From Oopsacas minuta (taxonomy: Eukaryota; Animalia; Porifera): DNA of 64,000 nt. The translations under genes and the position numbers were made by a program. The notes beneath the pieces are model-generated. The model saw only the letters and a list, made by a program, of their open reading frames with translations. It made no database searches and was not told where the DNA came from. Location: NCBI GenBank assembly GCA_024704765.1, contig JAKMXF010000333.1, forward strand, positions 237,266 through 301,265, written 5' to 3'. Below, piece by piece: positions 1 to 64,000 of the stretch (positions are counted from its first letter, which is position 1; every line of letters begins with the position of its first letter).

Positions 1-1
1 T

Positions 2-3000
2 TCTTCAACTGTATTCCAACTCACTACTAGTTATGCCCTCCAAAACTCTAAATCCTTGCAAATTTTACTCAGTGAGACAGACTTACTTGTATTGGAAAGC
101 ATCAGAAATACTGGATTTGCTGTCAACGAATCTAAAACATTATTCGAATTTTCTACATTAGCTTTCCAAGATACATCTGAACATTTTGTTAATGGTAACT
201 TTGGTAACGTTATCCCACCAATTCCTTCGGATCTTATCCCACCAAGACTTCAGAGCTTTTCCTTTGACTATGACAAGGGGCAGTTCCTCTTTGTTTTTTC
301 TGAAGAGGTTATTCCTGAGTCGCTAGATTTACGACAGCTTACTATCCAGGCATCTGCTAATAGTACGGCTATTTCTTATCGTCCCTCTTATTCGGGGTCT
401 GCTTCTTCCCTCACACTTAACACTATCCTCGCTACCTTATCCCAGAATGACATAGATGGTTTCAAAGGTGTTAGTGGTCTAGCTGATTCAGAAAATACCA
501 CCTTTGTTTCTAAATTTTCTGGTTTAATACGAGATTCAGCAACTATTGCGTCTATATCAATTTCCAGTAGCAATGCTCTGCAAGTAACTTCTTATGAGGG
601 AGACACAACCAGTCCTCTTCTTTTGAGTTTCTCAGTTAATTTAAACCCTGGCCAACCGATTACACTGATATTTTCTGAGACTATCGATATTTCTTCTCTC
701 ATACTTGACCAATTTGTTCTCCAAAGCGATAGCTCTAATCCTCAATACACGGAAGATTTCTCTGGAGCTGAATTTGTCTTACAAAATGCAGCAATAATTA
801 AATTCTTTTTACCCCTTTCGACTCTTGATAGAATCAAACGTATTGACGAATTTGCCACTGAAGTAGAAAATACATTCTTGTCAATAGCAGAAGGTGCAGC
901 TGCTGATACCATTGGTAAGATTATTCAATCTGTTATACTACCTGCAACATCGGTTGAACGTGATCTCTCACCACCCAATGTGATTACCTTTGATCTCGAT
1001 ATGGTGAGTGCTGAATTGACTCTATACTTCGATGAAACAGTTGATGCTAGTACTTTAGACCTTACAAAGTTTACGCTCCATGCTGCTAGAATATCCACTT
1101 CTTCTAATTTTACGTTTGACCAGGCTATTTCTATTACTACTGGTAATACATCCGTAATCCATGTAATCTTAAGTGGGGATCTTGATGGTATTAAATTGAA
1201 GCGTCTCTGTAGCAGTAATCTTACTTGTTTCCTAACTTATGTTGAAGGGGGAGTCATAGATCTAGGTGGACAAGTAATGCAATCTCTTAATATTACAATG
1301 GCTCCAGTTGTCACTAACCTTATTGCTGATATAGTCGGACCCAAACTTATTCTTTTTAACAGTATTGATCTAAATACTGGTATTATTTCACTTATTTTGG
1401 ATGAACCGACAGTAGTATCATCGATTGACCTCACTGCATTCTCTCTGAAGTCACTATTTACTGGCGAGCGGAGTGTTTATTCTCTTCAAGCTAGTACCGT
1501 ATTATATGTCGATGGAAGAGAAATTTCTTTTGAACTTGGAATATCTGATTTACTCACTTTAAAGAGTGATCCCTTTCTTTGCTCTTATAGAGGTAACTGT
1601 TATGCTAGCTTCACTAGTGAATTCATCCAAGACTATTATGGTAACATCGCAACTTCAGTAACATTAGAGATGCCTGGTTTTCTTGTTCATACGTATATTC
1701 AAGACTCGTCACGGCCTATTCTTACTTCTTATTCTTTGGATTTATCTGACAATTTTCTTAATTTAACTTTCAATGAGCCGATCTCTTTCTCAACCTTTAG
1801 ATTAGACGGTATTGTATTGCATTCTGCGCCTAATACTATCGAATACTTTATTTTCTCATCTAGTATCCCAAGTCAACCTATTTTTAGTTTGATTTCTATC
1901 TCTATTTCTGATAAGGACTTCAATCTCTTGAAGAACACTACTATAGCACGTTCCTCAGATTCCACCATCCTATCATTATCTTCTTTTACGATCCGAGACA
2001 ATGCTCTTTTTCCGAACGATGTTCAAGAGATCTTCCCCAATAGTTCATTCACCCCTAGCTTATTTATCCAGGACACAACCTCCCCTACTGTAGTTGAATT
2101 TATAGTAAATCTAAACCAAAATCATATTATCATCACATTTTCTGAGACTCTTCTCATAACCACCATTAACCTGGGAGGATTCACCTTGAATAATTTGCAG
2201 AACTCTTTTTCACCTGCTAGCCTAAATGGTTCTGCGATAATTGCTGTAGAACTGAATGATTATTTTATTATTACATTACTCCCCCCTCGTAGTGTTATTA
2301 TCACTCTCAAAACTTCACCTAGCATTGCAACAAATGGATCAAATACTTATCTATCTATTGAAGCTGGATCGTTTTCGGATAATGTGCCCAATCTAAATGA
2401 TGAATTCAGTCTTGTTATTGCTAGTGATGTTGTACAAGATTCAGAGCGTGTAGAGTTGTTGGAATACTCTATTAACATGAATATTGGTATTCTAAGTCTC
2501 ACTTTCAACGATGTAATTTTAACCGAATCTTTCCAGCCGGATTCATTTATTCTTCAGGCTAGTTTATCTCGTTCAGAAGGTCCTTACTATCAGCTTACTA
2601 GTTCAAGTATTGCTTCTAATCCAGATGGTTATGAACTAATTGTTAACCTGAATTCAGATCTACAGGGGATTAAATCGCAAACCGGTCTCATCACTTCAAT
2701 TAACACCACCTTCCTGACTATGGCTGCTGACGCAATTGATGATTCATTTGGTGTTGACATCATAGCAATAACAGACGGTAGTCCCCTACAAGCCAATGAT
2801 GTAATTCCTGACTTGTTACCCCCAGTACTTCTTGATTTTACTATTGATCTCAGTATTAACCTGATAAATCTCACTTTCTCAGATACTATTCTCCTTTCTA
2901 GTGTTAATCTAACTCATATACTTTTGCAATCTCAATCAAATCAAACCGTCCTGAATTTGAGTGAAAACTCTTTTGCCCTAACTGGAGGAGATATTATGTT

Positions 3001-6000
3001 ATTTTCGGATGGGACTATTGTTTCTATTTCTCTCCTTGATGACGATAGCGATATAATTAAATTTATAGGCAATCTAAGTTATTTATCGTTCTCATCAAAT
3101 TTGTTACGAGATATCTCTTTGAATCGAGTTGTCAGAGTACTATCTACTTCTGCTCAGGAGGCTAGCCTCATAATTGCAGATATGGTGAGTCCTTCTATTC
3201 TTTCCTTCACATTAGATCTCAACACAGGTCGTATTATCATTACATTTGATGAAGTTATGCGATTATCAAGCATTGATGGATCTTATCTCATATTACAAAC
3301 TCACTCAAATTTTTCTGAGTCAACCAATTATGTGACAATTGGATCTGGTATTGTAAGATATTACACTCCATCTAGACTTGATCTCAATATTATTAATCTC
3401 GATTTCAGGTCTGAAATACTCAACATTATCAAATCAGATACGAACTTTGGTTTATCACCAGGAAATACCTTTCTTTCTCTAATTGATATATTAGGTATGC
3501 AAGGATTTAGTGGAGTAGGTAGGGATTTAGGAGGAGTTCTTACTCGTTCTATTAATCCTGATTTCGGAATACCTGTATCCAACGTTATTCCTGATATAAT
3601 ACCTCCCACTCTCCAGTCGTTTGTTTTAGATTTAAATACTGGTGTTATAAATCTTACATTTTCAGAATCTGTAAACCCTGATACATTTGTTCCTAATGTT
3701 CTCAACTTTCAAAGTTCTAAATTGTTTGGTGAAAACTCTTCTATGTACTCCCTTACCTCAGGAAATGCTGTTGTCACCAATCATACAACACTGACTGTAC
3801 AATTAGGATTTTTTGATCTTAATCAAATTAAGAATATTTCTACTCTTGCTATTGACAAGAATTCTACATTTATTACATTTAATTCGTCTCTTTCCAGCGA
3901 TTACAGCGGAAATCAAGTCGTCGAAATTGTAAACGGATTTGGTCTCCTGGCCTCTAGTTTTATTTCTGATGAAACTGAACCTGAATTGTTGAGATTTTCC
4001 TTGGATTTGAATACTGGTACCTTACGTCTCTACTTTGATGAAGTTTTGGATATTATATCCATTAACCCACAACTAATCCAACTCCGTAACTCTACTAATG
4101 TCTCATCTCAAATTTCTCTCGTGAACTCTACATTCTTGCAATTATTAACTAATGAATCAGTTGTTCTTATTATTGATATTTATCTGCTTAATGAAGTCAA
4201 AGCCTCTCTAATTGGATTGACCCCAAATTCTACGTTTATCTATCTCGATCCTGGGGCAGTCTCTGACAGAATGTTTAATACTATTCCGGATAGTATCATT
4301 TCAACAGCTGTAGTTATTCCCGACACCACTCCTCCAACTCTCCAATCCTTTTCTTTAAACCTTAATTCAGCTATATTAACTTTAGTTTTTGACGAATCAA
4401 TATCTTCTAAGTCTGTTAATGTTTCAAGGATAACACTTATTAGTTCCCTTAATTCCTCTTTTCCTAATCGCAGTTATACTTTAACATCTATCGATTCTGT
4501 TATATCAAATGATGAACAAGTCACTCGTATACAGCTAAGTGACTTTGATCTAAATGAAATTAAGCTCCGAGACATGCTCGCAACCTCATCTGAAGACACA
4601 TACCTAGCGATTGAGGAAAATTCTCTCACAGATTTGAGGAACAATTTTAACCTAGCTGTCACAATATCCATGGCACCAAAAGTATCAATATTTACACCAG
4701 ACACAATCTCGCCTATTCTCACTTCTTTTGATCTTGATATGAATTTGGGGATATTAACACTCTTTTTCTCTGAAACAGTTAACTCTTCTACCTTAAATAT
4801 AACTACGCTTTCTCTACAATCCTCCGTCACCTCTCCCATTCAGATCGTATCTATTTCAGGCGGTATGTTTTCACCTGAACCTGGTACAAGTATACAATTG
4901 TCATTGCTTGAAGATGATGTCAATTTACTGAAATACAATGCTAAACTGGCTACAGATAGCCAGAACACTTTTATTTCTACTTTAGAATTTGCTGTCCAGG
5001 ATATGAATCGCAATCCAATGACCCCTATTTCACATAGTGCTGCCCTCAAAGTGACTAATTTTACCTCCGATATAGAACAACCCTCACTTCTGTTTGCTTA
5101 TTTGGATATGAATAATAGTGCAATTACACTCGGTTTTTCTGAAACCATCTTGCATACTGATATTTTTCCTTCCATTTTCACTCTCATGGCTACAAATCAA
5201 CTCATGGTAAATACTACCTCTCACAGATACTCTCTGACTACTGGTGTTACCTCGCAAATCAACAACACTGTTATACGTATCCAGATAGAACAAACTGACC
5301 TGGATATTATTAAGGGCCTATCTATTGTTAATCTCACAGGAGGGCCTCCGTTCTTCTCGTTCCCAACTGCATTTGCTTTTGATGCATTCAATAATTCTAT
5401 AAACTCTATAAATACTTCTTCTGCCAGACAATTTGACATATTAATCAGAGACCAAACCAGACCCAAACTTATTAGTTTTGCGTCGCTGAATCTCAATTCT
5501 CAAGAAATTGAACTGCTATTTTCAGAAACTATTGACCTTAATTCTATTCGTTTTGATGATTTGAGAATGAGTAACTTCTTTGGACCTAGTCCTGGCATTA
5601 CACTTAGTTTTGTCAACATTACTAATGGATCTATTCTCTCTACTGGCATTACAAACTCTCTGACCATTTCCATTAGCACTTTTGATATTAATAATATCAA
5701 GGCGAATCCTTCAATCTGTTCTCTGAAGAGCAGTTGTTATATACGATTGGGTGAATATTTTCTGACTGACTCTGCCGGAAATATTTTAGAACCTGTTCTT
5801 GATAGTACAACTGGATTTATAGTTGATAATTATTTTGCTGATACTATTCCTCCTAATCTAGCCTCTTTTTCATTTGATTTAGATTCTGGGGTTGTTCTTT
5901 TTGCATTTGATGAAACTGTCCAGCGGACAACTTTCCGCACAAATCAGATTTCGTTCTCTTCTACTTCTACTGGAATTAATTATTTCCAGCTACCAGATAT

Positions 6001-9000
6001 CCCCATCGACTCTCAATTTGACACTCCAACAATTCAATTCACTATCCCTCCAACTAGTCTAAACCAACTCAAATGCCAACTGATTGCTCTTACACTTAAT
6101 ACCACAGTAATTGCTCATACAGAGTTGATGGTTTCTGACATGGTTTTCCCTATCCCCCTTCTTGTTGTTCCAAGAGTATTTGGCTCTAATGCCCTCATTG
6201 CGGATGCTTACTATCGTGACACTACCAGTCCTGTCTTATTAGAATTTACTGAAATGAATATCGATGAAGCCTCACTTACTCTCCGATTTTCTGAACCAGT
6301 AGCTCTCAACTATCTTGACTTTACTCATATTTCAATACATTCAGGTCTTGTTACAGGGCAAAGTTATACATTGCATCCTGGATCCGCAACACCAGTTGAT
6401 TGTACCTCAGTTAAATTTTACTTTAGTGATATTGATTTGGTTGCGATAAAGCTTAACTCCCAACTCGCTATCTCACGTGAGACAAGCTATACATCGGTTC
6501 TTAGCAATGCTACCCGAGATTTATCTGGGAATTATCTAGTGGGAAATAGCACTCGTTTCCTGGCTTCATCTTATGTCCGGCCAAACACACATCCTAGTTT
6601 ATTGTCGTTCAACTTAGATATTGATTCAGGCGAGTTAGTACTTACATTTGATGATGTAATGGATATTTCGAGTATCGCTTACTCACGATTGACATTGGGT
6701 CTCAGCCTTGATATTCCCACTCTATCCGATGGAGAGAAATATACCTTAACACGTGGTTCCACTCCTAGCACTGATGGATATATAGTTCTTATTAATATTC
6801 ATCCCGAAGACCTAAACTCCATTAAATTGCGTACCTCACTCTCTACCAGTAAAAATTCTTCTTACTTGCAAATTACAGCTGAAGCAATTGCTGACGTAGA
6901 ATTTCTACACGTTAGAGAAGTTATCTTACAAGTTACTAACTATACAGCTGATACCACCTCTCCTCAACTATCTCGTTTTTCCCTCAATCTCACCACTGGT
7001 TTGATGTCTCTCTTATTCAATGAAGTTGTGAATACTCAAAGTTTTAATGTTACTCTACTCTTCCTCCAAAATTCAGTTTCTAACATAACCTCAGATCGAA
7101 CATATCGACTTACCGGTTCAAGGAATTTACCGACAGAAAATTTAATAGAGTTAGACATATTTCTAAATGATTACGATTTAAATCAACTCAAGCGATTTGA
7201 TAATATTGGAACTTCAACTGCTAACACGTTTATATTTTTCAGTTATCGACTGGTTGATGACATGAACTTCAATCCTATTACTCCTATCCTCGCTACCATG
7301 GCACTATCTGCTTATACTCATACGGATGACTTGATTGATCCAGAATTACTTTCTTATTCTCTCGACCTGAATCTCGGTCTAATTATGCTCAATTTTAGTG
7401 AGACAGTTAATGTTTCATCCTTTAATCCTTTTGCACTTAAGATACAATGTTGTTCCAATACAATCCTGGTAACTCAGAGTTATTCTTTCACTGAAGATAC
7501 ACGTGCACGTGTGTTCTCTTCTCAAACTGTAGGAGATCATATCTTACTTGTAGACATCAGTGTTTCTGATTTAAATGAGATAAAACGTCTGACTAGCATA
7601 GCAACCAGTAGGGAGTCTAGTTATTTATCCACAACTGAAAATCTTATACTCGACATGGCAGATAACAAACTTGTTGCAATTCCCTTCATTGAAGCACTTC
7701 AGGCTGTATCTTTTACCTCGGATACTACTCAACCTATTCTTGATTCATTTTCCCTCGATCTTAATTCTGCCCTACTCAACCTTACATTTTCTGAAACTGT
7801 ACTTTCATCTTCTTTTCAGCCAAACAATCTCTCTATTCATGACAACTCCACTTCATATTATTCTTTTCTGTCCAGTTATCCCATAACTAACAATAGCTTT
7901 ATTCAGTCAATTTTGCTTAGCTTTGAAGATATGAATAACTTGAAATCTCTCACTACTATTGCTACTGCCAGAGATACGACCTTTTTATTCCATTCTGCTG
8001 GATTTATTGAGGATATGAATTCGAATGCAATCCTCGAATTGCAGGCTAATATTATCGCAAGTTCCTTTATTCCTGATACAACTCCAGTTGATCTGGTTTG
8101 TTATACCCTCGATATGAATACAGGAGAGATTATGATTACTTTTTCTGAATCTGTCAATTCATCTTCCATATCTGCTAGTTATATTTCTATTCAATCTACA
8201 AGAAATATATTAGAATCAAACATTTCCGTACAGTTAATCAGCATACAAGCTACTGCTAATCCTACACACATATTAACAGTTCTAATTAACAACGAGGATC
8301 TCAATTTAATTAAAGCAAATACTCAACTTGCTACTGATATAAACAATACATACTTGGCCGTCGGAATGATGGCTATTCAGGATATGAATAGAAATAATCT
8401 TTCTCCCATCAGCAATCTGGATGCTTTGATTACTTGTGGATATACTCAAGACAGTACACCTCCAATCTTAATTGCATTTGATTTGACTATGGAAGGGGGC
8501 CATATCCCTGTGATAGTCCATCTCCAGTTTTCTGAGACAGTTAATGCAAGTACGCTAATTATCCCATATATCACTCTCCAAGCAAATCTGTCAATTGATC
8601 CATTATACGCATATACTCTAACGAGTGGTGAATTCACACGAGTAGATTCTGATGTTTTAACTTTTACGATAAGTGACTCTGATTTGATAACTATTCAAGA
8701 TTTGGTTCCTATTTTACAATCTGAAAACACGTCCTACTTATCGATATTAGAAGATGCCGTTCAGGACATGAATAGCAATTTCTTATTGGAGGTGCAAAAC
8801 GATAGTGCAATTCTTGTTACTCAATACGTGATAGATTTGACTACTCCAGATATCTCTTCATTTGAACTCGACTTAGACCTAGGTGCACTATTTATCACAT
8901 TTACCTCTCCAGTCATACTCTCTAGCTTTGATATTACATCACTGACTCTACATAGTTCCCGTTTGAATACTTCTATTGGACTCAATCTATCCTTTTTCGA

Positions 9001-12000
9001 GGACAGTGTTGCAATCAGAGATACTATAATCCGCTCTTCAATTAGTGTTGATGACTTAAGTTTCATTAAATCTACTGCTGATTTTGGTGGAACAGTAGAA
9101 AATACTTATCTCTCTTCTGGCTACAACCTTGCTGTTGGTCCAAACGGTAATCCTACCACGTTCATTTTACCTGAAAATGCTCTACAAGCAAGTTTTGTAT
9201 ATCCAGACAAGACAAGGCCCAATTTATTAAAGTTTGACTTTGAGTATGATGCTATGATAACTCGCCTTTATTTTGATGAACCAATGAGTATTTTATCTTT
9301 AAATGCTCTTGGGTTCACCTTGCAAAATACACAAAGTTCACCAACTGCAACACATACTCTGACAAACATTACATCTAATTCACGTGATGGAAATGTTGTT
9401 TCTATCTTGCTTAGCCTTGCTGATCAGAATACACTTAAATCTATCCCTATCCTAGTTGTAAGCAACTCATCAACTTTCTTGGCTATATCACCCCTTGCAA
9501 TAACAGATACTAGTGGAAATCTTGTCAATGAAATACCTATCTCAGATGCTTTAGCTGTTGGGGAGTTTGGCGCTGATATGTCAATCCCAGAACTGTTATA
9601 TTTTAGCTATAATGCTAACGTTGATACTCTCACTCTTTATTTCTCTGAGACAGTAAATACTCAATCCCTGAATATCTCTGCTATTACTTTATCAGACCGT
9701 GTATTTAATGGCTCACTCAATGTTAGCTATCATTCTTTGATATATACGCAAATATCAAATCTTATCAATGACTCTGTTCTAGATATACCTTTAAATTTAT
9801 TGGACTTTTCTATTGCCAAATCTCTAGGAATCTGCACTACTAGATCTAAATGTTATCTCAGCATTGCAAACAATTCAATATATGATATGGTTGGTTTAGG
9901 GCTAAGAGGAATAAGAGCAACTTCTGCAATCTCAGCTCGAATATACCTCCCAGACAACGCTGCACCATCACTTACTAATTTTCTCCAATTTAATGCTAGT
10001 AGCTATAGCCTGCGTCTTTCATTCGACGAAGCATTGCTGATATCCTCTTTTAATTCCTCTGCGCTCTCACTCACAACTATAATCCCTGAAACTTTACAAA
10101 GAGTTAATTTATTTGACAGTCAATCGTATCTTGTTAATCCATTTACCATCGAAATCGTGCTTTCAGAATCTGACAGATTTGCGTTACAATCTCATCTTCA
10201 AATATGCACATATAGGGGTAATTGTTACCTAATCCTTGAAGAAGGTTTCATTCAAGATTTGAACAACAATCCGTCAATCGGCAATTCTGGAATTATCACA
10301 GAAGTTTTTATTGATGACACAGTACAGCCGAATCTACTAGAATTCAGTATTGACCTAAACTCGGCACTTTTATCACTTACATTCAGTGAAACTGTTAGTG
10401 CGAATAGTTTTAGTCCTAATGGGTTAGTGCTACAAAATTTACGGAACGGAACCCTTTTCTACCGTCTTACTACGAGCACTATTGATAATGTGGACGGAAC
10501 TAATATCTCAGTAAATATTTCTGGACAAGATTTGAATGCTATTAAATCTAAGCCCTTTATTAAGAGTATTTATGACACCTTTCTAGGCATAAGTAGTAGT
10601 GCATTCACAGATACAGCATTTGTGCCCAACTACGTTAAGCCTATCACTTTAGGACTAAACGTTTCTAGCTATATTTCAGATTCCACACCACCATACATTC
10701 AATCTTTTTCGTTGGATTTACAGGGGAGGACACTAAAACTGACCTTTACTGAGTCAATACTTGTTTCTTCCCTAAATGCTTCATTATTTAGTCTTCATTC
10801 AAATGTTATTGGCGGAGTTAGCATATCTGTCCTTGCATCATCAATCTTACCTGTTGATCCTCCTGATATCGGTTCCAAAATCGTCACAATATACCTTTCT
10901 CCTATATTCATTTCAGCTCTCAAGCTCAACTCATCAATTGCTACTTCTGTAGATTCAACTTTCCTCAGTTCTCTAGCGTTATCAGTCTTTGATACTGCTG
11001 GTAATCCTATCGGACCAACCCCACGCATTCAAGTCGAAAACATCATATTTGACAGCATATTCCCTGTATTATCTTCTTTCTCAATCGATATGGATAAAGG
11101 AATGCTTAATTTAACATTTTCAGATGTTATCCTCATCAACACTTTCGATATTACCGCAGTTTTTGTTCAAAATTCCCGCTACTCTACAAGTTCGAATCGA
11201 TTCCAGTTAACACAAGCCCAATCTTTTTACACACTCGACGGTTACTCAGTTGTTATTTACCTCGGATTCATTGATTTCGTTACAATAAAAGCTGCAGTTG
11301 GAGTTTCAGACAGTATTAACACAACATATCTTACTCTAAAAGCTCACGCAATAGATGATCATAATAACCGAGATGTTCAAGCCATCACTAATGGAAAAGC
11401 CCTTCGTGCATCGATTTTTATTTCAGATAATTCACGTCCTGAATTGTTAAGTTACGAATTAGACATGGATTCCGGGACCCTTACTTTATCTTTTAATGAT
11501 GCTCTTCAGGCATCATCATTTGATACTACACAACTAATTTTTCAAAACGAAATGGCTCTTAGCCAGAGCAATTCAACATTGCGTGTCATTGGAGGTGATT
11601 ATATCCGCACTAATGAAGCGAATACTGTAGTGGTCACTTTCAGTCTATCAAATCTTAATGATCTCAAGAGAAACATCTACTTAGCTACTCAAGAATCAAA
11701 TACATATTTGTCATTCTCTAATCTTACTGTTAATGATATTGCTAACAATTCTGTTGTAGAGATTTTAGCGGAGAATGCTCGAAGAGTAGATACTTTTGTT
11801 CAGGATGTTACTGGGCCTTATCTACAATCATATGATTTGGATATGAATACCGGACTGATAACATTGCAATTTGATGAAACTATACTTTTATCCTCATTTA
11901 ATCCTTCTGGAATTACTATTCTTAACAATGGAAATATGTCTCTATCTACTCAATATTTGGCCTTGACTGGTGGCATGTTAATTGGCCAAAATAATGATAA

Positions 12001-15000
12001 CTTCTTGCTAAATATTCAATCTGACGATCTCAACAATATTAAATCACAATTAAACCTTGCCACCAGCAAGAGTGATTCATATATTTGGTTTGATCAAACT
12101 GCATTTACTGATATGAATAGAAATGGTGTTCAGGTTCAATCTTTAGCTCTTCAAGTTTTCTCTTTCAGTCCTGATGTTACCAATCCAGCTGGCATTGGAT
12201 TTGCGTTAAATATGAGTTCTCGTTTGCTGTATATCTACTTAACTGAATTCGCCAACATCGATACTATTAATCCATCAAAACTAACTCTCACTTCTTTGAG
12301 TAATGAAATTAGTAGTAATCACTCACTTATTAGCGGTACATTTGGATTATCGAATAATACGCTATTGGAGATTGAATTGTCTGATATTGATTATTATTCC
12401 ATACAGCAATATCCAGGCTTAGCAACTTCTCCAGAAAACGTTTTCCTTACTCTTGATTCTGGCTTTATTTATGATGCAGCTAACAATCCGTCGAATGTTA
12501 CACTAACTCCTCTTGTTATCAACAACTTTTTCCCAGATAATGTAAGACCTCAGCTTTTAAATTTCACTCTTGACATGGATTCCAATAGGCTGTATCTTGA
12601 GTTTAATGATGTTGTTAATATCTCCACTTTCAACCTAGAAGGATTAACATTAATCAGCTCTTTAAATAGCTCTTTTGCACAATCTGTCTCCTTACAATCT
12701 TCTTCCCTTTTCCAAACTGATACACTAAATATTGTGGAAATTCTTCTTAGCAAGCAAGATACAGAATCAATTACTTCAAGACCTCCATTAGCTACTTCTC
12801 TTATTACCACATATTTATCTTTGAATTCTGGCTCAATTTCTGATATTGCTCGAAATTCTAATTTCCCGACTATCCTACTCCCAGTTTCAATGTTTACCCC
12901 AGACCAAACCTCTCCATTTGTGATTGAGTATTCATTCGACTTATCTCTTGAAAATCTGACATTGAGCTTTTCAGAAGTTGTTCCTTATTACACTCTCAAT
13001 GTATCAACACTGTCTATCGCATCATCAACTTCTGATCCTCCAGGCTATATGCATAGGCTTTTTAACAGTACTGTTTTGTCTGCTGAGCGTATTTCTTCTG
13101 TAATAACTGTACAATTAGGACAATCTGATTTGAATATGATCAAAAGTGAATTTCTTCTCGCAACAAACAATGGTAACACGTTTTTACGATATATCAGTGA
13201 TTCATTTATGGATTCTTCAAACAACTCAGCTACTGTATCGTTTCCCATTTTGTCCCGATTCGTACCGGATAGCATTGCTCCTCGTATACTATCATACAAT
13301 TTGGATATGAACACCGGAATTTTAATGTTAACGTTCTCTGAAACAGTTCTCAGCTCTACAGTTAATGAAATGGGATTCACTCTTCTGAATACTTCCAACA
13401 ATGATTTCACATCTTTGAATTTTCAGTCTTTCTCTAATGTAACTCAATCTTCGTATACCGTAGTTATTCTTACCATTTCACTCAATGACATTTTACTTGT
13501 TAAAAATGATCGATATTTAGCTACAGCTCTTGAAAATACCTATCTTGATCTATCTTATAATGCTATACAAGATACCAATTTCAATTTCCTGCAGCTTCAA
13601 CCTTCACCTCTCAGAGTTACGAGCTATATTCCAGATTCAACATCACCTCAGTTAGTTAGTTTTGTCCTCGATTTAGACTCGTATTTAATCACACTAAATT
13701 TTGACGAACCTATAGACAGCCGTACAATTAATATTACAGATTTTGTACTGATAAACACAACCTCTGTCGGTTATTCCTCCTTCAAACTCACTGATGGATT
13801 TTATCCTATTTCTGACTCAAAAGATTTTAATATCTCTATTGTGAAATCTGATATAGATTCTTTGAATCTGCTCACCGATCTCTGTACGTCTCCTCTCAAT
13901 TGTTTGCTTTATCACTCTCACTTGCTAGCAGAAGATATTGCTGGTAACAATGCAATACCTATTTTGCAAAATACTTCTATTAGTATTACCTCATTTGTCC
14001 GAGATAATACTAGCCCAATGTTAATTCAGTTCGAACATTTTGATTTTAATACCGGATTGATTATTCTCAGATATAATGAAATTCTAAAACTAACTTCCAT
14101 CAATCCTTTATCACTCCAATTCTCAGACGATAACGGAATAACTTCTAATTTTGTTATTTTAACAGGTTATAATTCCGTGCAACTATTTAATGGCTCTGTT
14201 GTTGAGATCATCATATTAGATTCAGATTTAAATTTGTTCAAGACTACAAGCGATCTCTGTCAGAAAAGAGGTTCTTGTTTTATTCGATATAATTCCACAT
14301 TCCTTACAGATCAAGCCGGAAACCCCGTAGTACCCGTTCTTCCTGACGACCTTAATATAGATATTGAAGAGAGACCTGAGAATTTGCTACTTGATTCCTC
14401 CCCACCTTACCTATCTCAATTTTCTCTTGATCTTGAAGGCTTCTCTATTACTTTATCTTTTAATGAAGCTATTTTAGAGTCCACTTTTTCATCTTCTGCA
14501 ATTACCTTGCAAAGCGCATTTAGATCTAACCTTACTTATCAGTTAACTGGTGGCGAGGGCACCAAAGTGAGTGACAATGTTATAGTCCTAGCACTACTTG
14601 AATCAGATGTTAATGAGCTTAAAATTCTATTACAACTAGCTTACAGTATTAATACAACTTGGCTAATTCATTCCAATACTCTTATCAGTGATCTTTTCTC
14701 GAACTTTATCGAGTCTCGAGTTAATAACATATCTGCTCTCAGAGTTACCAACTTTATTCCCGATAACGTACGACCTGCAGCAACCGAATTTACTGAGCTA
14801 GACCTTCAGCAAGGACAACTAAGGATTAAATTTTCGGAACCTTTGTTACCTGGTTCTTTTGACTTCACGCGAATAGCATTAGCAAACAATGGGGATTTAA
14901 GGCTTAATCTAACTGGAGGGAGTGTAATACGAGATCCAAATGACCTTGATACTGTTATTATTACACTGACTAGCCAAGATCTACTCAATCTAAAGGTAGA

Positions 15001-18000
15001 TACTAATATCGGCACTAGCAGAGCAAACTCTTTTATCCAATTTGAGGCCTCTGTATTCAGGGATACTAATGGAAATAATGCTACTGTTTCTACTGGTATA
15101 CTACAAGTTGTAACCTTTACACAAGATCTTATCCCTCCTAATTTTGAGAGTTTTACACTTGATATGAACTTGGGTACGATGCTTTTACGATTTGATGATG
15201 TTGTAGACACTACAACGCTCAACGCAGATGAGATAACTATCCACAGTTTTGACTTTGTTAGTTCTACTGAGCAATTCTACAAACTCACTCGTGGATCTAC
15301 TATTAGCAATAACGGATTCGATGTATTAATAAATATTGATGCTAATGACTTAGATGAGTTGAAAATGAGAAATCAACTGGCAATATCTATTAATTCTACA
15401 TTTATAACATTAACAGCTAATGCTATCACTGATACCGGAGGTTTTGGCATCCGAGCAGTAAACGTTCCTGTTCAAGTCGAATCCTTCATTGAGGACTCTA
15501 CTAGACCTTATTTGATAGCTTTTGCATTTGATGGCAATACTGGGGCTCTAACACTATATTTTTCTGAAGCGATGTATATTACTTCACTGAACCCGACTGC
15601 TATAACACTCCTTAACCACATGAATGTTACTCTTGCAAGTCAGGTTTACACTTTAACTGGTGGAATGGCAATCCCTAATGTCACTGCAGTTCAAATCAAT
15701 CTATATCTAAATTTATTCGATTTGCATAACATGTTTGAACTTGGAGACCTGGCTACCAATGCTGGAGATACCTATATTTCATTTCCACAAAACTTGATTA
15801 CCGACATGAACCAGAATTTCATTTTTGGCGTAAATCTATCCAATTCCATGAATTCATCGGGACATACTACTGATATTATGCCCCCTCACCTATTGAATTT
15901 TCAACTTGATTTGAATTATGGTATACTCTTCCTGACTTATAATGAGCCTGTAAATATAACAACAACGATTCCTGATAGATTTACCCTACAAAGTCAAAGG
16001 ACACTTACTTCGGGTGTATCATATTCGCTCACTGGAGGTTTCTCTGAAATATTTGATACAAACATCTTACCTAACACCGGTGTTGTTGATTCTGACGCTA
16101 TAATTCAATTCCATATGTCTGATTATGATTTGAACGAAGTAAAGAAATTGATCAAACTAGCTACTCAGCCAGACAACACTTACCTGATCCTTGAGCTTGG
16201 TTCCATTTTAGATACATCAGGTAATCCAGCTCAAGAAGTGCTAAATGGCTCTGCTTTCAAAACTACTTCTTTTATAGAAGATCGAATTTCTCCTCAACTC
16301 CTCAATTTCTCAATTGATCTTGACCTGGATCTCGTTTCTTTGACTTTTTCAGAAACTGTCAATGTTCAAACTCTAAATTTCTCTTCTCTGACTTTCTTTG
16401 GAAATGCTACAACACTGCAACCCAGTTATACCTTGACAAATGGAAACATTATCACCTCTAATAATGATTTTGTCCTCTCTTTCAATTTCATTAGAGATGA
16501 TATCAATACAATTAAGTTAGATCGTGATCTGTTAACGAATTCTCTGAATACTTTATTGTTAATCACAGCCTACACTATCAGAGATATGAATAATAACACT
16601 GTTATTCCCTTTAATATTTCAAATATTCTCCTAGTAAGTACTTTCCGACAAGATCAAACTTCTCCTAGTCTAGAAAATTACATTTTTGATCTCAATCAAG
16701 GTCTAATTCGTATACTTTTTAGTGAGACTGTTGACACAGAGTCTTTTGAACTAGCGTCTATAATCCTTTCCAATATGCCGAATTCTATTGGTCGATCACT
16801 CGCTCTTTCTGGAGGAAATTTCTCCGAGAATAGTCCTATTGTCAATATTTATCTGACTTTTGACGACGTTAATACGCTTAAGAGACATCTGGACTTGGTT
16901 TCTGATGAGAATTCAACCTATTTATCATTCTCCTCTTTACTCATAATGGACATGAACACTAATCCTGTTGAAGCCATTGATATTTCATCTGCAAAACAGC
17001 CTTTACTTTTTATTCCAGACACTACCAAGCCAGAATTAATTGAATTTAGTCTGGACATGACTGGTTCTATGCGTGAACTTCCATTGCGTCTTTTACTAAC
17101 ATTTTCAGAAACAATCAATTCTACTTCATTCAATCCATTGTCTTTCTCCTTTATTGATAACCCTACTTCCCCAACTCAAATCTCCTCTCTTACCAATGGT
17201 ACAATAATTTCTGTCAGTGATACTGAGTTAGAAATTATCATCCAGAATTCTGACCTTGATCAGATTAAGATGCAGCCACCTCTTTTACTTTTCGCCAACA
17301 CTTCATATTTGTCAATAGTAGAAGGAGGTTTTTATGACAATAGTGGTAATCCTCTGAAAGTTATTCCTTTGAATGATTCTCTTCTTATTACTTCATACCA
17401 AGCTGATCTTTCAACGCCAATACTTTCGAGTTTTGTCCTTGATATGGACACTTCTACTTTAACTCTCACTTGGAGTGAAGTTGTGGTACTCGATACCATT
17501 GATATAACAGGGATCACAATTCAATCCATGCAAAATTTGATTTTATCTAATGGTCACTATTACTCTCTCACCAACGCCAGCTCTTACTATGGACTATTAG
17601 ACAACATATTACACGTCATAATATCTAAATTTGATGAAGATATAATTAAAGCTGATGTGGAACTTGCGAATTCCATTAGTAGTACTTATATATCATTAAC
17701 TCGTGGCGTTATTTTTGATCCAGCCAATAACCCTTCGCAACAAATTGACTCTACGAATGGACTAATTGCTAGTGAATATGAAATTGAACAAATTCGTCCA
17801 ACTCTCATAGCTTGGGACATCCTTTATACTACCAAGATTGTTACTCTCCAATTTTCTGAGACTGTCAATGTCACTTCTTTCATGCCAAATGAGATATCAT
17901 TTCAAAATCGAAGGAACAATCCTTCTCAGGTTTATCAATTAACCGGAGGAGACACTAATTCGAATTTCGGAACTTTGATAGAACTTATATTAACTGACTT

Positions 18001-21000
18001 TGATCTTAACGGTATTAAGGCACTCGAAGATCTGTTAACCAGCGTAAATACCTCTTTTATTATTGTTACAGATGATGTAATCTATGATATGAGTGCTAAT
18101 CCTATAAGACCCATAACAACGGGATCTGCTTTGCAAGTCAGAAATTTTAATAGAGATATTATTAGGCCATTCCTTGTTAGTTCATCTCTTAACCTTACTA
18201 GTCGTTATCTGATTCTTTCATTTGACGAGACTGTAAACCAATCGACACTGCTTCTCAATGACATTGTATTATCTTCTTTTGATGGCATTGAATATTTTGG
18301 TTATTCCATAATATCTTCCAGATGGGACAATCTCTTTTCTCCAACGCTTTCCATAATATTATCTGACTCAGATTTCAATAATATTTCTCTAAATCGTATT
18401 TGTCTCACTGATAATTGTTATATTTCGTTACTCAACGGGACAGTATTGGATATGAGTAACCTAGCTTCAAGGGCAGTCACAAACCGTCGGATCACTAACT
18501 TCTATCCAGATTTTGCTTCACCATCTGTCGTTGTATTTTCTCAGTACGATAGTTCAATTGGTATAATTAGTATTACCTTTGATGAAACAATAGATATTTC
18601 CAGTGTTAGATTAGACCAACTTACTTTAGTTTCATTATTCAAGGATGCAGAGGAATATTACACACTAACGAATGCCAGTTATGTAAATACTACAAACTCT
18701 CTTTTAGTCGACATATTCCTTAGCAGACAGGACTTTTTGGAGATTCAGACTCGCAACTTGTTGTGCTATTCCCAAGCCTCTTGTTATATACTCTTTTCAT
18801 CTTCTTTTGTGAAAGACATCCATGGCAACGAAGTTCTACCTCAGATTGATGGGCAATGGCCTGGGCTAATTGCAAAGAGTTTTATCTCTGATTCTATCCG
18901 TCCACGTCTCATTTTTTATTCTCTGAACATGAATACAGGTGTTTTCTATTTTCAATTCAATGAACCGATCGAGGTATCACGCGCTCAGCCTCAATTTATT
19001 TCAGTACATCCTTCTAATACCTCCTCAGTAAGCTATCTACTCACTGGAGGTTATTTAAATCAGTTGAACAGTGATTTCATCGTTCTCAACTTAACCATAG
19101 ATGACATTCTTTATCTTAAGTCGACAAATTTTGTCAAGTCGAAGAATGACACTTACATCAGTTTCACCTCGAACGCATTCACTGATGCTTCAAAAGGTCT
19201 GAATCCTGTTATTCCAGTTTCTGTCCCTCTACCACCTTTTGAATATATTAGTGATACCAAATCACCAACTGTCAAATCATTTTCTCTTGACTTGAATTCG
19301 GATCGCCTCATTGTGACATTTGATGAACCAATTCTTATATCTTCCCTGAATTTATCTTTCTTTACATTTTATCTTTCAATGAACAACCAATCTATGTCAT
19401 TAGATAGAAGCATTATTATCTCCTACATCCTCCCCGGTTCTATAACTGCCACTATTCAATTATCTCAGAACGAATTAATTTTTCTAAAGACTTCTGAAAC
19501 AATTTCATTGTATCCTGGCTCCTACCTTACTATTTCTCCTTTTTCATTTACTGATACATCAAATAACAAATTTCAAGGGTTGACTTCTAGACTTAACATA
19601 TTTGATCTCATATTAGACACTACTGCTTCAATCCTTGTGACTTTCAGCATAGATATGGACTTTGGTCTTATCAGCTTGACCTTCGATGATGTTATTGATC
19701 CCTCTACATTTGATCCAAATGCGCTTGTCTTGCAAGATGATTTAAGATCGTCTAATCGTGTTGGGTTGAGCAGTTCTAGCAGTACAATCAGCGATGATGG
19801 TTATATTATTGATGTTTTAATATCAAATTTGGATCTTATACTACTGAAAGAAACAAATAATCTAGTCACAAATGTCAATACAAGTTTTATCACATATGCA
19901 GCATTCTTGTTAGACGATACATATGGTGTTGATGTAATCGCAATCACTAATGGTAAATCTATTAAAGCTAGCAATTTCACGCCCGACACCACTCGGCCTG
20001 TTTTTATAGGGTTTGAATTAGATCTTAACTCTGGAAGGATAGTCTTAAATTTCTCCGAACCTGTTAACGCAAGTACATTGATTTCTACGAACATTATTTT
20101 GCTGCCATTTGAATCATCGACAAATCGAAATTTATCTATTACTGGTGGTTACTCTATTCGTTCTATAGATGGACGCTCACTCTCTCTTTATATACCGCAG
20201 AATGATCTAGACTATATTAAACTAGATTTATCTTTCGGTACTGATCCAAATAACACTTATATTATATTTCCAGATTCTACTGTGCTAGATTTGGTAGGGA
20301 ACGCAGTAATTGGAACAAGTAATACCAGGGGGTATATTGCTGACAGAGTTACTGAGGATAGAGTTCTACCAGAATTGATCAGTTTCAGTTTAGACATGAA
20401 CTTCGGACTTCTGAATCTGACTTTTAATGAAGTCGTTAGTGGACCCACTGCGAACCCAAACACCATTACACTACACTCACAATCTAATGGTAGTGATAGT
20501 AATAGTCACAAACTATTTGAGAGCAGAGCTTCAACTTATAATAGCACAATTCTATCAGTTTCTATCTCAGACAATGACCTTAATTCTATCAAACTTGTTA
20601 GAGAGTTAGCCCATGGAAGATCTACTACTTTCATGTCTTTTTCTGAAGACATTGTGTGTGATATGAATGGTAATAAGGCTAGACCTATTGTTTCCTTTAC
20701 TAGCATGATTGTATCCCAGTTTACATCCGATAATACTTTACCACGTCTTATTGCCTTCAGCTTTGATAGGAACATTGGAAATCTTTCACTTACCTTTAGT
20801 GAAGTAGTGGACATCGACACTTTTGATGTGACTTCTTTAACTGCAGTTGATAATACCACCCTTTACTCTCTGCGCCAGCATACCTTTGTTTCTGCTTTTA
20901 TTTCTTTGGTCAGTTACTATCCTGTGTACAATTTGCTTTTAAGCAACGAAGATCAAAATAGTATAAAGAGGCTTAATAACTTTTGGTCTAACGAAAATAC

Positions 21001-24000
21001 TACTTATCTAATCGCAGAAAGTTCTACAGTTAGTGATGTATTCTCTAATCAGTTAGTGTCTATCCAAGATGGGGGTGCTTTAGCTGCTTATCTTGTGCGA
21101 CCTGATAATACTCCTCCAGAGATGGAGAATTTTGAATTAGATATGGATAAAGGCATTCTGACACTTTCTTTTAATGAAGTTATCAGTGCTCTTTCATTAA
21201 TTGCATCACGTATAACACTTCAAGATGGAATTCCGACACGATTCCACAATTACACGCTCACAAATAGTCGAATTGAATCCTCTATAAACAATGAAATTGT
21301 CAACATAAGAATTTCTCGTACAGACCTTGACGGTATTAAAGTTTTATCTAATCTTGCTAATTCAAGATTCACTACGTATATTAGCCTCCAAACTGGTCTA
21401 GTTGGGGACACAAGTTCTAATCAGTTCACTGGTCTACTCATCCCGATAGTAACTTCTAATTTTACTGCAGACACCACACGACCCTCCTTGAATTCTTTTA
21501 ACTTATCACTCACTTCTGAGAGTCTCTCTTTGAGTTTTTCTGAGGCTATAAATAGAAATTCACTTGATGTGAAACAACTCACTATCCAAAGCTCCGCCAG
21601 TTCAGACGCTATCTCTTTCGCTCTTTCTTTGTTTTCCTTTTCAGAAAGCAACAATGACAGTGTAATTGTAATTAACATTGGAATTGGAGACCTAAATATT
21701 ATTAAAGATGAGATATATTTAGCTATCGATAACCTTACAACTTACTTATCCATTACTGAATTATTGGTTACAGATATGGCTGAAAATAGAGTTAATGTGA
21801 TAGTAGAAACTTCAGCTCTACAAGTTTCTTACTTTGAAGAGGATACAATCTCCCCACAACTAACCTCTTTTTCATTGAATATCAATTCAAACGTCATGAA
21901 ATTGTATTTTTCAGAAACAATGCATCCATACAATTTTAATGTGACTGGAATTATATTACAAAATTCTGATCAAGTTCCAGAACAGGAAGTAATGCTTGGA
22001 AATACTTCTAACTTTTACAGAATCATACCCACAGGCTTTAATATATTACTTTCTGAAGAAGATATGAATCTAATCAAATTTAATAGAGAACTGGCTACAA
22101 CACTTAATAACACCTACCTGTCGATTTCTCAATTTACTACATCTGATAGAAATTTGAATCCTGTTGTTATTCTCCCCCAATCCAATGCTCTCAGAGCTGT
22201 TAATCTAACTACTGATACTATTCCTCCTATTCTTAGGGGGTTTCACGTGGATATGAACCAATCATTGATATCATTCACTTTCTCAGAAACAATGAATGTA
22301 TCTAGCATCAATTTGAATGCAACTACACTTAGTCAATCATTAGCTACATCTAGTTTACAGCTAACTGGTGGCATAAGCTTGACAGATGACTCGCCTATTA
22401 TTGTTATTAACTTTTTGAAAAGTGATCTTGATGAGTTGACTCGCATTAATATTTGTATTGATATATCAGAGTGTTATTTATCTTTCACTGAGAGTTTTAT
22501 TTCTGATATGGCTGGTAATATGATAGTACCAATTACAATCGAAAATCAGTTGGCGACAGACTCTTTCATCAAGGATGAAATTCACGCACAGTTGGATGAA
22601 TTTGTCTCCCTAGATTTCAATACCGGACTTATAGTACTTCTCTTTTCTGAAACTATTAATTCTACTACAGTTAATGTAACTGCTCTCTCTCTGAATGACC
22701 TGGCTACCAGCCCAACGAACCGTATTTACCTTACTGGTGGGGCAGTTTTATCAAACGATAGTACTACATTGCGTATTCAACTAAGTAATGAGGATCAAAA
22801 TAGACTGAAGGCTTTATATCCTTCCAGACTCTGTAGCGTTTCACAGAATTGTTTCATCAGGTTGCAAACTAATTTTGTAATGGATATGTTTGGAAATCCT
22901 CTTATTTCTGTTGAAGATACTCCTTTCATTGACTCTAAACATATACCTTTCATGTTGATTAGCGACCAAACATCCCCTGATCTTGTTACATTTGACTTAG
23001 ACTTAGATAATCATATTGTCATACTCTATTTTACTGAGCCAATTGATTATAATACCTTTTCAGCTGTTTCTATAACATTTACGAATGCTCTGAACTCCTC
23101 TGCTACTCATCTTCTTATTGGAAATAATATTCGCCTAACAAACTCATACGAGCTTATTATACAGTTCTCCCTGGATATATTGAATGTTGAATCCTTACAG
23201 GCTAATGAAGCTCTTGCTACAAACAATTTAACAACATATATCGCTTTCACAAGTTCTCTTGTTCAAGATGTTTATGGAAATTTAATCAGACCACGGGTAG
23301 ATAGAATTAATTCAACTCGTGTTTCTAAATATACAAGAGATAGATCTAGACCAACATTGCTCACTTTTATTCAATTTGACTTAAATACAGCCTCGTTGAC
23401 ACTATCTTTCTCTGAGCCCATCAATGTATACTCTATTAACTTTACAGCTCTTACCCTCACAAATGGCAGTTCAGGAGGAAGTTCATTGACTCTTGTGGGA
23501 GGAATTGGCCACTACTTTGATGAAGCAAGACAATCGATTACCTTTACTTTAACACCTGAAGACTTACGCAATATTAAACTAAACGACAATCTGGCAACGA
23601 ATGCTATGAATACATTCATCATTATTACAGAAATGTTTATAACTGATATGGCTGGTAATAGAATACTTGAGTTGAGCTCTCCAATAATGACAGAAGAATA
23701 TTTAACTGATATCACCTCACCAAACTTGATCAGCTTTGACTTTGATTTGAATTTTGGCCTCTTAATTCTAACTTTTGATGATGTGTTACGATTAGGTACA
23801 TTAGATGCGCAGTATTTAGAGCTTCAAAACATGCGCTCTAATCCATCACAGAGTCAGCTACTTAGTACTTCTTCAATGTCTTCTAGTCCTAATGGTTACA
23901 TCGTAAACATTACACTTTCATTCAGAGATATTAATTCTGTTAAAATGCTAGACAACCTTGCCACCTCCAAGCTCAACACGTATTTAGCTATGAGATCTGA

Positions 24001-27000
24001 AACTATATCTGATTCTGCTGGTGTACCAGTTACCGGTATTGTAATTAACGATGCTCAATTGGTTGCAAATTACACTTCTGACCTTACTAGGCCCCAATTA
24101 GGAAACTTCTCTCTTGATATTAATAGTGGAGTACTAATCCTATCTTTCACGGAACCAATTAATGTTAGGAGCTTTGATTTCACTAAAATTACTTTACAAG
24201 ATGATGCAAACATTGTTGATAGTGAAGAATTTATTATGCTCAATGGTGGTTACCCAATTCCCATTGACACTGGAGTGATAATAACTATCGAACTAACATT
24301 TTCGGATTTGAATTCTCTAAAAGAAATGACTCTTTTAAGTACTAGATTGAACAACACATTTATCTCATTTACAGCTGACACAGTGGAAGATATGGCTAAC
24401 TTGAAGATTATTCCTATATCTAACTCCTCTGCTCAACCTGCATACTCTTTCAATACCGATATTATACCTCCTATGCTTGTAAATTATTGTTTGAGTTTAA
24501 ATAGTGGCGTATTACTTATGACATTTTCAGAAACTGTCAACGCTAACTCCCTAGATATGAGTAAGATTATCTTTCAGAATCAACTTCTCCCTACATCTAT
24601 ATACAGATTAACAGGTGGTGATGTATCCACGGATAATAGTACTTATATAACTATCAATCTTTCGACACCAGATCTTAACCAGATAAAGGTCAGGTCTGAC
24701 CTTGCCATATCAACATCAACTACCTTACTTGGTTTTGACCAAGGAATGATATATGATATGAACGACAACCCTATTTCATCTATTGGGGAAGGAGATGCCT
24801 TTAGGGTAAATGCCACTTGTTATGAAGAAGATACTACCGCACCTATATTGATATGTATTGATATCGACATTAGTATCAATGTCTTAACTCTATACTTTGA
24901 TGAAACAGTAAATGTTAGTTCTTTGGAAATTACTGAACTTTCAATTGGAAACCACGAACTAGTTAGCACTGAAACGTATAGATTGAAAGGTGGTAGTATT
25001 CGTAACGATGACAACACAACTGTAATAATCGATTTAGATTTCCCAGACTTCACAAGTATTCAGCAACTTACTAATTTAGCTACAAACAAAGGAAATACAT
25101 TCGTTTTCTTCTCAGAACAGTTAATTCGTGATATGAATTACAATTTAATTTCTCCAGTTTACTCGACATCTGCATTCCCTATTTGTCAACTCTTCAACGA
25201 CACCTCAAACCCTTACTTACTCAATGCTACTTTCGATTTCAATGAGGGTATACTAACATTATCATTTAGTGAAAGTGTCAATGTATCTAGTATACAAGTT
25301 ACGCAATTATATCTACACAGTAGCCAATCCATGCAACCTGAGTACAATGTACTATCTGCTAGCGTTCCTTTGCTAAATGGGCCTGTTGTCAACATCACTC
25401 TCTCGAATGAGGACCTGAACAATTTTAAACAACTCCCTGTGCTATTTGTACCCGACTATTTCTTCCTCAACATTACACCACAGTTGTTATCCGATATGGC
25501 AGGTAATCAAGTTCAATCTTTCGCATATCCTAGAATCTGTAATATTATCGTTCCAGATACTACTGCACCTCAGCTCATATCCTTTAGGCTGGATATGATT
25601 GACACGTTACCTCCTCTACTTTTGGTACTTACGTTCACCGAGACAATTAATGTAAATTCTATTGACGTTACTCAATTCTCTCTTAGAGTAAATAATGTGA
25701 CTTCAGGCTTATTAAATACTTACAATATAACTAATGCAACTATATCCTCTTTGAATTCAACTGATATAACACTATCCATTTCAAACTTTGATTTAGAGAA
25801 TATTCGAGATCAACCACCTCTTGGTCATACTGTTCTTGATTCGTTCCTCTCAGCTTCTTCTTCTTCAGCAAGTGATATGTCAAATAATGAAGTTACATCA
25901 ATTGATAATCCTCCACTAGCTCCGTATTTAAATCTGGCTGACAATATTGAACCACAATTACTTTCATTTCTACTCGACCTTGATAATGCATTGATAGTTT
26001 TGACATTCTCAGAACCAGTTCTATCTTCCACATTTAATCCAACCTATATAACATTCCGTAGTGGGCCTACTTTGGAACGTACCACTCAGTATTTTACCAT
26101 ATCCCCTACTCATTTCACACTTATTGGGACTAATATTATCCAAGTAATATTACCCGTGTCTGACCAAAATGATATTAAACGTAATCACTTGTTAGCTAAT
26201 AGTGTAAACTCTACTTTCATTTCTTTACAATCTGCTGTCGTTAAGGATATTGCTGGCAATGATGCGTTACCAATTTCTCCCAACAATACGCTAATTGTAG
26301 AAGAATTTATCCCAGATAGGACTAGACCTCTGCTAACAGCCTTCAATTTCAATTTTCAGACCTGTTTGATAACTCTTTTCTTCAATGAGGTTATTAATTC
26401 TAGTGCAACTGTTCCAACATTTATCTCATTTGTTAATGTACGTAGCATTGTACCTTCTGAAGTTTACCAGCTTACTGGTGGCTCGTACCCTAATATTTTT
26501 GCAACTTCTTTCGATATCTTAATTACACATTCAGATAAGAATAATATTAAGAAACTAGAAAATCTAGCTACTAATGAAGATGACTTTTACCTTACTTACA
26601 CTGATGATTTAGCTTATGACATGAATTCAAATCGATTGATACCGCGTAGTTCGAGGAACGCTCTCAAAGTTACAAATTTCACTTTTGATCTTATTAAACC
26701 AGTTTTGCTATACTTTACTTTAGACATGGATTTAGGAACACTCGGTCTTTCATTCAATGAGACTGTCAATGTGAATTCTCTTGAAGTAGACATGATTACT
26801 CTGCTCGATTCTAAATTTGACGCGGCTATCCAATCTCACACACTCTCTGATAGCTCAGTGCAAACAATTGATTCAGATTTTGTGAATATCTATCTTAGTG
26901 ATTTTGATTTGAATGAGATAAAACGTAAGCAATTCTGTAGACAATACAATGATTGTTACCTTACATTCTCTGAAGATACTGTTCGGGATCAATTTTCTCT

Positions 27001-30000
27001 TAGTATTGAAGGTATCAGGGAACTTAATAATTCCATTCAAGTGTTTTTTTACACATCTGATACCTCTAGACCTATGCTGTATGAATTCACAAGTTTTGAT
27101 CTTATGGATGGACAATTGACGCTCTCATTTTTTGAAACTGTAAATGTATCTTCTGTAAATTTCCAAGCCATCACCTTACAAGATTTTTCAGAGCCACCCA
27201 TCCAGGTATCTTATACTCTGACTGGTGGATTTACCAATGGTTCTTCGGATACAAAATTCACAATTTACCTGAATGATCAAGATATTATTGCGATAAAATC
27301 TTTGGCTGAGCTTTGTACTCTACGTTCAAACTGTTATGTAACTCTAACCGACAAATTAGTGAACGATATGGTAGGTCTACCTCTCTTACCTGTTGTCAAT
27401 TCGACTAATGGATTTGTAGCTCGATACTTTGGGCATGACTTGACGAAGCCTTTTGTCAAGAGCTTCTCGTTTGACATGGATACTGGCAAATTGTTTATTT
27501 CCTTCAATGAACCTATTGACCGACCAACAGTGAATATTACAGCTATTCGGTTGCAAGGAATTTCTAATATATCAAATTCTATAGAATTATATCACGAAAT
27601 TAGTGCTGAATATGTGCAATCGAACAGTGACTTTACGTTAATTTCCATTACTTTAACTGATGCCAATCTACGAACTCTGAAATCTCGATCCTTTGCAAAG
27701 TCATTTAATACCACCTATTTATCGATAGATAGTAATTCCTTCACTGACACAGCTTACGCACCCAATCAAGTTATACCTATTTCACCATTTAGGGGTCTAT
27801 CCCTCAGTAAAGCGAACTACACCTCCGATACAACTCCTCCTTATCTTGTTTGTTATACTTTAGATATGGATAGTGATCAGATCATACTAACCTTCAATGA
27901 ACCAATAAATATTTCTAGTTTAAATTGTACTTCTATAACTCTATTCAATGCTTCTCATGCAAACAGCACATCTCTGACACTAAGGTCATGTACTATCCTG
28001 CCTGGTACTTATATTTATGAAATTCAAGTCTCTCTCCAACTAAATGAAAAAGATATTGTGATTTTGAAATCTGATCTAAACTTTTTAACTAAGCAGAGTA
28101 ATTCTTACCTTTTGCTGGAGGCTAATGCAATTTTTGATGCTCAGTCAAACCCATCAATGTCAACAACATTTCAACAATCCTGTTTTTTCCAACCTGATAA
28201 CACAAGAGCTTCTCTCCTTTCTTTCTCGATTGATCTTAACGTTGGAATTCTTTACTTAACTTTCAGTGATGTAATATTGGCCAGTTCATTTGATCCCACT
28301 TCTCTAACTTTGCAGAGTTCCAAAACCAGCACTCCTGAATTTACTTTTACCTTAAGTGAAGCAAGTACATCTGAAAGTTCTAATGGGTATATAATACAGA
28401 TCGATATATCTCATTTCGATCTTCTAAATTTAAAGAGTACTCCAATATTGGCAAAGAGTCCATCTACCACATATTTAACCTTTAAGGCTACACTGTTGGA
28501 TGATACAATGTACGTAGATGTGGTACCGATCACTGATGGATCTGCTCTACTTGTATCTGAATACATCCCTGACGAAATTCCTCCGACTTTATTGTTATTT
28601 GATCTCGATCTCAATACTGCTATTTTATCTCTCAGTTTTTCTGATACTTTAAATACCAAATCCTTCAATCCTACCGGAATAACCCTTATCAGTCAATCTA
28701 ATATTCAATTTCATGATAGTACTTATCTGCGACTTACAGGGGGCAGTTTCGTCAGAACTAATAATGGAACAGTCATTTACCTTGAATTGACTGATATAGA
28801 TTTGAATACACTAAAACTTAACATCTATCTGGTTGTAAACAGGGCTACAAGTTATTTGTCTATAGACTTTGATTCTATCACTGATCTTCACAACAATAGT
28901 TTAATTGCTGTACTTAATATTTCAGCTCTTCAGGTTAGTAATTTCTTAGCTGATATTACCAATCCAGAGTTAGTAAGCTATATTTTGGACATGAACAAAG
29001 GAGAAATTTTGCTTACTTTTAATGAAGTAGTGAATGCTTCTTCTCTCAACCCATCAGAACTAACGTTCCAAAATCCTCAAACGGAGATATTTACCCTTTC
29101 AGGTGGATTTCTCAGTACTAATGACAGTACAGTACTAATGGTTCGATTAATTATTGCTGATGTGTATTCACTCAACCGCCTCCGTTCTCTTACAACATCT
29201 CTCAATAATACTTTCCTCTCGCTTACTAATTTAACTGTGATTGATATGAACTTTAATAATATCAACCCTATATATCAATCAAATCCATTACAAGCATCTA
29301 ATTTTACTGCAGATTTTAAATCTCCTTCTTTGCTCAGTTACACATTTGACCTGAATGTTGGTGTAATGATGCTTTATTTTTCAGAGGTAGTTGCTTCTGA
29401 GTTATTTGATCCCTCTCTATTACTTCTGCTCAATACCCCTATCATTTTTGTCTCTAATACTTCCAATCAGACAGCAGATTCTAACATAACACAACAATCG
29501 CCATCTCATCGTAATTTTTCCATAACTTCAGGTAATGTTACCTTGCGAGATGATCTATTAATTGAGTTTGAGTTATCTCTTAGTGATCTTAATGCTATTA
29601 AAGCAATTCCTGATCTTGCCACAAATACGGAGGACACTTACTTAGCTTTCAACAGTTCTTTAGTTTCGGACACTTTTTATAATGAAATACTACCTATCAA
29701 TATTACTAATCCTATTCAAGTTTTTAATTATACCTCTGACGTCACTAGACCTATATTAAATGCTTTTGACTTTGATCTTGATGCTGGAAGTGTTATCATC
29801 CACTTTTCTGAGACGGTTAATTCTTCAACTCTAATCATTCATGAAGTAGTATTACACGGTGGGCGGATGTTGGACTCCTTGAACTTTAGTTTGAACTCTA
29901 GTTCAGTAGTACAAGTCTATTCGCCAGATGTTACAATTCACTTATCCCAAGATGATATTGATAAGATCAAGTCTATTAATCTTCTAGCAGAAGATGAGAA

Positions 30001-33000
30001 CACGACTTATATATTTATTGGTGAAGGCGCGATATTTGATATGAATCTAAATTCATATGGCCTAGTTAATTATGCCATTCAAGTTGACAAGTTTTCCGCT
30101 GACTTGACCGCTCCTGAACTTTTCTCATTTAATCTTGACATGAATTTAGGTTATTTGACGCTAACATTTAGTGAGGCAGTTGATACATCTTCTTTTGATA
30201 AAACGAAAATTTTCATTGGATCTGATGAATTGCTATCTAGCAATTTCTCTCTTGATTCACCAACTTTACAATGTCAACAAATTCGCATCACCTCCCTTCG
30301 TGCAAGGATAATTCAGATCGAATTGTGCCTTCATGTGTATTATGACCTCAAATTTGAATTGAAACTAGCTACCTCTGTTAATGATACTTATATATACCTT
30401 AGACCCGAAGCTCTTAGGGATTTTAGTAATAATGGAATCAATCAAATAATTCAAAGAGTAGCTAATTTTGTCCCTGATACTGATGATCCCACTCTTCTCT
30501 CCTTCACACTTGATATGAATATCGGAAGATTATCTCTGTACTTCTCTGAGCCCATTAACTCTACAAGTCTAGAAATCACAACCATTTCACTACAGGCCCA
30601 AAGTACAATCGGCGAATTTATCTCTCTCACTTCTCAATCTTACTTCTTAATGCAATGTGATATCCCTGACTCAACCAAATACTCGTGCATTGTCATTCAG
30701 CTTTCATATAAAGATCTTAATGCGATAAAGAATAACGAAAATCTAGCAACACAATTCTCGAACACTTTTATTGTGATTACAAATCAAACTATTAAAGACA
30801 CTTCCAATAATCCAGTTGTATCTGTATCAGCTAATGGTGCACTCTCTCTAAATTCTTCGAATTATATAAATGATCAGACCAGCCCCACCGTTGTTTCATT
30901 TTCTTTGGATATGGATTACGGCGCAATAACTATTACTTTCGATGAGGATGTTCAAAGAAGTTCGTTAACAATAACTGAACTCAATTTACAACCATCAATG
31001 TTCTCTGGGTCTGGTTCAATGGGAATTGCTCTTACTTCTGCAGATGAGATTAATTGGAACTGCTGCGAGGAAATATTTGCTACAATCAAGCTCACTCAAT
31101 CAGATTTGAATGCTCTAAAATTGGATGATACACTCGCTTCACGAAGGAATAATACATATCTTAGATTTACGAATAATCTTATACAGGACCATGCTGGCAA
31201 TTTTGTGAGGCCTCCAATCATTATTCAAGAAGGATTGTTAGTATCGAATTTTACTCCTGATACTACATCTCCCGTATTAATTGGTTTTTACTTCAATATG
31301 AATCCTCCAGAAAGTATAGAATTGTTATTTTCTGAGGCTGTAAGGGCCACTACTTTTAATGTTAAAAGCCTCACATTGCTTGGAACCCCTGCTACAACTA
31401 ATCCACTTTTACAATATACACTCTCTGATGAAATTCCCCAAATCCGCCCTAATTCTGTTTCTATTTCGATTATCCTCAACTTTACTGATACATTACAGAT
31501 ACAATCCAGGCCTTTCTTAGCTTCTAATTTCTCAAACATATATCTGGCGAGTCTACCAAGTTTAGTTTCCGATATGAATGCTAATCCTTTGAGTGAAATA
31601 TCAAAGAATACTCCAATCAATCTTACAATGCCTGACTACACAGAAGATAGCACCCATCCCTATTTATCAAGTTATACCCTCGACCTCAACACTGCTAATT
31701 TGATTCTTACTTACTCTGAAACAGTTAGATTACTCACTTTTCAGATTGATCAACTTATCCTTCAGGTTTCTAGGGGTTCCCTCTCAAGTATTCCTGCATA
31801 TCAGTTAACCGGCGGCTTAGTTTCTACAACTAATGGGAGAGATTGGTATATTGTTAACTTATCAATTTCTCCTGAGGATCTAATTAGTATTCAAAAGAAT
31901 GCTCGTGATAATCTTGTTACCAATTCCTTGACTACTTTTCTCAGTATTGACTCAAGACACGTCAGGGATATGGTGGGGTTAGAAATTGTGGAAATCAATG
32001 ATGATGAAGCTGTAGTTGTTGATAGATATATTCCAGATTCTACAAAACCCATTCTACTATCATTTGATCTAAACATTTCAGCTCCAATTGGTACTATCTT
32101 ACTTAATTTTAATGAAGTGGTTGATTTATCTACATTCCGTGTAGAATACGTTGAGTTGTATAATAGAAGACATATTTTATCTTCAACTCAGAAATTTATT
32201 TTATCAACAGCAAACATTATTTCTTCTGAGAATGACAATTCAATATTCTTCTCTTTAGATCCTTATGACCTAAATACAATCAAAAGTCTAACTAATTTAG
32301 CAAACACCGCAAACAACACTTTTATTTATTTGCCAAATTCTGCTGTCAACGATATGTATGGTAACCCTGTTGATGATAGAAATGGATCTACAATTCCTGT
32401 TAGAAATATTTTGTTAGACTCAACTCGGCCTATATTGGATGGGTTTGATTTTGATTTGAATACTGGTTCAATTGTTCTCACATTTTCTGAAACTGTGAAT
32501 TCATCTTCTTTTGATGTTACTCAAATTCGCCTACAATCTAATATATCGCTTCCATACGAGATATTTACATTAACTCGTCTTAGTTCCGCCTCTATTAGTG
32601 ATAGTCCAATTATCACAGTAAACATCCATGCAGATGATCTCAATGCCATCAAATCTTTAAGAAATTTGGCTAATGCCCAAATCAACACTTTTCTCGCACA
32701 TACAGCATTTCTTGTATCCGACATGCAAGGTTTGTTTGTGATCCCAGAATCTGGAAAATTAGTAAATACCTATGTCTTTGATAATACTCCTCCTCAACTG
32801 ATGTCTTTCAACTTTAATCTTACCTCTGAAATTCTCTCTCTCACCTTCGACGAAGCAATAGCATATGCTCATGTTATGATTTCTAAATTCCAAATCAAAT
32901 CTCAAATAGTTGGTGGATCCATGGTAACATTAACTGATGGAGATATATCCCCAGTTGATTCGACTATAATAAATATTTCACTATTTTCTTTCGACCTAAA

Positions 33001-35530
33001 CGAAATCAAAGGAGATCTTACACTTGCTGTCTCTTCGTCTTCCACTTTACTCGATTTGATGGCGGGCGCTGTAATTGACACTTCTGGTAATCCTAATGTG
33101 GCAGTATTACAAAGTGCCACTGAATATTATGAAGATACATTGAGCCCAATCTTGGAATCCTATGCACTTGACATTAATATTGGTCGATTGCGTCTTAACT
33201 TTAATGAAATAGTTTCATCTGTATCTGCGAAACTACAGTTTATTACTTTGAGTGATCAACCTTTCAGTATGATTAATTATACCCTTACAGATGGAACCTT
33301 GGATACTACGATTAACGATACCATAATTGAAATCTATCTCTCTGAACACGATTTAAATGCCATTAAATCCCTGGAGTCCTTAGCTATTAGCGTTAATTCT
33401 ACCTTCTTAAGCTTGTTAAATAATTTTATACAAGATTCCAATATGAATGCTATCGATGAAGTAATTTTCAGAAGGGCTGATATATTTATTAACGATACAA
33501 ATTCTCCGTATATAAATACGTTTGATTTAGATATGAATAATGGACACCTAACACTTAAATTTAATGAAACTATTGATTCTGGCACTTTTAATGCTACTGG
33601 CCTAACCATCCAGGCAGCTTCCAATGCATCTCCTTCTCAAAGATATCGTCTTACATCTGGCTCACTACTTAATTTGTCGGATAACAATTCACTTATCTTG
33701 GTAATCACTCAACAAGACCTAAACAACATTAAAGCATCCGGTATTGCCAAGGACGTGCACACTACATGGATTACGGCAGATAGTTATACAGTTTTAGATC
33801 ACAATTTGCGAAGTTTGGTGCCACTCATTAATGGCCTAACCAGTAGACAGGTTTCTATTTTCATTCCGGACGATACCCCTCCAATTTTACTTTCATATAA
33901 TGTGGATCTCTCTTTTGGAACGATAAGTCTATTTTTTTCTGAAACAATTGATTTCACCACCATTAATATCACATTATTTACTCTGCAGAATAATTCAATG
34001 AGTATGGATCAGATGTACACGTTAACTTCTATTTCCGTTGTTTCAAATGAACATTCTCCAAATATTACCATTTCATTATCCAGTGCGGATCTAAATGAAA
34101 TTAAGCGCAAAACTGACCTTTATACTACCAAATCGAATTCTTTCCTTAGTATCAGGATGGGTGCATTACGCGATAGGAATAACAATGCATTACTTGAGAT
34201 TTCTGTCTTCAATGCATTACAAGTTTCACAACTATTTGTAGATGGTGTTCCACCTTACTTTGTACGATTTGACTTGGATCTCAATAGCGGCAGTATAACC
34301 ATACTCTTCTCCGAGACCGTTAACTCTAGTAGCATATTAATTGAACATATATCTTTACAATCTAGTAATTATACCGATGCTACTAATTATAGTCTTCAAT
34401 CAGGTCGAATATTGAGTTCTGACGGCCCTTCAATTTTGATTCAGATTTCAGAGATGGACTTAAATGCAATCAAATTATTAACTGATCTGGCAACTTCTAG
34501 TAACTGTTTAAACAATACCTTCATTTCTTTGACTTCAAATACTATTTCTGACAACTTTGGTAATAAGCTTATTCCAGTCACAAGTAGCCCAATACACTCA
34601 TGCACACTAGATACAACAAGTCCAACCTTAAGTTCATATCAACTCGATCTAAATTTGGGTAAGCTCGTCTTGAATTTTAGTGAATCTATGAATGTAAGTA
34701 CTATCCGTTTCGAAGCATTCAAGCTCCACAGCTCTCGCCTCATTTCTAATACCACTCAAACAATTTTATTGGGTGGGGATAGCACTACAAGCCCCAACGG
34801 AGTTCAAATTTCTATACTAATTTCTTCTCCTAACCTAAACGAAATAAAACGTCTTACAAGACTAGGTACAGGTACTTTCAGCACGTTCCTGGAAACATTT
34901 TCTTTACCTGCCATATATGACATGAGTGGAAACTCTTTAGTTCCAATCCTTTCTAATGGAACAATCATGGCATCCGAATTCATTCCAGATACCACTTCTC
35001 CTGAGCTTGTAGAATATTCTCTTGATATGAATGACCTTTTCCTTTCATTTACTTTCACGGAAACAGTCAATGCCTCTTCTCTTAATCCAATTTATTTATC
35101 CATTCAACATGCCCCCACCCTATTAGTCTCAAATTTGATTATCACCTTAACTGGGGGCAATGTTTATATACAAGATGGCACTATAGTCAGGGTTAATCTT
35201 ACTTTGGATGACTCTAATTGTATTAAGACATACCCATTATTGGCTACAAATGAGAACAACACTTATATTGTGTATACTTCCCTCTTCATTGAAGATATGA
35301 ATCAGAATTCGATTCGTGCTATTCCTAATGGGTTTGGGAAGCAAGCTAAACTTTATGTAGACGATGCTACCCCACCTGTACTACAATCTTTTGATTTGGA
35401 TTTAGATGAAGGGCAGATTTCATTCCGATTCAGTGAATCAGTGAATAGCAGTTCTCTGAATATCACAGCTCTTACCCTCCAAAACTCTCACTCTCCTCCT
35501 AACTCTAGTTATACCTTAACTGGCAACTAA
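2..35530 (+). CDS. Giant (>11,840 aa, 5'-partial) intronless repeat protein with ~95 tandem ~125-aa putative Ig-like/beta-sandwich domains; probably an extracellular glycoprotein
   Basis: The frame is open from base 2 (TCT TCA ACT GTA..., SSTVFQLTT...) through the called TTG at 56 to TAA at 35528-35530. The motif DxTxPxLxxFxLD(L/M)NxGxLxLxFSExV recurs about 95 times by manual count. N-x-S/T sequons are abundant. No signal peptide or TM segment lies within the window. The Ig-like call rests on resemblance to the DTTxP...LxFSExV signature of SbsA/Big_5-type domains and is an inference. Confidence 0.93.
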   Translation, partial: SSTVFQLTTSYALQNSKSLQILLSETDLLVLESIRNTGFAVNESKTLFEFSTLAFQDTSEHFVNGNFGNVIPPIPSDLIPPRLQSFSFDYDKGQFLFVFSEEVIPESLDLRQLTIQASANSTAISYRPSYSGSASSLTLNTILATLSQNDIDGFKGVSGLADSENTTFVSKFSGLIRDSATIASISISSSNALQVTSYEGDTTSPLLLSFSVNLNPGQPITLIFSETIDISSLILDQFVLQSDSSNPQYTEDFSGAEFVLQNAAIIKFFLPLSTLDRIKRIDEFATEVENTFLSIAEGAAADTIGKIIQSVILPATSVERDLSPPNVITFDLDMVSAELTLYFDETVDASTLDLTKFTLHAARISTSSNFTFDQAISITTGNTSVIHVILSGDLDGIKLKRLCSSNLTCFLTYVEGGVIDLGGQVMQSLNITMAPVVTNLIADIVGPKLILFNSIDLNTGIISLILDEPTVVSSIDLTAFSLKSLFTGERSVYSLQASTVLYVDGREISFELGISDLLTLKSDPFLCSYRGNCYASFTSEFIQDYYGNIATSVTLEMPGFLVHTYIQDSSRPILTSYSLDLSDNFLNLTFNEPISFSTFRLDGIVLHSAPNTIEYFIFSSSIPSQPIFSLISISISDKDFNLLKNTTIARSSDSTILSLSSFTIRDNALFPNDVQEIFPNSSFTPSLFIQDTTSPTVVEFIVNLNQNHIIITFSETLLITTINLGGFTLNNLQNSFSPASLNGSAIIAVELNDYFIITLLPPRSVIITLKTSPSIATNGSNTYLSIEAGSFSDNVPNLNDEFSLVIASDVVQDSERVELLEYSINMNIGILSLTFNDVILTESFQPDSFILQASLSRSEGPYYQLTSSSIASNPDGYELIVNLNSDLQGIKSQTGLITSINTTFLTMAADAIDDSFGVDIIAITDGSPLQANDVIPDLLPPVLLDFTIDLSINLINLTFSDTILLSSVNLTHILLQSQSNQTVLNLSENSFALTGGDIMLFSDGTIVSISLLDDDSDIIKFIGNLSYLSFSSNLLRDISLNRVVRVLSTSAQEASLIIADMVSPSILSFTLDLNTGRIIITFDEVMRLSSIDGSYLILQTHSNFSESTNYVTIGSGIVRYYTPSRLDLNIINLDFRSEILNIIKSDTNFGLSPGNTFLSLIDILGMQGFSGVGRDLGGVLTRSINPDFGIPVSNVIPDIIPPTLQSFVLDLNTGVINLTFSESVNPDTFVPNVLNFQSSKLFGENSSMYSLTSGNAVVTNHTTLTVQLGFFDLNQIKNISTLAIDKNSTFITFNSSLSSDYSGNQVVEIVNGFGLLASSFISDETEPELLRFSLDLNTGTLRLYFDEVLDIISINPQLIQLRNSTNVSSQISLVNSTFLQLLTNESVVLIIDIYLLNEVKASLIGLTPNSTFIYLDPGAVSDRMFNTIPDSIISTAVVIPDTTPPTLQSFSLNLNSAILTLVFDESISSKSVNVSRITLISSLNSSFPNRSYTLTSIDSVISNDEQVTRIQLSDFDLNEIKLRDMLATSSEDTYLAIEENSLTDLRNNFNLAVTISMAPKVSIFTPDTISPILTSFDLDMNLGILTLFFSETVNSSTLNITTLSLQSSVTSPIQIVSISGGMFSPEPGTSIQLSLLEDDVNLLKYNAKLATDSQNTFISTLEFAVQDMNRNPMTPISHSAALKVTNFTSDIEQPSLLFAYLDMNNSAITLGFSETILHTDIFPSIFTLMATNQLMVNTTSHRYSLTTGVTSQINNTVIRIQIEQTDLDIIKGLSIVNLTGGPPFFSFPTAFAFDAFNNSINSINTSSARQFDILIRDQTRPKLISFASLNLNSQEIELLFSETIDLNSIRFDDLRMSNFFGPSPGITLSFVNITNGSILSTGITNSLTISISTFDINNIKANPSICSLKSSCYIRLGEYFLTDSAGNILEPVLDSTTGFIVDNYFADTIPPNLASFSFDLDSGVVLFAFDETVQRTTFRTNQISFSSTSTGINYFQLPDIPIDSQFDTPTIQFTIPPTSLNQLKCQLIALTLNTTVIAHTELMVSDMVFPIPLLVVPRVFGSNALIADAYYRDTTSPVLLEFTEMNIDEASLTLRFSEPVALNYLDFTHISIHSGLVTGQSYTLHPGSATPVDCTSVKFYFSDIDLVAIKLNSQLAISRETSYTSVLSNATRDLSGNYLVGNSTRFLASSYVRPNTHPSLLSFNLDIDSGELVLTFDDVMDISSIAYSRLTLGLSLDIPTLSDGEKYTLTRGSTPSTDGYIVLINIHPEDLNSIKLRTSLSTSKNSSYLQITAEAIADVEFLHVREVILQVTNYTADTTSPQLSRFSLNLTTGLMSLLFNEVVNTQSFNVTLLFLQNSVSNITSDRTYRLTGSRNLPTENLIELDIFLNDYDLNQLKRFDNIGTSTANTFIFFSYRLVDDMNFNPITPILATMALSAYTHTDDLIDPELLSYSLDLNLGLIMLNFSETVNVSSFNPFALKIQCCSNTILVTQSYSFTEDTRARVFSSQTVGDHILLVDISVSDLNEIKRLTSIATSRESSYLSTTENLILDMADNKLVAIPFIEALQAVSFTSDTTQPILDSFSLDLNSALLNLTFSETVLSSSFQPNNLSIHDNSTSYYSFLSSYPITNNSFIQSILLSFEDMNNLKSLTTIATARDTTFLFHSAGFIEDMNSNAILELQANIIASSFIPDTTPVDLVCYTLDMNTGEIMITFSESVNSSSISASYISIQSTRNILESNISVQLISIQATANPTHILTVLINNEDLNLIKANTQLATDINNTYLAVGMMAIQDMNRNNLSPISNLDALITCGYTQDSTPPILIAFDLTMEGGHIPVIVHLQFSETVNASTLIIPYITLQANLSIDPLYAYTLTSGEFTRVDSDVLTFTISDSDLITIQDLVPILQSENTSYLSILEDAVQDMNSNFLLEVQNDSAILVTQYVIDLTTPDISSFELDLDLGALFITFTSPVILSSFDITSLTLHSSRLNTSIGLNLSFFEDSVAIRDTIIRSSISVDDLSFIKSTADFGGTVENTYLSSGYNLAVGPNGNPTTFILPENALQASFVYPDKTRPNLLKFDFEYDAMITRLYFDEPMSILSLNALGFTLQNTQSSPTATHTLTNITSNSRDGNVVSILLSLADQNTLKSIPILVVSNSSTFLAISPLAITDTSGNLVNEIPISDALAVGEFGADMSIPELLYFSYNANVDTLTLYFSETVNTQSLNISAITLSDRVFNGSLNVSYHSLIYTQISNLINDSVLDIPLNLLDFSIAKSLGICTTRSKCYLSIANNSIYDMVGLGLRGIRATSAISARIYLPDNAAPSLTNFLQFNASSYSLRLSFDEALLISSFNSSALSLTTIIPETLQRVNLFDSQSYLVNPFTIEIVLSESDRFALQSHLQICTYRGNCYLILEEGFIQDLNNNPSIGNSGIITEVFIDDTVQPNLLEFSIDLNSALLSLTFSETVSANSFSPNGLVLQNLRNGTLFYRLTTSTIDNVDGTNISVNISGQDLNAIKSKPFIKSIYDTFLGISSSAFTDTAFVPNYVKPITLGLNVSSYISDSTPPYIQSFSLDLQGRTLKLTFTESILVSSLNASLFSLHSNVIGGVSISVLASSILPVDPPDIGSKIVTIYLSPIFISALKLNSSIATSVDSTFLSSLALSVFDTAGNPIGPTPRIQVENIIFDSIFPVLSSFSIDMDKGMLNLTFSDVILINTFDITAVFVQNSRYSTSSNRFQLTQAQSFYTLDGYSVVIYLGFIDFVTIKAAVGVSDSINTTYLTLKAHAIDDHNNRDVQAITNGKALRASIFISDNSRPELLSYELDMDSGTLTLSFNDALQASSFDTTQLIFQNEMALSQSNSTLRVIGGDYIRTNEANTVVVTFSLSNLNDLKRNIYLATQESNTYLSFSNLTVNDIANNSVVEILAENARRVDTFVQDVTGPYLQSYDLDMNTGLITLQFDETILLSSFNPSGITILNNGNMSLSTQYLALTGGMLIGQNNDNFLLNIQSDDLNNIKSQLNLATSKSDSYIWFDQTAFTDMNRNGVQVQSLALQVFSFSPDVTNPAGIGFALNMSSRLLYIYLTEFANIDTINPSKLTLTSLSNEISSNHSLISGTFGLSNNTLLEIELSDIDYYSIQQYPGLATSPENVFLTLDSGFIYDAANNPSNVTLTPLVINNFFPDNVRPQLLNFTLDMDSNRLYLEFNDVVNISTFNLEGLTLISSLNSSFAQSVSLQSSSLFQTDTLNIVEILLSKQDTESITSRPPLATSLITTYLSLNSGSISDIARNSNFPTILLPVSMFTPDQTSPFVIEYSFDLSLENLTLSFSEVVPYYTLNVSTLSIASSTSDPPGYMHRLFNSTVLSAERISSVITVQLGQSDLNMIKSEFLLATNNGNTFLRYISDSFMDSSNNSATVSFPILSRFVPDSIAPRILSYNLDMNTGILMLTFSETVLSSTVNEMGFTLLNTSNNDFTSLNFQSFSNVTQSSYTVVILTISLNDILLVKNDRYLATALENTYLDLSYNAIQDTNFNFLQLQPSPLRVTSYIPDSTSPQLVSFVLDLDSYLITLNFDEPIDSRTINITDFVLINTTSVGYSSFKLTDGFYPISDSKDFNISIVKSDIDSLNLLTDLCTSPLNCLLYHSHLLAEDIAGNNAIPILQNTSISITSFVRDNTSPMLIQFEHFDFNTGLIILRYNEILKLTSINPLSLQFSDDNGITSNFVILTGYNSVQLFNGSVVEIIILDSDLNLFKTTSDLCQKRGSCFIRYNSTFLTDQAGNPVVPVLPDDLNIDIEERPENLLLDSSPPYLSQFSLDLEGFSITLSFNEAILESTFSSSAITLQSAFRSNLTYQLTGGEGTKVSDNVIVLALLESDVNELKILLQLAYSINTTWLIHSNTLISDLFSNFIESRVNNISALRVTNFIPDNVRPAATEFTELDLQQGQLRIKFSEPLLPGSFDFTRIALANNGDLRLNLTGGSVIRDPNDLDTVIITLTSQDLLNLKVDTNIGTSRANSFIQFEASVFRDTNGNNATVSTGILQVVTFTQDLIPPNFESFTLDMNLGTMLLRFDDVVDTTTLNADEITIHSFDFVSSTEQFYKLTRGSTISNNGFDVLINIDANDLDELKMRNQLAISINSTFITLTANAITDTGGFGIRAVNVPVQVESFIEDSTRPYLIAFAFDGNTGALTLYFSEAMYITSLNPTAITLLNHMNVTLASQVYTLTGGMAIPNVTAVQINLYLNLFDLHNMFELGDLATNAGDTYISFPQNLITDMNQNFIFGVNLSNSMNSSGHTTDIMPPHLLNFQLDLNYGILFLTYNEPVNITTTIPDRFTLQSQRTLTSGVSYSLTGGFSEIFDTNILPNTGVVDSDAIIQFHMSDYDLNEVKKLIKLATQPDNTYLILELGSILDTSGNPAQEVLNGSAFKTTSFIEDRISPQLLNFSIDLDLDLVSLTFSETVNVQTLNFSSLTFFGNATTLQPSYTLTNGNIITSNNDFVLSFNFIRDDINTIKLDRDLLTNSLNTLLLITAYTIRDMNNNTVIPFNISNILLVSTFRQDQTSPSLENYIFDLNQGLIRILFSETVDTESFELASIILSNMPNSIGRSLALSGGNFSENSPIVNIYLTFDDVNTLKRHLDLVSDENSTYLSFSSLLIMDMNTNPVEAIDISSAKQPLLFIPDTTKPELIEFSLDMTGSMRELPLRLLLTFSETINSTSFNPLSFSFIDNPTSPTQISSLTNGTIISVSDTELEIIIQNSDLDQIKMQPPLLLFANTSYLSIVEGGFYDNSGNPLKVIPLNDSLLITSYQADLSTPILSSFVLDMDTSTLTLTWSEVVVLDTIDITGITIQSMQNLILSNGHYYSLTNASSYYGLLDNILHVIISKFDEDIIKADVELANSISSTYISLTRGVIFDPANNPSQQIDSTNGLIASEYEIEQIRPTLIAWDILYTTKIVTLQFSETVNVTSFMPNEISFQNRRNNPSQVYQLTGGDTNSNFGTLIELILTDFDLNGIKALEDLLTSVNTSFIIVTDDVIYDMSANPIRPITTGSALQVRNFNRDIIRPFLVSSSLNLTSRYLILSFDETVNQSTLLLNDIVLSSFDGIEYFGYSIISSRWDNLFSPTLSIILSDSDFNNISLNRICLTDNCYISLLNGTVLDMSNLASRAVTNRRITNFYPDFASPSVVVFSQYDSSIGIISITFDETIDISSVRLDQLTLVSLFKDAEEYYTLTNASYVNTTNSLLVDIFLSRQDFLEIQTRNLLCYSQASCYILFSSSFVKDIHGNEVLPQIDGQWPGLIAKSFISDSIRPRLIFYSLNMNTGVFYFQFNEPIEVSRAQPQFISVHPSNTSSVSYLLTGGYLNQLNSDFIVLNLTIDDILYLKSTNFVKSKNDTYISFTSNAFTDASKGLNPVIPVSVPLPPFEYISDTKSPTVKSFSLDLNSDRLIVTFDEPILISSLNLSFFTFYLSMNNQSMSLDRSIIISYILPGSITATIQLSQNELIFLKTSETISLYPGSYLTISPFSFTDTSNNKFQGLTSRLNIFDLILDTTASILVTFSIDMDFGLISLTFDDVIDPSTFDPNALVLQDDLRSSNRVGLSSSSSTISDDGYIIDVLISNLDLILLKETNNLVTNVNTSFITYAAFLLDDTYGVDVIAITNGKSIKASNFTPDTTRPVFIGFELDLNSGRIVLNFSEPVNASTLISTNIILLPFESSTNRNLSITGGYSIRSIDGRSLSLYIPQNDLDYIKLDLSFGTDPNNTYIIFPDSTVLDLVGNAVIGTSNTRGYIADRVTEDRVLPELISFSLDMNFGLLNLTFNEVVSGPTANPNTITLHSQSNGSDSNSHKLFESRASTYNSTILSVSISDNDLNSIKLVRELAHGRSTTFMSFSEDIVCDMNGNKARPIVSFTSMIVSQFTSDNTLPRLIAFSFDRNIGNLSLTFSEVVDIDTFDVTSLTAVDNTTLYSLRQHTFVSAFISLVSYYPVYNLLLSNEDQNSIKRLNNFWSNENTTYLIAESSTVSDVFSNQLVSIQDGGALAAYLVRPDNTPPEMENFELDMDKGILTLSFNEVISALSLIASRITLQDGIPTRFHNYTLTNSRIESSINNEIVNIRISRTDLDGIKVLSNLANSRFTTYISLQTGLVGDTSSNQFTGLLIPIVTSNFTADTTRPSLNSFNLSLTSESLSLSFSEAINRNSLDVKQLTIQSSASSDAISFALSLFSFSESNNDSVIVINIGIGDLNIIKDEIYLAIDNLTTYLSITELLVTDMAENRVNVIVETSALQVSYFEEDTISPQLTSFSLNINSNVMKLYFSETMHPYNFNVTGIILQNSDQVPEQEVMLGNTSNFYRIIPTGFNILLSEEDMNLIKFNRELATTLNNTYLSISQFTTSDRNLNPVVILPQSNALRAVNLTTDTIPPILRGFHVDMNQSLISFTFSETMNVSSINLNATTLSQSLATSSLQLTGGISLTDDSPIIVINFLKSDLDELTRINICIDISECYLSFTESFISDMAGNMIVPITIENQLATDSFIKDEIHAQLDEFVSLDFNTGLIVLLFSETINSTTVNVTALSLNDLATSPTNRIYLTGGAVLSNDSTTLRIQLSNEDQNRLKALYPSRLCSVSQNCFIRLQTNFVMDMFGNPLISVEDTPFIDSKHIPFMLISDQTSPDLVTFDLDLDNHIVILYFTEPIDYNTFSAVSITFTNALNSSATHLLIGNNIRLTNSYELIIQFSLDILNVESLQANEALATNNLTTYIAFTSSLVQDVYGNLIRPRVDRINSTRVSKYTRDRSRPTLLTFIQFDLNTASLTLSFSEPINVYSINFTALTLTNGSSGGSSLTLVGGIGHYFDEARQSITFTLTPEDLRNIKLNDNLATNAMNTFIIITEMFITDMAGNRILELSSPIMTEEYLTDITSPNLISFDFDLNFGLLILTFDDVLRLGTLDAQYLELQNMRSNPSQSQLLSTSSMSSSPNGYIVNITLSFRDINSVKMLDNLATSKLNTYLAMRSETISDSAGVPVTGIVINDAQLVANYTSDLTRPQLGNFSLDINSGVLILSFTEPINVRSFDFTKITLQDDANIVDSEEFIMLNGGYPIPIDTGVIITIELTFSDLNSLKEMTLLSTRLNNTFISFTADTVEDMANLKIIPISNSSAQPAYSFNTDIIPPMLVNYCLSLNSGVLLMTFSETVNANSLDMSKIIFQNQLLPTSIYRLTGGDVSTDNSTYITINLSTPDLNQIKVRSDLAISTSTTLLGFDQGMIYDMNDNPISSIGEGDAFRVNATCYEEDTTAPILICIDIDISINVLTLYFDETVNVSSLEITELSIGNHELVSTETYRLKGGSIRNDDNTTVIIDLDFPDFTSIQQLTNLATNKGNTFVFFSEQLIRDMNYNLISPVYSTSAFPICQLFNDTSNPYLLNATFDFNEGILTLSFSESVNVSSIQVTQLYLHSSQSMQPEYNVLSASVPLLNGPVVNITLSNEDLNNFKQLPVLFVPDYFFLNITPQLLSDMAGNQVQSFAYPRICNIIVPDTTAPQLISFRLDMIDTLPPLLLVLTFTETINVNSIDVTQFSLRVNNVTSGLLNTYNITNATISSLNSTDITLSISNFDLENIRDQPPLGHTVLDSFLSASSSSASDMSNNEVTSIDNPPLAPYLNLADNIEPQLLSFLLDLDNALIVLTFSEPVLSSTFNPTYITFRSGPTLERTTQYFTISPTHFTLIGTNIIQVILPVSDQNDIKRNHLLANSVNSTFISLQSAVVKDIAGNDALPISPNNTLIVEEFIPDRTRPLLTAFNFNFQTCLITLFFNEVINSSATVPTFISFVNVRSIVPSEVYQLTGGSYPNIFATSFDILITHSDKNNIKKLENLATNEDDFYLTYTDDLAYDMNSNRLIPRSSRNALKVTNFTFDLIKPVLLYFTLDMDLGTLGLSFNETVNVNSLEVDMITLLDSKFDAAIQSHTLSDSSVQTIDSDFVNIYLSDFDLNEIKRKQFCRQYNDCYLTFSEDTVRDQFSLSIEGIRELNNSIQVFFYTSDTSRPMLYEFTSFDLMDGQLTLSFFETVNVSSVNFQAITLQDFSEPPIQVSYTLTGGFTNGSSDTKFTIYLNDQDIIAIKSLAELCTLRSNCYVTLTDKLVNDMVGLPLLPVVNSTNGFVARYFGHDLTKPFVKSFSFDMDTGKLFISFNEPIDRPTVNITAIRLQGISNISNSIELYHEISAEYVQSNSDFTLISITLTDANLRTLKSRSFAKSFNTTYLSIDSNSFTDTAYAPNQVIPISPFRGLSLSKANYTSDTTPPYLVCYTLDMDSDQIILTFNEPINISSLNCTSITLFNASHANSTSLTLRSCTILPGTYIYEIQVSLQLNEKDIVILKSDLNFLTKQSNSYLLLEANAIFDAQSNPSMSTTFQQSCFFQPDNTRASLLSFSIDLNVGILYLTFSDVILASSFDPTSLTLQSSKTSTPEFTFTLSEASTSESSNGYIIQIDISHFDLLNLKSTPILAKSPSTTYLTFKATLLDDTMYVDVVPITDGSALLVSEYIPDEIPPTLLLFDLDLNTAILSLSFSDTLNTKSFNPTGITLISQSNIQFHDSTYLRLTGGSFVRTNNGTVIYLELTDIDLNTLKLNIYLVVNRATSYLSIDFDSITDLHNNSLIAVLNISALQVSNFLADITNPELVSYILDMNKGEILLTFNEVVNASSLNPSELTFQNPQTEIFTLSGGFLSTNDSTVLMVRLIIADVYSLNRLRSLTTSLNNTFLSLTNLTVIDMNFNNINPIYQSNPLQASNFTADFKSPSLLSYTFDLNVGVMMLYFSEVVASELFDPSLLLLLNTPIIFVSNTSNQTADSNITQQSPSHRNFSITSGNVTLRDDLLIEFELSLSDLNAIKAIPDLATNTEDTYLAFNSSLVSDTFYNEILPINITNPIQVFNYTSDVTRPILNAFDFDLDAGSVIIHFSETVNSSTLIIHEVVLHGGRMLDSLNFSLNSSSVVQVYSPDVTIHLSQDDIDKIKSINLLAEDENTTYIFIGEGAIFDMNLNSYGLVNYAIQVDKFSADLTAPELFSFNLDMNLGYLTLTFSEAVDTSSFDKTKIFIGSDELLSSNFSLDSPTLQCQQIRITSLRARIIQIELCLHVYYDLKFELKLATSVNDTYIYLRPEALRDFSNNGINQIIQRVANFVPDTDDPTLLSFTLDMNIGRLSLYFSEPINSTSLEITTISLQAQSTIGEFISLTSQSYFLMQCDIPDSTKYSCIVIQLSYKDLNAIKNNENLATQFSNTFIVITNQTIKDTSNNPVVSVSANGALSLNSSNYINDQTSPTVVSFSLDMDYGAITITFDEDVQRSSLTITELNLQPSMFSGSGSMGIALTSADEINWNCCEEIFATIKLTQSDLNALKLDDTLASRRNNTYLRFTNNLIQDHAGNFVRPPIIIQEGLLVSNFTPDTTSPVLIGFYFNMNPPESIELLFSEAVRATTFNVKSLTLLGTPATTNPLLQYTLSDEIPQIRPNSVSISIILNFTDTLQIQSRPFLASNFSNIYLASLPSLVSDMNANPLSEISKNTPINLTMPDYTEDSTHPYLSSYTLDLNTANLILTYSETVRLLTFQIDQLILQVSRGSLSSIPAYQLTGGLVSTTNGRDWYIVNLSISPEDLISIQKNARDNLVTNSLTTFLSIDSRHVRDMVGLEIVEINDDEAVVVDRYIPDSTKPILLSFDLNISAPIGTILLNFNEVVDLSTFRVEYVELYNRRHILSSTQKFILSTANIISSENDNSIFFSLDPYDLNTIKSLTNLANTANNTFIYLPNSAVNDMYGNPVDDRNGSTIPVRNILLDSTRPILDGFDFDLNTGSIVLTFSETVNSSSFDVTQIRLQSNISLPYEIFTLTRLSSASISDSPIITVNIHADDLNAIKSLRNLANAQINTFLAHTAFLVSDMQGLFVIPESGKLVNTYVFDNTPPQLMSFNFNLTSEILSLTFDEAIAYAHVMISKFQIKSQIVGGSMVTLTDGDISPVDSTIINISLFSFDLNEIKGDLTLAVSSSSTLLDLMAGAVIDTSGNPNVAVLQSATEYYEDTLSPILESYALDINIGRLRLNFNEIVSSVSAKLQFITLSDQPFSMINYTLTDGTLDTTINDTIIEIYLSEHDLNAIKSLESLAISVNSTFLSLLNNFIQDSNMNAIDEVIFRRADIFINDTNSPYINTFDLDMNNGHLTLKFNETIDSGTFNATGLTIQAASNASPSQRYRLTSGSLLNLSDNNSLILVITQQDLNNIKASGIAKDVHTTWITADSYTVLDHNLRSLVPLINGLTSRQVSIFIPDDTPPILLSYNVDLSFGTISLFFSETIDFTTINITLFTLQNNSMSMDQMYTLTSISVVSNEHSPNITISLSSADLNEIKRKTDLYTTKSNSFLSIRMGALRDRNNNALLEISVFNALQVSQLFVDGVPPYFVRFDLDLNSGSITILFSETVNSSSILIEHISLQSSNYTDATNYSLQSGRILSSDGPSILIQISEMDLNAIKLLTDLATSSNCLNNTFISLTSNTISDNFGNKLIPVTSSPIHSCTLDTTSPTLSSYQLDLNLGKLVLNFSESMNVSTIRFEAFKLHSSRLISNTTQTILLGGDSTTSPNGVQISILISSPNLNEIKRLTRLGTGTFSTFLETFSLPAIYDMSGNSLVPILSNGTIMASEFIPDTTSPELVEYSLDMNDLFLSFTFTETVNASSLNPIYLSIQHAPTLLVSNLIITLTGGNVYIQDGTIVRVNLTLDDSNCIKTYPLLATNENNTYIVYTSLFIEDMNQNSIRAIPNGFGKQAKLYVDDATPPVLQSFDLDLDEGQISFRFSESVNSSSLNITALTLQNSHSPPNSSYTLTGN
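224..35527 (+). repeat. Protein-level tandem array of ~95 domains with a 23-domain (11+12) super-repeat
   Basis: Diagnostic variants recur every ~8.6 kb, e.g. AIDDSFGVD/AIDDHNNRD/LLDDTYGVD/LLDDTMYVD at 2732, 11348, 19907 and 28493. Units are not near-identical at DNA level. Confidence 0.88.
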
Positions 35531-35996
35531 TTATTTAGCATTCTAGTTTCGAATATATATCTACTAAACTATTTATCTCATTTATACTTCATTCTTATAT
35601 CTTCTATTTTCTTTTTATTCTTTCTATGTTATTCACAATTATACTTTTCTATATTTTAGTGTTAATGTTTAATGGAAATTAGTCCATGAGCCAAACCCCA
35701 AAAATGGGCTTTCGGTATCATCTCTAGGGATAAAATCTCATAGTGATTGTTAAGTTTACTAGGGAGCGTTAGTCGAGAGATAATTATATTGAAACCTTAG
35801 TTCGCTTAATCATATTTGTAAGATAGCAATTTATACGCTAGTGATACTACCCAAGTATACGAATTTAGCTTTAGGTAATCTGGAACCAATATCCAGACTT
35901 AATTAATGGTCAAAACGGTCGGAAGCGGGTTTTTTGCTCCCTTGATGCAAGACAAAAGGCAAAAAACGATATTTGTTGAAAAACAAAGTTCTATAC

Positions 35997-37119
35997 CAGG
36001 CTTGTCCAACCTTTTTTGTTCGCTGGCCAAATAAGGGCTTCTTTAACTACTTGAGGGCAGCACGACATTGGATATATCAAGGTAGCATGATGTTATATAT
36101 TTAGGGATGGCGTTAATACGGATTATTTCAGAATTGAAAAATCACTACATGTTTTATTAAATTATAGTAAACCTTAATGATAATTAACATATCTAATGGG
36201 ATATCTGACTTTGTTTTTGTTTACACAAAGAGTAATATCTGCTCGTACATTTGATGTCGCAATCCATAATATTCCTGATAGATGAGTGTCTCTCAGGAGT
36301 GATCTAGACTTGCTTTTACCATTTTTCATCATTGATAAAAGCTGTTCACAGCAATATGTGCTGCCAAATAAGGAAAGGAACCTAAGGGCGTGTTGCGATA
36401 AATTAGGAAATAGATCCGATGTAACATATTGACCATAAAATGTCAGAAGGTCATACTGTGCAAAAGCTCCCTTTCTCTCCGAGTTATTTTGTATTTCAAT
36501 TAGTTCCAGTTGGAACATTTCAGGAGCATTCGTGGCATCAGTTCCAAAATCAACAGGTTCACCCGATCGATTCTCACCTGACCTGTAAGCGTGTCAAATG
36601 TATCTGCATGTTAGTAGAGTAATGTCGTTTGATATTCTACTCTTTGAATACAGCTATCTTCTCCTGACATATCAAGCACAATAAGCATTCGTTGTGTTCT
36701 ACCACGAAATAATCTAATGTCCAGAGGATTTGAAAACTCGACATCCACTATCAATTTTCCTTTTCTTTGCTTTAATCACGGGAGTTGACATATTTGTTTT
36801 GTAGTTATTTTAAAATTGTTTAAGATGGTTTATTATTTGGAATTTATATGAGCTGTTCCAGTTGAGAGAAACCCAGCTATGTAACATAATTACTCGATCA
36901 AAACTAAATTACAAAGTTATTTAAGGATTTTTAAGTTATTTGAAATCACACTTTTCTGAAAATAGTTTCATTCAATTTGGTTTCGCAATATTGGGTTTCT
37001 CTTAATTCAGTTCGCTCAAATAGGTTTACTCAATTAAATATCGCCACCAACTGGTAACAGTTCCCGAGCATGTTGGCGGGCCGGATTGTGGCCCGCGAGC
37101 CGTAGGTTGGACAAGCCTG
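35997..37119 (-). mobile_element. Non-autonomous hAT (Charlie/SPIN/GTF2IRD2-like) element, 1123 bp
   Basis: Perfect TIRs CAGGCTTGTCCAACC / GGTTGGACAAGCCTG and a perfect 8-bp TSD TTCTATAC (35989-35996, 37120-37127). Contains an internal transposase C-terminal remnant. Confidence 0.93.
36174..36518 (-). pseudogene. hAT transposase C-terminal (dimerization) fragment
   Basis: FPNLSQHALRFLSLFGSTYCCEQLLSMMK..KSKSRSLLRDTHL matches the hAT FxSTYxCExxFS..K...R..L motif. The catalytic core is absent. Confidence 0.85.
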
Positions 37120-37489
37120 TTCTATACGAACATACGTTACATTAGTATGATAAAGTATGTTCGTATAGAACTTTTTTTTGGGTTTTTAAGTTTTTCAACC
37201 AATGTCGTGTTTTTTTGCCTATGTGGTTTTACAGTCTCAAATACACAACCTAACTGAAATGAAGAGCTAAACCTATATCGAAGGGTGTTAACAAAGAAAT
37301 TTCCTAATCACAATTATATCAAAAACTCCCAACAATTAAGGTGGAAGCACGAATTCATACAGTACAAAGTATATACTTAAAGAGAGTAATAGGGTAACCC
37401 ATTTTGCAAAAACTCCGGAGATGCAAAAATACACGGGTGTAAAAACACTCGATGCAATTTGTATATACATAGCATTCTATACACTAATG

Positions 37490-38171
37490 CAAGGGTGCTT
37501 AACCGCTGGCTCGCGAGATCATTTGCTGTCGTCCGCGGATAATTCGCTTGTTTTCATTATTCATACATATATATATATATATATACAGTAAATTGACGTG
37601 CTTCAATAGTCAGAAAAGAATTGATTTCTAAATACCATATAGAAATAATTATAGATAATCTACAAATGCATCAATGTTCCTAGTATGAATACACTAATTG
37701 GTAACTATAGATAGCATTAACGAATTCTATCAATTATTAGAGCTTCATAAATAGAACGTAGGAGGCAGGACCTAAATTGAAATGGCGAATTCTTGCAGAA
37801 AACGAGATCCCAAGCAATATCATCGCTCTCATTAGTTAAATTTCGTAGTTAAGGTAGATTTTTCTACAATTTTATTCTACTATGAACAGTACATAATATA
37901 CGCCAAATCTAGGTTTAGTACTATAGTGCATTTGCTAGAAAACAAGCTGAGTTCAAAAGAGACATCAAATGATTCGAATCCACATAAAAGATTATAATTT
38001 AAGTGAATAACCTGAAATTACAAGTAGAATCCATTGTTAATGCAATATTAGGTAACAATATTATAATTGAAAATTGATTACACTAAAGCCGAAGGGATCT
38101 ATGATTTGTGGCCCGTAGACAGAGCCTCATTTTAAAAGTGGCCCGTAGATTTAAAGGTTTGAGCACCCCTG
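37490..38171. mobile_element. Old non-autonomous hAT-type MITE (~680 bp)
   Basis: Imperfect TIRs CAAGGGTGCTTAACC / GGTTTGAGCACCCCTG, with GGCCCG-type subterminal motifs. Flanking 8-mers CACTAATG and CGCTAAGG match 6/8. Confidence 0.65.
37567..37585. repeat. (AT)n microsatellite
   Basis: ATATATATATATATATATA. Confidence 0.9.
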
Positions 38172-38849
38172 CGCTAAGGCAATGGTGGTCACTGAAATTT
38201 GGACCATGGATTGATTGAATACCTCAATATTCGCAAAGAAAATTCTATTTGTCGTGATAAAATTAAAATGGTACATTTTGACCCGAATAAATGTATTATT
38301 GATATTTACAATACACAAATTCTATATCTACAAAGTATTTCCGGGCCGAAATGACATAATCTTCTTGCTTGGTTAGCAATTATGTCAAGAAATCGTAACT
38401 ATATATCAATTATACATTTATTCGAGCGAAAACTGCACCAATTTTATATTATCGATTAAAATATATTGCATATCAAATTTAATAGATTGAATTATTCCAT
38501 GGTTAAATACCGTGGAAAGGCTTTAGTTTCCTAGGCTATGTTGAGTTTCTCATAATGATTTAAAGAACATATAACACACACACTGGACATGTTTCTCTGT
38601 CAACTAAATTCATACATTATTTTAATTAATTAATTAATTAGAACATTTTTCTTTTTACTGTTACATTTATTTATTTAGCTAGCGTTACTGTTTTTACAAC
38701 TCTGATGAACTTATATCGAAGAAGAAGCCTTTGAATTTAAGAGAAAAATATTGTTATTTGGAGGTAAGAGATGGGGATCCCATTCTGCTGCACTATCCTC
38801 GGGAGAACACTAGAGAGGAGTTTTATATTAATAAAGCATATATTAAAAA

Positions 38850-38950
38850 GTACTGTGCGCATGTCCACTAGGTACTGTGCGCATGTCCACTAGGTACTGT
38901 GCGCATGTCCATTAGGTACTGTGCGCATGTCCGTTAAGTGCTGTGCGCAT
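38850..38950 (+). repeat. Left subterminal 22-bp tandem array (~4.5 copies)
   Basis: Unit TACTGTGCGCATGTCCA(C/T)TAGG starts at 38851, 38873, 38895 and 38917, plus a partial copy. Confidence 0.95.
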
Positions 38951-39315
38951 ACATGTAAAAATATTTATTCAATTTGTTGTATGCATATATAATGTTACTA
39001 CGGTTGTATGCATATATATTGTGAATGCAGGTCAGAAAAAGTAATATCACGAATTGTACGTATTCTGATATCAATAGAGTCTCGTTAATACGAACAGGGT
39101 TAAGGCGTAACTCCGGATAAGGACTACAATTTGTCCCCTTTATCAGTTCCCTTCGATGCCTTTTCAATGTAATTAGTTCGGATAATACGGGAGTACGTAT
39201 TTTGGCAGTCCCTTGTGTACGTAATAACGAGAGTCTACTTAGTACTCTGGTATAATTCTCTGACTGTCTCATACAATAAGAAATAATCAGTTTCATCCTT
39301 CTCACCGGTTTAAAC

Positions 39316-42300
39316 ATGGCCGAAAATATCTCTACCTCAACTTTTGAAATTAAACACCCACATCCAAGGAAACGAAGAATAGTTGAGGAGAAATTTGACA
39401 TTACTGCAACAACCCTCAACATTGGAGGAATTGAAATTTCGAAGACAGATGTTTCGCCAGTAGATATCACAATATCAGAAGAGCAGTTTGAAATTGTACC
39501 AAGTAAGTTACGTATTGAAAAGGCACATTTCCATGGAATGCTATACTATTTAACACGACATTACTCAATATACATTTTTAGGCCATCCCAAGAAAGAAGT
39601 ATACGCTGAAATCTTTTCACAAGAAGAGCTAACTATTCCAGTACTAGATCAATATGTACATCTGCTTGCTGATAAACAGAAGGCTTGGCGTTTGCAAGAT
39701 TGCCCTGTAGTATTCATGTCAGATTTTGAAGAAATCAATGGTATGACACCTTTATGTAACTATAGTGACCCTCGCTAATCCGAACCTCGTCAATCAGAAC
39801 AGAGCCTAAATGTTATACAAGTATACGAGCCTTTGGCTCGTCGCTTCGCGATGAAATCGCCGCATTGCGCCTCGAGGTATTCAACGGACAAACAACAATT
39901 GAGATTAAATAATATAGATTTAATTCAACAGCGAACAAAACCACCAAAGAATTTAGCCTAGTTAGGCAAGGTGGTGGCTAAGTTAGCTACCATGTATTCA
40001 ATTTTATCAAACGCTGCTTGGCAGCCTTGTAATCATTTGCACACAACATTCGAAAAATGTACTCCCAGATCCTATAGTGTTTCAATTCATGTTTTCATTT
40101 TCTAGGTGAAGTAATATTGGCCAAGAAAAAAGTTTTGATCGAAACTTGTCTGATGAAATGCTTATCTTGTCATACGAATTCTTGCACACATTATCAAGCA
40201 TATGAATTGTGTTTGGAATTCCAAACCTTAAACAATTCCGAATCCAAATCCCATGCTGGCAGTAGTTACTACACATTAAGTGCAAATACAATTTTTTTGC
40301 TGAAGAATGGCTATCATTGCCTATATAGGAAAGAAATGAAGTGGTATTGCGACAATTGTAGTAGTATGTGTAAAGAAAAGTTGATTCTACAGGCAATCAT
40401 GGCAGAATACAATGATCAGTTACCCGTTCCTCAGAAACCTCTTGATTATTCTACCATATCTAAACAATATCTTCCTTTTAAACTTAGTAAGAACCAGGCC
40501 ATTATATATAATGAACAGTTAAGACGAGGATTATTTCTACCCCCAAATCTTGAACCAGATATTTTGCATTGTGAGCAAGGACATAAATATGTTGCCAAAA
40601 GTCTAGTCGTAGCAAAAAAGGGAATCATTATATACACAGAAAATGATGTCCTCGATTTAAAAGAACATACAGGTATGTTATTTAATTATATACTACATAG
40701 TATATATTCTTTATTTGTCCTTTAATATCCAAGCTAGCTTATTTACTCAATTTTTAGTGTATACATCTACTTGTGAAGGAAGTTGTAGATGCACCTCTGT
40801 GTTTGAAGGAAATAAATATTTACTGCTGAATGTCAATAATCGCTATTTCATCCACTATGGAGTATTATTTGAATACAGCGAGTTTATGACGATGTCTCGG
40901 AATACACTACATGGATACATGAGGTATGTATTTTAGATACTTTTTGTCCGTTGGTTATGTACTCAATCGAATACCAAAATAACAAAAGAAATACATAGAT
41001 CAATTGTAAGTGATCTATTACGGTCGGTAGTCATAATTATATAATCAATTAAATCAAATTCATTTTTGAAAGTTGATCTGGTTACTCTTTATTGTGTTTA
41101 GAGCAAAGAATAATAAATTTGAGAGAATGGGAAGGGAACTCACCTTCAGTTATCATATACTACAGCATGGATGGAATGGGTACTTACGTATGTTAGACAT
41201 TAACTATAAGACAAGCTATATTTGCCCATTATGCCAAGAAGCTCCAGAATTCTTAATTATGGATGGCATAACAATGGGGACAATTAAGGAACTCCCGAAT
41301 ACAGTTGAAGAATACCTGGAAGATCAGAGGTTATCGTTTGTTCCATTATCAAACAGGGTATTGGTATCTGATCTACAAACCAGAAAATTGATCAAAAGTT
41401 ACTATTCATTTGGATTGGGTGAAAGCGAGTTTCATACCATGGTCAATTCTTTAGAGTTTGAAGAAATTACAGAGTACAGTATTTACGCTAACAATGTAAT
41501 TGATGAGGTCAATGTGATTAATCCGACTTATCCAAATGCTAAAGCTATTATGGAACTATTCTCCAGATCAGAACCAATTTCTGGCATTTTTCCTGTATCT
41601 ATCCTTAGCGAGTGCGAGAAGAAAGCTATTGCTAGTCTCTCTTGTGGTAACCAAATTGATACATGTCTGCTTTATGAGATTTTTGAAAAATGCATACTCT
41701 AAGGCTATTCCTTAGCTCGTTTGGTGAAGTTCAAGAACAATGTGCTACTAGTACAGGATTTACCCTTCATCCTATTCTTGCTGGTGTTCTAAGGGCTATT
41801 CTATCCAAGATTGAATTACTCAATAACTATAGAGAAGGACGGAAGACAGTAGAGGCTTCCCCATCAAATGACACTCTAGATAAATACTTTCCAGCGATAA
41901 CAAAACGTTACAGGTATTATATAATTGTATTCAACTATTCATTCAATATAATGCATCTGTTGAGAACATAATATAAATTCTATAGTGCAAACTTTCAAAT
42001 ATATTGAACCCTTAGATTACCGATGTATGAAGATGATAACGAAGAGAAATATAAAGGATGTACAAAAATATATCCGAAACATCAAAGGTTATCACCAGGA
42101 CTGTTAGTTGTTGTCTGTAGACATAAAGTGTGCTATGGATTTCAAATACTTCGTAGTAAAGAATCTACAACTACAGTATTTAACCTACTCCTGACGTTGT
42201 TCAAAAGCCCCCTCGTATTATAATATACGACAATGCTTGCAATCTACACAATACATGTATCATCAGGTTAGGATTAATATACAAAATACGCACAGTCGTA

Positions 42301-42668
42301 TACCATCTCTAAGATTTTTAATTTAATCTATGTAATGCTCTTAAAGTGCTAAGCATACGTACTTACTAGCATTATATAATAATAACTTCTATATTATCAT
42401 TAGGGAACCCAAACTTTTCAAAGATACTACATTCTTGGTTGATCGCTTTCACTGGAAGAATCATTGCTGCAATCCAGCTTATTCTTTGAAGTCAGTGAAG
42501 AGTCATGATTTCATGAGAATAAACTCTCAAGTTTGCGAGCAGCTGTTCTCTACATTAAGGAGAATAACCACCCAAGTATCTTTCATGCGGATCGAAAACA
42601 TATTCTACAATGTACGATATTTCTTATACTGTTTGAATGAACAAGAATTACGAAAACTAAAGTGCTAG
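39316..42668 (+). CDS. KDZ-type (HMGXB3/Kyakuja-like) transposase with Cys-cluster N-terminal region; 7 exons, two single-base frameshifts
   Basis: Exons 39316-39502, 39582-39740, 40106-40672, 40758-40923, 41102-41913, 42016-42266 and 42404-42668 are joined by GT-AG introns with matching phases. The product is ~802 aa once one base is restored in A5 (41686-41690) and one in C5 (42208-42212). Motifs: CPLC..PEFLIMDG, CTK..PGLLVVVCRHKVCYGF..ES, IIYDNAC, VDRFHWKNH, NSQVCEQ. Confidence 0.85.
39824..39880 (+). repeat. Dispersed GC-rich repeat in transposase intron 2; inverted copy at 57337-57391
   Basis: TACGAGCCTTTGGCTCGTCGCTTCGCGATGAAATCGCCGCATTGCGCCTCGAGGTAT matches the reverse complement of 57337-57391 at 51/57 positions. 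Confidence 0.75.
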
Positions 42669-42730
42669 TAGCTAATACACTATTCATGATTCATGAATAA
42701 TGAATAAATTGTAAAATTAACAAGTATACT

Positions 42731-44658
42731 TTAGATTCTCTTTACTAAACTCTTTTTGCTGTTACAACTTTTACAAATGAACGAGGAAACCTTTTGTGTA
42801 ATATCCTGTAGGCCAACACATGGTTTGTGAAACCATTGGGTACACACTTGACAATTCACCATATTCTTAAAAGCGAGCTCGGGTAGACGACAAATACACC
42901 AAAGTTCAATTGTATATTCCAACTTCTTATTAACCTTTATCCGTGAACAGGGTCTTTCAGAAATTGTAGGCAGAGGTGATAATTTTTCAGAAATAATGAA
43001 ATTACGCAGGTGACGTCTCATATTGCCCTGGTTCCACCTCAATATACTTGGTTCTAAACCATTCGCCAACGCGATACTAACTGCAATAGCAAAGACACCA
43101 CAATCTGAAATCCCTCTTTGTTGTTGTAGCTCTTGAATTGTAACTTTTAAATCTTCAGTCTCGCTTCGATAAAGCAGTGCAAGTTGGATGTCCAGCTCTT
43201 CACTTAGACCCCGGATTAATAACGAATCATATACTGATATATTTCCTTCATCGTCAATCCTAGACACTTTCCAGTGTAGTTTACCATCGTGGTGTATTTG
43301 AAAACTATTTAGTGCTGTTCTAACAAATTGGCGATTCTAATAAGATAAAAGACATACAATTTGAAATGCCAATTATTTCAGGACGATAAAATAAGCAAAA
43401 TAATAGATTTACCTTAGATAAAATAGTAACCTGGAATCCTTCAATGTCTGGATAATTATTCTTTATCAAAACCTAAACATAATTTATTAAGTAACCTAGT
43501 AAAAGTTGTTTAGTTGTTTGTCGAAGCGAAGTGCGAACGTAGGTTATAAATGGTATTGAAATGTAATATAATTAAATCATAGAGAGAGCTTACCCCAAAG
43601 GCGTTGATAGTCACATCACTAAGAAAGGTTTTGTCATTCGATAGCTCTTTAAGACAGTCATCCCTTACTTTTTCGTCTAAAATTCTCACAAATGTTACAT
43701 TTAATGGAATTAAAGCCTTTGCTGCTGATAATCCTGCCATTGAAACTACAGATGTATCCAAAAGAGACTGAGAGGAAGTAAAGGGTGAGTGATCGGGTTG
43801 CTGTTCTGATATGGTATTTGGTGTTGAATGGATCGATTCACCAAGATATAGTGGAGACGATGGGCATTTCTCTGGAGAAGTATTTAGAGATATTTCCACA
43901 TTGGAATTCGGAGAGGAAGGTGAATGATCAGTTGGTTTATATACATTCTCGTCATCCAAGTCTGAATCTAAACAATCTTCTTTTGATAAATGTATAGGTG
44001 ACCTGTCTCTAAAACTATCAGATAGATCTGGAGAAAAGTATTCACGCATCGATTTGATAACAGATAGCAAAGTAGTTCTGCCCATATTCTTTGATTGCTT
44101 GAGAAATGGAATTTCCTTGGGCCAAAATGTTGGCCGGAGTTCACTTTTCCCCCCAAAATTACCCGGTTTTCCTACAATTAAAATATGATATACGCATTAC
44201 CAAATTAATATTTACTTAAGTATTACACACCAATTTGTTTCAACAGCAGTACATACCCTGTACCCACGAAATAACAACAAAGGGTGGCTTCCAAAACTAA
44301 GGGTAAGAAAAACAAGAAACTTACTGTTCATCTTTTGAGTTCCCCATGATAAAATCTTTCTTAACGCATGGACATTATGTGTGTGTGGATCTTGTTTCAT
44401 CAGGTTCATCATTTCATCTTCTTTATAATCATCTCGAACAACTGATGAGTCTCCGACCACAGAGCTTTCAAATGTTAAGCTTCGCCAAATTTGTTCTTTC
44501 ATTTCAGCAACATGCTGCCGGTAAGTATCGCTTCCCAGAACTGATAATTATCCCCTCCAGGAGTAGACAACCCCTACAGATTCTCCCGTTACCTTTGTAA
44601 ACGTTGCAATCGCTTTAGCTAAATGCTCCCTAGCGTTGCCCTTGGTAATACGAGGCAT
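42731..44658 (-). CDS. Transposon accessory protein: Ulp1/SENP-like cysteine peptidase plus C-terminal PHD finger; 5 predicted exons (~499 aa)
   Basis: Predicted exons 44658-44593, 44514-44325, 44171-43594, 43472-43413 and 43336-42731 (GT-AG, phase-consistent). Catalytic-type motifs IHHDGKLHW, VYDSL and QQQRGISDCG are present. PHD: WCICRLPE..MVNCQVCTQWFHKPCVGL..FICKSC. The 78-bp first intron is less certain; without it there is an in-frame TAA at 44548-44550. Confidence 0.8.
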
Positions 44659-44803
44659 TTCAGCTAATTTGTACAAATTATAGTAAGAAAGTATTCAGCT
44701 AGACTGGTAGACTAATTACTAAAGTGGAATAACTGGGATCTGAAAAGCAGTCTAATATAACTTTATCTGTATAATATAAGCCTACTATGGTACATGAATC
44801 CCT

Positions 44804-44970
44804 ATGCGCACAGTACTTAATGGACATGCACACAGTACTTAATGGACATGCACACAGTACTTAATGGACATGCACACAGTACTTAATGGACATGCACACA
44901 GTACTTAATGGACATACGCACAGTACTTAATGGACATGCGCACAGTACCTAATGGACATGCGCACAGTAC
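44804..44970 (-). repeat. Right subterminal 22-bp tandem array (~7.5 copies), inverted relative to the left array
   Basis: CAGTAC recurs at 44811, 44833, 44855, 44877, 44899, 44921, 44943 and 44965. Unit on + strand: ACAGTACTTAATGGACATGC(G/A)C. Confidence 0.95.
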
Positions 44971-45269
44971 TTTTTAATACCTCTAATAAAGCTGTAATCA
45001 GAACTGCTGACCCATGGAGAAAAGCGGAATCACATATTAAGCTACTCAGCCACTTTCAATCTCTTGATTTGTATTAAATTACGCATGGACAACGAAGATC
45101 TGTTATTGACATAATAAGAGGTAGTGTTGCTTGAATAAGCAGAGATAGAAAAAGATTACATTGTATTTATAAAACAGTATATGAACTAGCTTTGTGGCTA
45201 TTTAAACTTGAAATTCCCCACATTGGAAATTACAACTCACTCCTCGATTTAGTATGTACTTTCAATGAA

Positions 45270-45740
45270 GAATTGTGTCATTTTTGACAGACACGAGATG
45301 CGAATGAAACACTAATCTACTAGCCTACTACCTGTACCGAGTTTATGGAGCTCATGGCAGCGGTGTTGGATGAGGAAGCTACATTACATTTTAAAGATTA
45401 CTTATCTACATTTGGTTCTTAGTCTCTAATGGCAGATGAGACTTTCATGCCTGGGAAATACGCTCGTTTTTTGATATTAATTCAGAACATAGAGTTGTGG
45501 AAGAGATGATAGACTGTTGTCCCATTGAATCAACGAAAGCAGTGTCTCTCTTCGAGATGGTGGATAAATGTCTGAGAATACGAGATTTGGAAGTTACAAT
45601 ATTGAAATGTGTATAATTTGATGGGCTGTAGTAATGTTTTTCCCAATTAATGGCCTTTACGGTCTCATGAAGCCAGGTGGAGAATTTAACATTCCAACAT
45701 TGTCGAGCTCATTGCTTGCAGTTAGTTGCTGGAGATTGTC
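45270..45740 (+). pseudogene. Highly decayed hAT transposase catalytic-core fragment
   Basis: Broken-frame motifs LMADET (~45426), IESTKAVSLFEMVDKCL, FDG and HCRAHCLQLV (~45700) correspond to hAT first Asp, second Asp and CxxH. Multiple stops and frameshifts. Confidence 0.65.
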
Positions 45741-46226
45741 ATCAAGCCGAACTAGCATCGGGAACAGCACACAGCTTGTATGTATTCATTCATAAACCTA
45801 ACCAAAAACTCAAGTTACTTTAAAAAGTTTCTACAAAAATTTCTACATGTTTATATTCAATTTGAATTAAATTCATCATTTTTTGGCACCTAATTCGGAT
45901 TTTACGTGAAAAATATAAAAATGCTATTAATCTGTATGTATGTAATTGTGTAAATATATGTTTGTAAGTCCAGAATTGATTGAAGAAACTGGAAGCCCGC
46001 AGGGCTAGGGATATTTTTGGACCGAATCTTACGGGAACCTAGTCCCAGGATCCTAGAAAATGCGTAAACCGTACAAAATATTTATATACTGTCTATTTGG
46101 CATGTTGGATAATTATAGGCATTGTAATATGTAGTGGGAACATATTTACATGCTATCAAACAAATTCATTACTAGAGCAATTACTACTAGAGTCAACCCT
46201 AGTTGACTTGTGTATTCAATTACGCA

Positions 46227-47188
46227 CAGGGTGACACATAAATACTGTTACAACTTTTAAAACTACCATATTGTAGATGAATATAATTCAATAATGTTGA
46301 AACTTATCCAATATATTGTACTACATATCTATTTTATCTCAATAAATCACACCGCTATATCTCACTTAGAAGTTTTATAATTTCAAAATTTTGTAATGGA
46401 GACTCGTCGTTCAGCTGTTATTGAGTTATTCAAGGCCGGAAAATGCAGAAGTGAATTGCCTCTTTGCTCAGTTACAATAGGATGTTTATTTCGCGAACTT
46501 TGTCACGGTTTGCTGATACAGGGGGCGTGTTAGACCAACCACGACCTGGCCGTCCACGTACTGCACGGACAATTTCTTTGACCAAGAGGGTGATACAACG
46601 GATTAAACGAAATCCCGCCCGAAATATCCGAAAAATGGCCATTGAAACAAATACAAACAGGGAATCGATGCGGAAGCTTGTTTGTAATGATTTGGGCATG
46701 AAAGCGTACAAAATGAAAAAAGACAACTCCTCACAGCCAAAAATAAAAGTATGAGGTTGGAAAGATGCAAGGCCATGCTTTCACGTTTCACCAATGGTCG
46801 ACACAAGCAGATCCTTTTCTCTGATGAGAAATTATTTACTGTTCAGCAGGTCCTAAACAAGCAAAATCATAGGATTTTAGCCACCGATAAGAGTACTTTG
46901 CCTGAATCTACTTTCCGGGTCTCTAGAACGCAGAAACCAGTTGAGGTTCTTAAGAGTACATTATTAAGAGAGTGAGATTCCAGATGAGCATGTGTGTGCC
47001 AGTGTAGACTCCTTCATCGTCCGTCTGAAGAGCTGCATTAAGGCAAAAGGCGATATATTTGAGTAATACTTTCTTAATTTTCAACCCTATAGTATAACTA
47101 AACATAATTTAGAATATTAGAACGATCGCTCCAATTGTTTTTGTTTTCAGCCCTTTTATATTTGCAACAGTATTTATGTGTCACCCTG
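46227..47188 (+). mobile_element. Internally deleted Tc1/mariner element of maT (DD37D)-like type, 962 bp
   Basis: 27-bp TIRs CAGGGTGACACATAAATACTGTT(A/G)CAA. TA flank on the right; left flank is CA. Confidence 0.9.
46396..47066 (+). pseudogene. maT-like transposase pseudogene (frameshifts; central catalytic region deleted)
   Basis: METRRSAVIELFKAG start, HTH region RPGRPRTART..RNPARNIRKMA, and ILFSDEKLFTVQQVLNKQNHRI. After TQKP (~46940) it jumps to the C-terminal ..CASVDSFIVRLKSCIKAKGDIFE*. Confidence 0.85.
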
Positions 47189-49208
47189 TATTGCTAGTCA
47201 AATGTTGAATAATATTGCGTACATTAAGTGGTAATTACGTAACGACAAAGTGTATGAAATTCGAAAAAGTCAAAGGATGAAGTAGTATCTAATTCATTAG
47301 CAAGGGCGGGGCAAACGATCAGGCCAGTCTGGCCATGGCCTGACCACTTTACAATAGATCAAGCCATTGGCCTGATCGCACTTAACACCTTCCGCAGCTC
47401 TTGATTAGGGTAAATATTCCAAGACTAATACATAATATTAGGGGCAAAAGAGATAGTCTCATTCCTCTTTTCAAAATGAGAGAGCTTCGCCCTCTCAGCT
47501 TGATTGAAAAATGCTTACCAAATTCAATAAAAATGTCCAGCCGGACCGCCCAGTAAGATTTTCAGTCTGAACAAGATAAGATAGTATATTTAGGTACGAA
47601 ATCAGCTAAATGAAATAATAAATTTTCTAAAATCTTAAAATTCGGTGAATATTGCCTCTTTCCTCTGCATCCCGTTCCCAGGTGACTCTAAAATACATAG
47701 AGTAGAACGTCAGTTATCCGTACAGGTCGGCTATCCGAATGCATGTATTCTCCATCCACTAAATATATGACTACTATATACTTTGGCATCATGGCTTCAA
47801 GTTTTTGGAAAAAAATTTAAGCTGCGGGGTCCACCAGGCGAAATTGTTGTAACCTCTATGTAAATTTCGCATAAATACTTACTCTGCCTCCAACCCAGGG
47901 CCCTATGATTATCCTATATACTGTCAATTATGAATTTTTATTATAATATTACTTGGACAGAGAAGGTGATAGGAATTTGATTTTTCTATTTGATAAGTAT
48001 ATAAATAATGTATCATCTTTGCCCATTTCTCTAAGCTTTCTAACAAGCTATAAGGAGTATATCACTGAAATAGCATGCTCATCTATTTTACACGCGTAGA
48101 CTATGCATATGCTACTGGAGTCTTGGTAGAATGTTGATACGCATATAGAGTTGAGGTAAAGGCATGAGCCTTTTGAGCGCAGCATACTCCTGGATAACAC
48201 TAAGATTTCTATAAACATAACTAGCCAGCTGTGGTGGCCTCCTCCTTCCCCTTACAGCCACCTCATAACGCTAAACGTTAACCTCACCTTGTATATGTCG
48301 CAGTGTAGGAGCGAGTTTGGTGTGATTGCGATCACACCAAATTATTTTCTACACCGCAACATATACTTATGCTTACAATAAATCTTAATTTAATAGATAC
48401 TATATAGTACAGACACGCGAGGAGCTAACGCACCCCGAACGGGCGCAGACAAAGACACATTCAAAATAAAAAATTAGATAAGAAACTCGTTTGTATTTGA
48501 TTCCATGTTGTGTTTTGCCTCAGCGTAGACTCGTCTGTAGCGTTGCTTTTCTCGCAATACACTTGAAATGGTAGAGTGATGATATTCGTCACTGGGGATT
48601 TGCTGTTGCAGGTTGCGTTTCCATCATTTGGGCTCACCATGATTGGGATTGCTTTGCCTGAATAACCTCGGGCTGAGGTCCCCACGAGGTTCGAAGGATT
48701 TGACTTTGAACGCTTTAGATTGGTGGAAAAGTGGCACGTCATGAATCGCTAAGAATTAGTCAGAAGAGTGCAAGAGGTAGAATACAGTATTGAGGGATCC
48801 GAACAAAGTGCCCAGTACCAAAGTTGGATGTCAGGTTTTCTCATTACTTAATATTTATAGAATTGCCCGTTTTGGTATAGGATTGAATAGAAGTGTCTTT
48901 TACTCAGTATACTAAAGCCAGCAAGTTGGTAGTGAAGTGTCCGTTGATTGTGACTGATGGTCAAGTACTTGTTAATATCACTTAAAATATCTGGCATTTC
49001 GGGTAGATGCACGATTTCAATTGCTAGCAAGATAGATATTGACTTGAATTGGCCAGATATTCTCTCGAAGACAGCAGTAGTTGATCCTCAAGACTCATAT
49101 TTAATAGGAACGAGACTTCGGTTGACAAAGATTCCAGGTTAGCATTAACTCCTCCTATATTACTATTCATGGAAGCTGTATTAAAGATATTGGTGTATTG
49201 GTGGCTTT

Positions 49209-49768
49209 CAGAGATGAAACCGGTCGAAGATCTCGACCGGTCGGTCATAATTTCTGAATATGGTAAATCTGAATTTGATCTAGTTGTGCTAAAGGAGGCA
49301 GCGTTAAACGGACTTTTGACCGGAAATTTCCGTACATATTCTATATATTCAAAATTTCTTTATTAGTCTACATTTCAATATTTCTATCTTTTCTACATTT
49401 CTGTATTAAATAGGATTTATGTGTATAATCATCCATTATATACTGCCTGGCCAAAAGTATTCGAACGCCAGGGCCACAATTAGCACATGGCACCAATATA
49501 AATGCCACATTAGTTATAGACAAATTATTGAAAATTATTTCATACAGTTTTGAATAAATATTAATTCATCAACCTTGAACAAAAGAGATTTTCTACTTTC
49601 TGCTATATCCACAGAATATTCAACATATTCTCGCCGTTTGCCACTTGCGTCACAAGTGGCAGGGTGTTCCAATACTTTTGGCCAGGCAGTGTATAGCAAA
49701 AGTTACCAGTCGACCGGTCGATCGGCCGGTCGGGTTAGGTCATGAAAAGCTGACCGGTTCCATCTCTG
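49209..49768. mobile_element. hAT-type MITE containing a nested Tc1-type MITE
   Basis: TIRs CAGAGATGAAACCGGTC / GACCGGTTCCATCTCTG, perfect 8-bp TSD GTGGCTTT (49201-49208, 49769-49776), and subterminal ACCGGTCG repeats. Confidence 0.92.
49441..49691. mobile_element. Tc1-type MITE, 251 bp
   Basis: TIRs (T/C)ACTGCCTGGCCAAAAGTATT(C/G)GAAC at both ends; TA TSD at 49439-49440 and 49692-49693. Confidence 0.9.
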
Positions 49769-51109
49769 GTGGCTTTGGAAGATAGTGAAGTATTTGTCAT
49801 TATACAAGCCTTCTATTCGTAATTATTTGATGATGTTAGCCTCTGATCGAAAGAAATGGTAAGATCGTATAATTCCTGTGGAATAAACCAAATTTAGCCC
49901 CATTTTAATAGCAAAATATTCTTGAAGTTTCTCATAATCACAATTAGCGGCCAATTCGAATATATAGTGGAATTTAACAATATGTGTACTCCTGATTAAC
50001 TTCAGTGAGTCTATGATGGTTGCTTTATTCGAACTAACAATAGCCACATATTGTCGATAGTGTTAGATTATACGATGTTGTTCTACTCTCCTCCCCATTT
50101 AAAGAATGAAATAAATTCTGATGCATTTTGTATAGGTGGTTCTCGTATTTCAATTATCTCGTGAACTTGTTCTGTTGAGAATAATAACTCAATTATTATT
50201 AGTAAGCGATTGGATAGTCAAAATCTTTTCGTTTTCTTATCGTATTTCAGTTGGATTGGAGGAACGATATACAGTGTACCAATAGCTGGTTGATACAGCA
50301 AGTTTTCTCCTCATCAAATTTATTTCGTTAGGTGGATGGTAAGAATATAGTAAATTCAATGATGTTCGCGATGCAGCTTTGGTAGCGAGTTTCTCATGTG
50401 GTTGGGTTAAGTAGGTGTTATTGAAAAGTGCTGATAGGATTCGAGGATTCGAATGAAGTAGCTCAGAGTCGATATTTTCGGATTGACTGTTGTTGTGGTG
50501 ATTTAAATGTTTCTTCCATGGTATTCAGTTTCAATATATCATCCAAAGAAGCTACATACATATGTGAAATGTAGGATTTACCGCTACAAGGGAAGATGGA
50601 GGATATTTTTGGGCCTCTTTGATTTGCCTTTTTTCGTTTGGAACTGTCTCTCTTCGTTTGTCCGAGCATGATATTTGCTGCAAGTACTGCTGTCTGTACT
50701 TTCTCTGTTCATTCCGTGATCCCGTCAGATTGCATCTTGTTGATTTTTCTATTTGGAAAATTGTTAAATTTATTCAAGCTATGTAAGTAATCGACGTTTA
50801 TGAAACATATACGTATATTAGTTTAAAAATTGGTACTTCTAGTGCTGTCCATATTATGATTGATTGAATATTAAAACAATAGCTTTAAGTATTTACGAGC
50901 GCGCTTCTCTTGTTCGCGCTACGCGGTTGCAAACACTTCGTGCCCCCACTCCGGCCTAAGGCCCTCTAGAACATAAACTCACAATTTTAACCATAGCAAA
51001 CATGATACTGCCATAGTCAATAATCTGCTTACTTTATGTCCCCAAAAGGGAACAAATATTTATGAAATGTTGTTTACGATATCATATTTGGACTCAGAAT
51101 ACTCGATTA

Positions 51110-51640
51110 CTAGGGCGTTCAATAAGTCTTGCGGGTGATATCATAGAATATGATACAAACACTATACACACTAATTCACTATATTATTTATTCAAAGTAA
51201 TCCCCTCCTGCAGATACACATAGTTTTAAACTTCCACCCACTTGTAAAACACATTTCTGTACTCTTCTTCGGAGATAGATTTGAAGTACTAGTTCAGGCC
51301 CGTTCCGAGTGCTTGTAATGTGTTAAAATCTTTGCCTTGAAGGTAGATTTTAAGCTTGGGGAATAGCCAAAAATCACACGGAGCTAGGTCTGGTGAGCAT
51401 CGTGGATGGGGAAGTAATTCTAACCCTTCTACTTCCAAGAAACTATGGTAAGCTTAGCTGTGTGGGAACTGGCGTTATCAATTAAGATCTTCATTCCTTG
51501 AGTTCCGGTTTTCGGGCGGTACTTTTCTATATTTTTTATCAAATTTGGAAGCACTTGCTCTGTAAAGAAAGTAGCAGTAACAGCTTGCCACTCTCACAAG
51601 GTAATTGCAAGACAATTCCATGACTACTGAAGAAGATGGT
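51110..51640 (-). mobile_element. Truncated mariner (DD34D-type) remnant: transposase C-terminal half plus one end
   Basis: Minus strand encodes VTATFFTEQVLPNL..RPKTG..KILIDNASSHTAKLT and ELLPHPRCSPDLAPCDFWLFPKLK..CVSAGGDYFE* (stop 51188-51190). Putative TIR TA|CTAGGGCGTTCAATAAGT at 51108-51127. Confidence 0.85.
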
Positions 51641-51794
51641 ATACATAATCTTAGGTTTTCTGAAGTAGGGCCTAGGAATTTTCGGCGGTTGTTCGTCGCC
51701 CCTCGCTAAGAGCAAGTCTATACGAATATTTTAAGATTTAACTATTTGTTTACTTTAAATTCATAAAACAACAATAAATATGCATATGATTAAC

Positions 51795-51962
51795 CCAAAA
51801 GTGTGAAAATTGGATTCAGCATGTTCGATATATTTAGTGAAGTTTCATTGAATTCTCTTTATCTCGATAAATACATAGTTATGCGCAATTTCAAAATTGC
51901 ATACCGTAAATCCTTTCCTTGACAACGGACACACAAACAGACAAACAAACAGACAAACAATC
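51795..51962 (+). repeat. Dispersed repeat ending in an ACAAACAG microsatellite (DINE-1/Helentron-like architecture); inverted copy at 55854-56007
   Basis: Shares CCAAAAGTGT..GGATTCAGC..GTGAAGTTT..TTGAATTCT..ATACATAGTTA..CATACCGTAAATCCTTTCCTT.ACAACGGAC..AAACAATC with the reverse complement of 55854-56007. The family name is an inference. Confidence 0.6.
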
Positions 51963-53214
51963 ATTGAGGTTTAATGGTATAGATTAATTCGAATTCCAAA
52001 AATAAAGTTTAATGAAAACTATCTATTCTTGCATTATATCTATGAGCTATAATTAATCATTGACACAATGGACACAATTTGCGTGACATCATAACCCCCA
52101 AATATATTTGAAACGCGAAAAACTTAACAACGATAACAGCTAAACTAATACTTCCAATTCATAAAGTTTAGTATAGGTAGGATGGACACATTGGCCAAAG
52201 CTATGACGTCACAATAGGGACGTGGTGATGACAAAGCAAAAATTTATCTTTCAGATTTCTAAAATTTCAACAAATCCTGATTTTTCTACGCATTCACAAA
52301 ATAGATCTATTTTTTGATTTTTGCTAATTTAACTTCACGTCACGTAATAGTAGAACGATTTAACTCCATTTTTATTAGTTCCCTATCCACTCTACAGTCT
52401 ACATTGTTTATAATTAAGGACTGGAAATTTATCAATAGGTTCATTCTAGCTTGTAGATTTGCGCCTTGGTATACGATTTTTCAACACAATATGCCACTTT
52501 ATCCCATTTGTGGCACCATTAACACATCCCACTTGTGAGACCACCAAAATTATATCCATTATATTCAGAAAAACAGTTCCCAGATTATAGCAGTTCAAGA
52601 ATTTCACCCTCAATTTTCCACCCATAAACATTTTTTTCAATAATTATTCATAACCACAACGATATTGTTTCATTGGAATTAAATTGTTCTGATTTCGCAA
52701 TAAATTCCATAATTACTTCTCCATTACGTAAGCATATCACTGATATGAGTATGTATTTATTACATCATATGTCATATGTCATTTTGTTTGAAACATATAT
52801 ATAAATAAAATATTCTGTGTTTCTTTAAAATATTTCGTTTCATCTTGTCTATATTACTGAAATGTTTCTTTTGTATTTGTTTCACTTAATTTAATTGCTT
52901 TCAAGTCAATTTCTTCACTCATCAAGGTTTATCTTGATGATTTGAGGGAGGGCGAAATGCCCCCTTGAGCTATGGTCATGTTATGCTCTTTAGCACCAAA
53001 TTATGCCTACCTCTAATTCATGAAACATTGATTAGCTCCCACTAAAAATTCTCCTAAAAAACCCCTTCTCATCCTTCCCCATATTTCTTACTCATTACTT
53101 TCGCTTCACTTGTTCAATTATGGATAACCTTGTGAACAAAACTCGTCTCCTGAGGAATCTGGTAAGTTTTGAACTTTTATTTTATATCATTTCTCATTTG
53201 CATTCTAAAACATA

Positions 53215-54040
53215 CAGTGGAGTCTCCCAAAACGGACACTCCGAGAAGCGGACAACCCCCTACAACGGACAAACTTCGTGCCACGGATTGAATTTACCAA
53301 GCATGTAATACTTATGCAGTCTCCGAGGAGCGGACAACTCCGAAATCGAACAACGGACAGGGAACTGGCCCCGAATGGCGTGTCTTGATGCAAAATTATC
53401 TCCCAAGAACGGACAACCAGAAACTGCAGCCAATAATTTTCATAGAAATCACAAAAATTACAAAATAATATGAGTGCTCTACAGGTCCCACATCTTTCAA
53501 GTCTCTCAACAATTCTTTCATCTTGTCAATGTAAACTTTGGGTCCCTAAAGGCGGTACACACATGGGATTTCTAGTCCCTAACCTGCTCCTCTGTTTTCT
53601 TTCTCCCCTGGACCCCAAGCAAATCCTGTATTTACTTCTCTTCTCAAAAATTGTGAAAGTCGAGGATGTTTTGAAGTAGCTATGGGATTGACACCACAAT
53701 AGATACTGTAGCTAGCCTGCAAGTGTCAACCAGTAGACAAAGTTATCTTCCTGACTTATTTGGCACCCATTATACTCTATATATAGAGTATAAAGCAATG
53801 CCAATATGCTTACGTTACTCATCAGTCATCACTCTATATTTAATTTATTCTAATCACAGTATAATAAAGCTTGTGACTTCTCCTATAACTATTCAACTCT
53901 AATACATGTAAAACTGCATTCAAAGTTATACATATTAGATGTTTTGATAAAAAGATGGACTAGTCTCCGAGAAGCGGACAATTCTCTACGATGTACAGAA
54001 GCCATGTCACCAATGTGCCCGTTATTCGGAGACTCCACTG
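53215..54040 (-). mobile_element. pogo/Tigger-type non-autonomous element (826 bp) with a decayed internal coding fragment
   Basis: TIRs CAGTGGAGTCTCC / GGAGACTCCACTG, TA TSD (53213-53214, 54041-54042), and six (A/G)CGGACA subterminal motifs in the left 200 bp. Confidence 0.88.
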
Positions 54041-54564
54041 TATATGAACATTATAACGTCGATATTAGGAGTTAATTAAGCGTCAATTGCCTACCATAAC
54101 CTATTTTAATATAATAGATATCTTTAATCCTTCTGCGTTCCTGAACACTAAATTTTACTTGCAGAGAGCCAAGCCCGATGGAAGTTAAATGGTGCTCACT
54201 GTAAATATTACTAGTTAACGTTGCTTTCAACCAGGTATTGCTAACGAACTGTTACAAGAGACCCCCATATCTGTACCTCTGATGCAACTTGAACTGACTA
54301 GCGAGAGGAGCTCTGATATTGAGTCTATTGAGAGCATTCCTATAATTACACTCCTAAATCAAGAAAGATGAAAAGATAGGAAAAGACCAGCTATCAGAAA
54401 AAGAGACTAGAGGATAGTGAGTTCCGTTCTTTAGAAAATGAAATTAGACTTAAGAATATTAAGTTTGATTGGTTTGATAAGGATTTTAGGTCTCAGCGTA
54501 ATAAAATTCAGTTAGATAGAATGAATAAAAAATATAAAATTACAACCAGTGACGACAACTTAGA

Positions 54565-54684
54565 CTATTAATTAAATGTAAAATGTGGCACTATTAATTG
54601 GAGGCACTATGAGAGGTTACTTTAATCTCATTACACATAGTGCCTTCAATTATTAGTGCCACTTTGTAAACATTTAGTTAATAG
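54565..54684. repeat. ~120-bp foldback (long inverted repeat), MITE-like
   Basis: CTATTAATTAAATGT..GTGGCACTATTAATTGGAGGCACTATG / CATAGTGCCTTCAATTATTAGTGCCAC..ACATTTAGTTAATAG; the 27-bp core matches 25/27. Confidence 0.8.
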
Positions 54685-55853
54685 ACTAAGGCACTAAGCA
54701 GTCGACACAGGTAGAAATTTTATGGTTTTTCTTAGCTCCACTCGGATTTCAAATCTATCAAACTATATATTTGCAATTTAATATGATCATCCAATTCAGA
54801 TAGTATAATTTTATTCAGCTATCTGATTTATTTCCTATTTGTCTTGAAGAATGACTCAAAAATAATACACTGAATTGATCAAAACTCAACAGGAAATAAT
54901 TTCCAAATTCGAAGAAAGAAAAAAGGAGGATGACTTTAAATTAACAAAGCTTATTTTAATTAAAAATCTGATATGAAACGTAAAGTAGAACAAATAGCTA
55001 ATTTGAATAAGAAATTTGATCAAATACAAAATGAGAATTCGAAATTATCCAAAAGGATGGAAATTATCGAAAAAGTGTCAAGGCCTTGAAAGAAGAAGAT
55101 ACCCTTTTCTCTAACATCAAAAGTGAAGATATTGATATATCCATGAGGAGTAGCGCAGAAGAAGAAACTTCATCAAAAAAAAAGGAAAAGTTTATAATAT
55201 ACTTATAATATATTTCTTGTAGTACCTTGTAGTAGTAAAGTAATTAAAACATCAGTATGATCAACCTTATTAAATTCTGTTCGCTTGATTCCATTGTAGA
55301 GCAGTTCTTCTTACCTTCTTTCCATTGCAATGTATATGTATAATTCCGTTTTCAAGTGACACATGCATACAGAGCACTGAGAGCAGTGCAGTAATCCACA
55401 AATAATTAACACTGGAGATAATATTTACGGATAATAACGCCTTCACTTGCTAGTTCGAATATTGTGATGTTGTTGCTTAAGTTCTCTCTACACTTCGTGG
55501 CTTACGAAAATCAGAAAAAATTGCTAATTTTATGAAATTAAACCAACGGTTCATAATAATTTTAACATATTGGCCAATTGTGCTGATATCGAAGCCATTG
55601 GTGGCAATCTGATGATATTCTCTGGGCTAGGTGCCCCCTTAGTCACGATTTGAACTCTATTTGAATATCACGATTGTCAGGTTTCAATAATCTAAAGAAT
55701 TGAATTTATTAAAAACGAAAAGTATTGAATGAAAAAAGATACTATTCAATCATTTGCATGTTATTAAATAACAAAATTGTGTGAAATGTCAATAAAAGTG
55801 CTGAAAATATTATCAATAGTTAATAAAATCTATATTATTAAATTTCAATTATT

Positions 55854-56290
55854 GATTGTTTGTCCGTTGTTAAGGAAAGGATTTACGGTATGGAAATTTT
55901 GATATTTTCGCGTAACTATGTATTATAGTGTTTATCATGAAGTAAATTAGAATTCAATAAAACTTCACTTAATTCGTACACGCTGAATCCGATTTTAACA
56001 CTTTTGGATTTATCAAATGTAAATTTATTGTTATTTTTGTGAATATAAAGTAAAAATTTCAAATTTGTGGTAGAATCATGCTTTCAAAGGCTATACAGGG
56101 GTAATCGAGTATGTTGAATCCTCATATGGTATTGTAACATTCTGTGAATATTTGTTTACTTTTAGGTACATAAAGTAAACACATTCCAAAATTGAGGTAG
56201 AATCATACTTCCAACGTTTATATTAGGGTAATCGAGTATGCTGAATCCGAATATGGCATTGCTTGTTTGTTCGTTTGTCCGTTGATATGC
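55854..56290 (-). repeat. Second, longer copy of the DINE-1/Helentron-like repeat with an internally duplicated core
   Basis: Reverse complement of 51795-51962, followed by two copies of GGTAGAATCAT..GGGTAATCGAGTATG(T/C)TGAATCC (~56068-56121 and ~56197-56249) and a GTTTGTTCGTTTGTCCGTTG tail. Confidence 0.6.
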
Positions 56291-57336
56291 ACATTCATTG
56301 TTGTTTTTTATGATGCAATTGGTCCATTAAAACAATATTAATACCAAACTGAATGATTACTGAATTATTTAATTTATGAATTAATGAATTTCAACGATAC
56401 ATTCCAAGTCTACATGGAAGTGAGAATGACATTCACATTTTGATTATCTTAATAGGAAATTTATTAATTATCTATATTTCCCGCTATATCAATTTACTTT
56501 GGTCGTCACAGATATATATACTTAACTTTGTAACTATTTACAAATGGATATCGATATAATGATATATCTTACGGGAGAAGAGGTGGCGCAGACGTGGTAG
56601 GTTTGGGCGGGTGGGCATGAATTTCTTCATGAAATGCTCAGAACTTGCGAAAACATAATAATGGTAAGTACACATTGTAATTACAATCTATATAATCAAC
56701 TCTTCACCCTTTATTTCTATTAAGTACGAAAATGGGAGCCGCCAGAAGAGGGCTCAAAGGAGGCGGCAACAACGCCAGCGCCGCCGCCAACAAGCACAAC
56801 AAATATGATGTGTCTGTGTTTGCGTCTGCGTCTGCGTCTGTGCCCGGGTCTGTATTTCCTATTTTGTTTAGTTTGTGTGTTGTAAGTATCGTATAGAAAT
56901 TAAATATATCTTACTTAATATAAATGAAACACTTAAGTATAGAAATTTGAGTATTAAGGAATAATTTTAATACTTAATTGTTGAAGTTGTAGAGGTTCTT
57001 GAGATCACGCTCCCACTACATCTCCAGTCAAATTTTCATGATGTCAATATCAATAATTTCCTGTTACGGTTTAGGGAAAGAACTCAATTTCATCCTCCTG
57101 AATTCGCATATTCAAGTTTCTCATATGAAATTTATTGTTATTTTATGAATATAAACTAAACAGATTAGCCAAATCTCAAAATATACGTACAGGCTTGCTC
57201 TAAACGGCGACAAAGGGGATTGATCTTACAAAATTATTCAATAATATACATGCTATATAAGTATATTTGTGAATTACATTGTTCTAAATATATCTATATT
57301 ATAAAACTCAAGGGAACGTCAACTCGGAGATTATGG

Positions 57337-57391
57337 ATACCTCGAGGCACAATGCGCCGAGTTCATCGCGATGCGACGCCAAAGGCTCGTA
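57337..57391 (-). repeat. Dispersed GC-rich repeat (copy of 39824-39880)
   Basis: Matches the reverse complement of 39824-39880 at 51/57 positions. Confidence 0.75.
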
Positions 57392-60009
57392 ATTACTAAA
57401 TTAAAGTTAGATATATAATTCGTAAAAAGTTTATTTCGAAACATGGCTCAGAATTTGAATAATTATAATATCACACATTTAGATTTAAGTAAAAGTAGCA
57501 TTTATTACTCAAGAAAAATGAGTTATTTTATATAACGTACTAGTAATTAAGAATATCATTTATAGATTACTAACAGTGGCAGGGATAAGGGTTTCAAAAC
57601 AACAGAAGGAGATACATAAAAACAAGGAAATATATATATAATTTAAACAAAAGAACTTGGTCACGAACAAAGAAGCATTTGGTGAGTAATTCGAAACTAA
57701 ATATAATCCTTGTTCTACGGTTGTATAATCATTATATTTTAGGAAATATGTGACTTACAAAATATAGAAAGACTGTCTGAGGAGCTAAGAAAAATAATAG
57801 ATAAGACATGCTGTCTAAACTTGATTTATTGCCGAATTTGGCGACAAATGAGGTTGTTCGGTTGTGATTCCGTCAGCTCCAGTTCCCCAAGTCGTCCCTA
57901 CATCTTCATTAGTTTCCTCAGCTCTACCTCCATCAGTTGCATCAGATATATGCCATTCAGGATCCTCAGATTAGACTGTCTGAGCCACTAAATTCAGTTA
58001 ACTAAAGTTCATAATAATGACAATAGTAATATCAATATCTGTTCTTCATCGCATTCTAACTTATTATTGAAAAATTCTTGATACTTAGTACAATTGTAAT
58101 TTAAGGTAAATTCGGTCCCTCAGGATTGTTGATAAATATCAGTGGTACACTTGGGACACACCTCAGTACCTTTCCTCGAATTACCTAAAATAGGAAGATG
58201 GATGTTAGGTGCAATATATAAATACACAAAAGGTCAGACCAGAAATTACACCTTATCTAGAGTCCATAAAAAATCATAATCGTGTTAATAATGGGTCCAA
58301 CTCATCATACTTATATTCGTATAAGTCATTATATTCAATACTGTATATAATTGCATCAAACGTAGTTGCTAAACAATGGTCCAGAAAATCACAAAATAAT
58401 CATCTCTGAAATAAGCCAAATGCAAACACGGCACACTCCTCCGAAGAGAAGCAAAATGCCCGGCACACTTGTCATGAGATAAGCAAATTGCCTAACGCAC
58501 ACCTCTAGATGCCAAATGCTCGCACACTTAATCATAGGCCATCCGTTGAACAAAGTGAAATAACAACTAATTGATGCAATATATAATAATAATTAGGACC
58601 CATTATAAATGAAACAAGGACTAAGAGAGTAATTAATCTTATGGTTTGAAGTTAATTAACTAGGGTGATGGTCCAGAAAAGTTTATGCTATGAAATATAA
58701 TTATCAGTGGTTTGCTTTCAAAGATCAGATCATTTTGTATACCCAAAGTATTCTCATTATAAACATCAGTTATCACCATCGATCTTTATCAGATGCATTC
58801 ACATAACTTACATTAATGCGAGCTAATATACCAAGCATAATAAGTTTATTTACAGTCCGCCATTTATAATTACGCCTCATATCGTTAAAATGTTGCTGAA
58901 TAGAAATTCATTGTATCCTTGTACACCATAGAATGCACCAACATAGGGACTTTGTTCAAATGTATCTATTAAAGTAATACAGACGTTATGATGTTAACTG
59001 TCATTACTAAATTTAATATGAGATAATGCCCTGAAGAAGCAATTACCATCAGTTAATACAGGAAATATCCTGAAATTATAAGAGACAGCTATATTACTAT
59101 GTATAACTATCTTTCATATTACTTTGTATAAAACTATAGCAATTATCATTTGAAACTCAAACTAAAGTTCGTGTCGCTCAAAGGTATGTTGTTTAAGTTA
59201 ATACTGCACTCAATGTCAGTCGCATTGAAGTGTAAATATATTATAATTATCACTAATACTAATGTGAGGAACAGTTAGAAGATGTACATGAGTAGTAATG
59301 ACATCTGAATCAAACTGACTTTATGGAATATATTTTTTGTTCATCTAAATCAATTTTATCACTAAGATCATTGTGATAAGTTTTCTTGTCACTAGAAACT
59401 TGTGTACACATATTCATTGTTTCAAATTCATTTGGATGTACATTTAGTTGAACTACATCAGGAGTAAGAAAAATTAGCATTGGCTTATGATCATTAAAGT
59501 ACTATTCATAAAACTTAGACGAGGTTACAGAGCATAAATTTAGAACCGATTCGTAATGTAGTAAGAATAGTATTTAAATTAGAGAAAAGTGCTTTAACGG
59601 AGTACGAGGTGATCTATTTACTGATATAAGTACTATTTACTCGTCCATTAAGCATCATTATCAATTTGAATAACTAATATCTCAATCATTGCGCCATTAT
59701 GACAACTAGAATGAGACGATATTAATTTACAACTAGATGGATCACGAGGGTATATATGTGTACCAGAACCAGGAGATTTAACTTTAACATCTATTCGGCC
59801 GATTAGACAATGACCTGGAATATCAAAGCTATCAGATACAATAGTCATTGTTTTTGTAAAATTATTTTATCTGATCCTAAATAACTGGATCACATGCTAA
59901 ATCTTGCCAGTGTTTTTCAATGAACGGACATTATGGACAAAAATGTCAGGACTGGTTAGTGGAATTAACCTAATTGATTTAGAAATTCTTGTAAATATTT
60001 CCCAATGCC

Positions 60010-60961
60010 TTAAACCTATTGAGATGGGAACTTTTGGCATTAGGTCGCAGTGATGCTACGTTACTCACAGCAGAGGGAGTTTATAAATTTTTGATGGCTC
60101 AAATGGAAAAGATTTCCTCAATTGCGTTTTCTGAAGAGTTGAAATCCGCTGTGGAACTGCGTTTTAACGCGCGAAGACAACATAATATTGTCAGTTTTCA
60201 CAGCTTCCTTCTTAACTCCACAAAACATAAATAATCAAAACATACACTTGTATCAACAGCTAGAAGATTACGGGTGAGATTATTTCCCAACGAAATCACC
60301 AGTGGTAGTTGTGAAATATTGAACACAGGAGTTGATTCTGTGGAAAACCAGCTTGAACAAGAACATTCCTACGAGATTGTTGGGGAGTTAAGGCATTCTA
60401 ATCCCAAGCAGGGAACTGGCCTCATGCTTGACAACCTTGCCTATGCTATCCGTCAATCAACGACTACAAACGTTGAGATTCCAATCCACAGGAGTGTATA
60501 TCAAACTATGAAGGATGAAATTGATTTGTTTAGAAAGACTGGAACAAAGTCTAAACACCTCAATCTACTCCTAAATGCCTTAGATTCAATACCTCCAACA
60601 AGCGTAGAATCTGAAAAAGTATTTTCTGCTACAGGTCTATTTATCACCAAGATACGATCCCGGCTAGGTGATGGTATAATGGATACATTATGTTTCCTGA
60701 AAAAGCTATTTCATGAAGTTAGATTAGATCAAACATAATACATTAGTTTAGTAAATGAATATGAGACATTCTTATATTTCAGTTATTCTTCAAAATCAAT
60801 TCGTATATTAGCATAGTATTCATACAATACAGGCATAAAGTGAGTCTAATAACAAACTGGGAAAAGTATTACTGTAAAACGGATATCCGAATATCTGAAT
60901 GAAAAACTATCCGGTGTCCGATATCCGGATATCTTTCATTGTTGGATAGTTCCAAACCCTA
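60010..60961 (+). mobile_element. Truncated hAT element: transposase C-terminal remnant plus right end
   Basis: LLNALDSIPPTSVESEKVFSATGLFITKIRSRLGDGIMDTLCFLK is a hAT dimerization-domain motif. ATATCCG/TCCGG subterminal repeats at ~60880-60933 and terminal GGATAGTTCCAAACCCTA. Left TIR and TSD not found. Confidence 0.8.
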
Positions 60962-60992
60962 CTTGCAATATAACTCGTGATCTAGTAACAGA

Positions 60993-61677
60993 ATGTCAAC
61001 ACATAAGAGCACATCTGGTTCTGCGAAGCGCAAATTGGCTGTTGCCAAAAAAGCACCTGATACTGCGATATCGCTAGCTTTGAGTAAATCGAATTTTCAA
61101 AATTTATTTGTATAATTTAGGAATTCCAACAGTTCCATCAAACATCAAAAATAGATAACAGGTCGACAGCGGCTTACCATCCTCAAAGATGGCCTTGTGG
61201 AAACCCACAATAAGATTTTGAGAAGGTAATGGTCACATTTGTACAAATGGTTGATACTATCAGGTCTTTAATACTAAGTTTATTATTATATAGAAATATT
61301 GATAAATTTCGATCCAACATGGATGTTGAACGGCCAGAATGGATATACGAGGCATGTTTAGCAGCAAACACTCATCTTAAAAATGCTATTAAGACTACCC
61401 CATTCAGACTAATGTTTGGCAGAGATTTTAATCCAGCGTACTTGTTTCAAGCAATTAATATAGAAGTCGAAGAATATAACTATTCAAATTCAAAAGATGA
61501 TGTCGTGATCGAACCTGAGACGCAAGAGAGCATTTTTGATCCATCTATTGATGCGAATGAGCGGATAGAAGATTTAGATTCCTGCAGGAAAGCGGAGTGG
61601 GAAGTTGCCCGGACAAACATTATTCATGATCAAGCAAGGCAAAAGCGAATCTTTGATGCTAGAGTCCAACTAAATAG
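60993..61677 (+). pseudogene. Intron-containing Gypsy-type integrase remnant (Ginger-like DNA transposon), cut by the Buster insertion
   Basis: STAAYHPQ[frameshift]DGLVETHNKILR|intron 61226-61293|NIDKF..W..ACLAANT..KTTPFRLMFGR is the second half of an rve integrase core. GT donor at 61678, 14 bp before the hAT TIR. Confidence 0.7.
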
Positions 61678-61872
61678 GTATTACCTTATTACAGGGGTTT
61701 TCAACCTTTTTCTGACCACGACCCACTTTCCAACTTTTTAAAGCGTTCGCGTCCCACCCGATGGAGGCATAACCAAAACGTAAATTTCAAAATGTATGTA
61801 CTTAACTCGTATATATTATTCTAATGTAAATTTACTACATCTACAATACTAATAATTATCACACATGATTAT

Positions 61873-63670
61873 TTAATGTGATTTTTGATGTTGTTTTTCA
61901 TCAACTAGCTTTTGAATTCTAGGCTGTGTTATTGCTAAGCAGCAGCGTAGATCTGGTTTGACATCAAGTCTATTTCTAGCCTTAGTTTTGATTACTAGCA
62001 TGCTAGAAAAAGCCGCTTCACACAAATAAGTTGATGGGAATGGCATGAGTAACTTCAGGGCAATTTGTGATACTATTGGATAGCTTCCAAGCATAGAACT
62101 CCAAAAAGATGGCAAATCAACTCTTGAAAATAATGTTTGTGCTCCTGAATTGTTTACAAGTTTGATGAAATCCTCCTGTGCTGCATCGTGATTATCAGGA
62201 ATGCAGTCATCTATTTTGGCCAGAAAAGGATTTCGAACAAGATTAAATTTGGATTTTGTTGTTTCTGGAAAGTATCTAGAGAATTCATCTTTAAGTGATT
62301 GCAAGTGCGTTGCAATGTCATTTTGCAAAGCTTCGCTGATACTAATTTCGCAATCTTCAACATAGCAACAGAGGTGAGAAAACATTGTAATCCTACCACT
62401 ATTTATCTTGTTTCTCCAGAGGTCAAGCATTGCTTGAAAGGCAGAAAGCTTGTCTACAAAATCCATAATATTACTATCTTTACCTTGCAATGAGAGGTTC
62501 AGAGTATTGAGTCTTTCAAAAATATCGCAAAGATAACAAAGTCTAGTAATCCATTCGTGATTTTCGAATAAATCATGCCAATGCGTCCGCTTTTGGAGTT
62601 TTAAAAATTCTGTTGTTTCTTCCTTGTGGTCTAGAACACGTTTCAAAACATTGCCCTTTGAAAGCCATCTAATTTCAGTGTGATATAACAGATTCATATA
62701 CGCAGCATCCATATCTAAACAAAGATTTCTGAAGAGACGAGTGTTGAGTGCGCTACTTTTAACGAAATTGACTATTTTAATTACCTCCTGCAAGATAACA
62801 TTTAGCGAGGCTGGCAAAGTCTTCGCTGTAAGGGCTTCTCGGTGAATCCTACAGTGATTTGTTATCACATCTGGGACAAACTGTCTAACGCGTGTCTGGA
62901 ACCCAGAAAGGTTTCCCAACATAGAAGGAGCGCCATCTGTGCAAACAGCTCCAACTTTTTTCCAATCGAGACCTTCTTTTACAAAAAAAGGTGTCTACTT
63001 TGTTGAAAACATCAATTCCATGTGTTTGAAAATCAAGTGGCTGACAAAACAGGAACTCTTCTTTGAAGTTAGAATCGTGGATATAACGTACATATATCAT
63101 CAGCTTAGCACAAGAAGAAACATCAGTTGACTCATCTAATTGCAAAACAAAGATGGGTGACTGTTTGATTTGCTCCACAACTTGGTTCTTAATATCCTCT
63201 GACATTTCTTGAATTCTGCGCTGAACAGTGTTATCTGAAATTGACAGCGAACTTAGTTTTTTTACTGCATCTGCTCCAATCATTATGCGCACAATGTCTT
63301 TCGTGCAGGGCAAAACTAGCTCTTCACCATTAGTATGGGGTTTCTTAGATTTAGAAATACGTAGTGACACAACATATGATGCTTCAACTGCGGCTCTTAT
63401 AGTGATAGCTGTCTGTCCTGTCGTATCAAGTCTAGATTTCTTGACAGATTGAGATTGTCTTTGGAAGAAAGAAACATCTCGGTCATTATATGTTGGATGT
63501 TCTTTCTCAAAATGTCTTTTAAGCTGAAACGGCTTCATAGACTCTGCAGATATTACTTTCAGACATATCACGCATTGTGGTTTTTCAATACCTTCAATTA
63601 CTATACTTGTAAATCCAAATTTCAGATAATCATCTGAGTAAGCACGCTTCGAAGCACGTTTAGTTGCCAT
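61873..63670 (-). CDS. Buster-type hAT transposase (BED finger + DDE), one +1 frameshift in a homopolymer
   Basis: BED: PQCVIC..MKPFQLKRHFEKEH; LQLDESTD; CTDGAPSM (after correction); HCRIHREAL; TEIRWLSKG; PSTYLCEAAFS. Shortening A7 at 62983-62989 to A6 fuses ORFs 62885-63670 and 61873-62922 (..TFFVKEGLDWKKVGAVCTDGA..). Confidence 0.9.
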
Positions 63671-63788
63671 TTAAGTAAAAATACGATTAGAAGGACTTGT
63701 TAAAGTTGAAACGCCTAGAAATGTATTTATATAATTCTTTGTTGTACATACAAGCCTGGACTTCATAGGTTATTTAATAGGGGTGCCT

Positions 63789-64000
63789 GCATTAGGTCGA
63801 ATTACTGTGTTGGCTTTAGGTCGAATTCCGTGTGTTGGCATTAGGTCGAATTTACTATGTATGCATTAGGTCGAATTTCGTGTGTTGGCATTAGGTCGAA
63901 ATTTATATGTATGCATTAGGTCGAATTTCGTGTGTTGGCATTAGGTCGAAATTTATATGTATGCATTAGGTCGAATTTCGTGTGTTGGCATTAGGTCGAA
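63789..64000. repeat. 25-bp-period tandem array with two alternating linkers (50-bp higher-order unit)
   Basis: Core GCATTAGGTCGAA at 63789, 63813 (GCTTT variant), 63838, 63863, 63888, 63913, 63938, 63963 and 63988. Linkers alternate between TTTCGTGTGTTG-type and ATTTATATGTAT-type. Continues off the window. Confidence 0.95.

What the first reader, a model, noticed from the sequence alone, without database searches (positions are those of the whole stretch)
2..35530. Single uninterrupted coding stretch of >35.5 kb in a genome whose other genes have short introns
Seen: no in-frame stop over >11,840 codons of AT-rich DNA, with the frame still open at the left edge. Neighbouring transposon genes have introns of ~60-365 bp. 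Known: the largest human coding exons (TTN ~17 kb, MUC16 ~21-22 kb) are shorter than this. Inference: either an exceptionally large exon produced by tandem expansion of an intronless module, or a gene of horizontal (bacterial giant-adhesin-like) ancestry. True size is unknown because the start lies upstream.
Basis: partly seen in the sequence, partly recalled or inferred. Interest (0 to 1): 0.78.

Follow-up and report, generated by a model that had tools for sequence, protein, structure and literature searches.

The report
Giant sponge gene's 3' end
The window holds the last quarter and the true end of one unbroken 147,210-base reading frame in the glass sponge Oopsacas minuta; it encodes 395 bead-like modules (49,069 residues), which if made in one piece would be longer than any protein described so far.

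Summary
The stop-free frame at 2-35530 is the tail of a 49,070-codon frame (contig C333:125,583-272,792). It has no gaps. About 2,885 stops are expected by chance and none is seen.

The genome matches Oopsacas minuta. The frame encodes 395 tandem modules of about 124 residues that are only 27% alike, so assembly collapse is unlikely. The module folds confidently as an Ig-like sandwich closest to S-layer protein SbsC (Pfam Big_5, below threshold).

Fragments from other sponges match modules 61-395 in the same order. One foreign assembly carries a 41,538-residue ORF call ending identically.

New here: the stop at 35,528 falls mid-module. Seven relatives stop at the same half-module, and three genomes show no continuing exon. 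I read it as the real C-terminus.

A relative has a GT-AG intron where Oopsacas has none. Recent bacterial transfer is not supported.

Not shown: expression (no RNA run available), the exact start, and the function. My best reading is a secreted, acidic, micrometre-long filament.

This scan already reported upstream parts of this same frame (s1-290525, s1-290537, s1-290527) and paralogues elsewhere.

The parts
2..35527 (+). Last 11,842 codons of the 49,070-codon open frame. The frame starts outside the window at contig C333:125,583, with the first ATG at 125,586, which is 111,680 bases left of window base 1.
2..196 (+). C-terminal part of module 300
   Evidence: repeat-profile hit
230..35320 (+). 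Modules 301-394: 94 complete modules of about 124 residues, arranged in a 23-module super-repeat (lag-23 identity 0.31 against 0.27 background)
   Evidence: module fold pLDDT 95.6
35363..35527 (+). Module 395, first half only (profile positions 1-56, ending ...YTLTGN). This conserved half-module is the C-terminus.
35528..35530 (+). TAA stop codon, confirmed in read contigs of three runs
35531..35991 (+). Single-copy, AT-rich 3' flank, a possible 3' UTR. It has no AATAAA or ATTAAA. All three frames close within 30 bases of the only good acceptor-like site, at about 35,659.
35992..37200 (.). High-copy repeat that bounds the locus (read depth 5- to 80-fold that of the ORF, by bin). It holds a hAT dimerisation-domain remnant at 36,174-36,518 on the minus strand.

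Best explanation
The window holds the 3' quarter and the genuine end of one nuclear gene of the glass sponge Oopsacas minuta. All of the gene's modules lie in a single 147,210-base exon. From its first ATG the frame encodes 49,069 residues, 5.36 MDa before glycosylation, with a pI of 4.05. It consists of 395 tandem, individually diverged Ig-like beta-sandwich modules of about 124 residues and nothing else. The modules are distantly related to the bacterial SbsA/SbsC (Big_5) domain. They are ordered in a 5-module super-repeat (modules 1-70) and a 23-module super-repeat (modules 71-395, including the window). The protein ends in a conserved half-module.

Inferred, not shown: the chain is secreted and forms a beads-on-a-string filament in the cell coat or matrix. 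At about 4-4.5 nm per Ig-type module (general knowledge) it would be roughly 1.6-1.8 micrometres long. The grounds are a short hydrophobic N-terminus that fits the -3/-1 cleavage rule, no membrane span, 1,004 N-X-S/T sites, few cysteines and a strongly acidic charge. The fixed module order, kept across sponge classes, suggests that it works as a position-specific scaffold or ruler rather than as generic filler.

The single-exon state is most likely due to intron loss in this compact genome. Whether a tiny 5' exon supplies the real signal peptide is open.
For: The frame, its size and its lack of gaps are shown. It holds 395 contiguous profile hits with a period of 111-142 residues. Mean pairwise module identity is 26.6% and the maximum is 50%.

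The organism is identified by two lines. The assembly has 365 contigs and 61.46 Mb, matching the published O. minuta genome. A family protein of this genome carries an O. minuta name, LOD99_2401.

The module fold has pLDDT 95.6. The best solved match is SbsC: Z 8.8, rmsd 2.9 A, 102 residues aligned. Foldseek gives TM 0.57-0.59 to SbsC. Big_5 is hit weakly by 10 of 70 modules.

Collinear fragments from other sponges tile modules 61-395 with z scores of 7-15. They include Corticium candelabrum LOC134193700.

Seven relatives stop within 1-9 residues of the same 'Y.LTG' position. No second-half exon lies in the 28 kb downstream here, nor in the 10 kb downstream in L024. In L036 each copy of the duplicated gene end closes at the same stop.

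A foreign assembly calls a 41,538-residue ORF with the same ending. Of 19 listed differences to a 97%-identical second organism, 11 are synonymous, against 23% expected by chance. None breaks the frame. Relatives with clear signal peptides go straight into modules. One of them, from Aureococcus, starts its mature chain '...SA|VSLASFDLD', like '...QA|VSLTSSTLDLN' here. The paralogue's C-terminal tail has no membrane span.
Against: There is no RNA or protein evidence for this gene. No RNA run was on record, and my single read-laying run used DNA-like contigs.

The N-terminal hydrophobic stretch is only about 8 residues and has no charged n-region. The sequence TTAATAG|G just inside the frame could instead be a splice acceptor. 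No orthologous N-terminus was found.

No canonical poly(A) hexamer lies in the 460-base 3' flank.

Introns of relatives sit at the same 'LTG|G' position where this frame stops. A conserved exon end is therefore not fully excluded.

N-glycosylation sites are only about 17% above what the composition predicts (my arithmetic). Function and localisation are pure inference.
Confidence: 0.7

Rival explanations
1. The stop at 35,528 is not the protein's end. An intron at the family's recurrent 'LTG|G' position (here it would need a GC donor, G|GCAACT) joins the giant exon to distant exons. These could be on another contig, and could include a TIG/Calx-beta tail like the one on contig C210.
For: Relatives have read-through junk after 'LTG', which implies phase-1 introns at exactly this module position. 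The contig ends 28 kb after the stop, inside transposon debris. The only TIG/Calx-beta tail of the family in this genome lies on C210.
Against: There is no GT at the junction. No second-half module lies in 28 kb downstream here, nor in 10 kb downstream in L024. In L036 the gene's 3' end plus flank is duplicated, each copy with the same stop. The short C-terminal peptides after 'LTG' are alike in diverged relatives (SSFP, SSFVP, ISSP), which intron sequence would not be. Mean intron size in this genome is 341 bp. The C210 tail continues its own array.
Confidence: 0.1
2. The frame is real, but it is not used as one 49,069-residue chain. Internal promoters, premature polyadenylation or proteolytic processing give much smaller products.
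For: No transcript or protein data exist for it. A 147-kb mRNA is at the edge of what has been documented; the PKZILLA-1 transcript is 136,071 nt.
Against: Selection has kept all 49,070 codons in one frame. It has also kept the order of 335 modules across sponge classes, which is hard to explain if only pieces matter. Another sponge keeps a 41,538-codon ORF. PKZILLA-1 shows that transcripts and proteins of this size can be made.
Confidence: 0.12
3. It is a silent relic or pseudogene.
For: There is no expression evidence. The paralogous array on C210 carries an in-frame stop and a frameshift.
Against: No stops are seen where about 2,885 are expected. Synonymous changes are in excess against a 97%-identical organism. 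Every module still matches the profile.
Confidence: 0.03
4. It is bacterial contamination, a recent horizontal transfer of a giant adhesin gene, or an assembly artefact.
For: The module fold is closest to bacterial S-layer and Big_5 domains. Some metagenomic look-alike clusters are labelled bacterial.
Against: GC and read depth match the flanking single-copy DNA. hAT and other eukaryotic transposon remnants lie on the same contig. Orthologues in annotated sponge genomes carry spliceosomal introns. The modules are too diverged to collapse or expand in assembly. A 59-kb independent contig agrees with the assembly.
Confidence: 0.03

Closest known systems
Unnamed family of giant Ig-module proteins of sponges and choanoflagellates (e.g. 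Corticium candelabrum LOC134193700, Dysidea avara and Amphimedon queenslandica A0A1X7VNV0 'IPT/TIG domain-containing protein', an Oscarella pearsei transcript of 7,574 aa, an Acanthoeca spectabilis protein of 6,120 aa, and O. minuta LOD99_2401)
   Same: They share the module of about 124 residues with the motif D.T.P.L..F.LDLN.G.L.L.FSE...DLN.IK...LA...T.L...D..GN. Orthologous fragments match modules 61-395 in the same order and end in the same half-module.
   Different: Database models are pieces of at most about 8,000-9,600 residues, cut at introns or at internal Met codons. Here the whole array is one exon of 49,070 codons. Some paralogues end in three TIG domains plus Calx-beta, or start with a half-module; this gene does neither.
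Bacterial S-layer protein SbsC / Pfam Big_5 (SbsA Ig-like domain) and giant bacterial Ig-repeat adhesins
   Same: SbsC is the best solved structural match: Z 8.8, rmsd 2.9 A, 102 of 124 residues. The sequence logic is the same, with 'D.T.P' at the start, 'FSE' in strand B and 'D..GN' at the end. Both are tandem rods on a cell surface.
   Different: Sequence identity is only 15-16%, and Pfam Big_5 is below threshold. This is a eukaryotic nuclear gene whose relatives contain introns. There is no anchor, secretion-system signal or adhesive tip domain.
Titin and PKZILLA-1 (the largest proteins described so far)
   Same: All are chains of hundreds of domains. Like titin, this one has higher-order super-repeats with a conserved domain order.
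   Different: The frame is 49,069 residues, against 45,212 for PKZILLA-1, which has 17 exons. Titin is intracellular and built from I-set Ig and Fn3 domains, and PKZILLA is an enzyme. This protein is probably extracellular, has a single module type, and is unverified at the RNA and protein level.
Sponge aggregation factors and other giant matrix proteins (Calx-beta-rich proteoglycan cores, cadherin-type rods)
   Same: They are large, secreted, glycosylated, acidic sponge surface proteins. A paralogue's tail has a Calx-beta-like domain.
   Different: This frame has no Calx-beta, Wreath or cadherin domain. I recalled the defining features of aggregation factors from memory and did not test them.

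Membership tests
Unnamed sponge/choanoflagellate giant Ig-module family | Tandem modules of about 124 residues with the shared motif, recognised by one profile | tested here: met
   There are 395 hits in this frame and 37-65 hits in each long relative. Protein searches give E = 0 with 24-31% identity.
Unnamed sponge/choanoflagellate giant Ig-module family | Orthology shown by module-for-module collinearity | tested here: met
   The best diagonals have 0.30-0.37 identity against a background of 0.27, with z scores of 7-15. They tile modules 61-395. Modules 1-60 have no collinear partner among the hits.
Unnamed sponge/choanoflagellate giant Ig-module family | N-terminal signal peptide (secreted protein) | tested here: inconclusive
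   MIFIMLIGCQA|VSL fits the -3/-1 rule by eye but is very short. An alternative splice acceptor lies inside it. No signal-peptide predictor was available.
Pfam PF13205 Big_5 (SbsA Ig-like) | Score above the Pfam gathering threshold | tested here: not met
   Two 2,000-residue pieces gave no hit. Ten of 70 single modules hit weakly, with best E 3.9e-4.
Pfam PF13205 Big_5 (SbsA Ig-like) | The same beta-sandwich fold as SbsC domains | tested here: met
   Z 8.8, rmsd 2.9 A over 102 residues. Foldseek gives TM 0.57-0.59. Atlas rows carrying Big_5 give TM 0.55-0.63.
Titin-like intracellular Ig/Fn3 proteins | I-set Ig and Fn3 domains, plus a kinase | tested here: not met
   No such Pfam hits. A titin Ig domain scores only Z 4.5.
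Recently transferred bacterial giant adhesin | Bacterial genomic context or composition, and no eukaryotic relatives with introns | tested here: not met
   GC and read depth match the host. Transposon remnants flank the locus. A relative has a GT-AG intron inside the array.
Sponge aggregation factor | Calx-beta and Wreath domains in the core protein (features recalled from memory) | tested here: not met
   No Calx-beta hit in the frame. Only the C210 paralogue's tail has a weak Calx-beta hit. The Wreath domain was not tested.

The most novel reading that the evidence does not exclude
The frame is translated in one piece, giving the longest polypeptide and the longest coding exon known in any organism. 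Its conserved C-terminal half-module (strands of profile positions 1-56) is not a leftover but a docking site. The missing half would be supplied in trans by the second-half module that follows the signal peptide in paralogues (P0070, P0087, P0009). Giant chains would then be joined end to end into multi-micrometre extracellular cables. Such cables would be peculiar to collar-cell organisms, sponges and choanoflagellates.
Probability: 0.08. Interest if true: 0.93.

Novelty: new variant of a known kind. Interest (0 to 1): 0.8.

Why it matters
If it is expressed as read, this is the largest protein predicted for any eukaryote. It is about 8.5% longer than PKZILLA-1 and more than 35% longer than titin. 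It would also be by far the longest coding exon I know of (147 kb). It takes up 0.24% of a very compact 61-Mb animal genome.

The count and order of at least 335 modules have been held since sponge classes diverged. That implies position-specific partners, so the protein may be an extracellular counterpart of titin's ruler logic in the earliest-branching animals and their protist relatives.

I found no paper on the family. Gene predictors cut it into pieces, so it is effectively invisible in current annotations.

It also bears on three other questions. One is how transcription, export and translation cope with a 147-kb intronless message. Another is intron loss in compact genomes. The third is a conserved half-domain terminus that invites a test of split-domain assembly.

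Tried and rejected
- **DNA tandem repeats:** none were found; the repetition exists only at protein level.
- **Pfam on long pieces:** nothing useful, only a sub-threshold CopC hit.
- **PDB sequence-profile search:** only chance-level rows.
- **Continuation of the array:** I looked downstream in the window and in 25.5 kb upstream of the frame and found none.
- **Joining with the C27 and C210 arrays:** I considered that they form one gene of about 80,000 residues with this frame, and rejected it. C27 ends in a whole module with its own stop. C210 has its own TIG/Calx tail. Orthologues of this gene end where it ends.
- **Orthologous N-terminus:** I tried the last word-based protein search and two searches of the own genome with a paralogue's signal peptide plus half-module. 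Only internal modules came back.
- **RNA support:** no RNA run was on record, and the runs I laid behave like genomic DNA.
- **The full 49,070-residue translation:** it has no single reference, so I analysed it only in local scripts and sent it to no search tool.
- **Complex prediction of the two half-modules:** not run. The only available partners come from other species, and any first half and second half of this fold would probably be predicted to fit, so neither outcome would be informative.
- **Big representative search:** not run, because no claim here rests on the absence of relatives.
Full report
**Observation.** The + strand frame beginning at base 2 is open to the TAA at 35,528-35,530: 11,842 codons with no stop. 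A search of the window's own assembly showed that this is only the tail of a 49,070-codon frame. I fetched the contig upstream and rebuilt it in a local script. The frame is C333:125,583-272,792. It is preceded by TGA at 125,580, has its first ATG at 125,586, and holds no N. From its base composition about 2,885 stops are expected. The other five frames of the same DNA hold 1,546-6,187 stops, and GC falls from 0.43 to 0.29 across codon positions. Chance is excluded.

**Organism and reliability.** The assembly has 61,460,524 bases in 365 contigs. The published Oopsacas minuta genome has 365 scaffolds, about 61 Mb and 36% GC (PMC10280926). A family protein that matches contig C210 of this genome is named LOD99_2401 [Oopsacas minuta]. 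The ORF and its flanks have the same GC. Contigs built independently from three runs of one sample cover 32,001-35,800, including the stop. One is a 59,043-base contig with no differences over the 3.6 kb compared. ORF depth equals that of the single-copy flank. Tandem Repeats Finder finds no DNA repeat, and the modules are on average 26.6% identical, at most 50%. Repeat collapse or expansion in assembly is therefore not a concern.

**What it encodes.** An iteratively built profile finds 94 complete modules plus two partial ones in the window and 395 in the whole frame. The period is 111-142 residues (median 124), and nothing else is present. Only three linkers exceed 25 residues, and they read as degenerate module sequence. 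Homology therefore leaves no room for hidden in-frame introns. The window holds the end of module 300, modules 301-394 and the first half of module 395. The consensus is DtT.P.L.sFsLDLN.G.L.LtFsE.vn.ss...L...DLn.IK....LAts..nTfLs.....D..gN.

From the first Met the product has 49,069 residues, 5.36 MDa and pI 4.05. It has 1,004 N-X-S/T sites and 0.5% Cys. Identity between modules peaks at lag 5 in modules 1-70 and at lags 23 and 46 in modules 71-395. In the window the lag-23 value is 0.31 against 0.27 background, and 82% of pairs lie above the background mean. This agrees with earlier notes of this scan on the upstream windows.

**Fold.** With 70 modules of the window as the alignment, AlphaFold2 gives pLDDT 95.6: a beta-sandwich with one short helix at the DLN.IK motif. 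The best solved matches are domains of the Geobacillus S-layer protein SbsC. Foldseek gives TM 0.57-0.59. VIA-align gives Z 8.8, rmsd 2.9 A, 102 residues aligned and 16% identity. Pfam gives nothing above threshold on long pieces. Big_5 (SbsA Ig-like) is hit weakly by 10 of 70 single modules. The language-model and shape searches of the ESM Atlas point to the same clan, Big_5, SWM_repeat and Big_12. I therefore call the module a distant, unmodelled relative of Big_5, not a member by Pfam's criterion.

**Relatives.** Word-based searches find hundreds of bits to thousands of bits of similarity at 24-31% identity. The named sources are:
- Geodia barretti, Ephydatia muelleri, Dysidea avara and Amphimedon queenslandica (demosponges);
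- Corticium candelabrum and an Oscarella pearsei transcript with a complete 7,574-residue ORF (homoscleromorphs);
- the choanoflagellate Acanthoeca spectabilis;
- more distantly, the alga Aureococcus anophagefferens.

I cut all hits into modules and compared them module by module with the 395 modules here. Clear diagonals appear, with 0.30-0.37 identity against 0.27 and z scores of 7-15. They tile modules 61-395. Examples are P0077 on 61-121, P0078 on 127-186, P0083 on 184-240, P0109 on 242-294, P0079 on 274-331 and P0069 on 331-395, the last two on one contig. The number and order of at least 335 modules are thus shared with other sponges. Modules 1-60, the 5-module super-repeat zone, found no collinear partner.

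**The 3' end, which is new for this window.** The frame stops in the middle of a module, at profile position 56 of 110 (...YTLTGN*). No second half of a module lies in any frame of the remaining 28 kb of the contig. The stop is not made by a transposon. A single-copy flank runs to about 35,991, and only there does a high-copy repeat with a hAT remnant begin. There is no GT at the junction.

Decisively, every relative that aligns to the last modules ends at the same place:
- P0071: ...YTLRGN*
- P0016: ...YTLTGQ*
- P0072, Corticium: ...HRLEEN*
- P0093: ...YTLTET*
- P0069: ...NINGEGSSFP*
- P0081: ...YTLTGDDSSFVP*
- P0041: ...YALTGNNATISSP*

Genomic DNA of two of them was fetched. In L024 (ENA ERZ19433661) the TAA sits at the same codon position, and 10 kb downstream holds no module remnant. 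In L036 (ENA ERZ25069267) the last 5.5 modules plus flank are tandemly duplicated at 99% identity, and each copy closes with the same half-module and stop. I conclude that the half-module is the conserved C-terminus.

One caveat applies. Relatives have introns at this same 'LTG|G' position elsewhere in their arrays, seen as read-through junk in P0105, P0106 and P0108. The half-module may therefore be a fossil of an exon boundary. A splice to a distant exon is not strictly excluded; I give it 0.1.

AlphaFold2 models the last 1.5 modules confidently (pLDDT 95.7). The alignment was dominated by whole modules, however, so this says little about whether the half-module is stable on its own.

**Introns.** In L024 a canonical GTGAGT...TTTAG intron of about 260 bases lies in the linker that corresponds to modules 384|385. 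Other relatives break mid-module at positions corresponding to modules 241/242 and 331. Oopsacas is continuous at all of these positions. Yet L036's assembly lists an ORF call of 41,538 residues that ends in the same half-module. An almost intron-free giant exon is thus not unique to Oopsacas. The simplest reading is progressive intron loss, not expansion of an intronless unit.

**The 5' end.** The frame opens TGA-ACT-ATG and reads MIFIMLIGCQAVSLTSSTLDLN..., with the first module starting at profile position 6. This looks like a minimal signal peptide, with C at -3 and A at -1. The Aureococcus relative has ...ATASA|VSLASFDLD in the same register. But TTAATAG|G inside it is also a plausible phase-1 acceptor. 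No module-like exon lies in the 25.5 kb upstream. A very short signal-peptide exon would escape that search. This point stays open.

**Paralogues.** The genome holds further arrays. C27 has an 11,222-codon frame that ends after a whole module. C210 has frames of 1,805-6,826 codons and ends in three TIG domains plus a Calx-beta-like domain with no membrane span. It is interrupted by one in-frame stop and one frameshift. C199 also has hits. Three orthologous paralogue N-termini from other sponges (P0070, P0087, P0009) carry a clear signal peptide followed by the second half of a module. That is the mirror image of the C-terminus described here. This prompts the split-domain docking idea given as the novel case. 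I have no test of it.

**Selection and expression.** A run from a second organism (97% identity) covers 32,001-35,381. Of its 19 listed differences, 11 are synonymous, against 23% expected by chance. None breaks the frame, and no indel falls in the ORF. This is a small sample; 64 further differences were not listed. No RNA run was on record for the stretch, so expression of this gene is not shown. Family members are transcribed in Oscarella and Acanthoeca, as shown by transcriptome-derived complete ORFs.

**Comparison and novelty.** PKZILLA-1 has 45,212 residues, a 136,071-nt transcript and 17 exons, and was reported as larger than titin, until then the largest known protein. This frame is about 8.5% longer and lies in one exon. 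Literature searches on Oopsacas, on giant sponge proteins, on the longest exons, and on Big_5 in sponges and choanoflagellates found no description of the gene or family. Earlier notes of this scan had already reported the upstream windows of this same frame and its paralogues. This report adds the full frame size, the conserved half-module terminus, the intron comparison and the 41,538-residue counterpart.

**Mechanism.**
- *Shown:* the frame, the module architecture, the fold class, the conserved order and end, and purifying selection (weakly).
- *Inferred:* secretion, a rod of about 1.6-1.8 micrometres (395 modules at roughly 4-4.5 nm each, from general knowledge of Ig-type domains), and a scaffold or ruler role suggested by the fixed module order.
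- *Speculative:* Ca2+-stiffened linkers formed by the conserved acidic motifs, and end-to-end docking through the half-modules.

Noticed in passing
window 35992-37200: A high-copy repeat begins 460 bases after the stop. Its read depth is 5- to 80-fold that of the ORF, by bin. It contains a hAT dimerisation-domain remnant at 36,174-36,518 on the minus strand.
   Followed up: partly
window 60274-63670: More hAT remnants: Dimer_Tnp_hAT hits in ORFs at 60,274-60,738 (+) and 61,873-62,922 (-), plus an adjoining 261-residue ORF at 62,885-63,670 (-) with no Pfam hit. The contig ends at window base 64,000.
   Followed up: partly
I confirmed only a PHD finger in the ORF at 42,731-43,267 (-).
   Followed up: partly
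L007 (G000:C210:321469-326532), minus strand: The paralogous array on C210 has one in-frame stop and, about 200 bases further on, a frameshift at profile position 60 with no sequence missing. This is either recent decay or a consensus error in the assembly.
   Followed up: partly
L036 (ENA ERZ25069267, contig ctg10024_64x_l): Another sponge-type assembly carries an ORF call of 41,538 residues. After it, the last 5.5 modules plus the 3' flank are repeated in tandem with a 5.83-kb period at 99% identity, followed by a further, shorter copy. Each copy ends in the same half-module and stop.
   Followed up: partly
P0070, P0087 (Dysidea avara), P0009: Orthologous N-termini of a paralogous family gene show a clear signal peptide followed directly by the second half of a module, a Cys-pair variant. 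P0070 and P0087 are 47% identical module for module.
   Followed up: partly
L010 5101-5520 (C333:125,101-125,520): Just upstream of the frame's ATG lie about three copies of an AT-rich unit of about 120 bases (...aaacaaatagttgaaatctcaaa...). It may be a small satellite or a MITE array.
   Followed up: no
P0173 (Aureococcus anophagefferens JL722_12293): A pelagophyte alga has a 2,541-residue protein with 16 modules of this type and a signal peptide. The module family therefore reaches beyond sponges and choanoflagellates.
   Followed up: no
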